Shown here in pieces: positions 1 to 64,000 of a stretch of DNA of 64,000 bases (its first letter is position 1; the number at the start of each line of letters is the position of its first letter). Origin of the DNA: an uncultured Myxococcales bacterium. GTDB taxonomy: Bacteria; Myxococcota; Kuafuiibacteriia; Kuafuiibacteriales; Kuafuiibacteriaceae. The position numbers were made by a program, and so were the translations under genes. The DNA lies in assembly GCA_964463485.1 (NCBI GenBank), contig CAYXDO010000014.1, forward strand, positions 34,063 to 98,062, read 5' to 3'. The notes under the pieces are model-generated. The model had not been told where the DNA came from. It ran no database searches and was given only the letters and a program-made list of their open reading frames with translations.

Positions 1-1365
1 CGGATCGGTGTCACGGGTGGCCGAACACCCCGCGAGCAGGGCGACGTCAATGGCGCGGTCGACTGTGAGAGTGTTGTCTTGGAAAGTCGTGACTCGGTCG
101 TCGGATGTCAGCCTAGCGAACGTCGAAGGTGTCGGTGCAGCGAGGTCGAGCGCGTAGTCCTCGGGCTCGTCCGACCTTCCGATCGCTTCGAGGCTCGAAC
201 GGCCCCAAGTCATGATCGACCCCCTGCTCGCTCCGGACACACTCTGGATCGAGGCTCCCACTGCGTCTTGGTTGAGTGCGAGCCCGGTGATGACGGCGTC
301 CTCTGCGATGCCTTCGAGGACGATGCGACCCGTCTCGACCCCGGTGGCGTCGAACCTCACGATCGCCGGCTCGGCCCCGCCGATCGCGGCGAAAATGTCC
401 CCGTCGGCGCGGAGCTTCACGACACAGCCAGGAGCCTCCACTGATCGGTCGATCACCGGAGGGTCTCCGGCGAGCCAGACGAGGGAGCCGCCGGCGGCAC
501 AATCCAAGCCGGCGCTCACGGCGACGACCGCCCGGTCGCCGGGGAGCGCACTCATCGCCGCGGGGCGGCCAGCGAGCTCGATGCGCGAAACGTCGAAGGA
601 CAAGGACGACGGTTCGTGGATGAATCGGACCTCGCACTCAGGAAAGTCGGACTCGGAGGTCCCTCTGCAGCGCATCGTGAAGTCGCCGCCATCGCAGGTC
701 CCGACAGGTCGGTCGTCCGCGACATGAAGGCCCCCTCGTCCGTCGACCGCGGCGCGTATTCGGAACGCGGCACAATCGCCGGCGCTGACTTCCAATAGGC
801 AGCCCTCCTGAGTCACTCGCCAAGGACAACTCCTCGACGCACAACCCACGTCGGCGAATCCGACCAGGCCCGGCTGCACGATGTGAGGACAGCGCGCCAG
901 CCCTTTCGAAGTGAGGCTTGGCGCGAGGGTCACGGGCTCGAGGATGGCGACGCCGTCTTTGATGAGTCCTTGGAAAGTATCGTTCGGGGGCGGCCAGAGC
1001 GGGTCCTCCGGGAGGGCCAGCATGAGCGGCCCCGCGTCGCCTGGAGCAGCGTTCGGGATCGCCGACTCGAGTCGGTCCTCCGAGTACGCTACCAAGGTGA
1101 CCGAGGCCGCTTCGGTCCGCTCGAGCGAGACCTCGGTTTCGATGACCTCGGCGCCCGCTGAAATGAGTGGCGTCGATGCAACCACTCGATCCTGGCTGGA
1201 TTGGAAAACGAGACCGACAAAGTCCAGAGACAGGTCGGGCACGACGATGCTGAGTCGATCCTCGCACGCCACGGACCACACACCGAGGGCCAGCGCCAGG
1301 ATGATCTCCGAGCTCCGAGCGAGCTCCAGCGAGCGCCCTCGTTGGTGTGGAAATTCGCTCGTCAC
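1..1365 (-). CDS. Putative secreted/lipoprotein, 3'-partial (runs off window start). GTG start at 1365 followed by a signal-peptide-like N-terminus (RGRSLELARSSEIILALALGVWSVAC).
   Basis: Only minus-strand frame with high GC3, checked by hand at 1-300, 600-660 and 1140-1380. The other five frames give Arg-rich or Ala/Ser-rich junk. No closed ORF is listed in this frame because it is open to position 1. Confidence 0.35.
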   Translation of the reverse strand, partial: MTSEFPHQRGRSLELARSSEIILALALGVWSVACEDRLSIVVPDLSLDFVGLVFQSSQDRVVASTPLISAGAEVIETEVSLERTEAASVTLVAYSEDRLESAIPNAAPGDAGPLMLALPEDPLWPPPNDTFQGLIKDGVAILEPVTLAPSLTSKGLARCPHIVQPGLVGFADVGCASRSCPWRVTQEGCLLEVSAGDCAAFRIRAAVDGRGGLHVADDRPVGTCDGGDFTMRCRGTSESDFPECEVRFIHEPSSLSFDVSRIELAGRPAAMSALPGDRAVVAVSAGLDCAAGGSLVWLAGDPPVIDRSVEAPGCVVKLRADGDIFAAIGGAEPAIVRFDATGVETGRIVLEGIAEDAVITGLALNQDAVGASIQSVSGASRGSIMTWGRSSLEAIGRSDEPEDYALDLAAPTPSTFARLTSDDRVTTFQDNTLTVDRAIDVALLAGCSATRDTDP

Positions 1366-1484
1366 TCGAGATCAACTTCGCCGCGTGAGCCGAGCCGGTC
1401 AACTCGCATTCGCTCGGTCCGAGAGCACATGGCTCACGGGCCGACGACGGTCGCGGACGCAGGAATTGGTGGTATGGAACAGAG

Positions 1485-3002
1485 GTGCTTCGCGCTGTCG
1501 CTCTCGTCGTCCTCACTTGCTCTGGCACGGTCTACGCGGCCGAAACCGCGACTGTCACTTCGACCACCCAGAATTCGGCGTCCGCGGTCTTGCCCGGAGC
1601 GACGCCCCCTCGACTTGCGGTGACCTTTCGGAACCAGCCGGTGTTTTACATCGCCGACGACGGAGGCGCGTCTGGCAAGCAGCGAGCCTTGGCGATGTCA
1701 GAGGCGCTCGAGGGCGCATTGGAATCGTCCACCCGCGGGAGAAGGGACGCGCCCAATGCCTCGATCAAGACTCAAGGGACATTTGCGGTCCTCCAAGTTC
1801 GCGGCTACTTGGTCGGCGAGCTCCACGTGCGAGACGCCCACGCCGCGGGCTACGACGATCTGCCGGCGTTCGCGCGATCGCTCGAGGACGGGCTTGGCTT
1901 ATTCGTCGCCGATCAGCGGCGGCGCGCGGCCCTCCAAGGCAATGCGCTCCATGTCTTCACGGCCGGAGTGATTCTCTTCGTGGGACTGCTGTTGCTGCGA
2001 CTCGCTCGCTACCTATTTCGGCGAGCCGATGAGTACCTGGACGATCGGAGCAGCACGCTGCGTCCCATCGAATTGTTCAGCGTACCCATCATCGGGGTGG
2101 AGGGTGTCGGCGCTGCAGCGGCGCTCGGCGTGGCGATCGGACGCGTCGGAGCTTACGTGGGAATCATCCTCACCACTCTGTCCTTGTCGTTGTCCCAATT
2201 CGAAGTGGCTCGGGAATGGGTCACCGCCGCGTTGAGCTGGGCGTCGAAGCCGATACTCACCGGGTTGGAGGATGCGGTCGGAGCGGTCCCGCGACTCGTG
2301 TTGGCGGCATTCCTCGTCGTGGTGGCGAGCGGTGCCTTGAGAGTGACACGGTTGCTGCTCGGACAAGACGGGCTGACGAGGACCTCTCGCGGAGCGCTCA
2401 CGCCGTCTCGCGCCAGAGTGCTCGAAATCGTCGTTTCGCTCGCGGTGGTCCTGTTGATGGCGCCGTTGGCGATCGGCGCTGGGTTTGGGCGATTTCACAC
2501 GCCGATGGAAATTCTCGTTCTGGCGCTCGCCTCGAGCGGAGCGCTCGCGCTGACACCTTCGCTCGCCAGCGCGGTGGTCGGACTCCTGACGATCTGGCGA
2601 GGGACGCTCAGCGAGGGTCAGATGGTGAACGTACGCGGAGTCCGTGGCCGGATCTCCGCGGTCACACCTTGGGAAGTGGAGGTCGAGGGGGAGAGGGCAC
2701 GGACGATCATACCCATGTTATCGCTCGTCGCGACTCCGGTCGTGCACGAAGATGGAGGCTCCACCCAGCTCCTCTTGACGGTGAAGAGGACCATCGGCAT
2801 TCGGGAGCTCGTCGATGCGGCACGACGTCTCACTCAGGAGCTCTCACCCAAGGCTTCCGTGCGGTGTGTGCGCTTCGATCTCGACCAACTCGAGCTCAAC
2901 GTGAATGGTCTGGAGGGGAGCGTCGACGCCGAGCAAATACTATTTCGGTTGACCGATCGTGACTCAGGACTCGAAATCGTGGGCGCGAGGATCGGCGACT
3001 GA
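1485..3002 (+). CDS. MscS-family mechanosensitive channel-like membrane protein
   Basis: N-terminal signal sequence and several TM helices. The C-terminal segment GQMVNVRGVRGRISAVTPWEVEVEGERARTIIPMLSLVATPV resembles the MscS beta-domain signature (G..V.....G.V..I....T.L..DG....IPN-like). Stop overlaps the next start (TGATG). Confidence 0.6.
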   Translation: MLRAVALVVLTCSGTVYAAETATVTSTTQNSASAVLPGATPPRLAVTFRNQPVFYIADDGGASGKQRALAMSEALEGALESSTRGRRDAPNASIKTQGTFAVLQVRGYLVGELHVRDAHAAGYDDLPAFARSLEDGLGLFVADQRRRAALQGNALHVFTAGVILFVGLLLLRLARYLFRRADEYLDDRSSTLRPIELFSVPIIGVEGVGAAAALGVAIGRVGAYVGIILTTLSLSLSQFEVAREWVTAALSWASKPILTGLEDAVGAVPRLVLAAFLVVVASGALRVTRLLLGQDGLTRTSRGALTPSRARVLEIVVSLAVVLLMAPLAIGAGFGRFHTPMEILVLALASSGALALTPSLASAVVGLLTIWRGTLSEGQMVNVRGVRGRISAVTPWEVEVEGERARTIIPMLSLVATPVVHEDGGSTQLLLTVKRTIGIRELVDAARRLTQELSPKASVRCVRFDLDQLELNVNGLEGSVDAEQILFRLTDRDSGLEIVGARIGD

Positions 3003-5191
3003 TGGCGCCCACGGTTCTCAAAGGACTGGAGCACCACGCGCTCTTTCTTCTGTTGGTCCAGATCTGTGTGCTCCTGGGGGTCGCTCGGGTTCTTGGGGAA
3101 GTGATGCGAGCGTTGAGGCAACCGCCCGTCGTCGGCGAGCTCTTGGCTGGCGTCCTCTTGGGGCCGACGACCTTTGGCCTGGCGTTTCCGGAGCTTCAGG
3201 CCGCGATCTTCCCGGCCGTTCAATCACAAGCGGACCTCTTGGCCGTCGTAGCTTGGCTCGGAGTGCTGTCCCTCTTGGTCGTCACCGGGCTCGAGACGGA
3301 CATACGACTCATCGTCCAAAAAGGAGGGACGGCGCTGCTGATTTCCGCCGGAGGAATCATCGTCCCGTTCGCCACGGGTCTGGCGCTCGGCTGGATGCTT
3401 CCGGAGGGACTCCTCACCAGCCCCGAGCGGAGGTCGGTGTTCGCGTTGTTCATGGCCGTCGCGATGAGTATTTCGGCAGTGCCGGTCATAGCCAAGGTGC
3501 TCTTCGACCTGAAGCTCGTGCGAAGGGACATCGGCCAACTCACCCTAGCCGCCGCGATGACGGACGACACGATCGGCTGGATCCTCCTTTCGGTGGTGGC
3601 CGGCTTGGCGTCGCGCGGATCCGTGGAGCTCAGTGGGGTGGCTGTTTCGGTGGGTGCAGCGGTCGTGTTCTTGGCCCTTGCGCTCACCGTCGGCGGGCCG
3701 ATCGTCGCAGGGGTGCTGACCATCGTCGACCGCCTCGGAACGGGCGTCGCCGGGCAGTTCTCCGTCGTGCTAGTGTTGGCCTTCGGGGCGGCCGCCTTCA
3801 CCCAAGAGATGGGTATCGAGGCCGTACTCGGAGCCTTCGTCGTCGGCATCTTGGTGGGTCAAGCCAAACGCTTCAAGGCGGAAGTCTCTCACACGCTCGA
3901 GCTCGTCACAGCTGGCTTTCTCGCGCCCATCTTCTTCGCGTCGGCGGGCCTGAAGGTGGATCTGGTGCGATTACTCGATCCAGAAATCATGGTGGTCGGA
4001 TCGATCGTGCTCTTCATTGCCTGTCTCGGGAAGATGGTTGGATGTTATCTCGGTGCCTGGGCGGGTGGCTTGTCCCACTGGGAGCGCCTGGCCCTGGGTT
4101 CTGGGATGAATGCTCGCGGGGCAATGGAAATCATCGTGGCCACCGTCGGACTCGGACTCGGTGTGCTCACAGCAGAGATGTACTCAGTGATCGTCATGGT
4201 CGCGATCGTCACTTCGCTCATGGCCCCGCCGCTCCTTCGATGGACATTGTCTCACATCGAGATGAGCGAGGAGGAGACGCAGCGGCTCGAACGCGAGAGT
4301 CTCGCGGCGACCAGCTTTGCTCGGTCGATCCGCCGTGTGTTGATCGTAGCGCGGGACGAAGAGCAGGCCGAGCTGATTTCGGGACTCATGACGCACCTGA
4401 AGAGCGCTCAGCCGGTAGAGCTCACCGCGATTTACGCCAACCTGGATCAAGGCCCAATGGCGTGGTGGAGTATTTTCGGCGCCGATTCGCGACGGGCGCG
4501 AAGGGAGTTTCGGCAGGCGCTGGGTGGGGTGCGACGGGCCGTTGCGCGAATCGATGGGGCGCCGTTCGAGATGAAGGTGGCGACGGGCCAGAACGCGGCT
4601 GACGAGGTGCTACGGGAGGCCGCCCGCGGGTATGATTTGGTGGCCATGGGGGTCACGGCCTCGGCTGGCAGCGACGAGTTCTTGTTTGGAAGCGTACTCG
4701 ACCGCGTCGTGCAGGAGGCGCCTTGTCCGGTGCTCGTCCTCAAAGCGGCAGTCGAGCCCCATCGCGAGCCCGTTCGACGCATACTCGTGCCGACCGCGGG
4801 TGCCGAGCACAACCGACCAGCGGTGGAGGCTGCGTCGCTGCTGGCGCAAGGCGCCCGCGCAAAGGTGACCCTGCTGCACGTGCTCACGAACACGGGTGAC
4901 GTCCTTGCTGGCGAAGCCATGGCGCCAAATCGAAGTCGGGAGATTGCAGAAGACATGATCGAACAGCAGGCGACGATCGTGCGCAAACTCGGAGCCGATG
5001 TGGCCGAGCGCATCGTAGAGGCTGGCTCACCGGAGACCGCGATTCTGGAGATCGCTCAACGAGAGTCTTTCGATCTGGTGATCCTCGGCGCCAGCGCGCG
5101 CAGCGTGCGAAGTCGGGCGTATCTTGGACCCCGTGCGGAGGCGCTCCTTCGCTCGGCCCCGTGCGCGGTTGCCATCGTGTGCAGCGGCTGA
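3002..5191 (+). CDS. CPA2-family cation/proton antiporter (Kef/NhaP-like) fused to two C-terminal universal-stress-protein (UspA) domains
   Basis: 12-13 TM helix N-terminal domain (GELLAGVLLGPTTFG... typical Na+/H+ exchanger). C-terminal soluble part has two Usp-like modules (RVLIVARDEEQ... and RILVPTAGAEHNRPAVEAASLLAQGARAKVTLLHV...VILGASARS). Translationally coupled to the upstream gene. Confidence 0.8.
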   Translation: MAPTVLKGLEHHALFLLLVQICVLLGVARVLGEVMRALRQPPVVGELLAGVLLGPTTFGLAFPELQAAIFPAVQSQADLLAVVAWLGVLSLLVVTGLETDIRLIVQKGGTALLISAGGIIVPFATGLALGWMLPEGLLTSPERRSVFALFMAVAMSISAVPVIAKVLFDLKLVRRDIGQLTLAAAMTDDTIGWILLSVVAGLASRGSVELSGVAVSVGAAVVFLALALTVGGPIVAGVLTIVDRLGTGVAGQFSVVLVLAFGAAAFTQEMGIEAVLGAFVVGILVGQAKRFKAEVSHTLELVTAGFLAPIFFASAGLKVDLVRLLDPEIMVVGSIVLFIACLGKMVGCYLGAWAGGLSHWERLALGSGMNARGAMEIIVATVGLGLGVLTAEMYSVIVMVAIVTSLMAPPLLRWTLSHIEMSEEETQRLERESLAATSFARSIRRVLIVARDEEQAELISGLMTHLKSAQPVELTAIYANLDQGPMAWWSIFGADSRRARREFRQALGGVRRAVARIDGAPFEMKVATGQNAADEVLREAARGYDLVAMGVTASAGSDEFLFGSVLDRVVQEAPCPVLVLKAAVEPHREPVRRILVPTAGAEHNRPAVEAASLLAQGARAKVTLLHVLTNTGDVLAGEAMAPNRSREIAEDMIEQQATIVRKLGADVAERIVEAGSPETAILEIAQRESFDLVILGASARSVRSRAYLGPRAEALLRSAPCAVAIVCSG

Positions 5192-5231
5192 CCCCCGCAA
5201 TCGAGGGCGCCTGCACTGGGTCGGTCGGCCT

Positions 5232-7283
5232 TCAGTCCACGGTGATCGATTTGCTCACGTTCTTCGGGACATCCGGATGTACGCCGTGCCCGCGCAACCC
5301 GAGGGCGTCGAGGTGACTCGCCTTCTTCGTGCTCATCTCGAGCGCGAGCAACTGCAACACGACCGTCGCAGAGAACATGGCCGAGAGAGTGTCTCCGGTC
5401 CGCGGGAGCTCGATGAATTGGGACACGTACCGCGGGTTGTCGGCCGGTGGCTTGGTGGCGGCCTGGCGTAACGCGGCGTCGTCCTCGGCGATGACGATGG
5501 TCTTGGCTCCTCTGATCTTGTGAGTGTTCATTTGGGACACCGTCAAGTCCACATCTCGGACGTTCGGGCCAGTCACGTAAATCAGAGGATAGTCTGCATC
5601 CAAAGTCTCGAGCAAATCAGCACGGCGAGACGGATCGAAGCCAGGGACCGAGGCGTCGAAGAGTCCGTGCAAATTCTCGACCGCACCAGCCTCGACCGCT
5701 CGCGTCACGGCCTCGAAGAGTGCGCGGACTTGGTCGATGCCGTACACCGTACTCTTCCCAAGAATCGTGTTGGGTCCGTGTTTGAACTCGGAGGCTTCGA
5801 AGCCCTCGGTGTGATTGAGCACGACCTCGCGGATCTTGAGCGCACCTTCCTTGGCGATCGCGGCCATCCGAGTGGCCAGGATGTGAAGGCTCGGCGCCAT
5901 GAACAGAGCCGCGGCGGCGCGCTCGATGGCGGGCTTGGTTTCGCGCAGCGTGGTCTCGATGAGCACAGGGAGCCCGGCGAAGCGACGCCTGCGCTCGGAT
6001 AGTCCCAGGGCGATCGCAGCGCGGGTAGCCGGATCGACCGAAGGGTCCTCCGCGCGTTTTTCGGCGACGCGGAGCGCGAGGCCGTAGAAGACGGCCATCT
6101 GATTCAGGAAGCTCTTGGTGGCCGGCACGGCGATCTCGGGGCCGCATCGGAGCGGGATCACGAGCTCACTCTGTTCCTGACCTAGCGTAGAGCTCACGTT
6201 GTTCACGATCCCGACGCGGGTCACTTTCTTCCCTGACGCGGCGACCAAGGTCATCACGTCGACGAGATCCTTGGTCTCTCCGCTCTGCGACACTGCGACG
6301 ACCAGGTCGCCGTCCGCGAGGGTGTCCGCGTACTGACCGCGAAACTCACCGGGGAGCACGGGAAAGATCGGCGCCCTCGCGAGCTCATCGAAGAACAGCG
6401 CGCCGGCCTTGGCCGCGTGAAAGGAGCTCCCGCAAGAGACGACGTAGACATGACGGCCGCTCTGAATCGCGTGGAGGACGAGGTCCGCGAAGGAGCTCGC
6501 GGCTCGTTCGACCTCGAGGAGCTCGTCTTTGGCGAGCACCGCGTCGAACAAGATCAGCGGGACGCGGTCACCGGCGAGGGGCTCGAGCTCCGAAAAGCTC
6601 GGCGCGTCCGTGGACGACAGGGACTCGAGGAGGGGCGCCGTTCGGAGCGCGGTCTTCGTCGCCTCGGGCAACCCATCGAGAATTCCGCGCACGGAGGGCG
6701 CTCCGACGAGCTCCGCGAGCGCCGCGCGAGCGCCCGCTTCGCCCTGCGCGTCGATGAGTGCGTCGACGCGAGGCCGCAGCTCGTCGAGCGTGCGCTCGTC
6801 GAGCGCCGCGGAGAACGTTCTCAGCGCGTCGGACCCGCCAGAGAACGAGGTCACGACGTCACGGACAGTCTTCACCTGCGCATGGATCTCTTGCTCCATG
6901 AAGGTGCGAAAGCCCGGCAACAAGACGGTGTCGCGCGCTCGCAACCTGCTCTTCTTGGGCGATTTCTCGACGCGACCGCCGGCCGCGACACTCCCCTTGG
7001 CTCTGACCGCGTACACTGCCCAAGCCGCGCCGTCGTGCTCGACGAAATCACCCTCCGAAATCGGAACGACCAAGCGAGTTAGTTTGAGCACCGACGACAG
7101 ATCGGAAGAAGCCAGCGTGAAGCTCCGACCTTGCTCATCCTTCCCGAAACCGAAATACAGCGAGGAGCCCAGCTTGATCGCCCAAGAGGCGCGAGAGACG
7201 GGATCGACCACGACCGCCGCGAAAGATCCCTTGAGCATCGCCGCCGCGTCCACGATCGCCGCACGCATCGCCGCGCGCCGATC
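5232..7283 (-). pseudogene. glmS 3'-fragment (aa ~152-835 of the intact copy at 21503-24010). Lacks the N-terminal Ntn-glutamine amidotransferase domain and catalytic Cys1. Read-through N-terminus (to 7445) is non-homologous junk.
   Basis: 100 % nucleotide identity over 2052 bp with 21503-23554 (constant ORF offset of 16271 for all six frames). Identity starts exactly at the stop codon and ends inside the GATase-coding region. Confidence 0.8.
5232..7283. repeat. Left copy of 2052-bp perfect direct repeat (DR-L)
   Basis: Boundaries mapped by hand: 5231 t vs 21502 c (differ), 5232=21503 onward identical, 7283=23554 last identical base, 7284 t vs 23555 c. Confidence 0.9.
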
Positions 7284-7290
7284 TCGCGCC

Positions 7291-7326
7291 TGTTCGAACA
7301 GTGCCGCGCTTGTTCGAACAGTGCCG
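7291..7326. repeat. 16-bp direct microduplication tgttcgaacagtgccg x2 (7291-7306, 7311-7326) immediately outside the DR-L boundary
   Basis: Read directly from the sequence. Absent from the corresponding position after DR-R. Confidence 0.8.
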
Positions 7327-7372
7327 GGCCCCTTGTTCACTTTTCGGGAACAGTCGCCGGGGCCCCTTTTTT
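7323..7372 (+). terminator. Intrinsic-terminator-like GC hairpin (GGGCCCC ... GGGGCCC) followed by TTTTTT
   Basis: 7-bp all-GC stem 7326-7332 / 7359-7365, loop with an internal ttgttc/gaacag pairing, then cTTTTTT 7366-7372. No obvious plus-strand gene ends here, so the role is unclear. Confidence 0.3.
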
Positions 7373-7650
7373 GACTCTTGGTGCGAACCCTTCTGCTTGG
7401 CAGCCAGTGCTTGCACCGAGGATTCGAAGAGCGGAGCCCAGCCACGATCTTGGCTTCGGAGAATCAGTCGACTCACCGTCGGCTCCTCGCCTCCCGTGGG
7501 CAGCGGAGGGAGAGCGTCGTTTCGGACCTTCCTCGTGGTGCAGAGCATAATTAATAAGTAGGAGCATCCCGGTCGAGATCGATCTCGGCGACCCGAGCTC
7601 GGCCCGACTCGATCTCACCAGTGCCCGAGCTCGATCTCAAGCCGACGATA

Positions 7651-7680
7651 TCAGAGTCCGGGACTTGCCCGGACTCAGAG
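7651..7680. promoter_or_regulatory. Near-perfect inverted repeat tcagagtccggg-acttg-cccggactcagag, with an unusual AT-rich patch ataattaataagta at 7547-7560, upstream of the first insert gene
   Basis: Stem gagtccggg / cccggactc with a 5-nt loop. The AT-rich 14-mer is exceptional in this ~66 % GC DNA. Lies 65-200 bp upstream of the 7746 start, which has an AAGGAG-like RBS (gaaggag) 8 nt upstream. Confidence 0.3.
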
Positions 7681-7745
7681 GGCGACGCTACTCATAACGA
7701 GTCGAATTCGACACATTAGTCGAGATCGAAGAAGGAGCACCCGAA

Positions 7746-9149
7746 ATGAACCCGGTCCCAATCGTTGCGTTGGTCGCCCTGATCCACGCTACCTCGCCCT
7801 CCCCCGCTACGTCCCCGCCTTTGATCGCTCGTCAGGAGTTTGACGGGAGTCGCCCGCTCGAAGCCAGAGCTCAGCTTGGTCCGAACCGAGGCCGCCTCGT
7901 GATCTCCGGCGGCCAGCTCGCACAAGTCCTCCCCGGACCCGGCATCCGCGAGCGCTTCTGCTTCGACGCGCTTCCCGGCGATCGGCACGCTGCCCTGCGG
8001 ATGAATCTCGCCAGCGGCGCCGCCGCGGAGTTGTTCATCCAATACGACGATCCGAGCTCTTTCGTCAGCGTCGTCGCTTTCGCGTCCGGCGCCGGTCGAA
8101 TCGTCACGCGCACCGCGGGCGGCGACACGATCGTCGCCAACTTCTCCACGGGCATCGTGCGGAACTTGTGGTCGCGAATGCGAGTCGAGGCCAGTCAGAT
8201 CGACCTCGGTAACTCCGAGATCCTGATCTCGATCGATGGCGCGCCGATCGCTTCCGCGGTGGTTCCGCGAGCGATTGAAGGGTCTGCGGTGTGTTATGGC
8301 GTGCGCGGACAAGCGCGCCTAGCGTGGACCGCGCTTTGGGGCTGTGCTGCGGGTGAGATGTTCACAGAAGCTTCGTGCCAGGCACGCGAAGCCAACAGGT
8401 GCGCCGACGGGGTGACCACGAGCTCCGAGGAGTGCGACGACGGCAACACCTCAGACGGTGACGGTTGCTCCGCTGTCTGCACGGCTGAGTTCTGCGGCGA
8501 CGCGCTCCTCTCCGGCGTCGAAGAGTGCGACGACGGCAACACCTCAGCCGGTGACGGTTGCTCCGCCGTCTGCACGATCGAGTCATGCGGTGACTCGATC
8601 CTCACGGGCACCGAAGAGTGCGACGACGGCAACACCGCAGGCGGTGACGGTTGCTCCTCCCTTTGCAGGATCGAGCCCACTGTCTTGTACTCTCAGCCCT
8701 TTGACGCTCCGAACTTCGTGGAAGGGATCGTGGGCTCGCAGGCGTTGTTCGACGGCGCTTCGTGGCTCGACATGGGCGGCGGATCGCAGCTCTACCACTC
8801 CAACTCGGGCCGACCGAGCTCAGGCTCCATGTCCGTTCGCAAGAGCTTCATCTCTTCGTGGTCCGGAGCCCTCGTCTACTCGATTCCGGCTCCGGCTCGG
8901 TCCGACGAAGTCCTTCGCGTTCGGTTCTGGATTTACAGCGCGCTCGGCTCGTTCGACCTCGGCGTGAACCGTGCCGGTGGTGCCACCGTCACTCGAACGA
9001 TTCCGATGGGCGGTTGGACGCTCGTCGACGCCCAGCTCTTGAGCAGCCTCGACACGAGTGAGGCCTACATTCTGTTGGGCGCCATGCCGCCTGACCCGTC
9101 TGGTTGGAGCGTGAAGGTCGACACGATCATCGTCGAGCTCACCCCGTAG
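7746..9149 (+). CDS. Secreted protein with three myxobacterial cysteine-rich repeats (TIGR02232-like: ECDDGNTxxGDGCSxxCxxExCGD)
   Basis: Three ~20-aa Cys-rich repeats (8390-8690 at DNA level, ~60-bp period). Hydrophobic N-terminus. RBS-like gaaggag upstream of the ATG. Confidence 0.7.
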   Translation: MNPVPIVALVALIHATSPSPATSPPLIARQEFDGSRPLEARAQLGPNRGRLVISGGQLAQVLPGPGIRERFCFDALPGDRHAALRMNLASGAAAELFIQYDDPSSFVSVVAFASGAGRIVTRTAGGDTIVANFSTGIVRNLWSRMRVEASQIDLGNSEILISIDGAPIASAVVPRAIEGSAVCYGVRGQARLAWTALWGCAAGEMFTEASCQAREANRCADGVTTSSEECDDGNTSDGDGCSAVCTAEFCGDALLSGVEECDDGNTSAGDGCSAVCTIESCGDSILTGTEECDDGNTAGGDGCSSLCRIEPTVLYSQPFDAPNFVEGIVGSQALFDGASWLDMGGGSQLYHSNSGRPSSGSMSVRKSFISSWSGALVYSIPAPARSDEVLRVRFWIYSALGSFDLGVNRAGGATVTRTIPMGGWTLVDAQLLSSLDTSEAYILLGAMPPDPSGWSVKVDTIIVELTP

Positions 9150-9653
9150 CCGCCAATCGTCGACACGTAGCCGTCGACGAATCATGCCTTCGGCCGCCCT
9201 GCCGCGGGACTACTCGCGGCGCTGCCAAGGGCTACCCGACTCCGACCTACCCACGTCGACCCCAATCGGGTTCGTTCTCGACGAGCCGACTTCAAACTCA
9301 TCCAGACGTTTGCGTCGAACGCGTTTGTACTCATCAACTCGCACGCCGCATTCTTGCCTCATGAATACTGCCCCCCGCCGCCAAGTCGTCCGAGCGTTAC
9401 ATCGATTGGGCTTCAACGCCACGAAAGGAAACGGAAGCGGCCACACTGTGTTCGTAGACCTCTGCGGTCGAAAAGTCCAAGCGGTCGTTCGCTCGAAGAA
9501 GACTCACCACGTCGAGGCCACGGCGCGGAGCCTGGAGCACTTCGGTGTCTGCACCAGGCGGGAGTTCTTCGAATTGGTGCGGCGATCGTGAAGAATTTGT
9601 CGATCGTGTGGGACTCACGCGGAGGCTCGGCGCACCTTGACTCCGCGCCAGCC

Positions 9654-11165
9654 ATGGCAGAGCCTGCGTCCATGACGGGTGCGGATCTGGCTTGGCAGTC
9701 CACCATGGAGCGAATTCGGGACGTCACGGCGACTCAGAGTCACGTCACCTTTTTCGGAGAGCCCGGAAGTGGCCGCAAATTCGCCGCGACAACCCTCTGC
9801 GCCGAAATTCGGACAACTGACTCGGGCGCCAGCTTTCGATTCCTCGAGTGCCGCGGCCTCGCGGTCCAGGCGGCAACGGAAGCGCTCGCGGCCGGTGGCG
9901 AGCTCGTCGTGCTCGTGTTGGCTCACGCCGACGAGCTGCGCGAAGAGCCCGCGAGCGTGATCCTGTCACGGCTGGGTACGCTCGAGCTGGAGCCGACGGC
10001 CCGGCCGAAACTTCGCGTTGTTGCGACGGTTTCGAAGCTTGATCAGGGCCCCCTCTCGACGCTCGAGACTGTCGAAGTTGCCACGCCGAGCCTGGCCCAG
10101 CGAGAGGATCAGAGCTTCGACACGATCCGCAAGTACTGGCAGCTTTTTGGCGGTCAGGGCTCGAGCCCCTCACTGGCAGAGCTCCGATCGGGCAACTTAC
10201 GCGAGCTGAAGGTTCGGGCACGTCGGAGCCAAGACGCACCGACTCAGAGTCAGGCCGCCCGATCCGAAGGGCTAGATTCGCATCCGGCTACTCCTGCCGA
10301 GCGCTCCGTCGATTTGGAAGTCGCGGCACCGCTACGGGCCCTCCTTACCGGACCTCCTCGAGGGCAGCTACTCACCGATTGGTTCCGCGAAGGCAACCAC
10401 TCGAAAACGCCAATCGGTGTCCTCAACGGTCTCTTTAGGAAAGGCCCAGGCAAAACGGATCATTCGCTGTTGAAGCAATGCGTCGCAGAACAGGCCAAGC
10501 TCATCATGGACCGAAACGGGGGCCTCGATCCGTCACGACCCCTGGACCGACACCTCTTGCTTGGGCAACTGTTCGACAACTGGCCGACGTTTCGTCCTGG
10601 TGCGGACGGAGACATACGTGTTGGTTTCCTCATCTCCGAGGCGAGAGAGAGAAGGGAGGCGCGCGAGCTTTTGGCGCAAATTCCGGAGCTGATGAACGTC
10701 TTTCCTGAGTTGGCCCAACTCTACGGCTTCGTACCAACCGAGGTCGATTCCACAGACTATGATGACCCCGCAAAACTCGCAAAACTGTTGAAGAAGAGCG
10801 TCGACGGACTCGAGAAGATCGGATATCACGTGCATCAGAAGCGCGGCGACGCGGAGTACCCGACCCTCGAACACGACGCACTGTCAGCAATCGGCACAAT
10901 GTTGTCCAAAGGTGGCAACCTAGGCGCCCACTCGAACCTGCTCACAGATCATGAGATGAAAAGCGTCAATTTCGAATCTACTGAAGCCGGCTATCATCTC
11001 GCATGCAGCGAAGGCGAGGGCAAGCCGTGCGTCTTCGTCGTCCGCGCCGACTCGCTACCGGTTGCGAAGAAGTCGATGTTCTGGGTGCCACTCATCGTTC
11101 TCGTTCGAAAGACGGCCTTGCGTCGTGGCTCTATACCGGCCATGGATCAACTCCGCTTGCCATGA
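9654..11165 (+). CDS. Degenerate sigma-54-activator-like AAA+ domain protein (pseudo-bEBP), gene A of the insert operon
   Basis: Residues after MAEPASM align with a bEBP AAA+ core. HVTFFGEPGSGRKF matches VLVTGESGTGKE but with K->R at the Walker A lysine position. LVVLVLAHADEL matches TLFLDEIGDMSL with DE->AH. The GAFTGA loop is absent. VEVATPSLAQREDQSF matches I.lPPLReRxeDI. Listed ORF begins at 9354, but the first ~100 codons look like leader, so 9654 ATG is chosen (uncertain). Stop overlaps gene B start (ATGA at 11162-11165). Confidence 0.6.
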   Translation: MAEPASMTGADLAWQSTMERIRDVTATQSHVTFFGEPGSGRKFAATTLCAEIRTTDSGASFRFLECRGLAVQAATEALAAGGELVVLVLAHADELREEPASVILSRLGTLELEPTARPKLRVVATVSKLDQGPLSTLETVEVATPSLAQREDQSFDTIRKYWQLFGGQGSSPSLAELRSGNLRELKVRARRSQDAPTQSQAARSEGLDSHPATPAERSVDLEVAAPLRALLTGPPRGQLLTDWFREGNHSKTPIGVLNGLFRKGPGKTDHSLLKQCVAEQAKLIMDRNGGLDPSRPLDRHLLLGQLFDNWPTFRPGADGDIRVGFLISEARERREARELLAQIPELMNVFPELAQLYGFVPTEVDSTDYDDPAKLAKLLKKSVDGLEKIGYHVHQKRGDAEYPTLEHDALSAIGTMLSKGGNLGAHSNLLTDHEMKSVNFESTEAGYHLACSEGEGKPCVFVVRADSLPVAKKSMFWVPLIVLVRKTALRRGSIPAMDQLRLP

Positions 11166-14100
11166 CCGAGTCTCTCGAGCGTCAAGGCCTCGGGGGCCGC
11201 TCCGCCGAGGCAAATTGGCTGACTCACAAGCTCGGTCGCGCTCCCATCGTTTGGGTGACTGGCCCACGCGGTATCGGAAAAACGACGATCGTGGAGCTCA
11301 CGCTCCAGGCAGCGACCGGTGCGCACTGGATCTTCCTGGACGCGCGACATTTCACCAGGGCAGACGCGAAGGTCGAGCGTGCCTCGCTCCTCGAGGCGCT
11401 CGCCACGGCTGTACTCACCGAGCTCGAACAGCAAGTACATCTTCCTCCGGCCGCCTGGGCCGCGGACGGTCGTTGGAGGGCCTTCGTCGATCACGCGCTT
11501 CCGTGCCTTGGCAGCGCGACCTGGGTCTTCGCTCTGGACGAGACGGATGTTTGGTCCTCAAACGTTCTCGTCGAGGTTACGGCCGCGCTGCGAGGCGTCG
11601 CCAATCGGCTCCGGTACCCGAGTCGAGCGATGACATGGATTCTGATTCGAGGGGATCGTTGGGGTGAGGATCGGGCGGATCTCCCGCGTATGGCGGATCC
11701 CGTGCTCGAGGTCGGGCCGCTCGACTCGAGCGCGATCGTCGCGGTCTGTGCGAAGCTTGCGGACCAGGGAAAGAATGCGTCTGCCGAGGCTCTCGCACTC
11801 ATCGAGCAACTCACAGCTGGCTATCCGCTCGCCTTGGCCGCACTCGTCGAAGCGCTGAAGACCGTTGAGCCAGATGAATCCGGACAGGAAATCTGGCCGT
11901 ACCCACCTTCGTCTCTCCAACCGTGGGGAGTATGGCGGGCGCTCGAGCGCCTCGAGGCGCAGGCGATGGGTCACGGTTCTGCGTTGTCGAGGGGCGAGAG
12001 CTTCGAACGGATGGAACACGCGCTGCTCCAGGCCGATCCTCCGGCGCGCAAAATGCTTTTGACCGTCGCGACCGTCGAGCAGCTCGAGTGGACGGAGATT
12101 TCGCTCTTGGAGGCGCTCGAACGAGCTTGGCCGGAAGAGCTATGGAACAATCCGGAAAGTGTCTCCCTCTTCGAGTCCACACTCCGAGGACTCGTACGGA
12201 CTCACATGCTGGTGCGCGTCGGCGTCGATGGCGCGCGCCACGTCGTGCCGATGCTCGCGAGATTTTGTCTCGCGCTCGGGACTGCCAAAATTCGGGCCTG
12301 GGAGAGACCGCACCTTCACGAGGTTGACCTCTTGCTCCAAGAGGTCAACACCGCGACGACTGACGAGACGAGGACGGAGTTGCTCCGACGGGCGCTGGAC
12401 GCCGACGATAGTGATCCCCGGGCCCTCCTCGCTCTCGCGAGGATTTGTGCACGTGGTTCGGAGTCGACTCAAGCCGAGTCGTTGGGTGAGGCGCGGCGAC
12501 TCTATTCGCGGGCACTGCGGGTGCTGCCCCAGCGAGCGTCCGAGCGGCGAGGTGTCGAGAGCGAGCTGCTGCACGTGCTCCAGCGGCTCGTCGCAGCGGG
12601 CGCTCCGGAGGATGCGATCGGAGAGTTGGCGAGAGGTGATCCGTATTTTGCGGACGACTCTCGAACGGCGAGAGCGCTGCATTTGTGGCTCGAGCGGCGC
12701 TGGTCCCAGGCGTGGGAGACTCCTCCGCCCAAGGAGATCGACCTCGCCTCATCGCGGCATCGATGGGAACAGCGAGCGGAGGGTCTCTTCGTTACTCTCC
12801 CTGGACATCGAGAGTTCGTCGCCAGAGCCCTTGGGTCGCACCTGGCCACTTGGCCCAGCCCGGATCTCGAGTGGCTGAACGCGCTGCTGGCGATCATGCC
12901 CGATCTTCCGGCTGTCGACCTCGATCGAGCGCCTTCTCCCGTGCTGTGGTCGATGCTCTATTCGGCGTGGAACACTCGAGACCGACTGTTCACGCCGGCT
13001 GCGCATGCACTTTCGTCCAAGGACTGGCTTGCGTTGGTCCGCTGGTGTCCGGGCTCGGGCCCGGCCATCTCGGTGCTGACCCAGTATCTCGCCGAAACTG
13101 TCTCCGCACTGGGAGGGGCCGACGCCCTCGAATTCGGGCCGCTCCTTCTGTGGCTTAGGGAGCGCGACAAACCAATGGGCGACGCGGCCGTTTCCCATGT
13201 GCTCCGCTCGCTCAAGCGCCCTGCCGTCGGGCCTGTGAGTCGAGACGCGGTCCGGGCGTGGCGCGAGCTCGCTCCAGACCTCGAGCTGACCTCCCACGAT
13301 ACCGCCGATCAATTCAAGAAGACCTTCATCTCCGGTTGGCGCCAAATCAGCGAACCCGAGAAGCTGGACGGCGTGGAACATCGGTTGATCGAGCGCGACT
13401 CCGGACCCGAGCCACGTCCGCGAGCCCTCCATCGACTGTTTCCCTCTCAACAAGGGCTTGAGCTCGACTTGGCCGAGGCTTCGTTTGCACGTGAGCAGCG
13501 CCTGCTTGAATGGCTTGGCGACTCGCGAGTGAACGCGGTTCCTCGCCTCCTCGATACCGGCTCGTTGGTCGACGACTCTAACAACAAACTCGGCTTCTAC
13601 TCGGTCGTGTCCGAGCCTGCATCGGAGCGCGAGGCGACCTCGCTGCGCACGCTCATCCGAAGACAAACCTCGAACGGCCGCAGTGTGGCCAGCCTCAGCC
13701 GAAGCTCCTTCTGGCACATGATCGCCTCGCTCTTCGAGGCTTTGAGCCACATGCACCAGAGGGCCGTGTTTCATCGATCCGCGCGGCCCGACTACGTCCG
13801 TGTGAGTCTTCCCGAAGATCCGAAGCGCGAGCCCTGGCGGGTGACCTTGATCGGCATGGAATGGAGCTATTACCTCCGGAACCCAACGGGTATGGGTGCC
13901 TATCCGCGTCGACGCCTGGACTACTCGCTCGCCCCAGAGACTCTTTCAGCTCCGTACGGCGAGACTTTCGGCACCGACCTCTTTTCGATGGGCGTACTCA
14001 TCGCTGAATGCCTCGCGTCCGATCGGCTCGACCTCGGCCCGTTCGCTGAAGGTGAGTACAGCCGCGCAACCCAGATCAGGCACATAGAAGCTTGGCTGAG

Positions 14101-16867
14101 CAAGCTCGAGCACGAATCGAGCTCGGTCCGCGCCTTCGTGCGCTGGCTCCTGTCCATCGAGCCAAAGGACCGCCCCAGCGCCGCCGTCGCCCGCCTCGAG
14201 GCCCAACGCCAAGCCCTCGACCCCAAAGAGCTCGGAGCCTTACCGATTTTCGCGCACCTCGGAGGCTCAGATCCCCTGGCGAGCAGCGCGACGCTTCCTC
14301 ACTGGCTGCGCGACCGTGCCGAGTGGATCGACCAGATCCCCTTCGACGAGCCCAACACCTGGCGGAGACTCTTCCGCAGACAACTCTGCCAGGAGCTTGC
14401 AGGCGCCTCCATTTTTGTGAACTCGATCGGCCTCGCCCAGCGAGCTCTCGATGGTCCCGAGGCCCCCGAAAAATGGCCCTTGTTTCTGATGAGCAAGAGC
14501 GGCCTGGAATTCCGGCTGGGAAAGGCGTCCCTCGAGCTCGAAGGCGAGCCCCGCAGGCAGAGAGAGTCGGGGGCGTTTCTCGAGGTCGCGCGCCGATTTG
14601 AGGGCGACTCTCCCTTTGGTCCTCCCATCGGACAGCTCCCAGAAGCCGGTGACATCCGGTTTTTCGCGATAGACGAGGTCGACTCGCTCCAAGGAGTCGA
14701 CAGTGAGTCGTATGAGATTCTCCGAAGCCGTGATCGTGGCTGGGCGCCGCTGTTCGAGTCCGCCGAGCAAGCACTGAAGGCCGAGCAGACCGAGACTTCG
14801 ATCGTGCAGAGGCGACTGGCCCTCCATGCCATGCTCAACCTCGCCAACGAAGCCGAGTACGAGCTCGTCGGAGGAGAAATCGAATACGTTCGAGTAGAGG
14901 ACCCTGCTTTCCCGAACATGCTCCTCGTTCGTGAGCCATCGGCGGCAAGTGCGTCCGCCTCGAGCGCGCCCAGCCCCCTCCAGCGTATTTTCGCCGCTTG
15001 GACCGATGTGGATCCCGTGGTGGAGGTGGCCTCCAAACAGGGCGCGCGAGCCATCACCGAGATTCCTTTTCCCGACCCATCCCTCGCCATCGGACCCAAT
15101 GGCACCGTGGCCCTCGCTGGCATGAAGTTCGGCCTGAGTCCGGCACGGTGGAGCCTGATACCGCCTATGGGCGTGCTGCGAAGCCCGGTCGCCGAGTTGG
15201 CGCTGAGCTTGTTTCGCCGACGCCGTCGGGTCCTACGAGAGCTGCTCGACCAGCCGAACGTCCTCGATGCGTTGGCCGATCCCACAAACTCGTCCCGCGT
15301 GGTGCCTGGCTTGCGAAAACCGTTCGAGTATCCAGGTCTCGACGACGACAAGAAAGCCTGTCTGCGGCAAATGGACGAAGTCCGGCCCCTGCTGGCCGTA
15401 CGCGGGCCTCCCGGTACCGGCAAGACTCAGCTAAGCCTGGCCACTCTCCATCGCGAGCTGAATCGAAATCCCCACGCCCGAATCGCTGTGGTCGCGCCTA
15501 CTCACGACGCTCTCGATCACTTGCTCGAGAGCTTTCTGGCCTCCTCGGATCGGGGACCGGCTTTCGAGAGGCGAGTTTTGTCCGCGACCGTCGTCCGGAT
15601 TCCTTCTGGCAAGCGTCCTCTCGACCAATATCCTGCGACCGTCAAAACCAAGTTACCCTCGGTGCAGGCGGAGGAGCTTTACCGCAGGCTGCGAGGCTGG
15701 ATCGACGGATCTCGAGCTCGACCTCACTCACCCGCCGGGCAACTCGCCTCCGCGGTCGAGGCGGAGTTGAAGCTCCTCGGCGGCACCAGCGAAGATCCGA
15801 CCAGCGGGCTGGCCGCCTGGTTGGCTGACTCGGCGAACGTCCTGTTGGCGACGGCCAACTCCGGTCCCATTGCGCGAGTTGCGCCTGACAGCTTCGACCT
15901 CTTGATCGCAGAGGAGTCCGGAAAATGTGGAGCCGTCGAGCTCGCCGGAGCCATGCGTGTCGCGCCGAGGTGGCTCATGATCGGTGACGAGCGCCAACTC
16001 CCGGCCTTTGGCCTTCAAGACGTCGAGGACAAAGTCTTCGACTCGATCAACGCGGCGTCGGAGGCAGGGTCGAGCCAGATACCTTCTCCGGTCGATACGT
16101 TGAACCTGTTCGGTCACGTCATTGCGCAGGAGGGGCCCCACACGCAAACGCTCACACACGCTTGGCGATTCCATCCAAAGCTCCTTGCCGTCGTCGCTTC
16201 GTTCTATGATGACAAAGCGACACTCATCCCCGGCGACGTCGACCTAGCCAGGAGGAAGACTCATGAGCTCCGTGCTTCTCGTCTTGGCAAGAATCTGAAG
16301 GATAATCTGAAGGATAAGCAGCTCGTCTGGGTCGATTTCGAAAACAGTGAGGCCTATCGGGAGCGCCGGGAGCTGGGCGGGGGAATTCACAATGAAGCCG
16401 AACGCCGAGCGATCGTAGGCTTCCTACGTGCCCTGGACGCACGGTGCGCCCAGCCTCGACTCACGGTGTTATCGTTCTACAAGCGACAGGTCGAGCACCT
16501 TCGAGGATTGCTCGCAAACCAGGTGAATACCTTCGATGTCTTTGGAAAGCGCGGGATTGAAGACTTCGTGTCGACGGTCGACTCCTTTCAGGGTCGCCAA
16601 GCCCCGGTCGTCTTGCTGAGTATGTGCCGCAACAACACCGAAACCGAGGCCTCACGACGTTTTGGGTTCCTGACGGACCGACGACGCGGAAACGTGGCCT
16701 TCTCGAGGGCGGAGAGTCTTCTCGTGATCTTCGGATGCCGCGCCCATTTCGCGGAGCTGAAGTGGGTCAAAGACCAAGTTCTGAGTCGGGTCCAGCTCTT
16801 CCTCAAGGCCTCGGATATCTTGAGTGATTCCGAGACATCCAAGCTCATGGAGAGCGTCGGGCCGTGA
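11162..16867 (+). CDS. Giant (1901 aa) multidomain protein: N-terminal STAND/AAA-type P-loop NTPase + helical/TPR-like region + degenerate Ser/Thr protein-kinase-like domain (pseudokinase) + C-terminal Upf1-like SF1 helicase (COG1112-type). Gene B.
   Basis: Walker A VWVTGPRGIGKTTIVEL and Walker B WVFALDETDVW. Kinase-like segment HMHQRAVFHRSARPDYVRV (HRD->HRS), TLIGMEWS (DFG->LIG), YSLAPETL (APE), DLFSMGVLIAECL, EPKDRPS, with no VAIK Lys. Helicase motifs LAVRGPPGTGKTQ (I), VLLATANSG, FDLLIAEESGKCG (II-like), WLMIGDERQLPAF (III), VDSFQGRQAPVVLLS (V), NVAFSRAESLLVIFG (VI). Start chosen at ATG 11162 overlapping the gene A stop (listed ORF starts upstream at 11003 inside gene A). Confidence 0.85.
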   Translation: MTESLERQGLGGRSAEANWLTHKLGRAPIVWVTGPRGIGKTTIVELTLQAATGAHWIFLDARHFTRADAKVERASLLEALATAVLTELEQQVHLPPAAWAADGRWRAFVDHALPCLGSATWVFALDETDVWSSNVLVEVTAALRGVANRLRYPSRAMTWILIRGDRWGEDRADLPRMADPVLEVGPLDSSAIVAVCAKLADQGKNASAEALALIEQLTAGYPLALAALVEALKTVEPDESGQEIWPYPPSSLQPWGVWRALERLEAQAMGHGSALSRGESFERMEHALLQADPPARKMLLTVATVEQLEWTEISLLEALERAWPEELWNNPESVSLFESTLRGLVRTHMLVRVGVDGARHVVPMLARFCLALGTAKIRAWERPHLHEVDLLLQEVNTATTDETRTELLRRALDADDSDPRALLALARICARGSESTQAESLGEARRLYSRALRVLPQRASERRGVESELLHVLQRLVAAGAPEDAIGELARGDPYFADDSRTARALHLWLERRWSQAWETPPPKEIDLASSRHRWEQRAEGLFVTLPGHREFVARALGSHLATWPSPDLEWLNALLAIMPDLPAVDLDRAPSPVLWSMLYSAWNTRDRLFTPAAHALSSKDWLALVRWCPGSGPAISVLTQYLAETVSALGGADALEFGPLLLWLRERDKPMGDAAVSHVLRSLKRPAVGPVSRDAVRAWRELAPDLELTSHDTADQFKKTFISGWRQISEPEKLDGVEHRLIERDSGPEPRPRALHRLFPSQQGLELDLAEASFAREQRLLEWLGDSRVNAVPRLLDTGSLVDDSNNKLGFYSVVSEPASEREATSLRTLIRRQTSNGRSVASLSRSSFWHMIASLFEALSHMHQRAVFHRSARPDYVRVSLPEDPKREPWRVTLIGMEWSYYLRNPTGMGAYPRRRLDYSLAPETLSAPYGETFGTDLFSMGVLIAECLASDRLDLGPFAEGEYSRATQIRHIEAWLSKLEHESSSVRAFVRWLLSIEPKDRPSAAVARLEAQRQALDPKELGALPIFAHLGGSDPLASSATLPHWLRDRAEWIDQIPFDEPNTWRRLFRRQLCQELAGASIFVNSIGLAQRALDGPEAPEKWPLFLMSKSGLEFRLGKASLELEGEPRRQRESGAFLEVARRFEGDSPFGPPIGQLPEAGDIRFFAIDEVDSLQGVDSESYEILRSRDRGWAPLFESAEQALKAEQTETSIVQRRLALHAMLNLANEAEYELVGGEIEYVRVEDPAFPNMLLVREPSAASASASSAPSPLQRIFAAWTDVDPVVEVASKQGARAITEIPFPDPSLAIGPNGTVALAGMKFGLSPARWSLIPPMGVLRSPVAELALSLFRRRRRVLRELLDQPNVLDALADPTNSSRVVPGLRKPFEYPGLDDDKKACLRQMDEVRPLLAVRGPPGTGKTQLSLATLHRELNRNPHARIAVVAPTHDALDHLLESFLASSDRGPAFERRVLSATVVRIPSGKRPLDQYPATVKTKLPSVQAEELYRRLRGWIDGSRARPHSPAGQLASAVEAELKLLGGTSEDPTSGLAAWLADSANVLLATANSGPIARVAPDSFDLLIAEESGKCGAVELAGAMRVAPRWLMIGDERQLPAFGLQDVEDKVFDSINAASEAGSSQIPSPVDTLNLFGHVIAQEGPHTQTLTHAWRFHPKLLAVVASFYDDKATLIPGDVDLARRKTHELRASRLGKNLKDNLKDKQLVWVDFENSEAYRERRELGGGIHNEAERRAIVGFLRALDARCAQPRLTVLSFYKRQVEHLRGLLANQVNTFDVFGKRGIEDFVSTVDSFQGRQAPVVLLSMCRNNTETEASRRFGFLTDRRRGNVAFSRAESLLVIFGCRAHFAELKWVKDQVLSRVQLFLKASDILSDSETSKLMESVGP

Positions 16868-18987
16868 CCGAGGAGCGCTCCGAGGACGGTCGACGAACGC
16901 TCTACGCTCGGGGCAGAGTCTATCGTCTGACCCTGTCGGGGCGCGTCCAGGAATCATGGCTGGAACGCGCGATCCTGGCGGCCTGCGCGCAAACCAAACT
17001 CACTCTGTCGGACCTGCTGTCCGCCGCGCGTCTCGACCACCGGGCCCCGAAGAGAGTCCCGCTACCCGAGGGTCTGTTCGTCGACGCCGTGGCGAAGCTG
17101 TTGGAGCGAGGACGACTGTCCGTGAAGCCTTCCGACGGAAGCCTCTGCGTAGGCGGTACGCCGTCCCCGGAGCTCGACGCTGCGAACTCTGTCGACGTCG
17201 AGGTCTGGCGAGACGACGCCACGGGTACCATCTGGCCGCTCGACTCGGTTGGGGCTCCGAGGGTCCGCACGGCGGCATCCAGGGACCAAATCCGAAGGAG
17301 CGGACCGGTGCTCGGCGTCGATCTTATGAGGGCCTCGAGCGCCCGAATCATCGAAGAGCTCCGGCTTCGAATGCCCGGCGCAGTACCCGACGTCGCGTCG
17401 GAGGTACTCGGGCGCCAAATGGCCCAGCAGTTTGAGTTTCTCAAGATCGAGGCCGTCGAACGCGAGGACGGCCGCTTGGCCGTGACCTCGCTCGTTCCGT
17501 GGCGCTTGCGCGCCGCCTGGGCCCGAGTTTCCCTGCCCGGAATCGAGCTTGCCCCACGAGATTCGATCCGCGTCGAAGCGACCCCGGAGCCCCCTAGCTG
17601 GAATCGCTCCTTCGATCGGTGGGTCGCGGCGATCGATAGCAACGAGGAAACCGGTCCCGCTCAGAGCGAGCTGCTGAGTCTTTTGGATCGTCGCCTATAT
17701 CCCCGACTCGTGCGGTCCACCGACATATTCGAGAGTGTACCCTCGACGCGCCACCAGACTTACATGGGAGCCGGCCCGAACTCTGCCGGGCACCTCCGTG
17801 CGCTCATGAAGGAGGTCCCCGCTGGGCTAGCCATCAAAGTGGACTCGACGGAGGCCTTTGTCGCTGTCGATTCCCACACCCTTTTTCTCGGGGGCTCCTT
17901 CAATCCCCAGCACAAAGGAAGCCATAGCTTCAAAGTCATGGGCTGGGTCGCCGTCACCGCCTTTCTGCGGGCCGCAATCGGCGAAGAAGTCGCTATCTCT
18001 TCCGAGCCCGACTCACCGACCGTCTCGCGCCTCCGTAACGCGATCGACGGCGCGGCTCGCTCGATGGACCCCGAGCTCGCGCGCCGTGTACCCATCGAGG
18101 TCGACGTCGGCCACCCGGTCATTTGGCTGAGCACCGACGACGCCGAGTTTCTCGCGGCCTCCATCGAGTGGACGATCATTGCCCTCTCTCCCAAGCTCGA
18201 CCGCCCCCCCGCGTGGATTCGAAATGCCTCCGGCGAGCCTACCGTCGGCCTCTACTGCACCACCCCAACCGAGCCGACGAGCCCACCAGACGTGTGGATC
18301 TCGAACACTGGCGGCTGGGTCTTGGTGGGCTACTGGTCGATCGGATATTTCGGCTGCAGGCAATCGGCCGAGCTCGGCTCCACTCTTCGAGACATGATCG
18401 GTGACTGGGAGCTTCAGGCTCTGGAGACGGATGCGCCAACCGTCGCTCCCAGCCCTCCAAACCACAATCCGTCCCCACTGTCGAAACCTGTCCCGCCGAT
18501 CGGAGCTCCGAAGCCGACGCCGACAAACGAACCCAATCCACCGAATGCGCCCTCTCCCCTGCAATCGGACGTGACGAGTTCGAAGGCACCAGTGGCCAAG
18601 GCACCCGGGGCTCCTTCAGTCGCACCTGGACCTGAAAATATTGTCAGATCGATACTCGCTCAGCTCGGCCAGACGCCCGTCGAAGGGGACTGGCAGCTCG
18701 AGTACGATAGACTCTTCAAAGCCATAGGCAAGCTCGACTTCGTCTCGAAGAACGACCGTGGCGCAAAGCTCTTGGTCGCCCTGCTCGCTGCTCGAGTCAA
18801 CGCGCTCCAAGAAGGTTGGCCAAAGCCCTTGCCCAACCTCATCAAAGCCCTGATCGGGTTCACGAAGAAGACTCAAATTGGACTCATCCATGGACTCAGC
18901 AGGCAACACACGAGTCAATCATGGCTCGAGGAAGCCCACAGCGCTGAGCAGGCGCTGGTCGAGCTCTTCGAGCCCAAGGGGCCTTAG
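16864..18987 (+). CDS. Hypothetical 707-aa protein, gene C of the operon. Globular N-terminal ~480 aa, Pro-rich linker (PSPPNHNPSPLSKPVPPIGAPKPTPTNEPNPPNAPSP), C-terminal ~110-aa helical domain.
   Basis: GTG start at 16864 overlapping the gene B stop (GTGA). Good coding GC3. No recognisable catalytic motif; HxKx4D PLD, PD-(D/E)xK and HNH were looked for and not found. Confidence 0.7.
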   Translation: MTEERSEDGRRTLYARGRVYRLTLSGRVQESWLERAILAACAQTKLTLSDLLSAARLDHRAPKRVPLPEGLFVDAVAKLLERGRLSVKPSDGSLCVGGTPSPELDAANSVDVEVWRDDATGTIWPLDSVGAPRVRTAASRDQIRRSGPVLGVDLMRASSARIIEELRLRMPGAVPDVASEVLGRQMAQQFEFLKIEAVEREDGRLAVTSLVPWRLRAAWARVSLPGIELAPRDSIRVEATPEPPSWNRSFDRWVAAIDSNEETGPAQSELLSLLDRRLYPRLVRSTDIFESVPSTRHQTYMGAGPNSAGHLRALMKEVPAGLAIKVDSTEAFVAVDSHTLFLGGSFNPQHKGSHSFKVMGWVAVTAFLRAAIGEEVAISSEPDSPTVSRLRNAIDGAARSMDPELARRVPIEVDVGHPVIWLSTDDAEFLAASIEWTIIALSPKLDRPPAWIRNASGEPTVGLYCTTPTEPTSPPDVWISNTGGWVLVGYWSIGYFGCRQSAELGSTLRDMIGDWELQALETDAPTVAPSPPNHNPSPLSKPVPPIGAPKPTPTNEPNPPNAPSPLQSDVTSSKAPVAKAPGAPSVAPGPENIVRSILAQLGQTPVEGDWQLEYDRLFKAIGKLDFVSKNDRGAKLLVALLAARVNALQEGWPKPLPNLIKALIGFTKKTQIGLIHGLSRQHTSQSWLEEAHSAEQALVELFEPKGP

Positions 18988-20095
18988 AGGTCGTTTCGTC
19001 GTCGCGATTCCATGCTCACGGATGGATACGCTGATCCCCCGCTCTGGGAATCGCAAGAGGTATCAACAATCTCGCGCGGCTAGTCTAGGGCCCGCATCGC
19101 GCAACTGATTTCGCGGCCGGAGCCCAGATCCTGGGCGCCGGATCGTCGTTGGTGTCATGTCGCGTCGGCGGTCGCGACCGCGTGGGTGATTGCTTCGGTG
19201 CGGACGAGGAGACTGTGGGCGGAGCATTGGTATCTCAAGGTCGTCCTCACGAAGTCGGTGGCCGAGGTCGCCGGCACGCCGGCCGAAGACCTGACACGTT
19301 CTTTGGTCGAACTTGAGATAGGAAGCTCCTGGATTTCGACGAGACCCAGGTGACGAGAGTTCGGGTCTCGGAGGGTGCGACATTTCTCAAGTTCGAAAAG
19401 AACGCGGCCGACGAGTGGGGGGCCACGCTCGCCCACACTAGGCAAGCCCAAAGGCTACAAGCTCGACGGAATCATCGACACGGTTCCGACCGTGCGAGCG
19501 ACTCGATACGACACTAACGATCCGGCCGCGGAGCTTCGACCCGCGACGAAATCAGTGGCACATTACGGGCCCAAGGGATTGCTTGGCACGCTGTTGGTAG
19601 GTCGTTCATGGAAAGTGGTGAACGTGCTGACGTTTGCGATGGTCGAGGGGCGAAGAAGGTAGCCGTGGTGGAGACCTCGGCGGTGGACTCGATCCCCGAC
19701 GAACTCGGGGAGCTACTCGACGGCAAGTGGGAAACCGACTTCCGCGCGTCGCCGAGATCGATCTCGGTGCCAGCCCGAGACCCGCCAATGTCAACTTCGC
19801 AGGCGCCGAGCTTCGGGGACTCGGGGTCGGTCGGGTTGACCGATCTCGACGGAATCTCTATTCATTTTCGACGCCGCCGTTCGTAACGGGACGCGGCCAT
19901 CGCTCCGAGATTAATCTCACTGCAATTCAAGTCATCTCTGACTTCGATCTCGGCTGGTGTAATCTCCGTCGCCGCTATTTACGGGGTGTGTTGGGCTGGG
20001 CTTGAATCGGGCGGCTCGATAAAACGTCGGGCAAGGAGGCCGTCTGTGACAAAAATTGGATTGATAAGCACGCTGGTCGTGCGGGAGGTACACCG

Positions 20096-21097
20096 ATGAT
20101 CGCGAACCACATGATGAAGGAGAAAGTCTCCGCCGAGGGGAGCCTTCGCAGGCTCTTCAGAAACCTCGTGGTGGCAGCGCTGCTGATTGGCGTGGCGTGC
20201 GGTGGTATCGAGCAAGACGGTGACGAGGAGGTCGGTGAGTCCAAGGAGGCCCTCGTGGCGGGTCTCTACTGTGGCGACGGCAGCGCCGGTCGACCCACGC
20301 GCGGCACTCTCTACCGATACAACGGCGCCACGTTCTCCGTGGATCGGGTCTGCGGCGGCGCGGGGACGTGCGGCGTCAACGCTGCCGGCGTGAACGACGC
20401 TTGCGTCACGAACTCATCCGTCCTCGAGAACGCCATCGCCAACGCAGCCCGCAGCGTTCACGGCTCAAACGCTCCGGTGGCGGCTCCGGCGTCGTTGGTG
20501 AGCGCCAACCCGGCGGCTACGTGGCTCACCGACGTGTCCGGTTTGGCGGGAGCGCAGGTCCGCGCGGCGATCTTGGACTACAGCCGCTTCATGGGTTCGG
20601 CGACGAACCAGCCGCCGTCGGCCAGTGTGCGGGCGTCGATGGTCGCTCGCCTCACGAGCTTCAACGCCGTCGACCGAGATGCCGTCGTGAATCGAATCGT
20701 AGCGCGCTACGCTCGCACCGTGCCGACCACTGACCAGCAGACTCTCGATTTCTTGGGAGTTCGGACGCAGTGCAAGGAGTTCGCCGACCGCATGGTGCGC
20801 CTCGGCGGCGGGACGTCGGCGACGTACGCGTCGTACTTGACGAGGAAGGTCAGCCGACACAGCGAGTTCCGACGGGGGCTCGTGGCGGTCAAGGGCACCA
20901 ACGCCCACGCCGGAATCATCACCGCCGTGACGCGGGACGCCACCGGAAACATCACGGGGATCGAGTTGACGGAGACAAATTGGGGCACCGGTTGGAATAG
21001 CCCGATCGGGCAGGTGCCTTGGAGCCGAGTGATCGCGAAGCGAACCCTCACGGTCGCCCAGTTCACCGCGGCGTACTCGGCCACGCGAAACCAATAG
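20096..21097 (+). CDS. Putative lipoprotein/secreted protein of unknown function (possible Cys/His papain-like or NlpC/P60-like fold, speculative)
   Basis: N-terminal LLIGVACGG signal/lipobox-like sequence. AT-richer promoter-like region 19900-20095 with aaggagg RBS upstream. Candidate Cys (TQCKEF) and His (NAHAGIITAV) but no confident family assignment. Confidence 0.55.
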   Translation: MIANHMMKEKVSAEGSLRRLFRNLVVAALLIGVACGGIEQDGDEEVGESKEALVAGLYCGDGSAGRPTRGTLYRYNGATFSVDRVCGGAGTCGVNAAGVNDACVTNSSVLENAIANAARSVHGSNAPVAAPASLVSANPAATWLTDVSGLAGAQVRAAILDYSRFMGSATNQPPSASVRASMVARLTSFNAVDRDAVVNRIVARYARTVPTTDQQTLDFLGVRTQCKEFADRMVRLGGGTSATYASYLTRKVSRHSEFRRGLVAVKGTNAHAGIITAVTRDATGNITGIELTETNWGTGWNSPIGQVPWSRVIAKRTLTVAQFTAAYSATRNQ

Positions 21098-21315
21098 GTC
21101 CTACCTTCGGCCCTCCGGGTCCTCTCCTCTCCTCTCCCGACGAGGCGTCCGAGATCGAACCCATCCGCACCGGCCCCCAGTGGCCGCGATAGTGAAGGTC
21201 ATGATGTGGGGTCAACAACCCGAAGGCGCCGAGCATCGTCCGATCCCGAGTCGTCCGCAAACATGCCCGCTCGGTTCGACAGCACCGTCACCACGAGCTC
21301 CCACCCGCCAGGTCG

Positions 21316-21392
21316 ATGTCGGACTCAAATGTCGGACTCAAATGTCGGACTCAAATGTCGGACTCAGATGTCGGACTCGGATGTCGGACTCC
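21316..21392. repeat. 13-bp tandem repeat atgtcggactcaa x ~6 (last units degenerate: ...cag, ...cgg, ...cc)
   Basis: Read directly from the sequence. Lies ~110 bp downstream (3') of the glmS stop / DR-R boundary, in an intergenic stretch. Confidence 0.85.
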
Positions 21393-21502
21393 AGGGATTA
21401 GTGGTGTACAGACGTACTTTGCGGCGTCGCTCGGCGCCGTGCCGTCGCCATCGTGCCCCCGAGTCGAAGACGCCCGCGCTCTGATGCGGCCCGTGCCGCC
21501 AC

Positions 21503-23554
21503 TCAGTCCACGGTGATCGATTTGCTCACGTTCTTCGGGACATCCGGATGTACGCCGTGCCCGCGCAACCCGAGGGCGTCGAGGTGACTCGCCTTCTTCG
21601 TGCTCATCTCGAGCGCGAGCAACTGCAACACGACCGTCGCAGAGAACATGGCCGAGAGAGTGTCTCCGGTCCGCGGGAGCTCGATGAATTGGGACACGTA
21701 CCGCGGGTTGTCGGCCGGTGGCTTGGTGGCGGCCTGGCGTAACGCGGCGTCGTCCTCGGCGATGACGATGGTCTTGGCTCCTCTGATCTTGTGAGTGTTC
21801 ATTTGGGACACCGTCAAGTCCACATCTCGGACGTTCGGGCCAGTCACGTAAATCAGAGGATAGTCTGCATCCAAAGTCTCGAGCAAATCAGCACGGCGAG
21901 ACGGATCGAAGCCAGGGACCGAGGCGTCGAAGAGTCCGTGCAAATTCTCGACCGCACCAGCCTCGACCGCTCGCGTCACGGCCTCGAAGAGTGCGCGGAC
22001 TTGGTCGATGCCGTACACCGTACTCTTCCCAAGAATCGTGTTGGGTCCGTGTTTGAACTCGGAGGCTTCGAAGCCCTCGGTGTGATTGAGCACGACCTCG
22101 CGGATCTTGAGCGCACCTTCCTTGGCGATCGCGGCCATCCGAGTGGCCAGGATGTGAAGGCTCGGCGCCATGAACAGAGCCGCGGCGGCGCGCTCGATGG
22201 CGGGCTTGGTTTCGCGCAGCGTGGTCTCGATGAGCACAGGGAGCCCGGCGAAGCGACGCCTGCGCTCGGATAGTCCCAGGGCGATCGCAGCGCGGGTAGC
22301 CGGATCGACCGAAGGGTCCTCCGCGCGTTTTTCGGCGACGCGGAGCGCGAGGCCGTAGAAGACGGCCATCTGATTCAGGAAGCTCTTGGTGGCCGGCACG
22401 GCGATCTCGGGGCCGCATCGGAGCGGGATCACGAGCTCACTCTGTTCCTGACCTAGCGTAGAGCTCACGTTGTTCACGATCCCGACGCGGGTCACTTTCT
22501 TCCCTGACGCGGCGACCAAGGTCATCACGTCGACGAGATCCTTGGTCTCTCCGCTCTGCGACACTGCGACGACCAGGTCGCCGTCCGCGAGGGTGTCCGC
22601 GTACTGACCGCGAAACTCACCGGGGAGCACGGGAAAGATCGGCGCCCTCGCGAGCTCATCGAAGAACAGCGCGCCGGCCTTGGCCGCGTGAAAGGAGCTC
22701 CCGCAAGAGACGACGTAGACATGACGGCCGCTCTGAATCGCGTGGAGGACGAGGTCCGCGAAGGAGCTCGCGGCTCGTTCGACCTCGAGGAGCTCGTCTT
22801 TGGCGAGCACCGCGTCGAACAAGATCAGCGGGACGCGGTCACCGGCGAGGGGCTCGAGCTCCGAAAAGCTCGGCGCGTCCGTGGACGACAGGGACTCGAG
22901 GAGGGGCGCCGTTCGGAGCGCGGTCTTCGTCGCCTCGGGCAACCCATCGAGAATTCCGCGCACGGAGGGCGCTCCGACGAGCTCCGCGAGCGCCGCGCGA
23001 GCGCCCGCTTCGCCCTGCGCGTCGATGAGTGCGTCGACGCGAGGCCGCAGCTCGTCGAGCGTGCGCTCGTCGAGCGCCGCGGAGAACGTTCTCAGCGCGT
23101 CGGACCCGCCAGAGAACGAGGTCACGACGTCACGGACAGTCTTCACCTGCGCATGGATCTCTTGCTCCATGAAGGTGCGAAAGCCCGGCAACAAGACGGT
23201 GTCGCGCGCTCGCAACCTGCTCTTCTTGGGCGATTTCTCGACGCGACCGCCGGCCGCGACACTCCCCTTGGCTCTGACCGCGTACACTGCCCAAGCCGCG
23301 CCGTCGTGCTCGACGAAATCACCCTCCGAAATCGGAACGACCAAGCGAGTTAGTTTGAGCACCGACGACAGATCGGAAGAAGCCAGCGTGAAGCTCCGAC
23401 CTTGCTCATCCTTCCCGAAACCGAAATACAGCGAGGAGCCCAGCTTGATCGCCCAAGAGGCGCGAGAGACGGGATCGACCACGACCGCCGCGAAAGATCC
23501 CTTGAGCATCGCCGCCGCGTCCACGATCGCCGCACGCATCGCCGCGCGCCGATC
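21503..23554. repeat. Right copy of 2052-bp perfect direct repeat (DR-R), part of intact glmS
   Basis: See DR-L. Offset 16271 bp. Confidence 0.9.
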
Positions 23555-24010
23555 CATGGGGCCCAGGCCTTCGCGCAGGCGCTGGGCGAAGAGGTGCTCG
23601 ATCGTGTGAACGACCATCTCTCCGTCGTTGTCGGAGACGACCGCGTGGCCTTCCTGAATGAGCCATTTTTTCTGATCGTCGGAGTTGGTGACGTTGCCGT
23701 TGTGGGCCCCGTACATGAAGGTCTTGCAGCGCACGACGTGGGGTTGGCTGTTCTGCTCGTCGACCGCGCCGAACGTCGCCCAACGCACCTGACCCGCCAT
23801 GATTTGGCCGGCGAGGTTCACGATGCCGAGCTCATGAACCATGACGGAAGGAGCTCCCACGCCCTTCCTCAGTGTGACTTCCTCACCGTCCTGGATGGCC
23901 GCTCCGGTCGAGTCGTACCCGCGATACTCGAGCATCTGAAGGAGCTCGGCCGCGACACGCCCGAGGTCGTTTCTCTTCTGGTCGAACACGAGTCCGATCA
24001 CGCCGCACAT
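21503..24010 (-). CDS. glmS: Glutamine--fructose-6-phosphate aminotransferase (isomerising), long 835-aa form with a ~200-aa insertion between the GATase and SIS domains
   Basis: N-terminus MCGVIGLV (Cys1 Ntn-amidotransferase), RWATFG and HNGNVTN motifs, FMEQEIHAQ linker. Two SIS domains (VSCGSSFHAA..., VAVSQSGETKD). C-terminus ...KSITVD, like E. coli ...KSVTVE. Confidence 0.85.
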   Translation of the reverse strand: MCGVIGLVFDQKRNDLGRVAAELLQMLEYRGYDSTGAAIQDGEEVTLRKGVGAPSVMVHELGIVNLAGQIMAGQVRWATFGAVDEQNSQPHVVRCKTFMYGAHNGNVTNSDDQKKWLIQEGHAVVSDNDGEMVVHTIEHLFAQRLREGLGPMDRRAAMRAAIVDAAAMLKGSFAAVVVDPVSRASWAIKLGSSLYFGFGKDEQGRSFTLASSDLSSVLKLTRLVVPISEGDFVEHDGAAWAVYAVRAKGSVAAGGRVEKSPKKSRLRARDTVLLPGFRTFMEQEIHAQVKTVRDVVTSFSGGSDALRTFSAALDERTLDELRPRVDALIDAQGEAGARAALAELVGAPSVRGILDGLPEATKTALRTAPLLESLSSTDAPSFSELEPLAGDRVPLILFDAVLAKDELLEVERAASSFADLVLHAIQSGRHVYVVSCGSSFHAAKAGALFFDELARAPIFPVLPGEFRGQYADTLADGDLVVAVSQSGETKDLVDVMTLVAASGKKVTRVGIVNNVSSTLGQEQSELVIPLRCGPEIAVPATKSFLNQMAVFYGLALRVAEKRAEDPSVDPATRAAIALGLSERRRRFAGLPVLIETTLRETKPAIERAAAALFMAPSLHILATRMAAIAKEGALKIREVVLNHTEGFEASEFKHGPNTILGKSTVYGIDQVRALFEAVTRAVEAGAVENLHGLFDASVPGFDPSRRADLLETLDADYPLIYVTGPNVRDVDLTVSQMNTHKIRGAKTIVIAEDDAALRQAATKPPADNPRYVSQFIELPRTGDTLSAMFSATVVLQLLALEMSTKKASHLDALGLRGHGVHPDVPKNVSKSITVD

Positions 24011-24066
24011 GGGCGCGTCCTACTCGAAGCGGCGGCGAGCAGAAATCGTTCTCTAGGCGCCGAGTC

Positions 24067-26367
24067 TCAGCTCTGAGTCAGGAAAAGCTTCATGAAGATC
24101 ACCCCGATCAGCACTCCGGCGAGAATCAAGAGGGCGCCGAGCACGACGGCGATCGCGGGTGTGAGCTTGAAGCCCATTCGCGGCGGAGGAGGAGGACCAC
24201 GTAGCAGGGGGCCGGGGTCGATCGGGATGTCGATGGGAGCCGCGGGCGAGGGCGTCACCGGCGCCTGCTGCACGAGCTCCATGAGGGCGCTGGGGCTCAA
24301 GGCGCTCATGGGCGCCAGGGCGGGCGTGGCGGGCTTTGGGAGCTCGAGGGGCGGCGGGGGCGGGTCGGTGTCCGGCCCTTTGCTCTCGGTCTCGGTCTCG
24401 TCGTGGACGAGGGCGCTTATGGGGCGTTGAGCTTTCGCAGGGACACCATTTCCGGGGCGCTCGAGGAAGTTCGTGGGCTCCAGCGCAGGAGACTCCTCGC
24501 CGTCGGCTCCTTTGACCGCGGGCGCCTTCTGGCTCGGGCTCGGCGGGCGGCGGCCGACGGTTTCGTTGGCTTCGCTCGGGGCGCGGCCCTTCGGCTTGAC
24601 CCCTTGCGGAGGCGTGGCGGAGTCGGGGGGCTTCTTGGACACGCCGTCCTTCTTCGCCGCTGGCGTCGGCGTTCGATCTCCGCGCGTTCGAACGAGGTCC
24701 GGACGCGGCGTAGCGACCTCCTCGTCGACCATGTCGAGCGAAGGCGCCCGCGGCAACGGACGCGTCGCGACCCCGCCCACTCCCTTCTTCGGGTTGAGCG
24801 GACCGAGCGTACGCGCGCTCACCGGATTCTTCTGGCTGTAAGAAGAATCCAGCGATCCACCTCCGCGCCCACGTGGCACGGCCGACGCGTCCACCGTCCG
24901 CTCAGCCTCGAACTCCGCGGGCTGTGAGTCGCGGCGCATCGAAAACCGCGCCGAAAACTCGTCCGGCACCAACCCGATCGTGGCGTCGTCCTCGGAGATG
25001 ATCGAGAGGAGCTCGTCTTCCGGGACTAAGGTCCGGGTGCTTCCGTCCCAGTCGTTTCCGGTCGATTCGTCGACCTCTTCCTCGGCCAGGATCTCGTCGT
25101 GAACGTCTTCGTATTCGGCGCTCTTGGATTCTTCGGCGGCTTCGTCGAGGTCGATGTCGAGGGCCGGAAAGCTCCGCGTGAACTCGACTTCGGCGATCGC
25201 GGGCATCGCTTCTTTGGACTCTGCGGGCGGCGGCGGCTCGGGCTCCATCCGCTGCTCGAAGAGGTGGAGCGGGTCGTCGTCGGTGACCCCGCCTTCGGTC
25301 ATCTCGGGGAGCTGCTCCTCTTGGAGCTTGGAGCCTCCGAGCGTCTTGGCGAGCTCGTCGATGTCGGCTTTTCCGGCCATCGCTTGGCGAAGCGCGATCG
25401 CACGCTGGACGATGACGTCGCCGAAGATCTCGGCGAACTCGCGCGAGATCGTTTGAGCATCAATCGTGACGTTGGCGCGCCGGATAAGCTCTTCGATGTC
25501 GTCGCGCATCTCGAGGGCGGTCTGGTAGCGCTGCTTGGGCGAGCGCCGCAGAGCCTTCATGACGATCGGATCGACGATCGGGGAGAGACCCTTCACGACC
25601 TTGCTGGGAGGGTCGATGGGCTGCTTTTGAATCGCCTCGAGGACTTCGATTGGGGACGAGCCTTTGAAGAGCTCACGGCCGGTGAGGGCCTCCCAAAGCA
25701 CGATCCCGGCGCAGAAAATGTCCGAGCGCCGGTCGACTTTTTTCCCGAGCGCCTGCTCGGGCGACATGTACGAGAACTTGCCTTTGAGAATGCCGGCCTG
25801 AGTCTCCCAGCCGCGGTTGGTGGCTTTGGCGATGCCGAAGTCGGTGAGCTTTGGAGATCCGTTGAAGCCTATGAGGATGTTTTGAGGGGTGACGTCGCGG
25901 TGGACGACGCCCATCGGGCGGCCCTGCTCGTCCTTCAGCTCGTGGGCATAGTGGAGCGCATCACAGGTGGCAGCGGTGATGCGCAACAAAACGCCGACGG
26001 TGAGCGGCTTTCGCGCGCGAGCGCTCTGCCGCAGCACCTGGGACAGCGTGGCCCCAAACACGTACTCCATGGCCAGGCAGTGCACGCCCTGCACCTGGCC
26101 AAAACCGGCGATCGCCACGATGTTCGGATGTCGAAGCCGCGAGGCGATTTTCGCCTCGGCGAAGAACATGTTGACGAAGTCTTCGTTCACCGCGAGCGAG
26201 GGCAGCAAGACCTTCATCGCGAGCAGCCGACCGGGCGGTGGGGCTTTGGTGTCCCTCACGAGGAACACGTTCGCTGCTCCTCCCGACGCGAGGCGGATGA
26301 GCAGCTCATGCTGACCGAGCATGCGCGGCACGGGGGTCGACTCCGCCCTGCTATAACACGAGTCCAA
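24067..26367 (-). CDS. Membrane-anchored eukaryote-like Ser/Thr protein kinase (N-terminal kinase domain, long Pro-rich disordered region, C-terminal TM helix)
   Basis: GxGxxG-like LASGGAANVF, AMKVL, HRDVTPQNIL, DFGIA, SPE, C-terminal TM LTPAIAVVLGALLILAGVLIGVIF. Real start may be the internal Met (MLGQHELL, ~26322). Confidence 0.85.
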   Translation of the reverse strand: MDSCYSRAESTPVPRMLGQHELLIRLASGGAANVFLVRDTKAPPPGRLLAMKVLLPSLAVNEDFVNMFFAEAKIASRLRHPNIVAIAGFGQVQGVHCLAMEYVFGATLSQVLRQSARARKPLTVGVLLRITAATCDALHYAHELKDEQGRPMGVVHRDVTPQNILIGFNGSPKLTDFGIAKATNRGWETQAGILKGKFSYMSPEQALGKKVDRRSDIFCAGIVLWEALTGRELFKGSSPIEVLEAIQKQPIDPPSKVVKGLSPIVDPIVMKALRRSPKQRYQTALEMRDDIEELIRRANVTIDAQTISREFAEIFGDVIVQRAIALRQAMAGKADIDELAKTLGGSKLQEEQLPEMTEGGVTDDDPLHLFEQRMEPEPPPPAESKEAMPAIAEVEFTRSFPALDIDLDEAAEESKSAEYEDVHDEILAEEEVDESTGNDWDGSTRTLVPEDELLSIISEDDATIGLVPDEFSARFSMRRDSQPAEFEAERTVDASAVPRGRGGGSLDSSYSQKNPVSARTLGPLNPKKGVGGVATRPLPRAPSLDMVDEEVATPRPDLVRTRGDRTPTPAAKKDGVSKKPPDSATPPQGVKPKGRAPSEANETVGRRPPSPSQKAPAVKGADGEESPALEPTNFLERPGNGVPAKAQRPISALVHDETETESKGPDTDPPPPPLELPKPATPALAPMSALSPSALMELVQQAPVTPSPAAPIDIPIDPGPLLRGPPPPPRMGFKLTPAIAVVLGALLILAGVLIGVIFMKLFLTQS

Positions 26368-26394
26368 GAAGTCGAGCGACCGTGTTATCCCTTG

Positions 26395-27078
26395 TCAGAC
26401 GGGCTCGCGCAGCGCGGTCCAAAGCCCAAGGGCCAACACCGAGAACGAAACCAACGCGACGAGTCCGCCCCACACCCAGTACGGGAGAAACAGGGCCTGG
26501 GAGATCGACATGGAGTCCGAGACCTGCCCGCCCTGGCCCGGGCTGAACATGTAACTCAGGTCTTGAAACACCGAGAGCCCCAACTGCACGCCCATCAAGC
26601 GCACGGCCAAGACATTCGCGCCCACCGAGCCGAACTTCAGGAGCGCAGCGGCGGTTACGGCCAAAGTCGCCAGAAACGCTGCCGTGAAGACACTGCCTAC
26701 GCGAAAAAACGCGAACAGAGAAAACAGCAGCAGCAGCGCGATGAGCGGCCGACCGGCTTTCTCTCGGCTGGAGGCTACGAGCAAGCCTGCGCCGAGGAAC
26801 GCCGGACCGATGAGGCCGCCAGCGGCCACCATCGCTCGGCCAAAGCGCCCGAGCGAGCCCGACCAAGTCGCCACACCCGACCCGTCTGCCCGCATCAGGA
26901 TCGTCTCGAAATCCGCGCCCAACAACATCGCGGTGAGACCGTGACCCATCTCGTGCGCAAACGTCGCGAGCAGCGTGAAGGGCCACAACACCAAGCGGCC
27001 GAGCGGAAACTGCCAAGCCACGATCGTGACGGCCACCGCCACCAACACGACGAAGCGGAGCTCTCGACGGCGACGCAT
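26395..27078 (-). CDS. Integral-membrane HExxH zinc-metalloprotease-like protein (M50/site-2-protease-like family)
   Basis: FAHEMGHGLTAML HExxH motif inside a TM helix, 5-6 TM segments. Start set at internal Met 27078 because the listed start (27135) overlaps the upstream gene. Confidence 0.55.
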   Translation of the reverse strand: MRRRRELRFVVLVAVAVTIVAWQFPLGRLVLWPFTLLATFAHEMGHGLTAMLLGADFETILMRADGSGVATWSGSLGRFGRAMVAAGGLIGPAFLGAGLLVASSREKAGRPLIALLLLFSLFAFFRVGSVFTAAFLATLAVTAAALLKFGSVGANVLAVRLMGVQLGLSVFQDLSYMFSPGQGGQVSDSMSISQALFLPYWVWGGLVALVSFSVLALGLWTALREPV

Positions 27079-27109
27079 ACGGACCCCTAACACGCCGGCG
27101 TGGCGCGGT

Positions 27110-28054
27110 TCATCCAGCCAAGAGCGCCGCCGCAACGGGGCGGATCATCGTATCGAAGCGGATCGGCGTGCCCTCGAAGTCGTCGCGGATGTAATTCAGG
27201 GCCTCGAGCCGGTGCGACGACGCCGTGTAGTCTTGCCTCGGATCGACGACCCCGAGCTGTTCCGTTCCGAGATAAACCTCGGTGCCAAAAGGCTTGCCGC
27301 GCAAGGCTGAGAGCGCCCCAGCTCCTCGAATCACCCAGCGGAACTTCTCGAAGAGCGCCGCTTGACTCGGGTAGGCCTCGAACACGCGCTGCTTCGCCGC
27401 ACGCTCCTCCTCGCTGAGCGCGAAGCGACGTACGTCCCCACGAAACCAAGGTTTGAACCGCAGCGCGCACAGGATGACGTACTCGTAGGCTGGCGCCTGG
27501 ATGATCGGAATGGGCCGACCAGTCTCTCGTCGTAGCTGTCGCACCGTTCGCGCGGTCATGAGGTGCACGAGGTCGTGCTCGGGGTGGCCGCCTTGCCAAG
27601 CCAACACGAACACTCTGTCGGGATCGGCGCGGCGAATCGCCGCGTCCAAACGCCCGGCTTCTGCGCGAAAGTAGTCGAGCGCGACCTTCGACCTCTTCGG
27701 CAACGCGACCTCCGTCATTTTTCGGTAGTTCTCGATCTCCGAGCTCCACAAGTCGACCTTGTGAGCGGGGTCCGCACCCAACGCGCGCAACGACTCCGTC
27801 GCTTCGGCCACACGGATCGAGGCGTACGCGCTCGGATCGGCACCGACCGCTGGCGCGAGCCCATCTCCGTTGGTCCACCAAATGAACGTGCCGCGCTGGC
27901 CGTCCCCCACGATCCGATGCATGAGGCCGGCGAGCACCGTCTCGTCGTCCTGGTGTGCGAAGACGAAAGCCGGACGACCTTCTCGGGCAAGCATCCAAGC
28001 GCTGGAGACGTCGTCGGGATCGGCGGAGCTCGGAGTCATCGGCGTCGAAGACAT
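27110..28054 (-). CDS. PIG-L/LmbE-family N-acetylglucosaminyl deacetylase-like protein
   Basis: PAFVFAHQDDETVLAG (HxDDE) and GGHPEHD motifs. Start uncertain: ORF open to 28402 but the upstream part is low-complexity. MSSTPM (28054) or MKDLS (28147) are candidates. Confidence 0.65.
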   Translation of the reverse strand: MSSTPMTPSSADPDDVSSAWMLAREGRPAFVFAHQDDETVLAGLMHRIVGDGQRGTFIWWTNGDGLAPAVGADPSAYASIRVAEATESLRALGADPAHKVDLWSSEIENYRKMTEVALPKRSKVALDYFRAEAGRLDAAIRRADPDRVFVLAWQGGHPEHDLVHLMTARTVRQLRRETGRPIPIIQAPAYEYVILCALRFKPWFRGDVRRFALSEEERAAKQRVFEAYPSQAALFEKFRWVIRGAGALSALRGKPFGTEVYLGTEQLGVVDPRQDYTASSHRLEALNYIRDDFEGTPIRFDTMIRPVAAALLAG

Positions 28055-28268
28055 CGCCTCCGAGGCCGCGAAGTCACGCTGCGACAAACCCTTCAGCTTC
28101 TTGTGTTGCGTCGCGGCCGCGGCGGGTTCGCGTGAAAGGTCTTTCATCGAAGGTGACGGAACGACCGCGGCGCGCCATTCTCGGAGGCTGGTGCACACGA
28201 GGTCCGTCCGTCGCTCGCGTCGCCAGAAGGCGTCGGCTGTGGCGTCCCCGTCCGGAGCGGGGATCCAA

Positions 28269-30125
28269 GTGTTCGTAAGCCGGCTCGAGGCCTTCTTGGG
28301 AGCAGAGCTCTTCACCGCCGAAAAGCCGCTGATCATTGGGCGGCATAGCGAAGCGCTGCTTCGGCTCGACGCGGACACGGTCTCTCGGCGCCATTGTCGC
28401 ATTCAGGTTCGGGACGGTGCGCTGTGGGTCGAGGACCTCGGCAGTGCGAACGGCACGCTCGTCAACAGGAAGCGCATCCAGGGTCCCATGCGCATCAAGC
28501 CGGCCGACGCGGTGCAGGTGGGTCCTTACACGCTCAAGCTTCGGCTGATGATGCCGGCCGGACACAGAAACCGAGCGGACAGTCGAGCGAGCGATCAAAT
28601 CACGCGAGTGGAGGCGATTTTTTCGGTCGAAGGGAGTCAAGGTACGACCGATGCCCGGCTCTCGTTGCCGGCGCTCGCGGCTGCGGCAGCGAGCGAGTTG
28701 ATCGACCGCAGGCTCTACGACGACGCGGTATTCCGCGCAACGGGTATGGAGCGCCCGAGGACTCCAGGCGAGGCGTCTGCTGCCGCACGGCGGGAGGGCA
28801 GCGGGTCGGCGCCGCCACGACCGTTGTCCCTGGCTGACACCGAGTCCGAGCTTGCGCTGTCGGAGGTCGAGGAGCGCGAGGCGACGAGTCGGCACGAGCT
28901 TTACGACAACGGGGAAGACTCACTTCGTGAGCCGACGAGCCGGTTCAAGCTGGATGAGAAAGCAGAAGCACGCATGAACGAGCTCGAGCGGGCGGTGAGC
29001 CTGCTCGAGTCGGCGCCCGACACTTCCGTGCAGGTCGCTCCGCCGCGCCAGCACAGCGACCTTCGGGAAGAAGACCTAAAGTGGGTGGACGACATCTCCG
29101 AGCTCGAGCTCGGGGACCCTGCCGAGCTTGGACCGGGCTCGTTCACCCGGCGCCTGCAAGACGACCTGCTGCGACCCGCCGGAGAGCGCGCCATGTCGTC
29201 GGCGTTCGAGGTCGTGCCGCTCGAACGTATGGCGGAGTTCGGCAGCACGGCAGGCACGGAGACGGAGCGCGGAGCGCTGTTCGAGCCATCTGGGCCTACC
29301 GAGCCGGAGCAGCGGGCGCGCAAGGTCGCGTCGATCAAGCGCGTAGGATCGAGCAAACGCACGCGCCCCGAGCGATCGGTGGCGCACGATGGCGCAGGCA
29401 GCACTCGCGAGGCTGGGGTGCTGTCGCGCCCTGCCACACGCTTTCCGGAAGTGTCAGCGCCTCCGGTGCAAGAGCCCGTAGGCAGTGCGGAGCTCGCCTT
29501 GCGTGCGAAGACCAACGCGGGTCGGTCTCGAATTCCCGCTCGCCTCGTCACGCCTACGGGTGTCCGGCCACAGGCTCCGATGGCCGACCCAGTCACTGCG
29601 CCTACTACTCGGCGCTCGGAATCCGAGATGCGTAGCCATCTGATCGCCGAGCCCGAGATCGAACCAGCCGAAGAAACCACCGGCGCCACGCAGGAGGTCT
29701 CGTTCTTGGAGAACTACTTCGATGCGGTCGAAATTACCGCCCGAACGGGCGACGAGCTGCTCGACATCGCGGTGCTGAGGAAGGAGGGCGAGCAGTACGT
29801 GCTCGGCCACAAGACGCCGCAGGGCGCCGTCGCTCCTTACCGCGCCCACCCCGGCCTGCGGCTGTTGCGCATCAACGACGAACGTCAAGTCGACCTCGTC
29901 TTTCCGCACGATGTCGCCGGGACGCTGGTGCGAGATGGAGAGACCGTCGCCTTGGTCGAGCTCACCGAAGGTCGCAAATATTCGTCGCTCCGATTGCGCG
30001 CCATGGACGTCGCGACGGTGATCCTGGGCGCTGCGCCCTCGCAGGTCTCGTACACGATCCGTTTCACGCGAGCGCCGCGCTTCGAAGGACGCCGACGCTC
30101 GACCGCACCGCCGCCGAAGACCTGA
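28269..30125 (+). CDS. FHA-domain protein with long acidic/Pro-rich middle and C-terminal conserved domain of unknown function
   Basis: FHA signature LIIGRHSEALLRLDADTVSRRHCRIQVRDGALWVEDLGSANGTLVNRKRI...VGPY. GTG start at 28269 chosen (listed ORF extends upstream antisense to the deacetylase gene). Confidence 0.7.
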   Translation: MFVSRLEAFLGAELFTAEKPLIIGRHSEALLRLDADTVSRRHCRIQVRDGALWVEDLGSANGTLVNRKRIQGPMRIKPADAVQVGPYTLKLRLMMPAGHRNRADSRASDQITRVEAIFSVEGSQGTTDARLSLPALAAAAASELIDRRLYDDAVFRATGMERPRTPGEASAAARREGSGSAPPRPLSLADTESELALSEVEEREATSRHELYDNGEDSLREPTSRFKLDEKAEARMNELERAVSLLESAPDTSVQVAPPRQHSDLREEDLKWVDDISELELGDPAELGPGSFTRRLQDDLLRPAGERAMSSAFEVVPLERMAEFGSTAGTETERGALFEPSGPTEPEQRARKVASIKRVGSSKRTRPERSVAHDGAGSTREAGVLSRPATRFPEVSAPPVQEPVGSAELALRAKTNAGRSRIPARLVTPTGVRPQAPMADPVTAPTTRRSESEMRSHLIAEPEIEPAEETTGATQEVSFLENYFDAVEITARTGDELLDIAVLRKEGEQYVLGHKTPQGAVAPYRAHPGLRLLRINDERQVDLVFPHDVAGTLVRDGETVALVELTEGRKYSSLRLRAMDVATVILGAAPSQVSYTIRFTRAPRFEGRRRSTAPPPKT

Positions 30126-30175
30126 AGGAAAAGGCGGAGAATCGACGGGGCGATGAGGGCGAGGGGTCGCGAGCC

Positions 30176-30625
30176 TTGCGGCGTGGCCAACATGGGCCTA
30201 TGATCTTCGGCTCGCCCATGACCGACCCGAAAACGCCCGGCAATCCGACTCCTTCAGCGGATCTCGCCGCTCTTCAGGAAAAGTACCCCTTTCACAAGCG
30301 CTTCCTCAGGAAGGACATCGTGGTCCGCGTCGAGGTGGAGCGCGCGTCCGAGTCGATCACCAGCTCGAGCGTGAACATCAGCCCGGTCGGCATCTGCTTG
30401 GTGCTGCCAGAGGCCCTAGAGAACAACGAGGAGACCCGTACGCTCCTGTATCTGCCTCGCGGCAAGGAGATGGAGATCCTCAAAGTGCAGACGCGAGTCG
30501 TGTGGCAGGAGCCTCACCGCGACGGCTTCCGCGTCGCTGCGCTCTTCACGAAGTACGCTCCCGGCGACGAGCGCCGGTTGCGACTGTGGCTTCAAGAGCT
30601 CGAGAAGCCGCCGGGCAAACGCTGA
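30176..30625 (+). CDS. PilZ-domain (c-di-GMP-binding) protein
   Basis: HKRFLRKDIVVRV (RxxxR) and SSVNISPVGICL (D/NxSxxG) motifs. Start could be a later Met (MIFGSPM at 30200). Confidence 0.6.
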   Translation: MRRGQHGPMIFGSPMTDPKTPGNPTPSADLAALQEKYPFHKRFLRKDIVVRVEVERASESITSSSVNISPVGICLVLPEALENNEETRTLLYLPRGKEMEILKVQTRVVWQEPHRDGFRVAALFTKYAPGDERRLRLWLQELEKPPGKR

Positions 30626-30690
30626 GGGATCACTGCGGCGCTACGGGCGCGGCCCTTGACGTGTCGCGCCCGCGCCTTAGTCTCGCGCTC

Positions 30691-30954
30691 ATGCCCTACT
30701 ACGACTACGAATGCCCGCGTTGTGGAACCTTCGAGCTGAAGCAAAGCATCTCCGAGCCGGCCATCACCCACCACGACGTGTGCGGTGAGCCGGTCGAGCG
30801 CACCATCGCGCCCGTGGCCTTCACGCTCAAGGGCGACGGATGGTCTCGCGACGGATACAAAGGCTCTTCCAAGATGTCTGCCTCCGACGGGCCCTCCTGC
30901 AGCCCGGGCGGCTGCGACAGGCCGACGTGCGCGGCCAAGATGGCTGACGCTTGA
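30691..30954 (+). CDS. FmdB-family zinc-ribbon regulatory protein
   Basis: MPYYDYECPRCGTFE...HDVCGEPVER (CxxC...CxxC) typical of the TIGR02605/FmdB family. ATG at 30691 inside a longer listed ORF. Confidence 0.75.
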   Translation: MPYYDYECPRCGTFELKQSISEPAITHHDVCGEPVERTIAPVAFTLKGDGWSRDGYKGSSKMSASDGPSCSPGGCDRPTCAAKMADA

Positions 30955-30959
30955 CACTC

Positions 30960-31001
30960 TAAGTCACGAGACGCCCGCCATAAGTCACGAGACGCCCGCC
31001 A
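30960..31001. repeat. Perfect 21-bp tandem duplication (taagtcacgagacgcccgcca x2) spanning the mgtE stop codon. On the minus strand it duplicates the last codons L-M-A-G-V-S-stop.
   Basis: Read directly. Copy 30981-31001 is the real 3' end of mgtE (stop at 30985-30987). Copy 30960-30980 repeats MAGVS+TGA just downstream. Confidence 0.85.
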
Positions 31002-32370
31002 TGAGCGCACGGACCACGGACGTGTAGATCAACACCCCGGTCACGTCGTTGATCGACGTGATGAGTGGGCCAGCCGCGATCGCCGGGTCGACGCCGAATC
31101 GCTTGAGCAACGGCGGCTCGACGGACCCGAGGAACGCCGCGCACACCATCGACAAGAACAACGAGATCGCCACGCAAGCCCCGATGAAGAGGCCGCGCTG
31201 CCAAACACCGACCACGCCGAACACGATGATCGCGCAGCAGAGCGCCATCAACGCCCCCACCAACAGGTCTTTGGCCACGGTCTTGTACAAGGCGTTGGTG
31301 TCGATATGCCCAGTCGCTAGGCCGCGAATCATGATCATCGCGGATTGCGTGCCGACGTTGCCGCTCATTCCGGTGATCACGGGGACGAACGTGAGGAGCA
31401 CGACCATCTGTCCGAGCACGTGCTGAGCGTCTTGCAAGACAGCGGTCGCCGCGAGACCCGCGCAAAACGTCGAGAGCAGCCAGGGCAACCTCACGCCGAC
31501 GATCTTGAAGATCTTGTTGGAGTAAACGACCTCCGGCTCGGATCCGGCGCCGGCCATGACGAGCACGTCTTCATCGGCCTCCTCGACGAGGACCTCGTGC
31601 ACGTCGTCGGCGGTGATTCGGCCGCGCAGCCGCCCCCATTTGTCGACGACGCCTGCTTCGACGAGGCTGTAGCGATCGAAGATCTTGGCGACTTGTTCCT
31701 GGTCGAGGTCGGTGAAGATCTCGACGGACTTCGGCGTCATGACCTCGCGGACCTTGGCCTCGGCAGGTGAGAACACGAGATCTTGGAGCGCGAGGTTGCC
31801 CACGTAGCGATCGTCTTCGTCGACGACGAAGACCGAAATAATCCCGATCTTCTTTGCCGCACGCCGGGTCGATTCGAGCGCCGAGGCGACGGTGGCCTCG
31901 ACCGGCACCGACACGAGCTCCATCTGCATGATGCCGCCGGCAGTGTCGGGCTCGTAGCGGAGGAGCTCGGTGATCTCTTCTCGCTCCTCGACCGGCAGGG
32001 CTTGGAGCACGGCTTCGGCAGTCTTCGGATCGATCTCCTGCAGGAGGTCGGTGATGTCGTCGGTCTCCATTTCGCCGACGATCGGCGCGAGCTCTTGGGG
32101 GCGTAGGAGTTGCGTGACCTCGTCCTGACGCGAGGGCTGGAGCTCGGACAACGTATCGGCGGCACGCTCGGACCCGAGGTGCTGCAAGATCTTCTTGCTG
32201 GTCTCGGCGGGAAACTCGCTGATGAGCTCGGCGACGTCTGCGGGATCGAGGAGCCGGAGGAAGGTGCGAAGCTCCTCCTCGCGTCCGGGCCGAGTCAGAA
32301 GCTCGAGCTCGTCCGCCTCCTCTTCGAGGCTCACGGCCGCGACGTTTGGCTGACCGAGCGACGCGGTCAA
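30985..32370 (-). CDS. mgtE: Magnesium transporter MgtE (MgtE-N, tandem CBS, C-terminal 5-TM MgtE domain)
   Basis: Typical MgtE architecture and sequence (e.g. GGIMQMELVSV, CBS pair, membrane domain ending ...VVRALMAGVS). Confidence 0.85.
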   Translation of the reverse strand: MTASLGQPNVAAVSLEEEADELELLTRPGREEELRTFLRLLDPADVAELISEFPAETSKKILQHLGSERAADTLSELQPSRQDEVTQLLRPQELAPIVGEMETDDITDLLQEIDPKTAEAVLQALPVEEREEITELLRYEPDTAGGIMQMELVSVPVEATVASALESTRRAAKKIGIISVFVVDEDDRYVGNLALQDLVFSPAEAKVREVMTPKSVEIFTDLDQEQVAKIFDRYSLVEAGVVDKWGRLRGRITADDVHEVLVEEADEDVLVMAGAGSEPEVVYSNKIFKIVGVRLPWLLSTFCAGLAATAVLQDAQHVLGQMVVLLTFVPVITGMSGNVGTQSAMIMIRGLATGHIDTNALYKTVAKDLLVGALMALCCAIIVFGVVGVWQRGLFIGACVAISLFLSMVCAAFLGSVEPPLLKRFGVDPAIAAGPLITSINDVTGVLIYTSVVRALMAGVS

Positions 32371-32389
32371 GGACTTCGAATATCGAGGA

Positions 32390-33865
32390 GTGCCGCGGCG
32401 CTCGGTCGAGTATAGTCAGCTCGTGAGCGCCTCCGAGGCCGATCGGCCGCTCCGTCGCGTCCTGATCGTCGACGATGAGAAGAACATTCGACGCACCCTC
32501 GAGATGGTGCTGTCGGGCGAGGGCTACACGGTCGAGTCCGTCGGCTCCGCAGAAGAAATGTTTCCCAAAGTCGCGGAGACTCGCTTCGACGCGATCTTGC
32601 TCGACGTACGGCTGCCGGGAATCGACGGCCTCACCGCGCTCGAAAAGCTCAACACCGACTCACCCGAGGCGCCCGTGATCATGATCAGCGGGCATGCGAA
32701 CCTCTCGGACGCCGTTCGCGCGACGAAGCTCGGCGCGTTCGACTTCCTCGAGAAGCCGCTGAATCGGGAGCGCGTGCTCGTCAGCGTTCGCAACTGTGTC
32801 GAGCGGAGATCTCTGGCCGCTCGCATCCGCGCCCTCGAGATCGCCGAAGGCGGCGACGAGCCGATGCTTGGAGACTCCGAACCCATGCGCAAGGTTCGAG
32901 AACAGATCGCCAAGGTCGCGATCGCCGGCGTGCGTGTGCTGGTGACCGGTGAGTCCGGGACCGGAAAAGAGCTCGTGGCGCGAGCCATTCACCGGGCCTC
33001 GCGCCGGAGCAACGGGCCCTTCGTGAAAGTGAATTGCGCTGCGATCCCCGCCGAGCTCATCGAGAGCGAGCTCTTTGGGCACGAAAAAGGCGCCTTCACC
33101 GGCGCCATCCAGAGAAAACGCGGCCACTTCGAGGTCGCCGACGGAGGGACGCTCTTTCTCGACGAGATCGGCGACATGAGCCTCGACGCCCAGGCCAAGG
33201 TTCTTCGCGCGCTTCAGACCGGAGAGATCTCTAGGGTCGGGGGCGAAAAGAGCTTCGTCGTCGACGTCCGAGTCGTGGCCGCCACCAACAAAGACCTCGA
33301 AGACGAGGTCCGAGAGGGCCGTTTTCGCGAAGACCTCTATTACAGGCTCAGCGTCGTGCCTATTCACACGCCGCCGCTTCGCGAGCGCGGCCAAGACGTC
33401 CTCGTACTCATGCACGCGTTCCTCGACCGCTTCGCCGCCGAGCATGGTACCCCCAGAAAGCTCATGCTCCCCGAAGTCGAGACTTCGCTGCTCGCCTACA
33501 GCTTCCCCGGCAACGTACGCGAGATGCGAAACCTCGCCGAACGGCTCGTGATCCTCGCCGGTGACCCCGTTCGCCTCGAAGACTTGCCTCCCCAAATCGC
33601 CGGCTCTCGCGGCCGAGAGCGACCTCCGGCCCTGGAAGCGCCCGATACCAAGTCCGGAGTCGAGCTCTCCGCTTACGGGACCCACCTCACGCTCCGCGAG
33701 CTCCGGGAGCTCGTCGAACGCGACTACGTGCTCCGAAAGCTCGAAGAAACGGGATGGAACGTCACCCGCGCGGCCGAACAGCTCGGGATCGAACGCACCA
33801 ACCTCCACAAGAAACTCAAGCAGCTCGGCCTCAAGAAGGACTCCGGCCTCCCCGAAAAAACCTGA
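32390..33865 (+). CDS. Sigma-54-dependent response regulator (NtrC family): REC + AAA+ sigma-54 interaction + Fis-type HTH
   Basis: RVLIVDDE...LLDVRLPGIDG (REC). VLVTGESGTGKE, GAFTGA, LFLDEIGDMS, RVVAATN, LYYRLSV...PPLRER (bEBP). C-terminal HTH. Real start is probably the internal GTG near 32426, given only 19 bp to divergent mgtE. Confidence 0.85.
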   Translation: MPRRSVEYSQLVSASEADRPLRRVLIVDDEKNIRRTLEMVLSGEGYTVESVGSAEEMFPKVAETRFDAILLDVRLPGIDGLTALEKLNTDSPEAPVIMISGHANLSDAVRATKLGAFDFLEKPLNRERVLVSVRNCVERRSLAARIRALEIAEGGDEPMLGDSEPMRKVREQIAKVAIAGVRVLVTGESGTGKELVARAIHRASRRSNGPFVKVNCAAIPAELIESELFGHEKGAFTGAIQRKRGHFEVADGGTLFLDEIGDMSLDAQAKVLRALQTGEISRVGGEKSFVVDVRVVAATNKDLEDEVREGRFREDLYYRLSVVPIHTPPLRERGQDVLVLMHAFLDRFAAEHGTPRKLMLPEVETSLLAYSFPGNVREMRNLAERLVILAGDPVRLEDLPPQIAGSRGRERPPALEAPDTKSGVELSAYGTHLTLRELRELVERDYVLRKLEETGWNVTRAAEQLGIERTNLHKKLKQLGLKKDSGLPEKT

Positions 33866-33922
33866 TCCTTCTCTCGTCCGATCCCCGATCCACGAAGGAG
33901 CCTCTTCGGGTAGGGTGCCGCT

Positions 33923-36900
33923 GTGGCTCGGATCCTGGTGGTCGAGGACACCTCTGCGGTCCTCGCTCTGTACAAGGACGTCCTCGAAGAGCGAGGACAC
34001 GAGGTCGACACCGCCACCGACGGCGACACCGCCCTGCAGAAGCTCGAAAAAAAACCCGAGCTCCTCATCCTCGACCTTCACCTTCCAAAAGGCGGCTTCG
34101 AGCTCCTCGACAAGATCCGCGCCCAGTTCGGACGCGAGCTTCGCGTGATCGTCGTCAGCGGCGTGTACCGAGGCACCGTCCATCGCGAAGCCCTGACCAA
34201 AAAACACAAAATCGTCGCCTACCTCGATAAACCCATCGAGCTCGACACCTTCACCGCGAACGTCGACGCCGCGCTCGCCACCGAGAACCCCAAAGACCTC
34301 CCCTACGCCCCACTCTCCAGCCTGATTCTCCCCGGCGACAACCTCGCCGAACCCAGCAAGGCAAACCTTCGAGCCAAAGACTCCGCCTCGGATGGCGTGC
34401 GAGGCAGACTCGACGACGTCCCCTTCGCGCGGCTCCTCGGCAACCTATACGCGCGCCGCGCCGACGGCGCCTTGATGATGAAGAAAGGCACCGTCAAGAA
34501 AATCGTCTATTTGAAAGCTGGAACACCCATCTTCGTGCGCTCGAACCTCGTCCATGAGTGTCTCGGTCACGTGATGGTCCGCGAACGACTCATCGACGCG
34601 CGCGAGTGCGAGCTCAGCGTCGAGCGAATGCGCGCCGAGAAACGAAAACAAGGCGAGATCCTCATCGAAATGTCGGCCATTTCTGCGAAAAATCTCGAAT
34701 ACGCGCTCGAGCGACAAATGGAGATCAAACTCTTCGATCTCTTCGGGTGGACGGAAGGCCAATACCTCTTCAACGAACAGAAAGCTCAGCCTGGCGTCGA
34801 AATCCCGATGTCTTCGAGTGTCCTCGAAATCCTCACCGAAGGCATCCGGCGAGGCATGCCCGAGAGACGAATCCTGGCCGACATCGCCCGAATGAGTGAC
34901 GCCCCGCTGGCTCCACCGGACCCCGCAAGTCGCGAGAAGCTCCTCGATCACGAACCTCGATTCGAGCCGGTGTTGGCCAAAATCGATGACAAAAGATCCC
35001 TGCTCGCCCTAGCTCGCGAGCCCGAGTCAGGCGCGGTGTGGGCCGCGCTGTACGCAGCGGCCTGCCTGAATCTGCTCGGGCCCGCACAATCGAAGGTCCT
35101 CTCGGCAGAGCCGCCACCGCTCCGAACGAACGCGTCCCGCGCCGGGCTCGAAGCCGCGCGCACCAAAGCGAGAGAAGCCGCGGAAGCCAGCAAGGCGAGG
35201 ATCCCGAAGCTTCCCTCCGGCGCCCTCTCGAGTCCCGCTGGAATCGCCCCAGATCGCCCAACCGCTCCGGAGCCGGAGAGTATGATGGTGATCAGGGACG
35301 GACCGGTGACTCTCCCGCTCCCACGTCGACGGCGGCGCGCCACGCCCGAACCGCCGACCCGAGAGATCCAAGTCATCGAGCTCACGCCAGAGGACGCCGA
35401 GCCTCTGGAGGACGAAGACCTCGACGAGCTCGAAGCGGAGCTGATCGAGATTGGGCCTGACTCACGGTCGATCGTCGCTGACTCACCCCTGAAAAAGGAG
35501 AGAGTCGAGGTTGCCGAGCTCGCTGGCGACAAAGTCTCCGAGAACCCTTTTGCAGAGAGGGAAAAGCTGGCCGCAGAGAGAGCCGCCGTAGAGAGAGCCG
35601 CCGCAGAGAGAGCCGCCGCAGAGAGAGCCGCCGCAGAGAGAGCCGCCGCAGAGAGAGCCGCCGCAGAAAGAGCCGCCGCAGAGAAAGCCGTCGCGGAGAA
35701 GGAACGACTCGCCGCAGAGAGAGCCGTCGCGGAGAAGGAACGACTCGCCGCAGAGAAGGCCGTCGCGGAGAAAGAAAGGCTCGCCGCAGAAGAACTCGCC
35801 GCAGAAAAGGCCGCGGCGAAGAAAGAGAAGCTCGCTGCTGAAAAAGCCGCTGCGGACGAAGAGAAGCTCGCCGCGGAGAAAGCTGCCGCGGAGCGACTTG
35901 CCACGGAGAAAGCCGCCGCGGAGCGACTTGCCGCGGAGAAAGCTGCCGCGGCAAAAGCCGCGGTCGAGAAGGAGCGACTCGCCGCGGAGAAGGCCGACGC
36001 GGACAGAGTGGCGGCAGAGAAGCTGGAAGCTGAAAAAATCGCCGCAGAGAGAGAGAGACTTGCCGCGGAAAGAGCCGCTGCGGAGAGAATGGCGGTGGAG
36101 AAGCTCGCCGCGGAGCGACTCGTTGCGGAACGAGAAGAGCTCGCCGCCGACAAGGCCGCCGAAAAGCTCGCTGCGGAAAAGGCCGTTGCGGAAAGAGTGG
36201 CGGCGGAGAAGCTCGCCGCGGAGCGACTCGTCGCGGAACGAGAAAAACTCGCCGCCGAAAAGGCCGAAAGACTCGCTGCGGAAGAAAAGCTTGCCGCCGA
36301 AAGGGCCACCGCCGAGAAGCTCGCCGCCGAGAACGGCAGGCTTGTTGTCGGAAAGGCGGTCACCGAGAGAGAGAAGCTCGCGGCGCAGCGGCTCGCCGCG
36401 GAAAAGGCGATCGCCGAGCGCGGCAGACTCCTCACGGAGAGACTCCAGGCTGAAAAATCGGCCGCTCACCGCGACGCGTTCGACTCGGCGGAGCACGAAT
36501 CGAGCCTGGCCAACTCTCAACCTCCCGACGAGCCACCCCCGTGGGCACAACGCGGTCCTTTTGGAACGGCAGTCGACGTTCCAAGTCTGAGTCGAGACGG
36601 ACTCACGCCCCGCCGAATTCAGTTGCCTCAACCCATCGTCTCCGCGGTCTTGAGTCCGCTTCCGCCTGATTCGGCCCCGCTGGAGCAGCCCAAACCCAGC
36701 GTCCCGCCGAGCCTTCGCCCGCGCCCCTCGGCACCGCCGCCGGTCCGACCAAGTGTGCCCGCCCCCAAAGCCACGAGGGAACCAACCCCGGAGCCCGCTC
36801 GGAACCCGACCTTCGCGGCCTTGCTCGATCCCAGCACCACGGGACCCGCCGTCCGCCGCACCGAGCCGCCTCCTGCCCCGCGGGTCGACCTGCTCCGCCC

Positions 36901-38119
36901 CGAGCCGCGCTCCCTTCGGCTCGATGACGATGAGTACGTTCCGGTGTCTCGTCCCATTCCGAGGCCGCCCCCGCCCCCCCCGCCGGACGAGCCTTTTGAA
37001 GACGAACCCACGGACAACTCGGAGCGGTGGGCCGCTCAGGCGCTCTCGGCGAAGGCATCCGTCCCTGCGCAGGCTCGCGGAACGTCGCTGGCCGAGATCC
37101 CGACGGAGACTTCGGCGGTGGTCCCCGAACTCTCCACGTTGGGACCGGGAGAGGAGATGGCGATCCGAGCCGCGCGGCTGCTCTCTGCTCCGTTCGATGA
37201 GGAATTCAGCTCCGCGCCGACCGAAGAAATCCCCGCGCTGACTCGCCCCCCGCCGGAGCCGCTGCCGAGCGTTGACGTTCCCAACCTCGCCCCGTCTCGC
37301 ATCGAGGTACTACGGGACGGCGTTCCCGAGGAACGAACCCGCAGCGCGCGCGACCCCTCCCTCATCGCTCGGCCGCCTCCTCCGCCCGATGAGTCCATCC
37401 AGCCGGAGGTCGTGCGCCAAGACGAAATCAGCGCGCTGCGTGTGCGGCTCGAAGAGGCCCGGGCACGACTCAGGAACCGAAATCACTACGAGCGCCTGGG
37501 CCTGGATCGGTCCGCCACGAAGGCGGATGTTGAGCTGGCAGAAGAGTCGGTTCAACGTGCCTGGGTCGACGCGCTGCCTTCCGACGCTCCGTGGACACTC
37601 AGACTCCTCGCAGAAGAAGTCGGTGCGATGCTCGCCGAGTCGGCGCGGATTCTCGGAAACTCGGGAGCTCGTCGGGCCTACAATCGAACCCTCGACGGCC
37701 GCGCGCCCGCGCAGCGGCTCGCCCGATCGATCGCCGCGGAGAAGGCGTTCCAGGCGGCCGCGAGAATTCCAGACGAACCTGCCGCTCGAATCGAAGCGCT
37801 CCGCCACGCCGTCGAGCTCGATGGGCGCCAGGCGGCGTATCACGCCGGCCTCGCCGCCGCCCTCTTTGCGCAAGACCCAAAGTCGGAAGACGCCCGCGCG
37901 AGCCTCGCCCGAGCCCTCGAGTGGGACGGGAGCCACGAGCCCGCCATCGTGCTCGCCGCAAAAATGGCCGCCCAAAAAGGTGACCTCGATACCGCGAGGT
38001 CCAGATACGAAGCCGCCCTCCTCTCCGATCCCGACAACATCGTCGCACTCACCGGCCTGAGAGCGCTCGGAAAACCGGCTGAGAAAAAGAGCTTCCTGAA
38101 ACGGATCTCGGGAAGCTGA
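33923..38119 (+). CDS. Large REC-domain protein with DUF4388-like domain, ~300-aa Ala/Glu-rich coiled-coil repeat tract, Pro-rich segment, J-domain-like segment (no HPD) and C-terminal TPR (AglZ/FrzS-like architecture)
   Basis: N-terminal receiver (VVEDTSA...LILDLHLP...VIVVSG...LDKP). DUF4388-like block (LLGNLYARRADGALMMKKGTVKKIVYLKAGTPIFVRSNL...LGHVMV). AERAAAERAAAEKAVAEKERLAAE repeats (DNA 35570-36480, 18-bp period). NHYERLGLDRSATKADVELA J-like. TPR at the end. Confidence 0.75.
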   Translation: MARILVVEDTSAVLALYKDVLEERGHEVDTATDGDTALQKLEKKPELLILDLHLPKGGFELLDKIRAQFGRELRVIVVSGVYRGTVHREALTKKHKIVAYLDKPIELDTFTANVDAALATENPKDLPYAPLSSLILPGDNLAEPSKANLRAKDSASDGVRGRLDDVPFARLLGNLYARRADGALMMKKGTVKKIVYLKAGTPIFVRSNLVHECLGHVMVRERLIDARECELSVERMRAEKRKQGEILIEMSAISAKNLEYALERQMEIKLFDLFGWTEGQYLFNEQKAQPGVEIPMSSSVLEILTEGIRRGMPERRILADIARMSDAPLAPPDPASREKLLDHEPRFEPVLAKIDDKRSLLALAREPESGAVWAALYAAACLNLLGPAQSKVLSAEPPPLRTNASRAGLEAARTKAREAAEASKARIPKLPSGALSSPAGIAPDRPTAPEPESMMVIRDGPVTLPLPRRRRRATPEPPTREIQVIELTPEDAEPLEDEDLDELEAELIEIGPDSRSIVADSPLKKERVEVAELAGDKVSENPFAEREKLAAERAAVERAAAERAAAERAAAERAAAERAAAERAAAEKAVAEKERLAAERAVAEKERLAAEKAVAEKERLAAEELAAEKAAAKKEKLAAEKAAADEEKLAAEKAAAERLATEKAAAERLAAEKAAAAKAAVEKERLAAEKADADRVAAEKLEAEKIAAERERLAAERAAAERMAVEKLAAERLVAEREELAADKAAEKLAAEKAVAERVAAEKLAAERLVAEREKLAAEKAERLAAEEKLAAERATAEKLAAENGRLVVGKAVTEREKLAAQRLAAEKAIAERGRLLTERLQAEKSAAHRDAFDSAEHESSLANSQPPDEPPPWAQRGPFGTAVDVPSLSRDGLTPRRIQLPQPIVSAVLSPLPPDSAPLEQPKPSVPPSLRPRPSAPPPVRPSVPAPKATREPTPEPARNPTFAALLDPSTTGPAVRRTEPPPAPRVDLLRPEPRSLRLDDDEYVPVSRPIPRPPPPPPPDEPFEDEPTDNSERWAAQALSAKASVPAQARGTSLAEIPTETSAVVPELSTLGPGEEMAIRAARLLSAPFDEEFSSAPTEEIPALTRPPPEPLPSVDVPNLAPSRIEVLRDGVPEERTRSARDPSLIARPPPPPDESIQPEVVRQDEISALRVRLEEARARLRNRNHYERLGLDRSATKADVELAEESVQRAWVDALPSDAPWTLRLLAEEVGAMLAESARILGNSGARRAYNRTLDGRAPAQRLARSIAAEKAFQAAARIPDEPAARIEALRHAVELDGRQAAYHAGLAAALFAQDPKSEDARASLARALEWDGSHEPAIVLAAKMAAQKGDLDTARSRYEAALLSDPDNIVALTGLRALGKPAEKKSFLKRISGS

Positions 38120-38412
38120 GTCGCCGACGGCGCGCGGAGACCCGGCACCCGTCGAATTCGTAGTCGAATTCGTAGTCAGTAGCCGCATGGACGGCTCCGC
38201 TGCATCGAGACAGGGGCCGGCGCGACGATGATTGACCCATCTCGGACTACGACCTCGAGCGCGCTCCCCGCGCCGAGTCCCAGTTGCTCTGCATTGTACG
38301 GGCATCAGAAACAATCTAGTATTGATCATAACGATATTCGCCTCCGCCGAACCCGGTATCCTGCGAACGTTGGTCGTCGCCGAAGGGCTGCAACGAACGA
38401 AGGAGGTCGAAA

Positions 38413-38886
38413 ATGAGACTGTCGAAGAACGAGGTGCGTCTCCGGGCGCTCAAGGCCGCCGCTGGCGTCGCCCTGTTCACGGGCGCGGTGGCTTGCGGAG
38501 AGCTGCCGACCCAAAATCTGGCGGGACGAGGTAGCCCTCATGTCGAGCCGGCCGACGAGCAACTCACCCCCGACGCGGGTGCGACCACCTCGGACGCTCA
38601 GCCCTCAGCCTCCTACAGAGACGCCACGGCGCGAACCGAGGTCGTCCCCCCGGACGCGGGCTTGGTCGCCGCACTGGACTCGGGGCTGCTCGACTCGGGG
38701 GTGGAGGTGGCGGACGCAGGGGACACGGACGCGGAGAGCGTCGATGCGGGGGACAACTGCTTCGGCCTCGAGGGTACCGGTGAAGACTGGTTCGCTTGCT
38801 GCGAACGCATCGGCTGGGACTGGAATCGCGGCTGCCAGGCCTGGGGCCCCCCGGTGCCTCCCGAGGCCCGCGCGGAGGTGGTGTGA
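38413..38886 (+). CDS. Small secreted/lipoprotein with C-terminal Cys-rich module (CFGLEGTGEDWFACCERIGWDWNRGC)
   Basis: Signal peptide with lipobox-like FTGAVAC, acidic low-complexity middle, 5 Cys in the last 35 aa. Stop overlaps the next start (TGATG at 38884-38888). Confidence 0.5.
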   Translation: MRLSKNEVRLRALKAAAGVALFTGAVACGELPTQNLAGRGSPHVEPADEQLTPDAGATTSDAQPSASYRDATARTEVVPPDAGLVAALDSGLLDSGVEVADAGDTDAESVDAGDNCFGLEGTGEDWFACCERIGWDWNRGCQAWGPPVPPEARAEVV

Positions 38887-39677
38887 TGTTGCTCGACCTA
38901 CGGCGAGAAGCCTCCGCGGCTGAGCTTTTGATCGAGCCCCCGCCCTTTCGAGACGATCGCGAGCACCAGATCGCGCTGTCCACCTGGCGAGGCCGCATGG
39001 TCAACGAACACATCTCCGCCAGCGTCTTCGCTCAACTCATCCCCCAACTCATGCGCGCGGGCATCGACGCCGCGCGCCAGGCCGAGGTCGCGGAGATGGT
39101 GAGTGAGGAGCTCCGCCATGCACGGCTTTGTGCGGCGGTGTTGGTGGGACTGGGGGGAGAGCCGGTCGCGCCCCTGCCGGAGATTCGCGCGATGCCGAGC
39201 CACGAGGGAGTATCCAACAAAGAAGCGCTGCTGCGAAATGTGCTGAGTGTGTCGTGCCTTAGTGAGACCGTGGCGGTCGCACTCATCGACGCCGAACGCT
39301 TGGAGCTCCTCGATGTGGCCCGAGAGCGAGACGAAGCCACGCCCAAGACGATCTCCGGCGTATTGCGACAGATCCTGGCCGACGAAGTTCGCCACGCCCG
39401 CTTTGGCTGGAAGCTCCTCGAAGCCGACCCAGTCGATTCAGAGCTCGCGGATCGGTTGGGTGAGTACCTTCGAACGGCGTTCGCACACCTCGAGCGGCAC
39501 GAGCTCGCGCACCTATCCCCGATGCCTGCCCCGAGCTCTGAGGCCGAGGCTGCGGGCGTATGCGATGGGTCGAACGCCCGCGTGCTCTTCTTCGAGACCG
39601 TCGAGCAGGTGATCGTTCCTCGGCTCGAGCAACACGGAATTCCGGCGCGAAAGGCGTGGGAGCGACGATTCGACTGA
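38886..39677 (+). CDS. Ferritin-like (di-iron carboxylate superfamily) domain protein
   Basis: Two ExxH motifs in predicted helices (EELRHARL and ADEVRHARFGW), all-helical composition. Start ATG 38886 overlapping the upstream stop. Confidence 0.5.
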   Translation: MLLDLRREASAAELLIEPPPFRDDREHQIALSTWRGRMVNEHISASVFAQLIPQLMRAGIDAARQAEVAEMVSEELRHARLCAAVLVGLGGEPVAPLPEIRAMPSHEGVSNKEALLRNVLSVSCLSETVAVALIDAERLELLDVARERDEATPKTISGVLRQILADEVRHARFGWKLLEADPVDSELADRLGEYLRTAFAHLERHELAHLSPMPAPSSEAEAAGVCDGSNARVLFFETVEQVIVPRLEQHGIPARKAWERRFD

Positions 39678-39695
39678 GCTCGCAAAACGGCGGAG

Positions 39696-41048
39696 TTGAC
39701 AGCCACGGGCATTCGCCGCGAGTCTCCGCGCATGAAGATTCCTGGACCAACTACGGGAGCCGAAGTTCGAACGAAGCCTCTCGAGCCGGTTTTGGAGGTC
39801 GCACCCGCGCCCTCCGAGCAACGGGCGGAGCCACCCACGGAGCCCGCCGGTTACTCCGCGCTGCGCGCCGAGGCTAGCTCGGCCGGCCCTACCCACGGCG
39901 GTCGGCCGCTGAACGACCCGAGGCTCCGAACTCAGGCGCAACCTTCGACGGGCGCCAGGACCGTCTTGGACCGGGCTCGGAGCAAGATCGACGGGCTCGC
40001 GACCACACACGAGCAGGTCGAGGCGACGACGTCGATCTTCGGCAGAGTCATGGCCCACCTGGGCGCCCCCCTCGGCGAGAAGAGCTCGGTGGCGCTGACC
40101 GGGCCCGAGCTGATGGCGCTGATGGGTTCGGCCAAGGACCTCGCACGCATCGACGGCATCCGCGTCACCTATGACGACAACGTCTTCGGGCTCAAAACGC
40201 CCAACACCGAGAGTCACACGGTGCTCGTGTCGGCCCGCGTACTCATGGGAGAGAGATATCCCAACTTCCTCGACGACGAGGGCGCCTCCAACCGCATGAA
40301 CCCCGAGGCGTCGAACGCGGCTGCCTTCATCGCTCAGCGGTTCGTCGGCAAAGATAAGATCAACGTGCTCCAGATCGAGGCGGTTCGGAATCTCCACGCC
40401 GACCGCGCCGAGTTCGAGACGTTCTCCAAGATCCCCGACCCGCGGGCGTTGCCCGACGGGGCTCCGATCGCAGCTCACTTCGTCGATATGTTCTCGCACT
40501 ACCACCAAGGGGGCTTCGGAGGCGCCAAGGATGGATTCTCAGAGTACGCGAAAGGCGAGATCCTGCGGATGGCCGGGGAGCCCTACTTGGCGCTGGAGGA
40601 CGGCAGAGTCCTCCGCATGAACCGCCAGGTGTTCGAAGTCCGGACGCGGGTCGAGTCGGAGACGACCGACCGAGAAAAGACGATGGATCGGGCTTTTGAT
40701 GCGTACGGAGTCACTTGGGGGCACAATGACAACGGGGGGCACGGAGGGGCGACCCACACCTTCGAGCGCGGCAAGGGTGCTTCGGCGGAGGTCCTGAACG
40801 AGCTTCGCTCGTTGGTGCAAGAAGATAACCCGTATTTGCTGTCCGGGATCCTGCTTCGATACCATGACGAAGCAACTCAGACCTCGAAGCTCGCCACGTT
40901 TTCGATTCGCGAGCTGAAGCCGTCCGCCTTCACCACGGAGGGTCTCGAGCTGCCTGGGTTGCCTTTGATCAAGTACACGAACGTCCTTGGCCTCAAAGGG
41001 CGTGCGGGAGACGGCTACGGCCATCTCATGCCGACCATGGAGGCCTAG
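39696..41048 (+). CDS. Hypothetical protein (450 aa)
   Basis: Good GC3, no recognisable motifs. Start may be MKIPGP (39732). Confidence 0.5.
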   Translation: MTATGIRRESPRMKIPGPTTGAEVRTKPLEPVLEVAPAPSEQRAEPPTEPAGYSALRAEASSAGPTHGGRPLNDPRLRTQAQPSTGARTVLDRARSKIDGLATTHEQVEATTSIFGRVMAHLGAPLGEKSSVALTGPELMALMGSAKDLARIDGIRVTYDDNVFGLKTPNTESHTVLVSARVLMGERYPNFLDDEGASNRMNPEASNAAAFIAQRFVGKDKINVLQIEAVRNLHADRAEFETFSKIPDPRALPDGAPIAAHFVDMFSHYHQGGFGGAKDGFSEYAKGEILRMAGEPYLALEDGRVLRMNRQVFEVRTRVESETTDREKTMDRAFDAYGVTWGHNDNGGHGGATHTFERGKGASAEVLNELRSLVQEDNPYLLSGILLRYHDEATQTSKLATFSIRELKPSAFTTEGLELPGLPLIKYTNVLGLKGRAGDGYGHLMPTMEA

Positions 41049-41096
41049 AATTCGGGGGGCGTTGCCAAAAACGCCCGGTCGATCCAGACTGTCCGC

Positions 41097-41705
41097 ATGG
41101 GTTGGCTCAAGACCATCGTGTTTCTCATCTTGGTTTGGCTCGTGGCCAAGCTGATCGGCCTCGGTTGCCGTCCCGAGGAGCCGTCCACGCGCGCCCCCCA
41201 TCTGGTGAATCGTTTCTGGATCGAGAAGATGCCGCAGGACGAGCGGGAGTTCGTGACTCATTTGCTGCTGGTCGATCACGAGCGGATCCACGCCGGCATG
41301 GTGGGGCGATCTTCTGCCTGGCGAGTCAACGTCGAGGGCGCTCGATGGACGTTCGATGGAGAGAAGCTTCAGATGGAGTTTCCGCAGGACCGAAAACGCG
41401 CCGAGTTCTCCGCTCGCACCTGGGAGTGTAACGACGGACCGCGTGGGTTCGATTTGTGCCTCGAGCTCGCCCACCCGCGCGAGCACCCCATGCGATTCTA
41501 CAGCTGCAAAAAATGTGAGATCCGACCCGACGGGTCGCTGACTCTGCCGGATGAGGTCGCTAAGATGCGCTCCGCGGCCGAGGTCTCCCTTGCGATCGGT
41601 TCGTCTCGGGTGGCCGCGCCGAACACGCCGAACGAGGCGCTCGACTCTGGATGGCCGAGTGTGTGGTCTGACTTGGTGTCGCCGCCGGCCCGGGTCGCAC
41701 CATGA
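41097..41705 (+). CDS. Hypothetical N-terminally membrane-anchored protein (202 aa)
   Basis: N-terminal TM helix WLKTIVFLILVWLVAKLIGLG. No family assignment. Confidence 0.45.
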   Translation: MGWLKTIVFLILVWLVAKLIGLGCRPEEPSTRAPHLVNRFWIEKMPQDEREFVTHLLLVDHERIHAGMVGRSSAWRVNVEGARWTFDGEKLQMEFPQDRKRAEFSARTWECNDGPRGFDLCLELAHPREHPMRFYSCKKCEIRPDGSLTLPDEVAKMRSAAEVSLAIGSSRVAAPNTPNEALDSGWPSVWSDLVSPPARVAP

Positions 41706-41768
41706 TGCGGTGATGCGACGGGCGGCGCGGATCCGTAGCACATCCGTGGCACCGGTCGGGCACCCTAC

Positions 41769-43205
41769 TCAGAACGCTGTGGCCCGCGCGGGCAGGCCGT
41801 GGCTGGTCGTCGTTCCGTCGCCGAGGTGGCCTGGGTTGTTGCCCCAACACCAGACTTCGCAGTTGGACCGGACCGCACACGTCGAGAACCCACCCGCCTC
41901 GATTTCCGCGACATCGTTCAGTCCCGCCACCTCCACGGGAGCGCGGCTGCAATCACCGTTCGCGCAAGCCTCGTGCGAGGTGAGTCCGTCCCCGAGCTCC
42001 CCGTACTGATTGTTGCCCCAGCACGAGACTCGGCCCGTCGAGTGCAAAGCGCACGTGTGAGTATGGCGACTGGAGAGATCGACGACGTCCGCTAGGCCTC
42101 GAACCACCTGCGGAGAGAGCGCGCACGCGTAGCCTCCGCACGAATCGCTCGCGGCCGCACCCACTTGGCCGTAAGTGTCCCAGCCCCAGCAGAGGACCTC
42201 CCCGTTCGCACGCTTCGCGCAAGTGTGACAGTAGCCAGCCTCGACCTCCACGGCGTCCGAGATGCCGAGGACCTCGACAGGACGATATTGATCCGCCGTC
42301 GACCCATCCCCGAGCTGCCCGAATACGTTGTGCCCCCAGCAGACGAGGTGACCGTTCGGCCTTCGCGCGCACGCGTGAAAGCCACCCACCGTGAGCTCCA
42401 CCGCGTCGCTCAGGTCGGCGACCTCGACGGGTGCTCGGCTGCATTCGTACCCACCGGCCCAGTCGCAAGTCTCGTGACTCATCAGCCCGTCGCCGAGCTG
42501 CGCGTCGGCGTTTGCGCCCCAACACGCAACTTTGCCGGACTCGAGGCGAGCGCAGGCGTGGCCGTAGTCGCTGACTTCCAACTGAATGACCGCGCCGAGC
42601 CCCGCCACCGTGACCGGTACGCGGCTGCAATCGAATGATCCGCACCTGTCGTGGCTCGCCACGCCGTCCCCGAGCGCTCCTTGCGAACCCAGGCCCCAGC
42701 AGGAGACGCCAAAAGGTCGCCGCACGCAGCTCGTGTTCCCCACCTCCAAGTCGAGCCCATCTCGGATCTCCGCCACCTGCACCGCGGTGAGGGAACAATC
42801 GCTCTGGCTCGGGCAACTCATGTGACTCGCCAGCCCGTCACCAAGCTGTCCCTCCGTGTTCGTACCCAGGCAGCGCACCGCCCCGGATGCATAGACGGCG
42901 CAAGTCACCGAGCCTCCTAGGCCGACGTGAGCCACTTGCTGGTCCGGCAGCGTACCCTCGGGCGCCCGACAGGCCGAAATCACCGGAACGCCGACGTCCG
43001 GCACGGAAGCGTCCTCGAAGCCGCCGTCCTCGTCGCCCGCGTCCATAGGCTGCGCGGCATCTCGGGCGGCGTCCGCCACGGCATCCAAGACTCTCGCGTC
43101 CCGAGTGGTCGTCGACGCAGGGCGTCGCTCGTCCGCGCAACTCCAGCCCAGAAGGCAAAGCCACAGAAATACGCACCAAAGCCACAAGCAACTCGTCCGC
43201 CGCAT
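41769..43205 (-). CDS. Secreted RCC1-repeat (beta-propeller) protein
   Basis: Seven-plus repeats of the CWGxNxxGQLGDG type (e.g. ACWGANADAQLGDG, VCWGHNVFGQLGDG, SCWGNNQYGELGDG). Signal peptide MRRTSCLWLWCVFLWLCLLGWSC chosen as start (43205). Confidence 0.8.
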   Translation of the reverse strand: MRRTSCLWLWCVFLWLCLLGWSCADERRPASTTTRDARVLDAVADAARDAAQPMDAGDEDGGFEDASVPDVGVPVISACRAPEGTLPDQQVAHVGLGGSVTCAVYASGAVRCLGTNTEGQLGDGLASHMSCPSQSDCSLTAVQVAEIRDGLDLEVGNTSCVRRPFGVSCWGLGSQGALGDGVASHDRCGSFDCSRVPVTVAGLGAVIQLEVSDYGHACARLESGKVACWGANADAQLGDGLMSHETCDWAGGYECSRAPVEVADLSDAVELTVGGFHACARRPNGHLVCWGHNVFGQLGDGSTADQYRPVEVLGISDAVEVEAGYCHTCAKRANGEVLCWGWDTYGQVGAAASDSCGGYACALSPQVVRGLADVVDLSSRHTHTCALHSTGRVSCWGNNQYGELGDGLTSHEACANGDCSRAPVEVAGLNDVAEIEAGGFSTCAVRSNCEVWCWGNNPGHLGDGTTTSHGLPARATAF

Positions 43206-43264
43206 CGCGGCAACATCGCAAGAAGGGACCGAGTCGTCCAGCGCTTCGCGATGGGTCCGCCCCG

Positions 43265-46150
43265 CTATTTCGCGCGGCCGACGCATTCGCGAAATCGTAT
43301 CGAAAACGCGCGCAGGCTCGGCCGCTCCTCGGGATCGATCGCCGTGGACTCTTCGATGAGACTCAGCAGGGGCTTCGGCAGATCCTTTGGCCATTTCTCC
43401 AGATTCCGAGGGTCACTCATTGGCGCTCGCCCCTGATGCATCAGCAACCGGGAAGTCAAGCTGTCCACGGTCTCGAAGAACGAGCTGCCGCTCAGCGCTC
43501 GAAAAACCGTCGCCGCCAACCCGTACACGTCGGTTCGTGCATGGACTCGACCCTCGGTCTGTTCGGGCGCCAGATACCCGGGCGTGCCGCTCAGGAGCCC
43601 CGCGCCCGACAGCGCTCGACTCCTCGCTATGCCGAAGTCGATGACGACCGCGCCCAGAACCCGGGCCTGGGTTCGATGTCGATCTGGCTCGAACCGATCG
43701 CTGGGCCCGAGCGGGAGCCGCACGAAGATGTTCTGCGGGTTGACGTCGGAGTGCACCAACCCAAAGGACTCGAGCGCCATCAACCCATTCGTGACGTCGT
43801 CGACGATGGGTTCGAGCTCTTGGAGGGTCAAAAGCTTGGCTCGGGCGAAACCGAGCAAGTCGACACCGACGAGCCGCTCGAGCACGAGGAACCGGCTCTC
43901 CCCCTCCCCGCCAGCGTCGATGAAGCTCGCGACGTTGGGGTGATAAATTTGCTTCAAGATCTCGGACTCGGCGAGCAGCGCGCGATCGAGGCGATCTCGT
44001 ACGTCCTTGGTCACGTCGGGCCGAAGGACCTTCATGACGAACTTTCTCCCGAGCGGTGGACGTTCCACCAGCCACACCTCACCTTGTGCGCCGCCACCGA
44101 GTCTCTGGATGAGTTTGTACCCTCCGAGCGATTTCCGCTCGGGCTCGGGAGCAACGGATGAGGTCGCGAGCAGCCGCTCCACCGACGCCTTGACGATCGG
44201 GCCGAGCACGGGGCCTAGCGCCAGCCGCCATCGCTCACCCGTGCTGGGCCCGAGCTCGTCGCGCTCTCCTCCGGACAACAGCTGAATCGAACGAACGACC
44301 AACTCTTCCACCTGTTCGTCGCGACCCCACCCTGCGGGTCGAGCGAGCGCGCGGCACGGATCGGTCAAGAGAGGAGCGACCTCGCGCGCGGCCGCTCCGA
44401 GGGCGAGGAGCGCGTCCTTCTTGGCTTCGGCCGAGGGAGTCATCCGCGCCCTTCGCGCCTCTTCGAGCGCCGCGTCGAGGGCCCGCAGGCCCACGTACAA
44501 TGCGGTGTCCTCGGTTCCGAGGCTTCTGAGCGCGTTCAGGACGACTCCCGACAGAGTCTCGACCCGGTCACTCGGACGAAGAGTCTCTCGGATGGTCTCG
44601 ACGGCCCGACTCACGTCGTGCTCGCGCGCCGCCGCCTCGGCTCGTCCAAGATGCTCGAGCGGACCGAGCCCATGCGCGGCGATCGCCCACCACGCGGCAA
44701 ATCGGGAGAGCTCCACGGACTCCGGGATCGCGCCCCCTCGCACCCTCGTGGCGTCGAAGAGGCGGTACGAAACGTCCGCCAGGGGCTTTTGAAACCTGGA
44801 GGCGGTCCGCTTGTCCGGATGTCGCAGCCACTCCGTACTGTCGATCGACGAAAAGACGAACTCAGCGGCCCGAGCCCGCTGCTGCTCCGCTGCGGAGTCG
44901 AGAAACGAGGACAGCACACGCAGGGTCGTGCGGTGGAGCGCAAACTCGGGCTCCCCTCGGTGCAACGCCGAGGACATTCGCGCCGCGATCACCTCTCGGA
45001 GCGCGCTCGAATCGAACGTAGCCACTCCGGCGGCCCGGGCGATGGGATTGGACAAATCGAGCGCGACCGCCCGCGCCACGGACTCGAGAGTGTAAAGTGC
45101 CCTGGCCCGCTCGGGCACCGACCCTTCGAGCGCGGCAGGAAGGGCCGCCTCGAACAACCCACCGAGCGAACCGGCAAGGCCCAAGGCCCTCGAAGCCACC
45201 TTGTCAGCTCCAGCCCGAACGGCCGCGCTGAGTGTACGCTCGAAGAGCAGCTCCGGGTCGGTTGGGTCTGGATCCAACCCATCGAGGTGATCGGTCGCTC
45301 GCACGATCTTCAACCAGAGTTGAGCCTCGGTGATCGATCGAGTTTCGACTTCGAGGGCGACACCCCGAATACGATCGAGCAGCCTGTCCGTGGCTCGATC
45401 GGAGAATCCTCTCCTCCCAATCGTCAGCAACCCATCCGTGAGGCTCCAAAAGACCTCCACGCCGAGCTGAGTCGATTTCCGCCGACCCCGCGAAAAGGAC
45501 TCCAGGCTCTCGTCGAGCCTCCGGACGATCTCGTCGAAGAGCTCCCTGCGATCGCAGGCAATGAACGGCAGCGAGGGCCCGAGCGCCGCCACCGCCCACG
45601 GATCGGCGTCCGCGTGAAACAGCTCGTCGAGCCGCGCTTCGAGCCACCAGACGTCGCCAGGCATGGCCCCGAGCGCGGTGGTCGCGCGGCGTCGCTCCCC
45701 CAAGCTCCCGCTCGAGAGCCACTCGAAGAGGAGCGTACGCGCGTCCGACACCCGCCCGGCCAGTCGCCCGAGCGATCGAGCGGCAGGAATCCACACGAGC
45801 GGCTCCGGATGGGTCGCCAACGACCGAGCGACGGAAGTGGCACTGGACGCTCGGGCGGGATCCAAACCTTCGACCGCCGCTGAAAGGGCCCGCGCGGCAA
45901 GAACGCGCTCTCGAAGAGTACCCCGGACTCGGCCTTCGATGAATCGAGTGAAACGATCGCCCGCGCCGAGCCACTGCGCGACCAGAGGCAGACTACGCGC
46001 CGCTGCGCCAGCTTCGAGCAAACAGAGCTCGACCTGCGCCTCGCGCGCGCTCGACGTGTCGCGCTCGAAGCCGTCGAATGCACGACGCGTCGCTTCGGCC
46101 AGGAAGTCGGCCACGTCGAGTGGTATCGCCCGGAGCGGGCCCCGCTGCAA
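43265..46150 (-). CDS. Ser/Thr protein kinase with large (~650 aa) N-terminal helical (HEAT/TPR-like) domain and C-terminal kinase domain
   Basis: C-terminal GGGAQGEVWL, VMKVL, HSDVNPQNIF, DFGIA, APE, DVYGLAATVF motifs. Confidence 0.8.
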   Translation of the reverse strand: MQRGPLRAIPLDVADFLAEATRRAFDGFERDTSSAREAQVELCLLEAGAAARSLPLVAQWLGAGDRFTRFIEGRVRGTLRERVLAARALSAAVEGLDPARASSATSVARSLATHPEPLVWIPAARSLGRLAGRVSDARTLLFEWLSSGSLGERRRATTALGAMPGDVWWLEARLDELFHADADPWAVAALGPSLPFIACDRRELFDEIVRRLDESLESFSRGRRKSTQLGVEVFWSLTDGLLTIGRRGFSDRATDRLLDRIRGVALEVETRSITEAQLWLKIVRATDHLDGLDPDPTDPELLFERTLSAAVRAGADKVASRALGLAGSLGGLFEAALPAALEGSVPERARALYTLESVARAVALDLSNPIARAAGVATFDSSALREVIAARMSSALHRGEPEFALHRTTLRVLSSFLDSAAEQQRARAAEFVFSSIDSTEWLRHPDKRTASRFQKPLADVSYRLFDATRVRGGAIPESVELSRFAAWWAIAAHGLGPLEHLGRAEAAAREHDVSRAVETIRETLRPSDRVETLSGVVLNALRSLGTEDTALYVGLRALDAALEEARRARMTPSAEAKKDALLALGAAAREVAPLLTDPCRALARPAGWGRDEQVEELVVRSIQLLSGGERDELGPSTGERWRLALGPVLGPIVKASVERLLATSSVAPEPERKSLGGYKLIQRLGGGAQGEVWLVERPPLGRKFVMKVLRPDVTKDVRDRLDRALLAESEILKQIYHPNVASFIDAGGEGESRFLVLERLVGVDLLGFARAKLLTLQELEPIVDDVTNGLMALESFGLVHSDVNPQNIFVRLPLGPSDRFEPDRHRTQARVLGAVVIDFGIARSRALSGAGLLSGTPGYLAPEQTEGRVHARTDVYGLAATVFRALSGSSFFETVDSLTSRLLMHQGRAPMSDPRNLEKWPKDLPKPLLSLIEESTAIDPEERPSLRAFSIRFRECVGRAK

Positions 46151-46195
46151 CCCTCTCGACCCGCCTGAGTTCAGCGGGGCGATCGATCGCTGCTC

Positions 46196-47017
46196 CTAGA
46201 CGGGTTTGGAGCCTTTAACGAGGGGCGAGAGCTCCCTCACGTCGTGCGCCGAAAACACCGATACTTCCTTGGATCTCGCGAGCTCCGCGAGACGCTCGGT
46301 GTTGGTGAGTCGATCGTGATCATCCATGGCGATGATCGACTGAAAGAGCGAGAGCGCCGGAGGGCAGCTCGGAGACTCGGGACGAATCTGTCCCTCCGAG
46401 AAATACGCATCTCCTGCGTGAAACAACCAACCGCGATCGGTCGAGACGGCCACCCCTGCGTGGCCTCGTGTGTGACCCACGAGCGGCACGAGCAAGATTT
46501 CAGGCGAGACCCCGGGAAGCGCTCGGACCGCAGCAAACCCATGGAACGGCTCGCCCGTGGCCTCGTGCGCGACCAGCTTCGGACGATGAGACCACTGAAT
46601 GGGTCGGTACCGCTCGGTCTCGAGCAAGGTCGCCCGTCGAGTAGCTGCGAGAAGCTCGTCGCGCATGACGTGAATTTCGGCCTCCGGAAAATCCGAGATA
46701 CCCCCCACATGGTCGAGATCCATGTGGGTGAGTACGATGTGGCGCACGTCTTTGGGGCTGTATCCGAGCTTTTCCACCTGACGGATCGCGGTCTCCGCTT
46801 CGTCCAACGCGGGCCTCGCGAGACTCATGAAGAGTCGTCCAAGCCTCTGCTTCGCGTTTCGCAGGTCCACGAGGCCTAGGCCTGCGTCGACCAACACCAA
46901 GCCTTCGGGCGCTTCGACGAGCAGGACGTGGCAGCAGATTTCACGCGCGCCTTTGGTGTAGACGAGTCGACCGCCGAACGGTCGCATCGAGGCGCAATTC
47001 AGGTGATGGACCTTCAT
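46196..47017 (-). CDS. MBL-fold metallo-hydrolase
   Basis: THMDLDHVGG (HxHxDH), downstream His/Asp ligands. ATG verified by reverse complement at 47015-47017, ATGA-overlapping the upstream gene stop. Confidence 0.8.
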   Translation of the reverse strand: MKVHHLNCASMRPFGGRLVYTKGAREICCHVLLVEAPEGLVLVDAGLGLVDLRNAKQRLGRLFMSLARPALDEAETAIRQVEKLGYSPKDVRHIVLTHMDLDHVGGISDFPEAEIHVMRDELLAATRRATLLETERYRPIQWSHRPKLVAHEATGEPFHGFAAVRALPGVSPEILLVPLVGHTRGHAGVAVSTDRGWLFHAGDAYFSEGQIRPESPSCPPALSLFQSIIAMDDHDRLTNTERLAELARSKEVSVFSAHDVRELSPLVKGSKPV

Positions 47018-49143
47018 AGGCCCACGGCCCAAATCGAAATCGCGACGTGGGCGACCAGCATCACGAACATGACGACGGAGACAGCGATGTGAAAAGCACG
47101 CCACTTCGCGAGCAGCTTCCGCACCGCGCCGAGGAACCGGACGCGCCGCTCGATCTTGGCGCGCTGTCCCATGAGCTCGATGGCGGTCTTTCGCAGCTTG
47201 GTGTCCTTCATCTCGCCGAGCAACCCGAAGCGGAGCGAAATCGCCGCCGAGATACTCTTGAGCTCGGTGGAGACGAGATAACCGAGGAAACCGATCGCAC
47301 CCATGTCGTCTTCTTCGCGAACCTCCTCGTTCTTCTCCTGAGCCTTGAGAAACTGCTGCAACACATTGGCGCTCATGGTCATGGACGACCATTGGTCCGC
47401 CGCCTTCTGAATGCCTTCGTCGAGCCGAGTCTTCGCGCGGTTCGCGGCAAACTCGGCCTTCGGCAGCGCCGTGTACAAATACCGACCCACCACTCCCGAG
47501 AGTAAGACCACCACTACGGCCCACCACAACCACACGACCCAGTACCAACTCAGGACGTGGAGGTTGGTGTGGAGGAGCGCCAGAGCGGGCCCCGCGAGAC
47601 CAAACACCACGTGAAAGTCGAACCACGTCCGCGACCCACCAATCCGCCGAAGACCCGGGACATGCAGGCGAAGCGTGTATAACGCGGAGACGATCATCAT
47701 GCCGCCTCCGATGTAACCCATCCAACGGCCCATGCCGAAGCCGGCCGTATATTTGAGGGTGAGCTTCGCCGCCGCGTCTGCTCCGGCTAAGAGCGCCACG
47801 AGCGGCTTGTAGATCGACAAGCCCGGAGAGAGCTTTCGCGCCCCGAACTCCCAGGCACAACCGAGCACGGCGAGCGCCGCCAGCGCAAACAACGTCCGCA
47901 TGAACGTGACGCCCTGCGCCGCCGCCACCTGTGAGTAGCCGACTTCGAAAGGCTTTGGATCGAAATACTTGGAGACTTGGTCGGCCTGCCCTCCGTCGCG
48001 CCTGAAGAGCTCGTTGGGATTGATCTGAATGATCGCTCCGGTCGGACAGGCGGTGATACACGCCATGTCTTCGTAACCCACGCAGTGGTCGCACTTGTTG
48101 GCGATTCGCTTGGGTTTCTTCTTCTCCTTCGGCTTCTCCTCGCCCTTGGCGATCACCGTCTTGGGTCGGTCGTCGCGGGCCGCTTTGACCTTGTCGACGA
48201 TGTCGATCTCTTCGGCGACGACGTCCACCATCCGAATCGCTTCATGCGGGCACGCCTTGGCGCATTTCGTACAACCCACGCAGTTGTCGTAGACGATGAC
48301 TTCGTGGTGTTCCGGCTCGAGCTCGATCGCGTCGAAGTTGCACTCGGGAATGCACCGCGCGTCCTCGCAAGTGCGACAATTGAGGGTGAATTGGATCAGG
48401 CCGAGGCTAGGCCCAAAGCGTTCGATGCGCGAGATGCCGTGGCGTTGCTCGCAGGCCATGACACACTCGTCGCAATCGATACACTTGTCGGTCTGGATGA
48501 CTTTGACGGCCTTGGCGTATTCGAGACCCTCGCGAACGAAGAAGTCGAGAATCTCTTGCCTATTCTCGAGCTTGAGGAAGGACTGTCGATAGTAGGACGA
48601 CTCGGCCCGTTTTTCGATCGCGGCGCGCGCGGTCGGGACCCTCGCGAGGATTTGATCGAGGTCCGCCTTTTGGATCTTGATGAGGACGACGGGGAGGCAG
48701 GTATAGAGTGCGACATCGTACTTGCGCCCGTCGCTCCCGCGCACATCGGGGACGTGATCGTTGGCGAAGAAGTCGCCCGGGTCGAAGAGGGCGATGTTCT
48801 TCTTCGTGAGTTGCATGACCGGCGGCGGTCGCTTCTTCGGCGAGGGGGGCGGCGGGACTTGGCCGCGTTCGAACTCGGCGAAGGCGACCTGGCCTTTGGA
48901 GAGAAAGTAGTAAGCGGGGACTTCGGCGCCGTCGTCGGCGCGCGGGAGCACTCGGTCTTGAGCGAGGGTGACGAGGGTGGAGACGGCGGCAATTTCGCGC
49001 CGCTCGACGACGGTCAGGTCGCGAAAGGCGTCGAGTTTCTGGAGCTCGGCGTCGACGTCGACGTCCGACTTCGGACTCGCGTCGCGCTTCTCGGTCGCCT
49101 TCTTGCCTTCCGGCTTCTCTTTCTTCTCCAACGCACTCATCAT
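47014..49143 (-). CDS. Membrane protein with N-terminal cNMP-binding-like domain, three to four 4Fe-4S ferredoxin-type Cys clusters and C-terminal polytopic membrane domain
   Basis: CIDCDECVMAC, CRTCEDARCIPEC, CVGCTKCAKACP, CDHCVGYEDMACITACP. 6+ TM helices in the C-terminal half. ATGA overlap with the upstream TPR gene at 49140-49143. Confidence 0.75.
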   Translation of the reverse strand: MMSALEKKEKPEGKKATEKRDASPKSDVDVDAELQKLDAFRDLTVVERREIAAVSTLVTLAQDRVLPRADDGAEVPAYYFLSKGQVAFAEFERGQVPPPPSPKKRPPPVMQLTKKNIALFDPGDFFANDHVPDVRGSDGRKYDVALYTCLPVVLIKIQKADLDQILARVPTARAAIEKRAESSYYRQSFLKLENRQEILDFFVREGLEYAKAVKVIQTDKCIDCDECVMACEQRHGISRIERFGPSLGLIQFTLNCRTCEDARCIPECNFDAIELEPEHHEVIVYDNCVGCTKCAKACPHEAIRMVDVVAEEIDIVDKVKAARDDRPKTVIAKGEEKPKEKKKPKRIANKCDHCVGYEDMACITACPTGAIIQINPNELFRRDGGQADQVSKYFDPKPFEVGYSQVAAAQGVTFMRTLFALAALAVLGCAWEFGARKLSPGLSIYKPLVALLAGADAAAKLTLKYTAGFGMGRWMGYIGGGMMIVSALYTLRLHVPGLRRIGGSRTWFDFHVVFGLAGPALALLHTNLHVLSWYWVVWLWWAVVVVLLSGVVGRYLYTALPKAEFAANRAKTRLDEGIQKAADQWSSMTMSANVLQQFLKAQEKNEEVREEDDMGAIGFLGYLVSTELKSISAAISLRFGLLGEMKDTKLRKTAIELMGQRAKIERRVRFLGAVRKLLAKWRAFHIAVSVVMFVMLVAHVAISIWAVGL

Positions 49144-52100
49144 CGACCGCGCAGGAGCTTCTGAGCTTCCTTCGCCAAATCACCGTCAGGACGGGCCTTT
49201 CGAAAGAGCTCGAGCTCCTTTTGACCCTGCCGTTTGGTTTTTGGCTGTTTGATCAGATGCCGCCCGAGGTAGAAATGGGCCTCGTCGGGGGCGTCGTCGT
49301 GCGTGAGAGCGGCCTCCAGCATCGCAACGCCTCGTTTGGCGTCTTCTTCGAGCACGATGCGACCGAGGTAATAGAGGTCGACGCCGGATCTTTCGTCTTT
49401 AGCGCCCTTCTTCGGCGGCGTCCCGAGGCTCTTGTTCAGCTTGAGCGCGGACGTGTACCGGTTGAGTGCGGCCTCATAGTCCTTTTGAGCATGCTCCACC
49501 GAGCCGAGCTCGAGGAGCGTTTGAGTATCACTGCCAGAGACGTCGGCGATTCGAGAGAGCGCGTCCTTGGCACCACGGTCGTCTCCGCGCTCCTTTCGGA
49601 GCTTGGCGAGGAGCTTGAGCGCCTTGGGAATGAGTTGGTTCGACTCGAGGATGGGCTCGAGCGCAGCGAGCGCTTCGATCGGTTTGTTCTTGGCCGCCAA
49701 GATCTGAGCGAGCCCGAAGCGAGCATCGACGGAGGTCGGGTCGGCGGCGATCGCCGCTTCGAAGGCGGAGCGAGCGTCCTCCGGTTTTTGGGAAGCCAGC
49801 ATGACTTGACCGAGCTCGGCATCCCAAGCCGGGTCCTTCTCGAGCTTCCGCGCTTGTTCGACGAGCCCGAGCGCCTCTTCGACTCGGCCCGCCATGCGGG
49901 CGCGGCGAGAAAGCTCGGCAAAATTGGCGGCCTCGAGCGCGTCTTCGAGCTTCTCCGAGCTCATCAACTTCGAGGTGATCGGGGGAAAGGCGCCCGTTCG
50001 CGGAGTCACCGCGACGAGCGCAAACGTGCCGGGCGTGAGGCGCACGGAGCCATACGGGAGCTCGACTTGGCCGAGTCCGTCGGTCCTCGAGTCACCTTTC
50101 CAGTCAGAGTCGAGCTTCGCGGCCACGCCGAAGCGGGCGCGAGCAAGACCGACCTGAATTTCTGGACTCTTTGGGTCGAGCTTCGCCGCCGCCTCGTACA
50201 GCTCGACGGCGCGGTCCCAACCTCCGGCCGCCAGATACAAATCGGCGACCACAGTCTTGAAGGCCGCGCTGCTCGCGTACGCTGCCTCGGCCCTCCCAAG
50301 CTGCTCGATGGCTCCCTCTCGGTCTCCGCGGGAGAAGTCGGCCACCGCAAACAAGAGCGCACCGCGCCCCGCTTCGTCCTTGGCGACTTCCTTTCTCTCC
50401 TCCTTGAGCAGCCCAAACAAGATGGCCTGAGTCTGCACGGCCTCCGGGTCCTTGCCTGAGCTCTGCCCGAGAGTGTATCGCTCGAGCGCCGCCTGCACGT
50501 CGTGCGGCCTCTTCGACAGGATCTCACCGTAATATCGAAACGCGGCGTCGAGATTTCCGTTTCTCGCGTGCCAACGCGCGAGCTCCAGCAAAGTCTCTCT
50601 GCGAGCAGGGTGGAGCGCCCGCGCTTCGTGCAACGCCGCGAGCGCCGCCTTCTCGTCGCCGAGCTTGACCGCCATACGCGCCTTCTGCAGCAGCGCTTTG
50701 GGACTGCCAGGGAAACGAACGAGCGCGGCGTCTACCTCGCGCTTTGCGATCTCCAAACCCTTGGCTCCGGAGCTCGTGATCGCCATGGCCGCGACGGCCT
50801 CCACGGTCGGCGTGGTCGCGCTCAGCGAGCCCAGCGCGGATTTGGCTCGAAGCAGAGCGTCTGCGCTCTGACCGAACTCCAGCCACTCCCTGGCGGCAAT
50901 CTCCGCACGCGCCGCAGTGAGTACGCTCCTCAAGTCCGGGTAGCTTCCGATCAGCGCGTCGAGCGCTTCGTCGGCCGACAGGAGCGAGGCAAGGCTGGCG
51001 TCTTCGAGGTCGTGACCCAGGTTGCGAAGCTCCTCTTCGGCGTCGTTGACTCCGGCCGGAGCCCGCCGGGACATCGCCACGTACCCACCCCAGGCAGAGA
51101 GTCCGCCCACGACCATTACCGTGCCCCACCAGGTCAGGCGGCCCATACCCTTGCCGGTCCGGACGACCATGACTTCGCGGCGCCCACCGGCCTCGGCTCG
51201 GCCTGCTTCTTTGTCCTTCTCCCTAGCCTTGGGCTTGGGCTCGTCGACCGACGGGTCCTTCTTGGCCGTCGGTTTGTCCCCGCCATACAGCGCCCAAATG
51301 GCCTCGTCCACCATCTGAGTTGCCGGGCGCTCCTCACTCGGACGCTTGGGATCTGGCTTGAGTTTGGGCTTTTCTTCGTCGGCCTTGCCTGCCTTCGGCT
51401 CCGGAGACTTCTCCGGCTTCGCAGCCTTCTCCGGCTTGAGTGGCTTCTCCGTTTTTTCAGGCTTCTCGGGCTTCTCTGATTTGTCCGGCTTCTCCGATTT
51501 ATCCTGCTTTTCTGACTTCTCGGGCTTCTCGAATTTTTCCGCTTTTTCGTGCTTTTCGGCTCTTTCGTCGCCCTTCGGTGCGACGCCTTCGGCCGCTTTC
51601 GCTGCTTCCTCCGCCTTTTTGGCCTTGGCCGCTTTGGCTGCGGCGATCCGGGCCTCCCGCTGAGCGGCCTTGTCGTCGGCAGGCGCCGCACCAGCCTCCC
51701 GCACTTCATCCGCGGCCTTCTCTGGTTTGGCTTCAGGCGGAGGTTTGGTCGGAGCCTCGTCAGGCGGCGGCGCCGGGGGCGGAACAGATCGGCGAGACTC
51801 GGACTTGGGCGGCTCGGCGGCGTTCGACACGGGCGGCGGCGGCGGCATCGAGCTGGGCTTCGAAGACGCAACGGGCCTCGACGATGGCGCGGAAGGCGCT
51901 TTCTTCGGGTCGGAGCGCTCCACGCGGGTCGGCTGATTCTCCTTGGGCGGCTCCGGAGGTTCAGGAAGGCCCGCCGGCATCGAAAGCTCAGCAGACACTG
52001 CAATGCCCTCCGTGAGCGGCTCCGGCTCGGACACCGGCGTGTCGAAGAGCGGGCTCACGATGCGGCTGTAATCCGCGGCGCTCCCACCCACCTTGGGAGG

Positions 52101-52814
52101 CGGGGGCTTGGAGGGGGCCTGCTTCTTGCCGTCGAACAACAAATTGCGGACGTCGTAGGTCGTCCGATCAAGCGGCTCTAGGGGCTCCGCTGGCTCACCA
52201 AGCCCTTCCAGCTGCCGAGAAAGCAGATCTGGCTTGGGCGAAGGCGAAGGGCCGCCGGAGCCAGCGAAAACGGTCGCCTCCTCCCCGCCAGCCAAGAACT
52301 CCGTGGCGCCATCGTCGGTCGCGGTCCACGGGCTCGCCCCCTGAGGTACGTCTTCGCCACGCATGACCGGCAACTCCACCGGCTTCTCGGCCTCCGCCAA
52401 GCGCTTGGCACGCTTCAAGAGGTCCGCGTACTCACGAGACTCCGGCTCGAGCCGCACCGCTTGCCCGAGGAATTGTATGGCCCGCTTGGCCATACCCTTC
52501 TGCAACAGCAGCGAACCCATCAACGCGAGCGCCTGCGGATTGTCTTGATCTACAATCAGCGCTTCTTTGATCTGCTCCAACGCTTCGCGGAATCGGCCTC
52601 GGCCCGACTCCGCCACCGCCAACGCAAGGCGCCCTCCTACCGAGCTTGGGTGAAAATTGAGCCCCCTGCGCGCGATCTCCGCCGCGCGCTCATGACTTGC
52701 CTGCCGGTTGTATTCCTCCGCGAGGGTGATGAACACCAACGAGCGGGGATTTGCTTCGAGCTCTGCCTCGTACGCCGTGATCCTGCGCCGGTCCTTGTCG
52801 TCGGGCTCCGCCAA
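49140..52814 (-). CDS. Large TPR-repeat protein with central Lys/Glu/Pro-rich low-complexity tract (EKPEKSEKQDKSEKPDKSEKPEKPEKTEKP) and one TM segment
   Basis: Multiple TPR-like helical pairs at both ends, a TM helix after the charged tract (LTWWGTVMVVGGLSAWGGYVAM). First gene of a three-gene coupled operon. Confidence 0.75.
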   Translation of the reverse strand: MAEPDDKDRRRITAYEAELEANPRSLVFITLAEEYNRQASHERAAEIARRGLNFHPSSVGGRLALAVAESGRGRFREALEQIKEALIVDQDNPQALALMGSLLLQKGMAKRAIQFLGQAVRLEPESREYADLLKRAKRLAEAEKPVELPVMRGEDVPQGASPWTATDDGATEFLAGGEEATVFAGSGGPSPSPKPDLLSRQLEGLGEPAEPLEPLDRTTYDVRNLLFDGKKQAPSKPPPPKVGGSAADYSRIVSPLFDTPVSEPEPLTEGIAVSAELSMPAGLPEPPEPPKENQPTRVERSDPKKAPSAPSSRPVASSKPSSMPPPPPVSNAAEPPKSESRRSVPPPAPPPDEAPTKPPPEAKPEKAADEVREAGAAPADDKAAQREARIAAAKAAKAKKAEEAAKAAEGVAPKGDERAEKHEKAEKFEKPEKSEKQDKSEKPDKSEKPEKPEKTEKPLKPEKAAKPEKSPEPKAGKADEEKPKLKPDPKRPSEERPATQMVDEAIWALYGGDKPTAKKDPSVDEPKPKAREKDKEAGRAEAGGRREVMVVRTGKGMGRLTWWGTVMVVGGLSAWGGYVAMSRRAPAGVNDAEEELRNLGHDLEDASLASLLSADEALDALIGSYPDLRSVLTAARAEIAAREWLEFGQSADALLRAKSALGSLSATTPTVEAVAAMAITSSGAKGLEIAKREVDAALVRFPGSPKALLQKARMAVKLGDEKAALAALHEARALHPARRETLLELARWHARNGNLDAAFRYYGEILSKRPHDVQAALERYTLGQSSGKDPEAVQTQAILFGLLKEERKEVAKDEAGRGALLFAVADFSRGDREGAIEQLGRAEAAYASSAAFKTVVADLYLAAGGWDRAVELYEAAAKLDPKSPEIQVGLARARFGVAAKLDSDWKGDSRTDGLGQVELPYGSVRLTPGTFALVAVTPRTGAFPPITSKLMSSEKLEDALEAANFAELSRRARMAGRVEEALGLVEQARKLEKDPAWDAELGQVMLASQKPEDARSAFEAAIAADPTSVDARFGLAQILAAKNKPIEALAALEPILESNQLIPKALKLLAKLRKERGDDRGAKDALSRIADVSGSDTQTLLELGSVEHAQKDYEAALNRYTSALKLNKSLGTPPKKGAKDERSGVDLYYLGRIVLEEDAKRGVAMLEAALTHDDAPDEAHFYLGRHLIKQPKTKRQGQKELELFRKARPDGDLAKEAQKLLRGR

Positions 52815-52866
52815 GCCGGGCTGATGCTAGCCGGCCCCACGAGAGGAGGAAAGTGTTCGGTCGCTT

Positions 52867-55719
52867 TTGGGCCGAAGGCTCGAGGAGCGCGGGATTCTGA
52901 CCACGGGCGTTTCAACCGGGTCGAGCTGCGGCGTTGGCGAGAATCACGGGAAGCTTGCTCGGTCGCACCCGTCCGTGGTTTCGGTGCCCATGGTGTACGA
53001 CAGAGGCCGCGGCGGGCAGCGGGATGGACGAAGCGGCGGAGCGCGCGGCACCGGCGGAGGACGCGGACGCTCCTTCGGAGACGCACGCCCCGGCGCTCGC
53101 GGCCCGGGGCTCAAACCTCGGTCCGATCGGCGATTCGAAGGACGCGGAGAGCGGAGCTTCGATCGAGAACGCCCCGCTCGCACCTTCTCGGGGAGCCGAG
53201 ATGAACGAAGCTCCGACCGACCCCGACGCTCGTTCGACGAGCGCGGCGATCGCCCAGACCGCGGACGACGACCTTTCGAAGACCGCCGCGAAGACCGCGG
53301 AAGACGGCCCTTTGAAGACCGTGGACGACGGCCCTTCGAGAACCGCGGTCGGTCCGAAGATCGACGATCATTTGGGGATCGAGGGCAACGAGCGTTCGGC
53401 GATCGGGGGCAGCGGCCGTTCGAAGACCGCGGACGACCCTTCGAAGATCGCGGGCGTAGGTCCTTTGAAGATCGGGGACGACGGCCCTTCGAAGATCGGG
53501 GACGACGACCCTTCGAAGATCGGGGACGACGGCCCTTCGAAGATCGGGGACGACGGCCCTTCGAAGATCGTGGGCGCAGGCCCTTCGAAGATCGTGGGCG
53601 CAGGTCCTTCGAAGATCGGGGACGACGGTCTCTTGGCTCCACCGATCGCGGCCGCTCGTTCGAAAATCGCGGTCAGCGTAGGTTCGACGACCGCGGCCCG
53701 CGCAGGTCCGAAGACCGGGGCTTCGGCGGCGCGCGCTCCTTCGACCGCGGACGCTCCTTCGACCGCCAAGATCGATACCGAGACCGTCCGAGCCAAGACC
53801 GACCTCGAGACTCGAGAGAGCTCGAAAGTCGGCCCGATCGGCCCGATCGCAAAAGCTCGAGCGACGCGCGCGGAGGCTCGCGAGAGCTCGTCGGGGTCGA
53901 TGAATCGAAGCTCGACAGCCAATTCGAAGCCTGGAACGAGGCCGAAGACGAAGATGACTTCGACCCGGCCTGGGACGACGCGGAAGACGACGCCTTCGAT
54001 GACGCGGGCGACGAGGAAGACGGCGCCGCTGAGGACGTCGCAGGTGACGAGTCCGACGTACGTGATGAGTCCGACGTGGGTAATGAGTCCGGCGGAGGTG
54101 ATGAGTCCGGCGGAGGTGATGAGTCCGATGTAGGTGATGAGTCCGACGCAGATGAATCCGACGTGGACGAAGAGTCCGACCTAGGTGACGAGTCCGACGT
54201 AAGTGATGGGTCCGACGTAGGTGATGGGTCCGACGTAGGTGATGAGTCCGACGTAGGTGATGAGTCCGACGCAGATGAATCCGACGTGGACGAAGAGTCC
54301 GAGGCCGTTGATGGAGACGTCGAGTCCCGTCAAGACGACGGGTCCGTGGCCGTCAAGCCCAACGTCGGAGACACCTCCAGAGTGCCCGATGAATCGGCCG
54401 CCCGTGGTGAGGCCCAAGAGGCCCAACGATCCGAAGCAGCGGCCGCGGAGTCCGAGGAAGAGGATGCCGAGGCGCCCTTCGATCAAGGGGACGATCTCGA
54501 GCCGGCCGGAGAGTCACGGTCGCGGCCGAGCGCAGGTTTTGGCCCGCGGATCGTAGAGAAGCGCGGCGCCTCGCTTCTGCTTCGTCGCGGCCGCATCCGA
54601 GCGTACTCACACCCGTGGATCTTCCGCGGAGACGTCGAGGAGGTCGGGGTCCCCGAGGGACCCGTCCGGATCATCGACGGGCTGGGGCGTTTCGTCGGCC
54701 GTGGCTTCATGAACGCCCACACCTCGCTCTGTTGTCGCATCCTCTCGCGAGAGGACGTACCGATCGACGAACGCTTCTTTGCCGCTCGGATCGCCGGCGC
54801 GCGGGCGCGACGCCTTTCGATCGACCGCGAGGCCTACAGGCTCGTGTTCAGCGAGGGGGACGGACTTCCTGGGTTGATCGCGGATCGGTACGGATCCGTG
54901 TTGGTCATTCAGTGTCTGACTCTCGGAATGTCGAGGCTTCGACCTCTGATCGTATCGGCGCTTCGGAGTGAGCTCGGAGAGTTGGCCGTGTTCTCGGCCG
55001 ACGATCCGCACTCGGCCGAGCTCGAAGGGTTCACGCCGGTCCGAGGTTGGTTCGACAAAGAGGGTCCGGCGTCGCTCGTCATCGACGAGAACGGAGTGAA
55101 ATCGACGGTTCGGTTTGGAGTCGGCCACAAGACCGGCCTCTACCTCGACCAAGCCGAGAACCGTGTTCGGATCGCGAAGCTCGCCGAGGGTCGCAGAGTT
55201 CTGGACGCGTTTTCGTATGCGGGCGGGTTCGCGATTCAAGCGGCGAAGCGAGGCGCCGCCAGCGTAGTCAGCGTCGACTCCTCCCCCGACGCGATCTCCC
55301 TGCAGAAAGCCAACCTGGAGCTCAACGGGCTGACGGGGGAAGTTCAGCTCGTCGAAGCCAACGCGTTCGACGAGCTACGGCGTCGGGAGCGCAGCCGAGA
55401 GAAGTTCGGATTGGTCGTCCTCGACCCACCTCCGTTCGCTCCGAGCCGTCGGAGCCTCGAGTCCGCCGCGCGAGGGTACAAAGAGGTAAATCTGCGCGCC
55501 ATGCGGTTGCTCGATCGCGGTGGCCTGCTAGCTACGTTCACTTGCTCTCACCATGCCTCGGACGCCTTCCTCGAAGACGTCTGTCGGGAGGCCGCCGCAG
55601 ACGCGCGCTGCTCGTTCCGAGTTCGCGAGCGGCTCGACCAACCGTCCGACCACCCCGTCGATCTGGCCGTGCCCGAGTCGCGATATCTTCGGGGACTGCT
55701 CTTAGAAGTCGTCGACTGA
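52867..55719 (+). CDS. RlmI/RlmK-like class I SAM-dependent rRNA (m5C) methyltransferase (PUA-like + MTase) with a ~650-aa N-terminal disordered extension: RG-rich FEDRGRRP tandem repeats followed by acidic DESDVG repeats
   Basis: C-terminal ~390 aa. IVEKRGASLLLRRGRIRAYSHPWIFRGDVE (PUA/RlmI N-terminus), VLDAFSYAGGFAIQAA (motif I), VVLDPPPFA (motif IV DPP). DNA repeats of 24 bp (53400-53640) and 18 bp (54040-54300). Start uncertain (52867 or ATG 52990). Confidence 0.75.
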   Translation: MGRRLEERGILTTGVSTGSSCGVGENHGKLARSHPSVVSVPMVYDRGRGGQRDGRSGGARGTGGGRGRSFGDARPGARGPGLKPRSDRRFEGRGERSFDRERPARTFSGSRDERSSDRPRRSFDERGDRPDRGRRPFEDRREDRGRRPFEDRGRRPFENRGRSEDRRSFGDRGQRAFGDRGQRPFEDRGRPFEDRGRRSFEDRGRRPFEDRGRRPFEDRGRRPFEDRGRRPFEDRGRRPFEDRGRRSFEDRGRRSLGSTDRGRSFENRGQRRFDDRGPRRSEDRGFGGARSFDRGRSFDRQDRYRDRPSQDRPRDSRELESRPDRPDRKSSSDARGGSRELVGVDESKLDSQFEAWNEAEDEDDFDPAWDDAEDDAFDDAGDEEDGAAEDVAGDESDVRDESDVGNESGGGDESGGGDESDVGDESDADESDVDEESDLGDESDVSDGSDVGDGSDVGDESDVGDESDADESDVDEESEAVDGDVESRQDDGSVAVKPNVGDTSRVPDESAARGEAQEAQRSEAAAAESEEEDAEAPFDQGDDLEPAGESRSRPSAGFGPRIVEKRGASLLLRRGRIRAYSHPWIFRGDVEEVGVPEGPVRIIDGLGRFVGRGFMNAHTSLCCRILSREDVPIDERFFAARIAGARARRLSIDREAYRLVFSEGDGLPGLIADRYGSVLVIQCLTLGMSRLRPLIVSALRSELGELAVFSADDPHSAELEGFTPVRGWFDKEGPASLVIDENGVKSTVRFGVGHKTGLYLDQAENRVRIAKLAEGRRVLDAFSYAGGFAIQAAKRGAASVVSVDSSPDAISLQKANLELNGLTGEVQLVEANAFDELRRRERSREKFGLVVLDPPPFAPSRRSLESAARGYKEVNLRAMRLLDRGGLLATFTCSHHASDAFLEDVCREAAADARCSFRVRERLDQPSDHPVDLAVPESRYLRGLLLEVVD

Positions 55720-55727
55720 CAGACTCC

Positions 55728-56747
55728 TCAGGCCTTCCGCATCGCCGCGACCATTTTCTGAATTCGCCCGGGCATTCGATGGTGGTGACCCGAGTGCCTG
55801 CCTGGGTACTCCTCAACCACCGGCTCGACCCCTAGAGCGCGAAGCTTCCTGCCGAGCTGGCGGTGACCCAGGCACAGGCCATACTCGTCGTCCGTCCCCG
55901 CCTCGAGGTGAATGAGACGGAGAGATTGGAGCGCGTCCACGTGGCGATCGACCATGTGAATCGGATCCCACGCCAAAAAACGCTCGAACACGGCCGGAAT
56001 CAAAGCACCCGTGTCGAGATCGAAATACACGTCTCCGAGGAGCGGCGGGGCCCCCACGTTGGGCGCGAAGCAGGGACACATGGAGAGATTCAACATCGCG
56101 GCCTCGTCCCCGCGGCCGGCGAGCGCCCGTGGATTCGGGCTGCCCAGCCAACGCTCGAGAAAGGAATTCACCCCGCCGGCTCGGCGAATCGCCCCGACCG
56201 TGATCGGGAGGGTATGAGTATACAGGTATTCATACCAGGAGTCTCCGGCAGAGCTCATGACACACGAAAAACGATCGGACCGTAACATACCCAACACGAG
56301 CGCACCGAAGCCCCCGCTCGAGTGACCCAGCACTCCCCGAAATTTGCGATCCCGATGAGTATGAAAGCGCCCGTCGACGAACTCGACGAGCTCGTCCGCC
56401 ACGTAGTCCATGTGGGGGCCATGGGCCGGAGAATTGACGTACTGGCTCGCGCCGAGCTTGGTCGTCCCGTCTGGAAAGACCACGATGGCCTTGTCCTCCT
56501 CGCGAGCCATGACTCGATCGAGCGCGTCGGCGAGGGCGGGAGCAAATATTCCAGGGTCGTTCAAGTACCCCGCGCCGCGCCCCGACCAACCCGCCAGCAG
56601 GAACACCACCGGATAAGGCTCCTTGCGGGCTTCGTCATATCGCGGCGGAACATACACCGGCAAGCGCCGAACGTGAGGATCCCCCATGAGATTGCCGAGC
56701 AGGAGCTGACTCTCGTGCTCGAACACGCGGACGTCAGGCAGAGCCAC
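55728..56747 (-). CDS. Esterase-family alpha/beta hydrolase (enterochelin-esterase/esterase-D-like)
   Basis: GHSSGGFGA nucleophile elbow, overall esterase-like order of motifs. Confidence 0.7.
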   Translation of the reverse strand: MALPDVRVFEHESQLLLGNLMGDPHVRRLPVYVPPRYDEARKEPYPVVFLLAGWSGRGAGYLNDPGIFAPALADALDRVMAREEDKAIVVFPDGTTKLGASQYVNSPAHGPHMDYVADELVEFVDGRFHTHRDRKFRGVLGHSSGGFGALVLGMLRSDRFSCVMSSAGDSWYEYLYTHTLPITVGAIRRAGGVNSFLERWLGSPNPRALAGRGDEAAMLNLSMCPCFAPNVGAPPLLGDVYFDLDTGALIPAVFERFLAWDPIHMVDRHVDALQSLRLIHLEAGTDDEYGLCLGHRQLGRKLRALGVEPVVEEYPGRHSGHHHRMPGRIQKMVAAMRKA

Positions 56748-56779
56748 GACTACGAGCTAACACGAACCGGCGGGAATGG

Positions 56780-57784
56780 TCACGTCTGGCCCAGCGGCTC
56801 GCCGTTCTTGCCGCGTAGCCAACTCCCAAGGGGGTCGAAGACCAACTCCCGGGCGCGGTCGTTGATGAACAAGTCTGCGTGCGCAAACCAATCGCGATCA
56901 TCCCCGACCTCCAACAGATCGACCGAAGGTAAGACTCTCTCGATCGAGCGGACCGTCTCTTTGGGAACGATGCCATCGGCGTTCGCGATGATGGCGAGCG
57001 CTGGGATGGGACGGCCCGCGATCGCTTCGGTGACGTTGAGTCCGTCGAGGTGAAGGTCCTTTGTGCGGAACCACTCGGCGAGCTCACGGTTTAGCTCGGG
57101 GCTCGGATCGTCGACGGTTTGAGTCAAGATCTCGGGGTTGGACAGGTCGATGTTCTTGGCGTTCATGTAGAGCGACAAAGCCCCCGGCACCCGCCGCAAG
57201 GCCGGCAACGCGACTCGCGCAAACGATCGAGTGCCCCTGATCTTCAGCGCTCCGGCGACACGTCGAGATGCAAAAGCGACCCGCAACAGCGGATGAATTC
57301 GCTCCCATCGCAACGGCGCACCCATCGAAACGATCGCGCCGACAGGAGCCTCGCGCTCGTGAGCGAGGTACCCGTACACAATCGCGCCCCCGAGGCTGCA
57401 CCCAATCACGTCCACCTCGTTGCGATCGGACTCGGTCAGCGCGAAAATCTCTTCGATGACTCGCGGAAGATCGATCCGCGCAAGGGGCGACAACCCGATC
57501 GGGCCGAGCCCGTTGGAGCCCTCTCCGTGGGATCTCGACGCCCCCCCCTGCCCGCGCAGGTTCGTGGTCCATACCTCAAACCCATCCAGCGCGAGGTGCT
57601 CGACCAAAGAAACGCCCCGCGGATGATACGCTAGAATGAAGCTGTTCATGCCGTAGCCGGGCACGATCAAGAGCGGCTTCAGCGAACGGTCACGCCGATC
57701 GGGCGCCGAGTACCGAAACAACTCGAGAGTCCAGCCGTCCTTGGTGCGCGGCCTGCCATTCCACTGCAGAAGTCGAGAAGTCAC
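56780..57784 (-). CDS. Alpha/beta-hydrolase-fold protein
   Basis: GCSLGG GxSxG motif, typical length and hydrophobic core pattern. Confidence 0.7.
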   Translation of the reverse strand: MTSRLLQWNGRPRTKDGWTLELFRYSAPDRRDRSLKPLLIVPGYGMNSFILAYHPRGVSLVEHLALDGFEVWTTNLRGQGGASRSHGEGSNGLGPIGLSPLARIDLPRVIEEIFALTESDRNEVDVIGCSLGGAIVYGYLAHEREAPVGAIVSMGAPLRWERIHPLLRVAFASRRVAGALKIRGTRSFARVALPALRRVPGALSLYMNAKNIDLSNPEILTQTVDDPSPELNRELAEWFRTKDLHLDGLNVTEAIAGRPIPALAIIANADGIVPKETVRSIERVLPSVDLLEVGDDRDWFAHADLFINDRARELVFDPLGSWLRGKNGEPLGQT

Positions 57785-57881
57785 TCGTTCACACTCGAAA
57801 TGACTCCGCTGTCATCGACCGCGGAGCGACTCGCATTCCTTCCCATACCGAATGGTAGGGGCCCAAAGCCAATTTTGACAA

Positions 57882-58808
57882 CTAGGGTGATTGGGGAGGA
57901 TCTCGGTCCAACCCCACGTCTTGCCAGCTTGCAGGGTCTTCAACCGCCTCGAGATGGGTTAGCACGGTCACCTGGGGAATGGCCTGGCGAATGTCGCGCT
58001 CAACCTGCTCCAGAAGATCGTGACCGCGTCGAACGGTCCACTCACCTGGCACGAGCACGTGCATCGAGACGAATTTTCTCGATCCCGCCTGGCGAGTCCG
58101 CACCGCATGAAACTGGATCGTCTCGGTCGTGTAACTTTTCAGGACGCGGTCGAGGGCGGTGAGATCTTCGGCCGCCAGGGCGACGTCCAGCAGGCCGTGA
58201 GCCGATCGATGCATGAGTTTGGCGCCCGTCCACACGATGTTGGCAGCGACGAGCAGCGCGACGATCGGATCGAAGATCAACCAACCCGTGGTCACGGCGA
58301 GCCCAAGCCCGACGAGCACGCCGGCCGAGGTCAAGACGTCCGTCATGAGATGATGTGCGTCGGCCTCGAGCGCGATGGAGTGGTGCCGCTTTCCCGCCGA
58401 AAGAAGAGTCCTGGCGGTCGCGAAATTCACGACCGACGCCAACACGGAGACGCCCAAACCCAGGCTGATTTGCTCGATGGGTTTCGGGTGAAACAAGCGA
58501 GGGATCGAGGCCCAGACGATGGCGCCGGCCGCGATCATGATCAGGCCTCCTTCGAGGCCGCTCGCGAAATACTCGGCCTTGGTGTGCCCATGCGGGTGCT
58601 CGTCGTCGGGAGGCTGAGCAGCCAGCGTGAGCATCGCCAAAGTCACCACGGCAGCCACGAGATTCACGACCGACTCGAGCGCATCGGAGAGTAGACCCAC
58701 GGACCCCGTGAGCAAGTATGCGAGGGCCTTCAGCGCGATGGTGAGGACCGCCGCGGCAATGGAGAGCCAGGCGAAGCGAGTCAGCGCAGCCGGGCCCGTC
58801 GTCTCCAT
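57882..58808 (-). CDS. Cation diffusion facilitator (CDF) family divalent-metal efflux transporter
   Basis: Six TM helices, HxxxD-type metal sites ([14 protein letters not shown]), C-terminal cytoplasmic domain. Confidence 0.85.
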
Positions 58809-58860
58809 GCCCCTTCATGGTCCCGTTGCCCGACCGTGACAAGCGAAGCGTCGCGTGAGC

Positions 58861-60627
58861 TCAGGCTCCCGGCTCCGGCAGCTCCATCGCGAAGGTGGTC
58901 CCTTCGGGTCCGGAGCTCTTGATTCGGATTTCTCCGCGGTGCGCGCGCAACACTCGCCGCGCGATGGCGAGGCCGAGGCCAGTGCCCTTCGGGGATTTGA
59001 TGCCCGGTCGGTGAACCCGCTCGAACTCATCGAAGACCCGGGCTCGCTCGGACTCTGGAATGCCCAACCCATTGTCCGAAAACTCGATGATCGTAGCGCC
59101 GTTCTGCTTGGTCGCGTGGACCTCGATGCGCGCGGTCTCCCGCTCGTTGTAGGTGATCGCGTTCTTTCCGAGATTGTACAGGACGAGCGTCAGGAGCTCC
59201 TTGTCGACCGAGAGCTCGATCCCTTCGACGTCCCCCACCCACTCGAAGCGCCGCCCCGTTCCGAGCAAGTCCGTCTTGGCCCGATCTACGAGCTCGGCGA
59301 GCGAGACTCTCTCGACGTTCGGCACCCAGCGGTCCTTCGAAAGCCGGGAGAACGAGAGGATATTCTCGACGAGTGTACTCAGACTATCCACCTCCCTCAC
59401 GATTCGAGCCGGATAGTCCTGCCCCTTCGACAGGTCCGAGGCCCGCCGCTCGAGGGACTCTGCCAGAAGCCGAATCGATGCCAGCGGAGTGCGCAACTCG
59501 TGAGAGACAGTCGCCACGAACTGACTCTTGAGCTCGAGCAAACGCCTCTCGCGAGACACGAGCGTGGCCACCACCGCGATCACGGCGATGGCCAGGCCGA
59601 AACAGACCGCGAGCAACCCGACCTTGACCAAGAAACGCTCCTCGGCCGTCGAGGCGGCCCGATCCCACCGCTTCGAGTGCGCTGCTATCGGAAGCTCAGC
59701 GAGCAAGTGTCGCCCCGCCGGAGCGAGTGTCACGTCCACTGCGTCAGGCCCAGTGGCGGACAGGCTCTTTGAAATCTCGAAGAGTATGGCTGAGATTTCG
59801 AGCTCAACGCCGGCCAGACCCTCGCTCGTCGGTTGGACCCCAAGCCGTCCGTCGATGAGCATGGGTTCCTCCACCTTGTCCGGGAGCTCTACGGGCGGTG
59901 TGGATCGCCGCGAGCTCTCCCGCGCAAAGTCCTCGGTCACCAGTCCGGCGAAGCGACCGAGTGACAGGATCCGATCGGCGACAGCACGAAAGTCGGCCTC
60001 CGAAAACCGCTCGCGGGCGAGCAACAACTGTCGCATCGATCCAGGCAAGCCACGATCGGGCAGGCCATCACGAAGTACGACTCGGAACAGAGCGGGAGCA
60101 GGGTCCGACTTTGCGCGCAACGTCTCGAGCATCGAGAGGGTCGCTGCCAAGTCCCTCTCCGGCGAGACGACGAACACGGATCGGTGTGCGACGATCTCTC
60201 GAACGAGGCTCTCGATCTCGGCCCGGTCTCGCCGATTCAGCGCGACGTCCAGGGACGCGAGCAACTCCTTTCGTCGCATCCAGGGAGACTCGGGCTCGTC
60301 GAGCGGGGGCGGAGTGGTTTCGGCTCGAAACCGCACGGGCCGAGGAAGGAGCAACTCACCTTCCGATGACACCAGAAGCAACCCTTCACTCGGAACGAGC
60401 GGGTCTCGGAGGGCCTCCTCGCGCCGCTCGCGGGATGCCTCTAGCTGGTCGAGGATCCGAGACCGGAGGACCTCCGCGGAGTAGGCTTCGAGCGCGCGCC
60501 GCTCGGCCTCGGCAGATTGAAGCACGTCCTCGCGCTCACGAAGGAATACGCGAAAAAGAGCCCCTAGCCCGACCACGAGCACGCCCGTGGCCAAGACCAG
60601 CATCGCGACGACGCGCGGCACACTCAC
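58861..60627 (-). CDS. Sensor histidine kinase (TM + HisKA + HATPase_c)
   Basis: H-box ATVSHELRTPLASI. N, G1, G2 boxes (LGKNAITYN, DNGLGIP, GTGLGLAIARR). GTG start overlapping the upstream vWA gene stop (GTGA). Confidence 0.85.
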   Translation of the reverse strand: MSVPRVVAMLVLATGVLVVGLGALFRVFLREREDVLQSAEAERRALEAYSAEVLRSRILDQLEASRERREEALRDPLVPSEGLLLVSSEGELLLPRPVRFRAETTPPPLDEPESPWMRRKELLASLDVALNRRDRAEIESLVREIVAHRSVFVVSPERDLAATLSMLETLRAKSDPAPALFRVVLRDGLPDRGLPGSMRQLLLARERFSEADFRAVADRILSLGRFAGLVTEDFARESSRRSTPPVELPDKVEEPMLIDGRLGVQPTSEGLAGVELEISAILFEISKSLSATGPDAVDVTLAPAGRHLLAELPIAAHSKRWDRAASTAEERFLVKVGLLAVCFGLAIAVIAVVATLVSRERRLLELKSQFVATVSHELRTPLASIRLLAESLERRASDLSKGQDYPARIVREVDSLSTLVENILSFSRLSKDRWVPNVERVSLAELVDRAKTDLLGTGRRFEWVGDVEGIELSVDKELLTLVLYNLGKNAITYNERETARIEVHATKQNGATIIEFSDNGLGIPESERARVFDEFERVHRPGIKSPKGTGLGLAIARRVLRAHRGEIRIKSSGPEGTTFAMELPEPGA

Positions 60628-62730
60628 CTCAACACGGGCAAATCGTCGAAGCTCATGAGCGCGATGGGCGCATATTGTTCGAAACGATCCTTCCGCACGT
60701 CGATCGCCCGCGCCCGACCGATCAAACCTTTGAGCTCGACGACGTCCTTGCGGTTCGCGAGCTCGGGAGGCAGCTCCGAGAGCTCCGAGAGGAGGTCCGC
60801 GTAGCTCGTCGCGCGGACCCAGTAGGAGCCGCGTAGCTTCTCGGCGAACCCTGCCGCCACGAGCGCCAACCGCGTCGCTCCGAGCGCCTCGTTGGGTGAC
60901 GCGCGAACGATTCGGCGAAAGAGCGGACGCTCGACGAGCCGCGAAGTCTTCCCGTCAGGCTCCTTGTAACGAACCCGGAGAGTACCGAGATCGCCTGGCC
61001 CGGATAGCTTGATTTCGTAGAGCGCGGTCACGGTATGTCCCGCGCCGATCTCGCCAGCGTCGACCTTGTCGTCCTCGAAGTCCTTCTTCTTGAGCGCGCG
61101 GTTCTCATAGCCTACGAGGCGGTACCGCGACACGACGGCGGGATCGAACTCGACCTGGATCTTCACGTCCTTCGCGATCACCTCGAGCGTCCCCGTGAGT
61201 CCTTCGACGAAGACTCTTCGCGCTTCTTCGAGCCGATCGACGTAAGCGTAGTTGCCGTTGCCCGAGTCAGCGAGCTTCTCCATGAGTACGTCGTTGTAGT
61301 TGCCCATGCCGAAACCCACCGTGGAGATCGTGATTCCCTGGTCGGCCTGAGACTTGACACGGGCGAAGATCCCGTCGGCCTCCACGATCCCGTTGTTGGC
61401 GACGCCGTCCGAGCACAAGATGATTCGGTTGTTGGTCCCGCGATCGGCGCGCTCGGCGGCGAGCTTGTATCCCAGCTCGAGCCCAGCCTGGACATTGGTC
61501 GATCCTTCCGGCCGCAGAGCCCCGATCGCCGCCAAGATCGTACCCTTGTCGGTCCCTGGAGTCGGAGCGAGCACGGTATGCGCGCTGTCGCCGTAGACGA
61601 CGATGGAGACCGCGTCGCGTCCGTCGAGCTGTTCCACGAGCAACTGAAGCGCTCGCTTCACCAACCCGAGTCGATTGTCGAGGTTCATGGAGCCGGAGAC
61701 GTCGACGACGAAGACCAGGTTGGAAGGCTTGCGGCGGTTCTTCTCGACCTTCTTCCCGGCCACCCCGACGCGAAGGACGTGATACCCGCGACGACTCTTT
61801 GAAGGGAACACTTCGGCGTCGACCGCGAACGCGGCGTCCGACGGTGACTCATACCCGTAGTCGAACGAGTTGACGAACTCCTCGACACGAACCGCAGCCG
61901 GCGCCGGCAACTCACCGCGAAGCAAGAACGCCCGGGCCATCGAATACGCCGCGGTGTCGACGTCGATCGAGAAGGTCGAAAAACGCTCCGCGCTCGTGTC
62001 GATCGTGGGATTGACGCCGTAGCTCTGGAAGATCATGTCCCGAGCTCGCGGGTCGCGAAGCACCTTCACCTCGAGCGGAACGTCGTCGGGAACGGGAGTC
62101 GCGGAGGGGAGCTTCTGGCCCAACTCCCGCAGCTTGTCCGGTGACTTGGTCGCCTCGGTATTCTTGGGCGGCCCCCGCCGATCGGCCGCAGCGTGGAGCT
62201 CGGCGAGCTTCTTGTCTTCCGCAGAAAGCTCTTTGGCGGGATCGGGCTTCGGGTCGCGAGCGGGACTCTGTGACTTTGGCTTGGTCTCGGTCGTGACGGG
62301 CTGCAGCTCGTCAAAGTATCCCGTGGCTTCGTCGCCCTCGTCGGCCGGCTCGTCGGCGTCCAACTCCAACTCCCCCGACGGCTGAGTCGGTCGGGAGGCG
62401 TAGTTCGGCGGCTCCGGCTTCTCCTCGACGGGACTCGCGGGCTGCTCTGCGGGCTTCGCGGACGGAGTCCCACCCACGGTCTCGTTGCTCGTCTGGTAGC
62501 TGAAGTTGCCCGAGTTTCCGTCGCCGTCGAGATCGGCCCCTCCAGGTTCGCTCTCCTGCCGAGCCGTCCCAGCCGATTGCGGAGCAGCCGTTGGACGAAC
62601 GCTCTTCTCGGCCATGGAACACGCGCCCATGATCGCCACGGCCGCGAGCGTCACGACGCCCATCCCGCAGAGAGCAATCCGCCGTTTCCCGCCGCTCGGC
62701 GCACCGTTCGAGCTCAGCCTTCGTTCCTTC
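60624..62730 (-). CDS. von Willebrand factor A (vWA) domain lipoprotein, YfbK-like (vWA + C-terminal DUF3520-like domain)
   Basis: Lipoprotein signal IMGACS. MIDAS VVDVSGSMN. Start ATG 62728-62730 verified by reverse complement, with ggagg RBS 5 nt upstream. The listed ORF extends further upstream through the tandem-repeat region, which is probably non-coding. Confidence 0.8.
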
Positions 62731-62830
62731 GACCCATTCATGATGGCCTCCTGTTTTGTACTCTGACGGAGCGCGTTTGGAGAAGGGTCATCCGTTCGAC
62801 ATCGAACGGTCACGAAACAGTCACAACCGT

Positions 62831-62914
62831 CGGATCGTCTGCCTCGGATCGTCTGCCTCGGATCGCCTGCCTCGGATCGCCTGCCTCGGATCGCCTGCCT
62901 CGGATCGCCTGCCT
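62831..62914. repeat. 14-bp tandem repeat cggatcgyctgcct x6 in the divergent intergenic region between the vWA-HK operon and the flavoprotein gene
   Basis: Read directly from the sequence. Two units have t, four have c at position 8. Lies 100-185 bp upstream of the vWA start. Confidence 0.85.
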
Positions 62915-63075
62915 CAGGAGTATCGACCCGAAATGCACGCCGCGTACATGCGAGCCCGTGTGGACTTCGAGACGCCGATCGCGCACTTGTTTCTGGTGGA
63001 TGCCACGGCCCGCTTTCAGAGCATCGAAGGGACCGCGGGCCTGCAATTGTTCGCCCGTCCGAACGGAGCGCGTGG

Positions 63076-64000
63076 GTGAGAGTTGCCGTGATCGGCGCCG
63101 GCATCTCGGGGCTGACGTGTGCGTACCGTCTCCAACAGGGTGGGTGTGAGATCGACGTTTTCGAGGCGGAGACTCATCCAGGTGGTCGTATGTGGTCGAT
63201 TCGAGCAAATGGGTTCGACATCGACCTAGGAACCGCGATGCTGCTTGGGTGCTACGACCGTTGTAGAGCGCTGAGTGCGGAGCTCGGACTGGAAGATCGC
63301 TGGTATCCGCTCGAGGCATCGGGGCATGGCGGGGTGTTGCACGGGAGCGAAGTCACGCCGTTCTCGCCCGCCCGGGCCTTCGACGTGCTTCGCTATCAGG
63401 GGCTCCATCTGAGCGGACGCATCAGGTTGTTCCTCGCGCTCCTCGAGGCCTGGAAAGGGCGACACGAGGTCGATTTCTTCGATCTATCGGTGGGTGACTC
63501 GAGTCTGGACGAGGAGGACTGCGACAGCTTTGCTCGGCGGAGGTTGGGGGACGAAGCGACGGACTACGTGGTGGACAGCTTCATTCGTACGTTTCATTTC
63601 CACGGCGCCAAGCGGATGAGTGCGAAGTACTTCGAAGCGCTCGCCGCGCTCCTGGTCTCACGGGGTGAGTTTCAGCTGTTCGGCCTCCGCGGCTCGATGT
63701 TGGCGCTCCCGTCGGCGCTCGCGGCCCGGCTGAATGTGTCGTATCAAACGCCAGCGTCCGTAAGCGGGACGACCGTGACCTCCAGGCTCGGCGTCGAGAC
63801 CTACGATTCTGTCGTGCTCGCTACGTCCGCAGGCCGGGCGCGGGCGACTCTGAGTTTGGACTCGTCACCCCAACGCGCGCTGCTCGAGCGCGTCGAGTAC
63901 TCATCGACGATCCTATGTTCCTTCGCGGTTCCGCGCGAGATCGCAGGGGATTTCGAAGGGATCTGGGTTCCGTTTCGGGAGAGCCGAATCGTGTCTGGTT
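63076..64000 (+). CDS. FAD-dependent oxidoreductase (protoporphyrinogen/amine-oxidase/phytoene-desaturase family), 3'-partial
   Basis: GTG start giving MRVAVIGAGISGLTCAYRL (Rossmann GxGxxG dinucleotide-binding motif) ...HPGGR. Frame open to the window end with high GC3. Confidence 0.65.
   Translation, partial: MRVAVIGAGISGLTCAYRLQQGGCEIDVFEAETHPGGRMWSIRANGFDIDLGTAMLLGCYDRCRALSAELGLEDRWYPLEASGHGGVLHGSEVTPFSPARAFDVLRYQGLHLSGRIRLFLALLEAWKGRHEVDFFDLSVGDSSLDEEDCDSFARRRLGDEATDYVVDSFIRTFHFHGAKRMSAKYFEALAALLVSRGEFQLFGLRGSMLALPSALAARLNVSYQTPASVSGTTVTSRLGVETYDSVVLATSAGRARATLSLDSSPQRALLERVEYSSTILCSFAVPREIAGDFEGIWVPFRESRIVSG

What the first reader, a model, noticed from the sequence alone, without database searches (positions are those of the whole stretch)
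5232..23554. 14.2-kb insert bracketed by two 100 % identical 2052-bp direct repeats, each the 3' part of glmS. Right copy intact gene, left copy truncated pseudogene.
All six-frame ORFs in 5232-7283 recur at +16271 bp. Identity was mapped by hand to begin exactly at the glmS stop codon and to end inside the amidotransferase domain. The intact glmS (835 aa, MCGVIG start) is at the right. The left copy lacks Cys1 and reads through into junk. Between them lie only accessory-type genes (Cys-rich repeat protein, the A-B-C operon, a lipoprotein). Perfect 2-kb direct repeats are substrates for RecA-mediated deletion, so the whole insert plus one repeat should pop out at appreciable frequency, meaning the locus may be polymorphic in the population. 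glmS is a classic integration hotspot (attTn7), although no Tn7-like or integrase genes are present. A 2-kb perfect repeat is also a classic assembly-error signature and must be verified.
Basis: seen in the sequence. Interest (0 to 1): 0.75.

Follow-up and report, generated by a model that had tools for sequence, protein, structure and literature searches.

The report
Gene-fragment repeats bracketing an accessory island
A 2-kb piece of a GlmS-like sugar-amine synthase gene really does occur twice around a 14-kb block of accessory genes in a myxobacterial metagenome genome. No mobile-element genes are present, and the short-read assembly cannot prove either the perfect identity of the two copies or their order.

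Summary
Window 5232-7283 equals 21503-23554 (2052 bp, 0 mismatches), which is codons 153 to stop of an 835-aa GATase+SIS GlmS-like gene. The right copy is intact and the left copy is truncated.

Independent assemblies confirm three of the four repeat/unique junctions. The source project used MEGAHIT plus short-read scaffolding, which cannot span 2 kb. So the order across the repeat and the "100 %" identity are probably by construction. An integrated island, an empty allele plus a 16,271-bp circle, and a mixed population all fit the data.

The two copies sit at the ends of two conserved gene blocks, and everything between them is lineage-specific. Next to the intact copy lies a degenerate relic of the antiporter's 3' end plus spacer. 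The overall geometry is therefore an insertion with about 2.1 kb of target duplication.

I found no integrase, transposase, terminal inverted repeats or tRNA gene. I favour a recombination origin (a homologous event at the conserved gene end plus one illegitimate joint) and RecA-driven loss or amplification.

The cargo is a rare gene pair: a 1901-aa STAND-MkoA (Mokosh helicase/kinase-like) fusion and a 707-aa partner with no PLD motif. It is a candidate defence system.

Overall this is moderately interesting and of a known kind.

The parts
3002..5191 (+). CPA2 cation:proton antiporter fused to Usp domains (729 aa). It is the last gene of conserved block 1 and converges on the truncated repeat copy.
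   Evidence: Pfam Na_H_Exchanger 1.5e-52 and Usp 1.9e-32. Relatives at 73-74 % aa identity keep the HTH/EIIA - 505-aa - antiporter operon but have different genes downstream.
5148..5231 (+). Flank L: the last ~14 codons of the antiporter plus a 40-nt spacer, ending at the stop codon of the truncated copy. It is homologous at about 75 % to flank R.
   Evidence: Local alignment with 21426-21491 scores 21; only 2 of 2000 dinucleotide shuffles reach that score. Three-way alignment.
5232..7283 (-). Left repeat copy R': codons 153-stop of the GlmS-like gene. It lacks the Cys1 and N-terminal part of the amidotransferase domain. The public record annotates it as a 678-aa SIS protein.
   Evidence: Exact identity, translation, cluster members P0001/P0121. 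The junctions 5231/5232 and 7283/7284 are seen in independent contigs L070, L071, L069 and L076.
7284..7745 (.). Junction region. It holds two 16-nt direct repeats with a TTCGAA palindrome core (7291-7326) and a strong hairpin followed by a T-run on the + strand (about 7326-7376). It also holds a 97-nt inverted relic of gene B (7391-7487) and the 5' region of the Cys-rich gene.
   Evidence: The fold is -46.1 kcal/mol, z = -3.5. The B relic is 81.6 % identical to 14692-14789 on the opposite strand, E = 7e-20.
7746..9149 (+). Secreted Cys-rich acidic repeat protein (467 aa) with myxobacterial-type repeats.
   Evidence: NCBIfam myxo_disulf_rpt 2e-33 and Pfam DUF4215. Three 93-nt coding repeats (family D8).
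9184..11165 (+). orf135 (9184-9591) and gene A (9588-11165, 525 aa, degenerate AAA+/sigma-54-activator-like). Both are translationally coupled to gene B by 4-nt overlaps.
   Evidence: Gene calls on Logan contig L076. Weak Pfam hits only: HicA_toxin 0.019 and Sigma54_activat 0.098. The motifs GEPGSGRK and GNLRELK are visible in the sequence.
11162..16867 (+). Gene B (1901 aa). An N-terminal STAND/AAA_16 NTPase is followed by a kinase-like domain (HRS in place of HRD) and an Upf1-like SF1 helicase. The C-terminal ~1130 residues are a full-length MkoA homologue.
   Evidence: PADLOC MkoA PDLC03920 E = 1.5e-125, covering profile positions 32-1090 of 1112. Pfam AAA_16, Pkinase, AAA_11 and AAA_12. 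Helicase motifs are intact in the sequence.
16864..18987 (+). Gene C (707 aa), the conserved partner of B in the position that MkoB holds in Mokosh type I. It has no HKD/PLD motif.
   Evidence: No Pfam, PADLOC, NCBIfam or PHROG hit. Only 9 representatives among 1.84 billion proteins. B-like and C-like genes are adjacent on L077 and L084. A fusion protein, P0247, exists. hhalign against an MkoB profile matches only 48 N-terminal columns, probability 32 %.
19375..21097 (+). Two small ORFs (95 and 73 aa) and a 333-aa putative lipoprotein (20096-21097).
   Evidence: Gene calls on L076. No family hits. Signal peptide and lipobox-like ...LIGVAC read from the sequence.
21316..21393 (+). Six tandem copies of a 13-nt unit (ATGTCGGACTCAA). 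Logan contigs end inside this array.
21425..21502 (+). Flank R: a degenerate relic of an antiporter/Usp 3' end (RSAPC / AVAIV split by a 2-nt deletion, stop codon region deleted) plus spacer. It abuts the stop codon of the intact gene.
   Evidence: Against the L078 orthologue, 6 of 3000 shuffles reach the score.
21503..23554 (-). Right repeat copy R, the 3' 2052 bp of the intact gene.
   Evidence: The junction 23554/23555 is seen in L074 (141 nt into R) and L075 (30 nt into R).
21503..24010 (-). Intact GlmS-like gene (835 aa): Cys1 Ntn-amidotransferase, a ~220-aa insert, SIS isomerase domains and a ...KSITVD tail. It is the last gene of conserved block 2.
   Evidence: The family is 812-894 aa long across Myxococcota and Acidobacteriota. 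Upstream synteny with L067 is conserved and breaks at the stop codon.

Best explanation
Structure. The locus is an insertion-duplication at the junction of two conserved chromosomal blocks. Block 1 ends with the antiporter and block 2 ends with the GlmS-like gene. Between them lie 14.2 kb of lineage-specific accessory DNA.

That DNA is bracketed by two overlapping fragments of what looks like one former locus, 'antiporter -> <- GlmS-like gene'. The left fragment runs through the antiporter and spacer to codon 153 of the gene. The right fragment runs from the last ~11 antiporter codons through the spacer and the whole gene. The overlap is about 2.13 kb. Its 2052-bp coding part is identical in the record, and its ~80-bp non-coding end has decayed to about 75 % identity.

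Origin (inferred). No transposase or integrase made this. I infer recombination: one homologous event anchored in the highly conserved 3' end of the gene, plus one blunt illegitimate joint at 7283|7284. This could be a circularised fragment integrating Campbell-style, homology-facilitated illegitimate recombination, or a replicative template switch. The coding part was then homogenised, either in the cell by gene conversion from the intact copy or in silico by assembler bubble-merging.

Consequence (inferred from established RecA biology). The two 2-kb direct repeats let the island and one repeat be deleted as a 16,271-bp circle, which would restore a single intact gene next to the antiporter. 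They also allow tandem amplification. The population is therefore probably heterogeneous.

Cargo. The core is a B-C gene pair related to Mokosh type I, so the unit is best seen as a variable defence-type islet.

Shown: the repeat, three junctions, gene content, the two relics, and the absence of mobility genes. Inferred: the integrated order, the mechanism of origin, and excision or amplification.
For: - Exact repeat and boundaries; gene anatomy.
- Junctions 5231/2, 7283/4 and 23554/5 are present in independent assemblies. Sister-MAG contigs stop 141 nt inside R from both outer sides. Logan contigs stop exactly at, or 30 nt inside, the boundaries. This is the behaviour of a true two-context repeat.
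- The unique 14.2 kb is one contig running from 7254 to 21345.
- Synteny of block 2 with the closest relative ends at the stop codon. Antiporter relatives diverge right after the antiporter.
- Relic of the antiporter end plus spacer beside the intact copy. Inverted relic of gene B at the other island end. Both point to repeated rearrangement at this site.
- No recombinase, transposase or phage domains in any island ORF or in the other window ORFs tested. No terminal inverted repeats. No tRNA or Rfam element.
- No microhomology at either junction.
- The island operon has slightly lower GC3 (0.69-0.74) than flanking genes (0.75-0.85).
- The island contig is absent from the sister MAG that holds both flanks.
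- Recombination between direct repeats as a route to amplification or deletion, and HFIR, are established (PMC2530875; PMC6382021).
Against: - The order X1-R-island-R-Y2 is not supported by any read or contig that spans R. The project used MEGAHIT plus IDBA-UD scaffolding of short reads. The same graph fits a single intact gene plus a circle.
- The junction 21502/21503 was not seen in an independent contig.
- Zero differences in 2052 bp beside a 75 % flank is awkward for any single-step model and forces an extra homogenisation step.
- The antiporter relic is short (about 35-65 nt; p about 1e-3) and covers a conserved Usp C-terminal motif. It could therefore derive from another Usp gene.
- A terminator-like hairpin on the + strand just right of the left copy would fit better if the 2052-bp fragment had been inserted between the antiporter and its terminator.
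- No relative shows the proposed ancestral antiporter/GlmS-like adjacency.
Confidence: 0.5

Rival explanations
1. Scaffolding/topology artefact. The chromosome carries one intact gene directly next to the antiporter. The 14.2 kb plus one repeat copy is a separate 16,271-bp circular (or tandemly amplified) molecule, or is present only in a subpopulation. The scaffolder threaded the loop into the chromosome and printed one collapsed repeat contig twice.
For: - MEGAHIT plus IDBA-UD scaffolding of short reads cannot span 2052 bp.
- In the sister MAG both flanking contigs break 141 nt into R, and the island contig was not binned with them.
- Logan contigs break at the boundaries.
- Some Logan contigs run through one boundary without a break. 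This hints at unequal abundance of the alternative junctions.
- One A/G variant in R within the population.
Against: - A free circle needs replication functions, and none is recognisable.
- A non-replicating excision product would not reach assembly-level coverage.
- The circle would still carry a truncated gene fragment and an antiporter relic, so it would itself have to derive from the integrated form.
- The missing branches in Logan contigs are equally explained by low coverage or tip clipping near the 13-nt tandem array.
Confidence: 0.25
2. Ancient duplication kept identical by concerted evolution. The ~2.13-kb target duplication is old, and RecA-dependent gene conversion from the functional gene keeps overwriting the truncated copy. 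Only the short non-coding edge has diverged.
For: - About 75 % identity with indels in the 80-bp edge, against 0 differences in 2052 bp.
- Two decayed relics at the island ends.
- The sharp switch at the stop codon coincides with the end of selective constraint.
Against: - The relic is about as diverged as the orthologue of a relative whose antiporter is only 73 % identical. Yet no relative has this arrangement.
- Edge erosion predicts a gradient of differences inside the repeat ends, and none is seen.
- A useless 2-kb fragment would be expected to be deleted over that time.
Confidence: 0.2
3. Site-specific mobile element: a Tn7-like transposon at an attTn7-like site, or an integrase-driven island that restores the 3' end of its target gene.
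For: - The island abuts the stop codon of a GlmS-family gene.
- The 3'-terminal coding sequence is very conserved, even in the 74 % relative.
- The target gene stays intact.
Against: - No TnsA-E, transposase, tyrosine or serine recombinase or excisionase in any ORF.
- No terminal inverted repeats and no short target duplication.
- The repeat is 2052 bp, about an order of magnitude or more longer than att sites.
- No tRNA gene.
Confidence: 0.03

Closest known systems
Campbell-type insertion-duplication and direct-repeat-bracketed 'amplicons' (RecA-dependent integration, deletion and tandem amplification between long direct repeats, e.g. Hfr formation via shared IS copies, Rhizobium amplicons)
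   Same: Two long, directly oriented, (near-)identical repeats bracket unique DNA. One repeat is a truncated copy of a host gene and the other completes the gene, exactly as after single-crossover integration of a circle that carries an internal or 3' gene fragment. The predicted behaviour is pop-out as a circle, or amplification (PMC2530875; the rest is from my own knowledge).
   Different: The repeat here is a fragment of a housekeeping-type gene, not an IS or rRNA operon. No plasmid or vector functions are present. No variant alleles have been observed directly. The extra ~80-bp diverged part of the duplication is not expected from a simple recent Campbell event.
Homology-facilitated illegitimate recombination (one homologous anchor plus one illegitimate joint) during DNA uptake
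   Same: One end of the novel DNA coincides with the end of a conserved homologous segment (the gene's 3' end). The other end is an illegitimate joint inside the gene (PMC6382021).
   Different: Classical HFIR joints use 3-10 bp of microhomology and usually delete recipient DNA. Here the joint is blunt and the recipient segment is duplicated.
Tn7 insertion at attTn7 downstream of glmS
   Same: Accessory DNA lies immediately downstream of a GlmS-family gene whose conserved C-terminal coding region could act as a landmark.
   Different: There are no Tns genes, no Tn7 ends and no 5-bp duplication. A 2-kb duplication of the gene itself is present. The gene is a divergent 835-aa GlmS-like paralogue family.
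Mokosh type I anti-phage system (MkoA helicase+STK, MkoB PLD nuclease; bioRxiv 10.1101/2022.05.11.491447)
   Same: Gene B contains a full-length MkoA-like kinase-like domain plus Upf1-like helicase (E = 1.5e-125). It is followed, with an overlapping stop/start, by a ~560-700-aa partner, as MkoA is by MkoB.
   Different: B carries an extra ~800-aa STAND NTPase N-terminus. The partner C lacks the HKD/PLD motifs and matches MkoB only weakly, over 48 N-terminal columns. Two further coupled upstream genes are present. No function has been tested.

Membership tests
Tn7-like element at attTn7 | TnsA/B/C plus a target selector (TnsD/E or equivalent) encoded in the element | tested here: not met
   No transposase, Tns or AAA-regulator families of Tn7 were found in any island ORF with Pfam, NCBIfam, PADLOC or PHROGs.
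Tn7-like element at attTn7 | Terminal inverted repeats with repeated transposase-binding sites and a 5-bp target duplication | tested here: not met
   No inverted repeat joins the two island ends. The only long inverted repeat pairs 7392-7465 with 14716-14789, inside gene B. The flanking duplication is 2052 bp.
Integrase-mediated genomic island / prophage | Tyrosine or serine recombinase near one end | tested here: not met
   None was found in the other window ORFs tested either.
Integrase-mediated genomic island / prophage | Short att direct repeats (tens to a few hundred bp) at a tRNA/tmRNA gene or gene 3' end | tested here: not met
   The repeat is 2052 bp. There are no tRNA or tmRNA genes in the window. 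The position at a gene's 3' end is the only shared trait.
Direct-repeat-bracketed amplicon / Campbell insertion-duplication | Two long, directly oriented, near-identical repeats flanking unique DNA | tested here: met
   Three junctions are confirmed in independent contigs.
Direct-repeat-bracketed amplicon / Campbell insertion-duplication | Both repeats on one molecule in the stated order | not testable with these tools
   This needs reads or PCR that span 2 kb. The assembly method cannot show it.
Direct-repeat-bracketed amplicon / Campbell insertion-duplication | Deletion, circle or amplified variants present in the population | tested here: inconclusive
   The island contig is absent from a sister MAG that has both flanks. 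No direct evidence is available.
GlmS (glutamine--fructose-6-phosphate aminotransferase) | N-terminal Cys1 Ntn-amidotransferase domain, SIS isomerase domains and a conserved C-terminal tail | tested here: met
   MCG start, GATase_6/7 and SIS domains. The SQSGET and ...KSITVD motifs were read in the sequence.
GlmS (glutamine--fructose-6-phosphate aminotransferase) | Score above the curated equivalog cut-off (TIGR01135, 418 bits) | tested here: not met
   294 bits, matched in three stretches. The protein belongs to a distinct 812-894-aa family that sources name 'SIS domain-containing protein'.
Mokosh type I | MkoA: COG1112/Upf1-like helicase with a Ser/Thr-kinase-like domain | tested here: met
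   PADLOC PDLC03920 E = 1.5e-125 over nearly the whole profile. Definition.
Mokosh type I | MkoB: PLD-family (HKD) nuclease encoded next to MkoA | tested here: not met
   No HxK(x)4D motif in A, B or C. No PLD hit. Profile-profile comparison gives only 48 N-terminal columns, probability 32 %.
Mokosh type I | Protection against phage | not testable with these tools
   This requires an experiment.

The most novel reading that the evidence does not exclude
The 16.3-kb unit (island plus one repeat) is an integrase-free 'pop-in/pop-out' cassette. It uses 2 kb of a conserved GlmS-like gene as a portable homology arm. It would cycle between an integrated form and a circular form by RecA alone, and could enter any conspecific genome by a single crossover without disrupting the target gene. 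On this reading it carries a previously undescribed Mokosh-related defence type (STAND-MkoA fusion plus a non-PLD partner).
Probability: 0.1. Interest if true: 0.65.

Novelty: new member of a known kind. Interest (0 to 1): 0.38.

Why it matters
If the integrated form is real, this is a clean natural example of an accessory (probably defence) islet held between kilobase-long gene-fragment repeats. Such a structure should be lost, regained and amplified by ordinary homologous recombination without any dedicated mobility enzyme. It would show how defence content can vary within a population of slow-growing environmental myxobacteria.

It is also a cautionary case for MAG users. The perfect identity and the order of the copies are products of the assembly method, and the truncated copy is annotated in the public record as an ordinary 678-aa protein.

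Independently of the repeat, the B-C pair extends the Mokosh helicase family to a rare architecture without the PLD nuclease.

Tried and rejected
1. **Empty site in relatives.** I looked for an antiporter adjacent to the GlmS-like gene.
   - 66 GTDB loci with GlmS-like homologues (identity at most 59 % by tblastn) show no shared neighbours.
   - The closest relative (74 % aa identity) shares only the upstream block.
   - Antiporter relatives have other genes downstream.
   - No ancestral state could be inferred.
2. **The source record.** It is not retrievable by exact protein look-up, so read depth and scaffold structure could not be examined.
4. **Homology of the relative's downstream flank to either window flank.** Not significant. 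The apparent tblastx extension is noise.
5. **Microhomology or target-site duplication at the junctions.** None found.
6. **Composition as a marker of foreign origin.** GC is flat. GC3 of the operon is only mildly lower, and the Cys-rich and lipoprotein genes look native.
7. **Structure of protein C.** The single-sequence AlphaFold model had pLDDT 37 and was unusable. A PDB profile search gave only chance hits.
8. **Random NHEJ capture of a 2052-bp fragment between the antiporter and its terminator.** The hairpin made this attractive. I rejected it as the main model because the fragment would have had to land exactly where flank-L/flank-R homology ends.
9. **Plain tandem duplication.** Rejected because the sequence after the second copy is not a second copy of the island.

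Full report
**1. The observation**

A base-by-base comparison shows that window 5232-7283 and 21503-23554 are identical over exactly 2052 bp at an offset of 16,271 bp. Identity ends abruptly on both sides, and the window contains no N bases. The repeat finder reports the same pair, capped at 300 nt, and ORFs in all frames recur at +16,271.

The right copy is the 3' part of a minus-strand gene, 21503-24010, that encodes 835 aa starting MCGVIG. The repeat covers codon 153 through the stop codon, which is 684 whole codons. The left copy continues upstream as an ORF to 7445, with 54 unrelated residues and no Cys1.

**2. What the gene is**

Pfam finds GATase_6/7 (residues 67-188) and a SIS domain. 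NCBIfam aligns GlmS models in three stretches but below their cut-offs (294 vs 418 bits).

Homologues of 812-894 aa with the same architecture are common in Myxococcota, Acidobacteriota and some other phyla. Sources mostly name them 'SIS domain-containing protein'. The protein keeps Cys1, SQSGET and a GlmS-like ...KSITVD tail. I call it GlmS-like. Whether the genome also holds a canonical glmS cannot be seen from the window.

**3. Provenance and independent assemblies**

The protein collection places both the 835-aa protein and a 678-aa version of the truncated copy on one NCBI contig of 107,182 bp. That record itself could not be fetched. Other assemblies of the same population could be fetched.

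- **Sister MAG GCA_016208175.1.** One contig is 100 % identical to window 1-5372 and ends 141 nt inside the repeat. Another comes from the kinase side and also ends 141 nt inside it.
- **Logan single-run contigs.**
  - One covers 2828-7283 and ends exactly at the inner boundary.
  - One covers 9112-5232 and ends exactly at the outer boundary, with one A/G difference at 5965.
  - One covers 7254-21345, that is the whole unique insert with a 30-nt overlap into the repeat.
  - One comes from the kinase side with a 30-nt overlap.

Three of the four junctions (5231/2, 7283/4, 23554/5) are therefore real in reads from several runs. The break pattern is what a genuine two-context repeat produces in de Bruijn graphs. 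The fourth junction (21502/3) was not seen independently, because contigs stop in a 13-nt tandem array 110 nt away.

**4. What the assembly cannot show**

The accession blocks and run numbers tie these data to the Northern California groundwater project; this link is my inference. That project's methods state MEGAHIT 1.2.9 followed by the IDBA-UD scaffolder on short reads. The 141-nt overhangs match MEGAHIT's largest default k.

Such reads cannot span 2052 bp. The graph has two entries (antiporter side; island right end) and two exits (island left end; gene 5' part). It is equally satisfied by three arrangements:

- (a) the printed order;
- (b) a chromosome with a single intact gene next to the antiporter, plus a 16,271-bp circle or tandem array;
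- (c) a mixture of the two.

MEGAHIT also merges highly similar parallel paths (from my own knowledge of its defaults). The two printed copies most likely come from one collapsed contig. '100 % identical' therefore means 'not distinguishable by the assembler' rather than 'proven identical'.

The island proteins are found only on Logan contigs and the source contig, not in the sister MAG that holds both flanks. This weakly suggests that the island contig had a different coverage, which would mean a heterogeneous population.

**5. Surroundings**

The closest GlmS-like relative (74 % aa, GCA_016183035.1) shares the whole upstream block: kinase, PIG-L, FHA, PilZ, Zn-ribbon and sigma-54 activator. 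Synteny stops at the stop codon. Its downstream genes match nothing in the window, and its downstream DNA is not significantly similar to either flank.

Relatives of the antiporter (73-74 % aa) keep the HTH/EIIA - 505-aa - antiporter operon but differ immediately downstream.

So the two repeat copies sit at the ends of two conserved blocks, and 5192-21502 is lineage-specific.

**6. Scars**

- **(i) Antiporter relic.** The 78 nt between the 13-nt tandem array and the stop codon of the intact gene (21425-21502) align with the antiporter's last codons plus the 40-nt spacer that precedes the truncated copy.
  - The core TCGCTCGGCnCCGTGC..GTnGCCATCGTG encodes RSAPC/AVAIV, split by a 2-nt deletion.
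  - The stop-codon region is deleted.
  - The spacer is about 70 % identical.
  - The score is reached by 2 of 2000 shuffles, and by 6 of 3000 against an orthologue from another organism.
  - The relic is short and covers a conserved Usp motif, so I rate it probable, not certain.
- **(ii) Gene B relic.** At the other island end, 7391-7487 is an inverted copy of part of gene B, 82 % identical and carrying a frameshift (E = 7e-20).
- **(iii) Hairpin.** Directly right of the truncated copy are two 16-nt repeats with a TTCGAA palindrome and a strong hairpin followed by a T-run on the + strand.
- **(iv) Blunt junctions.** Neither junction has microhomology or a short target duplication.

If the relic is accepted, the geometry is: block 1 - antiporter - spacer - R' | 14.1 kb | antiporter relic - spacer' - R - block 2. 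These are two overlapping fragments of one former 'antiporter -> <- gene' locus. In other words, it is an insertion with about 2.13 kb of target duplication, of which only the coding 2052 bp are identical.

**7. No mobility machinery**

All island ORFs, including small and alternative-frame ones, lack integrase, transposase, Tns, relaxase or phage families in Pfam, NCBIfam, PADLOC and PHROGs. The other window ORFs tested are ordinary myxobacterial chromosome genes. There are no terminal inverted repeats, no tRNA or tmRNA genes and no Rfam families.

GC content is flat. The operon's GC3 is slightly low (0.69-0.74 against 0.75-0.85), while the Cys-rich and lipoprotein genes look native.

**8. 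Cargo**

The island carries:

- a Cys-rich myxobacterial repeat protein;
- a four-gene, translationally coupled operon: orf135, A (525 aa), B (1901 aa) and C (707 aa);
- two small ORFs;
- a putative lipoprotein.

B has an N-terminal STAND/AAA_16 NTPase. Its C-terminal ~1130 residues match PADLOC's MkoA profile nearly end to end (E = 1.5e-125). The helicase motifs are intact, and the kinase-like loop reads HRS instead of HRD.

Mokosh type I is defined as MkoA (helicase plus STK) together with a PLD nuclease, MkoB. Plasmid examples show the MkoA-MkoB pair with overlapping genes. Here no PLD is present. C has no HKD motif and no family hit.

C's family is tiny, with 9 representatives among 1.84 billion proteins. 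Even so, B-like and C-like genes are adjacent on two unrelated metagenome contigs. One protein fuses the kinase-like domain, the helicase and the C domain. A profile comparison with MkoB aligns only 48 N-terminal columns, at probability 32 %. The AlphaFold model of C was unusable.

I read B-C as a Mokosh-related candidate defence pair with a different, unknown effector. Its function is untested.

**9. Mechanism**

A plain tandem duplication is excluded, because the sequence after the second copy is not a second island. Site-specific insertion fails its defining tests (section 7).

Random end-joining capture of a gene fragment would explain the blunt ends and the stranded terminator-like hairpin. 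But it would require the fragment to land exactly where flank homology ends.

I therefore favour recombination:

- one homologous event anchored in the gene, whose last ~40 nt are nearly invariant even in the 74 % relative;
- plus one illegitimate joint at 7283|7284.

This could have gone through a circularised fragment that integrated Campbell-style, through homology-facilitated illegitimate recombination, or through a replicative template switch.

The contrast between 0 differences in 2052 bp and about 25 % in the adjacent 80 bp needs a further step. That step could be gene conversion from the intact copy, exchange of the island and its right flank with a diverged lineage, or assembler merging. 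The data do not decide between these.

Whatever the origin, kilobase direct repeats are classical RecA substrates for deletion and amplification (own knowledge). Excision would restore a single intact gene beside an intact antiporter.

**10. Verdict**

- The structure belongs to a known kind (insertion-duplication, or a direct-repeat-bracketed accessory segment), and its linkage remains unverified.
- Its most interesting content is the rare Mokosh-like B-C module.
- Interest is moderate (0.38).

Noticed in passing
window 11162-18987 (also L077:1504-9329, L084:3057-10704): A conserved gene pair. The first gene is a ~1900-2020-aa STAND NTPase + kinase-like + Upf1-like helicase (MkoA homologue). 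It is followed by a ~570-700-aa protein of a very small family (9 representatives in 1.84 billion proteins) with no PLD motif. One protein (P0247, 1746 aa) fuses the kinase-like domain, the helicase and the C-like domain. This may be a Mokosh variant with a new effector.
   Followed up: partly
window 7391-7487 vs 14692-14789: A 97-nt inverted, frameshifted fragment, 82 % identical to an internal part of gene B, lies at the left island end. It looks like a relic of another or earlier B-type gene.
   Followed up: partly
window 21425-21502 vs 5148-5231 and L078:9059-9095: A degenerate copy of the antiporter/Usp 3' end plus spacer lies directly beside the stop codon of the intact GlmS-like gene. 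It mirrors the arrangement at the truncated copy.
   Followed up: yes
window 7285-7376: Two 16-nt direct repeats (TGTTCGAACAGTGCCG, with a palindromic TTCGAA core) are followed by a GC-rich hairpin and a T-run on the + strand (-46 kcal/mol, z = -3.5). No + strand gene lies upstream of it except the antiporter, 2.1 kb away. It could be a stranded terminator or a protein-binding site.
   Followed up: partly
window 21316-21393: Six tandem copies of a 13-nt unit (ATGTCGGACTCAA) sit in the spacer between the lipoprotein gene and the intact GlmS-like gene. Short-read contigs break here.
   Followed up: no
window 5965 (= 22236): Logan contig L069 (run SRR12113405) has G where the window has A in both copies (Val to Ala at residue 435 of the 678-aa truncated product). 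This is either a strain variant or a real difference between the two copies that the assembly hides.
   Followed up: partly
window 21503-24010 and loci L001-L066: The 812-894-aa GlmS-like family, with a ~220-aa insert between the amidotransferase and SIS domains, is widespread in Myxococcota, Acidobacteriota and a few candidate phyla. It scores below the curated GlmS cut-offs, and its role relative to canonical GlmS is unclear.
   Followed up: no
window 13700-14200 (gene B residues ~845-1010): The kinase-like domain of B reads HRSARPDY where active kinases have HRDxKxxN. It may be a pseudokinase.
   Followed up: no
window 35540-36337; 53289-54320; 62816-62927: Long runs of short in-frame coding repeats. 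The first has a 15-nt period with Ala/Glu/Arg-rich units, in a region where a sister-MAG contig annotates a 1393-aa response-regulator/PatA_N protein. The second has 24- and 18-nt periods in a 399-aa ORF. The third is a 14-nt tandem array.
   Followed up: no
window 5232-7445: The public annotation treats the truncated copy as a normal 678-aa SIS-domain protein (cluster representative P0001) rather than as a gene fragment.
   Followed up: yes

Follow-up and report, generated by a model that had tools for sequence, protein, structure and literature searches.

Three overlapping genes between two direct repeats

The window (the whole 64,000-nucleotide stretch that was analysed) carries three plus-strand genes, referred to here as A, B and C. 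Gene A (9654..11165), delimited by its ORF and its overlap with B, encodes 503 aa from ATG 9654, gene B (11162..16867) encodes 1901 aa from ATG 11162, and gene C (16864..18987) encodes 707 aa from a GTG. In the ORF list the corresponding open frames span 9354..11165, 11003..16867 and 16864..18987. A and B share four nucleotides (ATGA, 11162-11165, context ...gccATGAcc), as do B and C (GTGA, 16864-16867, context ...gccGTGAcc), and a GGAG lies ~10 nt upstream of the GTG of C. An earlier note on this DNA had described three coupled genes on the plus strand, and this description holds: A, B and C are intact and both stop/start overlaps are read directly from the letters. Public gene calls agree for B (P0002, 1901 aa) and C (P0001, 707 aa). 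The start that the note had given for A, ATG 9654, is in frame, but public callers choose either GTG 9588 (525 aa, Logan) or ATG 9672 (497 aa, NCBI). Another trio with the same 4-nt overlaps occurs in an unrelated metagenome, which, together with the stop-free 5.7-kb ORF of B, places the operon far beyond chance.

A small plus-strand ORF (9361..9591, 76 aa from ATG 9361) has a stop that overlaps GTG 9588, the candidate start of A, and its membership in the operon is uncertain. The ORF had no PDB or PHROG match. We rejected it as a HicA toxin because its match to HicA_toxin (E 0.0092, 16.5 bits) stays below the 27-bit cut-off and no HicB-like gene is adjacent.

The three genes lie within 14.2 kb between the two copies of a direct repeat of 2052 bp (5232-7283 and 21503-23554). 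The copies are 100% identical, in agreement with the long perfect bracketing repeats reported earlier. The left copy is the 3' part of a minus-strand glmS-like gene that lacks the GATase N-terminus, and the right copy falls within a full-length glmS-like gene (21503-24010, minus strand). In an independent Logan assembly, one contig corresponds to window positions 7254-21345 and ends in or near the repeats. An accessory-island setting had been proposed for the operon. Its neighbours in the window, however, belong to the usual regulatory and housekeeping repertoire of myxobacteria and do not form a defence island, and Pfam and PADLOC profile searches found no defence genes among them.

Gene B fuses a STAND NTPase to an MkoA-like module

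The N-terminal part of B (aa 1-751, 11162..13414) consists of a STAND-type P-loop NTPase and, C-terminal to it, a helical region that matches nothing in Pfam. Pfam assigns AAA_16 (45 bits, cut-off 32.6) and nSTAND6 (32.5 bits, cut-off 27.7) to the N-terminus. Walker A (GPRGIGKT, aa 34-41) and Walker B (ALDE, ~aa 124-127) are both intact, as expected of a STAND protein. The tripartite STAND layout of effector, NTPase and repeat sensor is not found. The NTPase begins at about residue 10 and leaves no room for an N-terminal effector, Pfam searches of aa 115-750 gave no match to repeat families (TPR/WD40/LRR), and the C-terminal part is MkoA. Homologues of the STAND module form the N-termini of P0003 (E 8e-12) and of the B-like protein at locus L004 (2e-12), so that both other full-length relatives keep it; no relative was found on plasmids.

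Further downstream, aa 844-1008 are Pkinase-like (30.1 bits in Pfam, just under the cut-off of 31.7), with HRS for HRD at 871-873, GME for DFG at 898-900 and APE kept. Residues 1393-1859 match AAA_11 (57 bits) and AAA_12 (99 bits) and contain helicase motifs I (GPPGTGKT, 1415-1422), II (EES, 1584-1586), III (GDERQLP, 1608-1614), V (TVDSFQG, 1805-1811) and VI (NVAFSRA, 1844-1850). The best PDB sequence matches of the helicase are Upf1/NAM7/IGHMBP2. Pfam domains and motifs therefore agree with the STAND NTPase, degenerate kinase and Upf1-like SF1 helicase that had been read in B earlier.

The likeness to MkoA, to which the earlier note had pointed, extends over the C-terminal 1130 aa. Residues 752-1880 (13415..16801) match the PADLOC MkoA profile PDLC03920 at full length (E 1.4e-125, 419 bits, model positions 32-1090 of 1112), and the match includes the linker between kinase and helicase, beyond the generic domains. 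The PADLOC MkoC model matches only the helicase C-terminus of B (50 bits). For a bona fide plasmid pair, the PADLOC models gave 894 bits for MkoA and 313 bits for MkoB. The degeneracy of the kinase is real but not peculiar to B: the MkoA of this pair, a canonical plasmid protein from R. etli, has HRN and GFEWS in the places of HRD and DFG, and it shares with B the HRx/GFEWS pseudokinase motifs and the EE of helicase motif II.

Gene C and its family are remotely related to MkoB

Like A, C has no match in Pfam, PADLOC, NCBIfam or PHROG, and relaxing the threshold to E 10 still brings no hit of C to the PADLOC MkoB model. An exhaustive phmmer search over 1.84 billion representatives returned 8 relatives, six of which are ~560 aa long and alignable over their full length; P0009, taken as an eighth, proved to be a spurious match. 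The seventh, P0006 (1746 aa), combines an MkoA-like protein with a C-terminal part resembling C, and this C-like part matches the PADLOC MkoB model PDLC03922 (positions 25-266, E 5.4e-4). P0006 joins the helicase and PLD-like modules in one chain, which shows that they act together. Every C-family gene with recovered flanks directly follows and overlaps an AAA_11/AAA_12 helicase gene. In the plasmid pairs, mkoA and mkoB overlap by 17 nt in L007 and by 4 nt in the other eight.

The N-terminal domain of C (aa 10-260, 16891..17643) is common to the C family and MkoB and contains a winged-helix segment (WLERAIL...VPLPEGLFVDAVAKLLERG) as well as VWRDDATG, REDGR and PWRLRAAWARV. It is followed by a two-lobed PLD-like region without HxK (aa ~290-510, 17731..18393). 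The first degenerate motif of this region is FVAVDSHTLFLGGSFN (aa 332-347, with D336, G343 and G344 invariant across the family) and the second is PPDVWISNTGGWVLVGYW (aa 474-491). The remainder (aa ~511-707, 18394..18987), a Pro-rich linker and a tail that a low-confidence model predicts to be helical, is found only in the window's C and has no counterpart in the alignment of the other family members.

When the C family (9 members) was compared with canonical MkoB (9 members) using hhalign, the two were collinear over 493 columns (E 7.2e-5) and both degenerate motifs coincided precisely with HKD1 and HKD2. When the HMM of either family was used as the query, the other family came out ahead of ~394 background ORFs. 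By itself this sequence link is weak, with an hhalign probability of 50-63% and HMM scores between 10 and 14 bits. Two HxKx4D motifs are present in 9/9 canonical MkoB proteins and none in that region of any C-family member (n=9). At the aligned positions, H is replaced by G or P and K by D (A in motif 1 of C). The AlphaFold model of the window's C is unusable (pLDDT 49), so its two-lobed PLD fold is deduced from its alignment with the family. C would thus belong to the PLD superfamily by fold and lacks the HKD catalytic motif. As judged from these alignments, C appears to be a remote MkoB homologue in which both HxKxxxxD motifs have been replaced. The earlier view of C as a protein with no recognisable motif and no PLD identity was half right: the HKD motif is missing, but C belongs to a small PLD-fold family homologous to MkoB.

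These results bear on whether the trio is an entirely new system for defence or signalling, made of three genes and unrelated to known ones, with the likeness of B to MkoA reflecting nothing but generic helicase and kinase domains. The failure of A and C to match any of the profile collections would fit such a system, as would the fact that rule-based tools requiring MkoB would not report Mokosh here. Against this, the MkoA match runs end to end with the linker included, profile comparison, fold, the order of the domains and the position of the gene all tie C to MkoB, and P0006 matches both Mko models. This reading is largely refuted, and we consider it very improbable. The earlier note could match the trio to no described system; on sequence evidence, it is a rare offshoot of known type I Mokosh. 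A PADLOC check gives a divided answer, in that B matches the MkoA model while PADLOC-type rules would not call the trio because C fails the MkoB model.

Gene A is a variable member of the operon

The N-terminal ~190 aa of A form a degenerate AAA+ domain of the sigma-54-activator type, with GEPGSGRK at aa 35-42, HADEL at 91-95 and GNLRELK at 180-186. Residues 9-66 match Pfam Sigma54_activat (E 0.092, 12.9 bits, cut-off 20.2), and BLASTP aligned A with the lid of the window's own bEBP (E 0.061). Both matches are weak, and they are collinear. The A-equivalent gene in L002 matches AAA_lid_14 at 2e-18 and has NtrC-type matches. Walker A of A reads GSGRK, and a motif search found no GAFTGA. On its Walker A, its lack of GAFTGA and its Pfam score, A falls outside the sigma-54 bacterial enhancer-binding proteins; it may derive from them, but not as a functional member. 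The origin and the missing GAFTGA are in line with what had been proposed before, while the supposed loss of Walker B is not, as the Walker B-like HADEL is kept. The C-terminal ~300 aa have no detectable relative, and A had no match in PDB, PHROG, NCBIfam or PADLOC. In L004, an HTH_3 gene takes the place of A, so A is not a fixed member, and a constant co-occurrence of A, B and C among relatives is not observed.

Since catalytic residues are missing from three domains, one may ask whether the operon is a decaying, non-functional Mokosh remnant, with the dead PLD, kinase and AAA+ domains marking pseudogenisation in a recently inserted segment. The window's A and C are the most divergent in their groups (C is 22-26% identical to its relatives), and A, B and C have a lower GC3 (0.68-0.74) than the genes on either side (0.76-0.83); both observations would agree with decay. 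However, all three ORFs are intact, and B is free of stops over 5.7 kb with its STAND and helicase motifs preserved. In addition, the HKD-less state is common to nine members with no more than 22-46% identity, whose hosts span 54-69% GC, which indicates that it is old and maintained rather than a product of recent decay. The canonical plasmid MkoA analysed is a pseudokinase too, paired with an HKD-intact MkoB. We regard decay as unlikely.

Relatives are sparse and patchily distributed

Our census of relatives comprises about ten loci, mainly on short metagenomic contigs. The distribution is very sparse and patchy, with ~10 loci among ~15 billion proteins, and no relative turned up when 185,579 species genomes were scanned for patterns. 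The GC content of the loci varies between 54 and 69%. One relative is flanked by tRNA-Asp, an nSTAND1-TPR gene and a SIR2-TIR gene; RelA_SpoT is found at another locus and a serine recombinase at a third.

This distribution argues against a non-immune myxobacterial module for RNA surveillance or regulation, in which a Upf1-like helicase and an RNA-binding partner under STAND control would serve development or stress signalling. Several observations would suit such a role, including the abundance of Ser/Thr kinases, FHA proteins, bEBP and response regulators in the window, the absence of a nuclease active site and the regulator-like character of the first gene (bEBP AAA+ or HTH). Yet a cellular module would hardly be so rare, nor missing from the species-representative genomes that were scanned; its relatives adjoin SIR2-TIR/STAND, RelA_SpoT, recombinase and tRNA genes, and the nearest characterised family is an anti-phage system. 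There is little probability, in our view, that the operon serves such a function.

A putative nuclease-independent form of Mokosh

We conclude that the operon is probably a divergent relative of type I Mokosh, composed of a STAND-fused MkoA, an HKD-less MkoB homologue and an AAA+-derived A. A defence role for the three genes is plausible. Defence by type I Mokosh, described by Millman et al. [quoted passage not shown] C keeps the nuclease fold with both catalytic sites lost, and so cannot operate as in ordinary Mokosh; the residues needed by the canonical system are gone, and with them its recognised effector.

The partners of nuclease-NTPase pairs assemble into complexes, and PLD enzymes rely on an invariant HxKx4D (10.1101/2025.07.10.664194). 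By analogy with other nuclease-NTPase defence pairs, B and C may form a complex that would contact nucleic acid through the helicase and the winged-helix/pseudo-PLD protein; the probable ligand is phage RNA or else an RNA/DNA intermediate. Because C is incapable of cleavage through a phosphohistidine (HKD), its part would be to bind or to sense. The STAND NTPase could then turn recognition into NTP-dependent oligomerisation, leading to growth arrest or interference. Candidate executors are the helicase, the C-terminal half of A, the HicA-like ORF and a non-HKD active site formed around the conserved Asp residues of C. A would be a lineage-specific accessory or regulatory protein that arose from a sigma-54-activator AAA+ domain. 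Taken as a whole, the clade would represent nuclease-independent Mokosh immunity, with the pseudo-PLD and the pseudokinase serving purely as recognition surfaces and the fused STAND NTPase acting as an oligomerisation switch that responds to recognition of phage RNA by the helicase. Killing or interference would then fall to the helicase or to a new non-HKD active site on the PLD scaffold, built on the Asp that in most members stands in for the catalytic Lys of either motif. We put this forward tentatively, as a possibility with the odds somewhat against it.

If true, such a mechanism would be undescribed for any helicase-PLD defence pair. The clade amounts to a ready-made separation-of-function variant in which the architecture is whole, both PLD sites are gone and a STAND switch has been added. 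Should it still defend, the PLD-fold subunit must have a role other than cleavage (recognition, scaffolding or licensing), and this would redirect the study of canonical Mokosh. Tools based on HMM rules overlook such derivatives, whose partner protein lies under every model threshold.

Comparison with known systems

Type I Mokosh has a two-gene core with the same order and overlapping stop/start codons as the window's operon. Its MkoA, a pseudokinase and Upf1-like SF1 helicase, is matched by B over its full length, including a helicase with an intact ATP-binding motif and a kinase-like domain. Adjoining the mkoA-like gene is an MkoB partner by remote homology: MkoB and C are similar in size, share a winged-helix N-terminus and a two-lobed PLD fold, and have their motifs at about equal spacing (~350 and ~525). 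In contrast, type I Mokosh has neither the ~750-aa N-terminal STAND NTPase of B, nor the upstream gene A, nor the Pro-rich/helical tail of the window's C. MkoB keeps the HxKxxxxD active site, whereas C has lost the H and K of both motifs and fails the MkoB HMM. In type II Mokosh, helicase and PLD are combined in one protein (MkoC). P0006 is likewise a single polypeptide, whereas the window's B and C are separate genes with an HKD-less PLD-like part.

B shares a P-loop NTPase and a long helical region with Avs and other STAND (AAA_16/nSTAND) antiviral NTPases. Instead of the Avs-type N-terminal effector and recognisable TPR/WD40/LRR repeats, it carries a whole MkoA. Non-catalytic proteins with a PLD fold are known elsewhere, for instance TrmB/TrmBL2 (a winged helix with a PLD-like ligand-binding domain) and FAM83 DUF1669. 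We detected no sequence relationship between these and C, and they differ in function (a sugar-responsive transcription factor, a chromatin protein and a kinase scaffold) and in genomic context. Although Zucchini is an active HKD nuclease and MOV10L1/Zucchini has no STAND module, pseudokinase or operon, the helicase-PLD pairing of Mokosh mirrors that of MOV10L1 and Zucchini/PLD6 in the animal piRNA pathway, which adds to the interest of Mokosh.

Gene structure of the operon

The ORF listing of the window agreed with the three plus-strand genes described in the earlier note, with ORFs at 9354..11165 (gene A), 11003..16867 (gene B) and 16864..18987 (gene C). The proposed ATGA and GTGA overlaps were also found: the sequences at the A/B junction (gccATGAcc, 11162-11165) and at the B/C junction (gccGTGAcc, 16864-16867) show a 4-nt overlap of stop and start codon at each. 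B starts at ATG 11162 and C at a GTG, and independent public gene calls also give 1901 aa for B and 707 aa for C. The start of A is uncertain. The ATG at 9654 assumed previously is in frame within ORF 9354..11165, but the public calls put the start at GTG 9588 (525 aa) or ATG 9672 (497 aa). A small plus-strand ORF of 76 aa (9361-9591) has a sub-threshold match to a HicA-like toxin (E 0.009). It ends in a stop codon that overlaps GTG 9588, one of the predicted starts of A; it may therefore be coupled to the others as a fourth gene and may encode an RNase effector. Its counterpart was not seen in L004, one of the retrieved loci with a related cluster.

Gene B is predicted to be an MkoA protein with an added STAND module

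Pfam recovered the proposed layout of B in the expected order: N-terminal AAA_16 and nSTAND6, which both pass their cut-offs, then a kinase-like segment (aa 844-1008) and, at aa 1393-1859, the AAA_11/AAA_12 pair of Upf1-like SF1 helicases. By sequence, the closest solved structures are Upf1/NAM7 and IGHMBP2. For the predicted identity of B we consider the PADLOC match to MkoA, the helicase of the type I Mokosh anti-phage pair, to be decisive. Positions 32-1090 of the 1112 in the MkoA model (PDLC03920) match B 752-1880 with an E-value of 1.4e-125, a near full-length match that bears out the likeness to MkoA pointed out in the earlier note. Beyond MkoA, B has an N-terminal extension of about 750 residues containing a STAND P-loop NTPase (GPRGIGKT, ALDE).

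As a reference we used the type I Mokosh pair of a Rhizobium etli plasmid (894 bits for MkoA, 313 bits for MkoB). Aligned with B, this canonical MkoA has HRN for HRD and GFEWS for DFG in the kinase segment, and its helicase motif II reads EE, as in B. The kinase of B, previously called completely degenerate, is indeed degenerate, but this is a family trait rather than a peculiarity of B, because the canonical protein is degenerate too; we therefore rejected it as a novelty. The EE in motif II was likewise rejected as a defect, and the alignment indicates that the helicase motifs of B are as intact as the canonical ones. As a separate observation, the R. etli gene itself (4258-7830 of the locus from plasmid pRetIE4803b) encodes a canonical MkoA without kinase catalytic motifs, so in this type I Mokosh system, at least, the 'STK' domain appears to be a pseudokinase.

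Gene C is best read as an HKD-less MkoB homologue

C has no match in Pfam, NCBIfam, PHROGs or PADLOC (even at E 10), in agreement with the statement that it has no recognisable motif. A word-index protein search with C found just C, and searches with B or with the C-family alignment found almost only the query. An exhaustive phmmer search of 1.84 billion representative proteins retrieved eight weak relatives of C; one of the eight, P0009, is a Cna_B protein and was rejected as a spurious match. Six relatives of about 560 aa align with C end to end at 22-26% identity, and a Pro-rich linker and helical tail (aa ~511-707) are found in C alone among the family. One 1746-aa protein (P0006) joins an MkoA-like protein (PDLC03920, 5e-158) and a C-like C-terminus in a single chain, and this C-like part weakly matches the PADLOC model of MkoB, the PLD nuclease of the pair (PDLC03922; positions 25-266 of 610, E 5.4e-4).

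The AlphaFold model of C itself (pLDDT 49) was left out of the fold search, and the L002 protein was dropped from the family alignment. An alignment of nine C-family sequences proved too divergent for patterns to be designed from it. We compared the C family with nine canonical MkoB proteins from plasmids. With hhalign, the two families align over the N-terminal ~125 residues (E 1.6e-4) and, at a greedier setting, over 493 collinear columns (E 7.2e-5). In this longer alignment, the C-family strand 'gaDFvlaDG..L.lGG' falls exactly on the first HKD motif (HxKx4D) of MkoB (SHAKfliaDD..GSCNW) and the strand 'padCVIlD..VvllG' exactly on the second (HAKvLgWDdD..SS.NW). At these sites the C family has G or P for the His and D for the Lys, with the motif Asp kept; in C, the degenerate motifs are FVAVDSHTLFLGGSFN (aa 332-347) and PPDVWISNTGGWVLVGYW (aa 474-491). 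A motif scan found two HxKx4D motifs in nine out of nine MkoB proteins; throughout the C family, the PLD region lacks the motif. In reciprocal HMM searches, the C family and MkoB rank each other directly below the self-hits and above ~394 background ORFs, at scores of just 10-14 bits. Given the hhalign collinearity, the motif scan and the HMM ranking, C is best interpreted as a homologue of MkoB that has kept the fold and lost the HKD chemistry. The earlier view that C has no recognisable motif and that the partner of B is not a recognisable PLD nuclease thus holds for the missing HKD motif but probably not for the ancestry of the protein.

Gene A is a putative diverged AAA+ protein

A had been described as derived from a sigma-54-activator (bEBP) AAA+ domain, without Walker B and GAFTGA. 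The GAFTGA segment is deleted, as claimed, and the arginine fingers are missing, but a Walker B-like DE is still there. The similarity itself is slight: Sigma54_activat matches the Walker A region with E 0.092, the sigma-54 activator encoded in the window matches through its lid region with E 0.061, and inspection by eye shows the bEBP elements in their usual order (GEPGSGRK, ..HADEL, LRVVATVSKL, PSLAQRED, GNLRELK). No relative was detected for the C-terminal 300 aa, and A has no PDB, NCBIfam, PHROG or significant PADLOC match.

We dropped the idea of an A-type effector domain common to A and the first genes of the L002 and L004 loci, because A has no significant similarity to either; BLASTP shares only GNLRELK, and hhalign with their C-terminal domains gives E 0.26. 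The C-terminal domains of these two other proteins, L002 3-1514 (bEBP-AAA+ type) and L004 3227-4081 (HTH_3 type), show a weak similarity to each other (22% over 175 aa, E 0.033), and they may share an uncharacterised domain that A does not detectably have.

A rare clade built around the B-C pair

The closest relative of B (P0003, 31% identity) belongs to a trio of the same kind on a metagenomic contig. The first gene there, truncated at the end of the contig, has a clear bEBP lid (AAA_lid_14 2e-18, NtrC/RtcR-type matches, FPGNVRELK) and is followed by a 2023-aa STAND-MkoA and a C-like gene that overlaps it (E 4e-11 to C). L004 carries, in this order, an HTH_3 protein, a 1981-aa STAND-MkoA and a C-like gene. 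This cluster lies directly downstream of a tRNA-Asp gene (2591-2667) and upstream of a convergent pair, nSTAND1-TPR (1202 aa) and SIR2-TIR (508 aa), at 11918-17921; the locus looks like a tRNA-associated defence island.

All other C-family genes with recovered flanks lie directly behind a helicase gene and overlap it, with neighbours that include RelA_SpoT and a serine recombinase. The fusion protein P0006 (3528-8768 of its locus) has no STAND domain and comes after a subtilase (Peptidase_S8) gene. The STAND modules of the three full-length STAND-MkoA proteins are homologous to each other. This makes the B-C pair the core, behind a variable, regulatory-looking first gene. Of the three genes, B and C co-occur, whereas the place of A in L004 is taken by the HTH_3 gene.

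The B/C clade is very rare, with about ten loci (54 to 69% GC). Pattern scans found no relative in the species-genome collection or among viruses, and the metagenome scan added one short locus. The 14.2-kb insert had no megablast match to plasmids and phages, and tblastn of the STAND module against plasmids returned nothing relevant.

Surroundings of the operon

The long perfect repeats reported around the operon are present as a 2052-bp direct repeat (5232-7283 and 21503-23554) that brackets these 14.2 kb. The right copy is part of a full-length 835-aa glmS-like gene (GATase and SIS), the left copy, truncated at its 5' end, is a duplicate that lacks the GATase domain, and the repeat starts exactly at the TGA stop of the glmS-like gene. 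A contig of the independent Logan assembly spans window 7254-21345, with its ends in or near the repeats. The pattern fits a recent insertion or duplication, and could also be an assembly effect. A, B and C have a lower GC3 (0.68-0.74) than the genes on either side (0.76-0.83).

The surrounding genes are ordinary myxobacterial ones (Na+/H+ exchanger, glmS-like gene, Ser/Thr kinases, FHA, bEBP, MgtE and a TIGR02232 Cys-rich repeat protein), and the window has no other defence match, integrase or tRNA beside the operon. The Cys-rich acidic repeat protein (DUF4215/TIGR02232 'myxo_disulf_rpt', 7746-9149, plus strand) points to a myxobacterial origin of the window; its gene contains three 93-bp tandem units, 75-80% identical (8400-8678). 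Two exact copies of the palindrome TGTTCGAACA, 20 bp apart (7291-7300 and 7311-7320), lie upstream of this gene and directly follow the left copy of the 2052-bp repeat. With up to one mismatch the palindrome has 5 matches in the window against 1.5 expected, and the pair may be an operator. More internal tandem-like DNA repeats of 72-90% identity occur at 35570-36331 (inside the 1398-aa response-regulator/DUF4388/HC2-like gene 33923-38119), 53289-53628 and 54030-54302.

Comparison with type I Mokosh

The three-gene combination had been said to match no described system. This did not hold: with the MkoA model matching B and the C family resembling MkoB, the operon probably derives from type I Mokosh, having a STAND fusion and a dead PLD, and is not a categorically new system. 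The clade retains the MkoA-MkoB architecture, the gene coupling and even a fusion. HKD is absent from all its members, and the STAND NTPase is present wherever the protein is full-length and unfused. Neither a STAND-MkoA fusion nor an HKD-less MkoB is described in the literature searched.

PLD enzymes depend on the invariant HxKx4D motif, and nuclease-NTPase pairs form complexes (10.1101/2025.07.10.664194). In the mechanism we propose, a B-C complex would engage nucleic acid by means of its helicase and its winged-helix/pseudo-PLD subunit. C would act in binding or sensing rather than as an HKD nuclease, and the STAND module would be an NTP-driven oligomerisation switch. Candidates for the executing activity are the helicase, the C-terminal half of A, the weakly HicA-like ORF at 9361-9591 and a non-HKD site on C. 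This specific sensor-switch scheme is tentative, and we would not expect it to prove correct as drawn. Compared with type I Mokosh, the interest of this clade lies in its being a natural separation-of-function version of the system.

Follow-up and report, generated by a model that had tools for sequence, protein, structure and literature searches.

The locus analysed here raises the question of what a single bacterial protein might do that appears to join a STAND NTPase, a kinase-like fold and a Upf1-like helicase. The gene that encodes it lies on the forward strand at 11162..16867 of the window, by which we mean the whole 64,000-nucleotide stretch of DNA. The longest possible ORF in the ORF listing spans 11003-16867; the ATG at 11162, which overlaps the stop codon of the upstream ORF (ATGA) and yields a protein of 1901 aa, was also chosen by an independent gene call and agrees with the N-terminus of the family. 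The ORF at 11162-16867 is a genuine gene, in which STAND NTPase, helical region, pseudokinase, linker and Upf1-like helicase follow one another. A four-part domain order had already been read from motifs in the first-pass annotation, and Pfam, motif reading and profile and fold searches all bear it out. Two public records of the family carry merely the names 'AAA domain-containing protein' and 'AAA family ATPase'.

The C-terminal part provides the clearest link to a known system. The SF1 helicase proposed there is confirmed as a Upf1-like domain (aa 1393-1865; 15338..16756, forward strand) by matches to AAA_11 (Pfam, aa 1393-1616, E=2.6e-15), AAA_12 (Pfam, aa 1649-1859, E=2.6e-28) and the IGHMBP2 family, and by intact motifs I (GPPGTGKT, aa 1415-1422, nt 15404-15427), II (EE), III (GDERQLP), V (TVDSFQGRQA) and VI (FSRAE), the residues of which do not vary within the family. 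The kinase-like domain is connected to helicase motif I by a linker of ~375 aa, part beta and part helical (14207..15337, forward strand), which is modelled by AlphaFold with a pLDDT of 75-90, has conserved RRRxVL and LDxDK motifs and is kept in classical MkoA. It is spanned by a match to the PADLOC MkoA profile PDLC03920, which aligns aa 752-1880 with profile positions 32-1090 of 1112 (E=1.4e-125); the relative P0002 reaches 2e-145 against the same profile. A COG1112-type helicase with an intact ATP motif, a kinase-like domain N-terminal to it and a full-length profile match, the features that define MkoA, are thus all found in this protein. Because aa 752-1880 match MkoA end to end, the combination of a kinase domain and a Upf1-like helicase is a known architecture. 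The earlier reading had overlooked the relationship to MkoA. Its remark that the architecture is unusual for a bacterium holds only for the STAND module at the N-terminus and for the partner without PLD described below, since a kinase-like domain followed by a Upf1-like helicase is already described as the layout of type I MkoA.

At the other end of the protein, a STAND-type P-loop NTPase (aa 10-235; 11189..11866, forward strand) is matched by Pfam AAA_16 (aa 12-114, 45 bits vs a cutoff of 32.6) and nSTAND6 (32.5 bits vs 27.7), both above the curated cutoffs, and the Walker A and B motifs previously called at aa ~30-130 are indeed present. Walker A (GPRGIGKTT, aa 34-42, nt 11261-11287) and Walker B (FALDETD, aa 123-129, nt 11528-11548) conform to the STAND patterns GxxxxGK[ST] and hhhhD[DE], and the NTPase core is followed by a candidate GxP motif of the STAND type, AGYPLAL (aa 219-225, nt ~11816-11836), which was located by sequence inspection only; P222 within it is nearly invariant in the family, where the consensus is GHPLF. 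As judged from the family alignment, the catalytic residues of the STAND domain are intact and invariant, G34, R36, G39, K40, D126 and E127 being shared family-wide. Pfam finds AAA_16 in 14/14 family members, nSTAND3 in 9/14 and NACHT in 7/14, and NPHP3_N also matches. The NTPase is followed by ~485 aa of helical region (11867..13321, forward strand), a putative sensor or repeat module. The first-pass term 'TPR-like' is not borne out by the window protein itself, which has no Pfam match in this stretch; TPR_19 matches four of 14 relatives (best E=3e-7), so that a TPR-like character is suggested by the relatives only. The N-terminal 720 aa gave no match when compared with PDB sequences.

The fusion of this STAND and helical module (~720 aa) to an MkoA core is rare. 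An exhaustive search of 1.84 billion cluster representatives recovered ~14 of ~2000 aa with the fusion, ~13 of them beyond the window copy and with the same layout. In a rough NJ tree of the kinase-like-to-helicase module the long proteins form one clade, and their distribution is extremely sparse and patchy (Sorangium, Magnetococcales, soil metagenomes). Word-index homologue searches yielded a single relative for the big protein and none for the partner; the family profile retrieved one kinase, which is unrelated. The papers searched revealed no STAND module joined to an MkoA core. Nor did a stand-alone gene for the STAND/helical module turn up in the classical Mokosh loci sampled, a sample that derives from a contig scan swamped by generic helicase motifs, in which the long family was not retrieved.

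Directly downstream, a partner gene (707 aa; 16864..18987, forward strand) begins with a GTG that overlaps the stop codon of the big gene. Such a partner, again with overlapping codons, was seen in 10/10 loci of relatives, and in P0004 it forms one polypeptide with the big protein (E=5e-14). The N-terminal ~70 aa of the partner are homologous to the N-terminus of MkoB, which occupies the same position (hhalign probability 74-87%, E=4e-6 to 3e-5). A diverged MkoB/PLD protein was considered as an identity for the whole partner and rejected, as BLAST gave no match and hhalign was significant solely in these N-terminal ~70 aa. The MkoB, PLD and DrmC profiles of PADLOC and Pfam did not match the window partner even at E<=10, and the PLD-like signal of the partner family's C-terminal module is weak (hhalign probability ~19% vs 96% for the positive control). 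The HxK(x)4D motif that marks the PLD nuclease of type I Mokosh is not found in the partner, HxK being absent from 9/9 partner sequences examined; the window partner has a D336-x6-GGSFN remnant without HxK, and parallel classical loci have an MkoB with HxK. The partner family profile found no match in the PDB, the window partner aligns with the others over ~280 aa only, its C-terminal half not at all, and its predicted structure, based on a 2-sequence alignment, is unusable (pLDDT 32.6).

Taken together, we favour the reading, to which we assign a probability of roughly 0.6, that the big gene belongs to a rare, unnamed MkoA subfamily with an N-terminal STAND and helical fusion, situated in a defence operon that is a variant of type I Mokosh with a non-PLD partner. 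Counting against this explanation are the lack of a detectable PLD nuclease, the window copy being the most divergent of its family, and the ordinary housekeeping or signalling genes that flank its island. A second possibility, which we hold only tentatively, is that the locus represents a distinct three-gene immune system and not a Mokosh variant, in which signals would run from a STAND sensor through a pseudokinase relay to the helicase, together with a non-PLD partner and swappable upstream modules. Were the distinct system real, much of classical type I Mokosh would work with a dead kinase.

The kinase-like domain occupies aa ~735-1015 (13364..14206, forward strand). Its Pkinase match in Pfam covers the C-lobe only (aa 844-1008, E=4e-7) and at 30.1 bits falls slightly under the cutoff of 31.7; a 15-sequence family profile, however, retrieved 505 distinct PDB kinase sequences at E<=1e-3 (best 4e-11), and in a Foldseek search with the AlphaFold model the top 50 matches were all kinases. 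The assignment of the kinase fold is far beyond chance, and the placement of the middle segment in the kinase superfamily, proposed from motifs, is borne out by both searches. The landmarks APE (aa 924-926, nt 13931-13939), the alphaF region (DLFSMGVLIAECL) and the subdomain XI Arg are retained. The residue set of an active ePK is absent: R758 stands for the beta3 Lys, S873 for the HRD Asp, Y878 for the catalytic-loop Asn and G898 for the DFG Asp, and the catalytic-loop Lys is R875. HRS (aa 871-873, nt 13772-13780) thus replaces HRD, as had been noted together with the APE landmark. The loss of the DFG Asp was also seen correctly, its site was not: the family alignment and the profile-to-PDB alignment place the equivalent at G898-M899-E900 (GME, nt 13853-13861) instead of L896-I897-G898. 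Likewise, the beta3 Lys is missing as claimed, but it is replaced by Arg758 and not simply absent, and the alphaC Glu (E778) is retained. A comparison of orthologues shows the degeneracy to be conserved and not a recent loss, the HRD Asp being present in 0/16, the DFG Asp in 1/16 and the catalytic-loop Asn in 3/16. Judged by its fold and by degeneracy conserved among relatives, the domain is a pseudokinase, for which a scaffold or allosteric sensor role, as first proposed, seems reasonable.

The same site also holds the evidence for a different view, namely that the domain is not dead but an atypical enzyme or nucleotide-binding module with a non-canonical site (cf. SelO-type AMPylases, CASK, WNK) that would serve signalling within the system. 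At or close to the degenerate site, W851, H865, H871, R872, P876 and E900, the last in the place of the DFG Gly, are invariant in 14-15 members; conservation extends to E778 and R780, and the family has either Arg or Lys at the beta3 position. H865, H871, R872 and E900 in particular may leave room for an atypical activity. We nevertheless consider this view unlikely, since all four of the canonical catalytic residues have been lost jointly, a Gly-rich loop cannot be recognised, the N-lobe is modelled poorly (AlphaFold pLDDT 35-55), and a surface with a structural or interaction role would be expected to show such conservation just as well. Classical MkoA proteins bear on the matter as well: many of them are also degenerate, and the degenerate ones occur in loci with MkoB/PLD, while others have intact kinase motifs, L016 and L020 being fully canonical, which suggests that catalysis matters in part of the family at least. 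The signature HR[N/A/S]...FE[W/M]S is common to the window family and to classical MkoA of actinobacteria, Novacetimonas and a Sandaracinaceae MAG. We found no published report of conserved kinase degeneracy in MkoA.

The upstream gene varies within the family. Directly before the big gene lies a gene of 525 aa (9588..11165, forward strand), the stop codon of which overlaps the start of the big gene (ATGA); it encodes a degenerate sigma54-activator-type AAA+ domain (GEPGSGRK, GNLRELK, no GAFTGA; Sigma54_activat at E=0.098 only) and ~300 aa of unassigned fold. Before it, a 135-aa ORF (9184..9591, forward strand) ends in a stop that overlaps the next start (GTGA), is a gene call in the Logan contig and is possibly the first gene of the operon; its match to HicA_toxin is weak (E=0.019). 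To judge from the overlapping codons, this is a translationally coupled operon at 9184/9588-18987 with the big gene at its centre. A scan for promoters and terminators was not informative; terminator-like sites were fewer than in shuffled sequence. The relatives' upstream proteins share a C-terminal domain of ~315 aa after swappable N-terminal modules, which the window protein lacks. In four relatives the position is taken by a sigma54-interaction AAA+ protein in which GAFTGA is intact and which in one case also carries a receiver domain, and in others by HD-CE or PNP_UDP_1 modules. Swappable N-terminal modules in front of a common domain are typical of conflict systems. Sigma54-type activators at this position could also indicate a regulatory instead of an immune role.

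The operon is carried by a unique island of 14.2 kb (7284..21502) between two copies of an exact 2,052-bp direct repeat on the reverse strand. The left copy (5232..7283) is a truncated glmS, of which it comprises the 3' part, and the right copy (21503..23554) is the 3' part of a full-length glmS-like gene at 21503-24010; in an independent Logan assembly, the island is a separate contig of 14,092 bp. At its left edge lies a relic of ~98 nt of a second MkoA-like gene (7392..7487, reverse strand), with 82% DNA identity to 14692-14789 and 19/24 aa identical to aa 1186-1209. The flanks of the island in the window hold housekeeping or signalling genes, including many for Ser/Thr kinases, FHA proteins and response regulators, and a larger defence island in the window was ruled out because the neighbouring genes are ordinary. 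Rfam on 1-30 kb gave no match, a tRNA scan found none, and PHROGs did not match the island ORFs, the 135-aa ORF included. Among the relatives, Lamassu adjoins one locus, ICE genes another and IS4 transposases another, and at one locus a GAP1-N1/DO-GTPase/GASH/GAAD cluster occurs together with an HD-CE upstream gene.

These surroundings weigh on whether the operon is immune at all. A housekeeping or developmental module of myxobacteria and other complex bacteria, for RNA/DNA remodelling or signalling and regulated by sigma54 activators, would suit the four upstream activators with GAFTGA, the receiver domain in one of them, the kinase, FHA and response-regulator genes of the window and the lack of a recognisable nuclease. 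It appears improbable to us in view of the rarity and patchiness of the family, the island setting with relatives near ICE genes, transposases, Lamassu and a GTPase conflict system, the swappable, effector-like upstream modules (HD-CE, PNP_UDP_1) and the strong homology to MkoA, a validated defence protein. That the window copy is a decaying, non-functional Mokosh-like relic, as its divergence (21-29% identity to other members), lost nuclease, degenerate AAA+ domain, unalignable C-terminal half of the partner and nearby second-copy fragment might suggest, is very unlikely, as the 5.7-kb ORF runs without interruption and retains all of the invariant NTPase and helicase residues, start/stop overlaps are kept across three or four genes, and HxK is missing in all nine partners, not just in this one.

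Returning to the Mokosh-variant reading, we infer that the function is probably defence, against phages or mobile elements. We speculate that the STAND/helical module might sense and switch in a nucleotide-dependent manner, much as Avs proteins do, and that the pseudokinase, without catalysis of its own, would couple this switch to the helicase as a scaffold or regulatory domain. The target of the helicase, as has been suggested for Mokosh, might be a replication intermediate or RNA of the invader, and the output could be delivered by the partner and/or the variable upstream protein (in relatives HD-CE, nucleoside-phosphorylase-like or sigma54-type AAA+) rather than by a PLD nuclease. Type I Mokosh is widespread, and its 'STK domain' is degenerate in a large part of the MkoA family and intact in another. 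In addition, a natural STAND-MkoA fusion without the PLD motif points to a way in which sensing, helicase action and effector output may be connected, and to the possibility of connecting them differently.

Type I Mokosh is the closest known system. Its MkoA was described as a helicase with an STK domain by Millman et al. (2022 preprint), who reported that mutations in the helicase ATP site or the PLD active site abolish defence in E. coli systems; type I Mokosh resisted purification in a recent survey, and its mechanism is not biochemically characterised. The window locus shares with it the kinase-fold domain, the ~375-aa linker and the COG1112-type Upf1-like helicase, as well as a partner directly downstream with overlapping codons and an N-terminal domain homologous to MkoB. 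It differs in the ~720-aa STAND and helical module before the MkoA core, in a partner without the HxK PLD motif and in an extra overlapping upstream gene with variable modules in the family, and because of these three features PADLOC would call no complete Mokosh here. With Avs and other STAND NTPases (Leipe et al. 2004) the protein shares Walker A, Walker B (DE) and GxP and, after these, a long helical region for which some relatives suggest a TPR-like character, and the family shares their defence-island settings. However, the order in Avs is effector-NTPase-sensor, whereas here STAND stands at the extreme N-terminus in the order NTPase-helical-pseudokinase-helicase, so that the presumed effector or engine, the pseudokinase-helicase, comes after the helical region, and the Avs profiles in PADLOC do not match the big protein. 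With eukaryotic Upf1 and MOV10L1, the latter paired with PLD6 (Zucchini), the helicase shares membership of the Upf1-like SF1 family (AAA_11/AAA_12, IGHMBP2-family match), and the Mokosh helicase-nuclease has been proposed as the prokaryotic counterpart or root of the piRNA MOV10L1-PLD6 pair; those proteins lack kinase-fold and STAND modules, and here no PLD partner is detectable. Finally, the domain resembles eukaryotic-like pseudokinases in keeping APE, alphaF and the subdomain XI Arg while losing the beta3 Lys, HRD Asp, Asn and DFG Asp, and differs from them in its position within a bacterial multi-domain protein, flanked by a STAND NTPase and a helicase, and in a conserved replacement motif of its own, FEWSxYL, with an invariant Glu instead of the DFG Gly.

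The open reading frame of the big protein ends unbroken at 16867 and in its longest form begins at 11003. We take the ATG at 11162 (+) as the real start for three reasons: it overlaps the stop of the preceding ORF (ATGA), genes called independently on a Logan contig of this same DNA begin the ORF there, and in the family alignment it places Walker A at the relatives' position. This start bears out the 1901 aa claimed by the first-pass annotation, whose quoted landmark motifs were all present in the translation at their proper places. The Pfam scan which that annotation had asked for matched STAND-type NTPase domains (AAA_16, residues 12-114, 45 bits, cutoff 32.6; nSTAND6, 32.5 bits, cutoff 27.7) and helicase domains (AAA_11, residues 1393-1616, E=2.6e-15; AAA_12, residues 1649-1859, E=2.6e-28), with Pkinase (residues 844-1008, C-lobe only, E=4e-7, 30.1 bits) just under its cutoff of 31.7. 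Among 14 full-length members of the long family (relatives of ~2000 aa with the same layout), G34, R36, G39 and K40 of Walker A and D126 and E127 of Walker B are invariant and P222 of a STAND-type GxP motif is nearly so; profile matches comprised AAA_16 (14/14), ATPase_2 (10/14), nSTAND3 (9/14), NPHP3_N (8/14), NACHT (7/14) and TPR_19 (4/14).

A single-sequence search of residues 700-1400 against PDB sequences retrieved Nek7 and other kinases (E~1e-4), against which the window protein shows HRS for HRD, Arg for the catalytic-loop Lys, Tyr for the Asn and LIG for DLG. When phmmer was run exhaustively over 1.84 billion cluster representatives, only 49 matched at E<=1e-3, about 13 of them proteins of 1950-2200 aa with the kinase-like segment at an equal relative position. 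A profile built from 15 long-family sequences reached 505 distinct kinase sequences in the PDB at E<=1e-3 (best 4e-11), aligned from beta3 through the C-lobe. The AlphaFold2 model of the segment is moderate, with a mean pLDDT of 69, a poor N-lobe and values of 75-90 in the C-lobe and linker. With it Foldseek returned 418 PDB matches at E<=1e-3, and the top 50 were protein kinases throughout (probability 1.00, TM to target 0.45-0.52 over ~300 aligned columns). In the family alignment (n=16), the HRD Asp is found in no member (S, A, T, N or F stands in its place), Arg mostly replaces the catalytic-loop Lys and the beta3 Lys, the catalytic-loop Asn is retained in three and the DFG Asp in one, and the DFG Gly position is an invariant Glu within the motif FEWSxYL; the alphaC Glu is retained, as is APE in 15/16. 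The lost DFG Asp was correctly called at first pass, but not its site: the alignment puts the DFG equivalent at G898-M899-E900, two residues downstream of the LIG named then. Both ways in which the pseudokinase call could have been overturned, a middle segment foreign to kinases or a late loss in this copy, fall away: the family profile assigns the domain to the kinase superfamily, and its degeneracy is shared by the relatives and is no recent event. A dead kinase site is conserved across the long family. An atypical active enzyme, for which the invariance of H865, H871, R872 and E900 speaks, is an unlikely reading beside these catalytic losses.

PADLOC's model for MkoA, PDLC03920, is matched at positions 32-1090 of its 1112 by residues 752-1880 (E=1.4e-125); the ~375-aa linker also falls inside this profile. 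According to Millman et al., MkoA of the type I Mokosh anti-phage system combines a COG1112/Upf1-like RNA helicase with a Ser/Thr-kinase domain and is adjoined by the PLD nuclease gene MkoB, and mutations at the helicase ATP site and the PLD active site abolished defence. A kinase-like domain joined to a Upf1-like helicase is thus a described bacterial architecture, and the verdict of an unusual architecture for a bacterium holds for the N-terminal STAND fusion and the non-PLD partner only; the original observation stands, its interpretation in part. Generic helicase motifs swamped the one genome scan, and the sample of classical MkoA, which lacks the STAND module, was drawn by a local search of fetched loci with a kinase+linker profile, which picked ten proteins of 1070-1290 aa. 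All three of those given a PADLOC scan were MkoA (E down to 6e-271). Of seven immediate downstream genes scanned, six were MkoB (best E 1e-90) whose C-terminal domain is DrmC/PLD-like, and four of the six have HxK...D...GSxN motifs. On alphaproteobacterial plasmids the pair is annotated 'AAA domain-containing protein' and 'phospholipase D-like domain-containing protein'. In two public records, long-family proteins go by no more specific name than 'AAA domain-containing protein' or 'AAA family ATPase'. The N-terminal ~720-aa module was not found as a free-standing gene in the classical Mokosh loci fetched.

The upstream gene of long-family operons overlaps the big gene and is variable in content. 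It encodes a bona fide sigma54-interaction AAA+ protein with GAFTGA at loci L083, L084 and L085, a sigma54-type AAA+ truncated by the contig end at L002 (only the AAA lid and GNVREL visible), and HTH_3, PNP_UDP_1 and HD-CE proteins at L086, L088 and L090, respectively. A ~315-aa C-terminal domain common to 7 of 11 upstream proteins, behind swappable modules, may be an uncharacterised adaptor domain. Across L083-L091 it carries PPG..., hhhhD and CC motifs and a weak AAA_22 signal, and is preceded by a receiver plus sigma54 AAA+, HTH_3, PNP_UDP_1 or HD-CE. The window's upstream protein (9588-11165, +) is a degenerate AAA+ with GEPGSGRK and GNLRELK and without GAFTGA, in which no copy of the ~315-aa domain was detectable. 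That the operon is no immune system but serves regulation through sigma54 activators, as the three GAFTGA genes could suggest, is improbable; relatives are adjoined by a Lamassu system, a GAP1-N1/DO-GTPase/GASH/GAAD conflict system, ICE-type genes and, on the 16-Mb chromosome of Sorangium sp. So ce216, IS4 transposases.

The 14 long proteins form a single clade in a rough neighbour-joining tree of the shared module, with the window protein as its longest branch. That this genome carries only a relic of the system, now in decay, is the least probable alternative; the NTPase and helicase sites of the window protein are intact in sequence.

The window operon sits on a 14.2-kb unique segment (7284-21502) bracketed by an exact (100%) 2,052-bp direct repeat of the glmS 3' part, of which the copy at 5232-7283 is a truncated glmS and that at 21503-23554 is part of the full-length gene; an independent (Logan) assembly breaks at the boundary of the left repeat. 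This layout looks like homologous-recombination integration of a circular element, or duplication. The island itself yielded no integrase, transposase or tRNA. A ~98-nt stretch at its left edge (7392-7487, -), which shares 82% identity with the big gene's 14692-14789 and has 19/24 aa identical to residues 1186-1209, is a relic and evidence of a former second, inverted MkoA-like copy. Short tandem repeats lie near both ends, TTGTTCGAACAGTGCCG in two to three copies at 7290-7340 and five GTCGGACTCAAAT-like units at ~21308-21390, within which the Logan contig terminates. The first island gene (7746-9149, +) encodes 467 aa; its product has three cysteine-rich acidic repeats of a myxobacterial type (TIGR02232/DUF4215), which are specified by 93-nt units repeated in tandem at 8400-8678. 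At the right end, a 333-aa ORF (20096-21097, +) with a hydrophobic signal-like N-terminus had no match in any family library searched. The glmS-like gene itself (21503-24010, -) encodes 835 aa, compared with ~610 aa for typical GlmS; its GATase and SIS domains match glmS models in pieces only, under equivalog cutoffs, which implies large insertions. Genes beyond the island are ordinary myxobacterial ones, among them two active Ser/Thr kinases scoring 96-115 bits against Pkinase, versus 30 bits for the pseudokinase. A 1398-aa response-regulator/DUF4388 protein (33923-38119, +) carries a long 15-nt-periodic coding repeat of GCCGCAGAGAGAGCC type at 35540-36340, encoding an Ala/Glu/Lys/Arg-rich low-complexity region that matches the HC2 histone-like profile.

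The loci show a mobile or defence context and a conserved pairing of the big gene with a partner, with one fusion of the two. In all 10 long-family loci examined, a partner gene of 585-798 aa overlaps the big gene's stop codon, and the fragment P0004 joins partner and big protein in one chain (E=5e-14). The window partner (16864-18987, +) had no match in Pfam, NCBIfam, PADLOC or PHROG. Profile-profile comparison of the partner with classical MkoB indicated homology in the N-terminal ~70 aa only, at equal position (probability 74-87%, E=3e-5 to 4e-6), and the C-terminal module of the partner family gave a weak PLD-like signal (probability ~19%, against 96% in a PLD1-versus-PLD2 control). As a lead, the window partner retains D336-x6-GGSFN, a remnant resembling the second half of an HKD motif. 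We give the homology and architecture statements a probability of about 0.9, and a defence function of the operon is modestly favoured. From what is known of STAND/Avs proteins and Mokosh, the most likely mechanism is that the helical region would sense an invader-derived ligand and the STAND NTPase would respond by switching conformation or oligomeric state in a nucleotide-dependent way, that the pseudokinase, placed exactly between switch and engine, could plausibly act as relay or scaffold, and that the helicase would engage invader RNA or replication intermediates, with output through the MkoB-related partner and/or the variable upstream protein in place of a PLD nuclease.

A 2025 survey reported that type I Mokosh could not be purified, and a STAND-fused variant gives concrete handles on its mechanism. 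No paper among those searched mentions 'Mokosh' together with 'pseudokinase', or a canonical/degenerate split in MkoA. We observed such a split by locus, with a canonical active site at L016 and L020 and a degenerate one at L003, L006, L008, L011, L023, L042 and L004. Aligned to the profile, Nostoc and Clostridia proteins retain HRD, Asn and DFG, whereas actinobacterial, Novacetimonas and Sandaracinaceae proteins have HRN/HRA (HTG in one) and FE[W/M]S or FQMS, a degeneracy of the same kind as in the window protein. This makes the pseudokinase state a clade-wide property of MkoA and not one particular to the window gene, though other classical MkoA keep a canonical kinase. Mokosh MkoB is a PLD nuclease, whereas the partner here pairs an MkoB-like N-terminal ~70 aa with a remainder in which a nine-sequence alignment contains no conserved HxK. 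The system is best filed as a type I Mokosh-like variant, STAND-fused and with a pseudokinase and a non-PLD partner.
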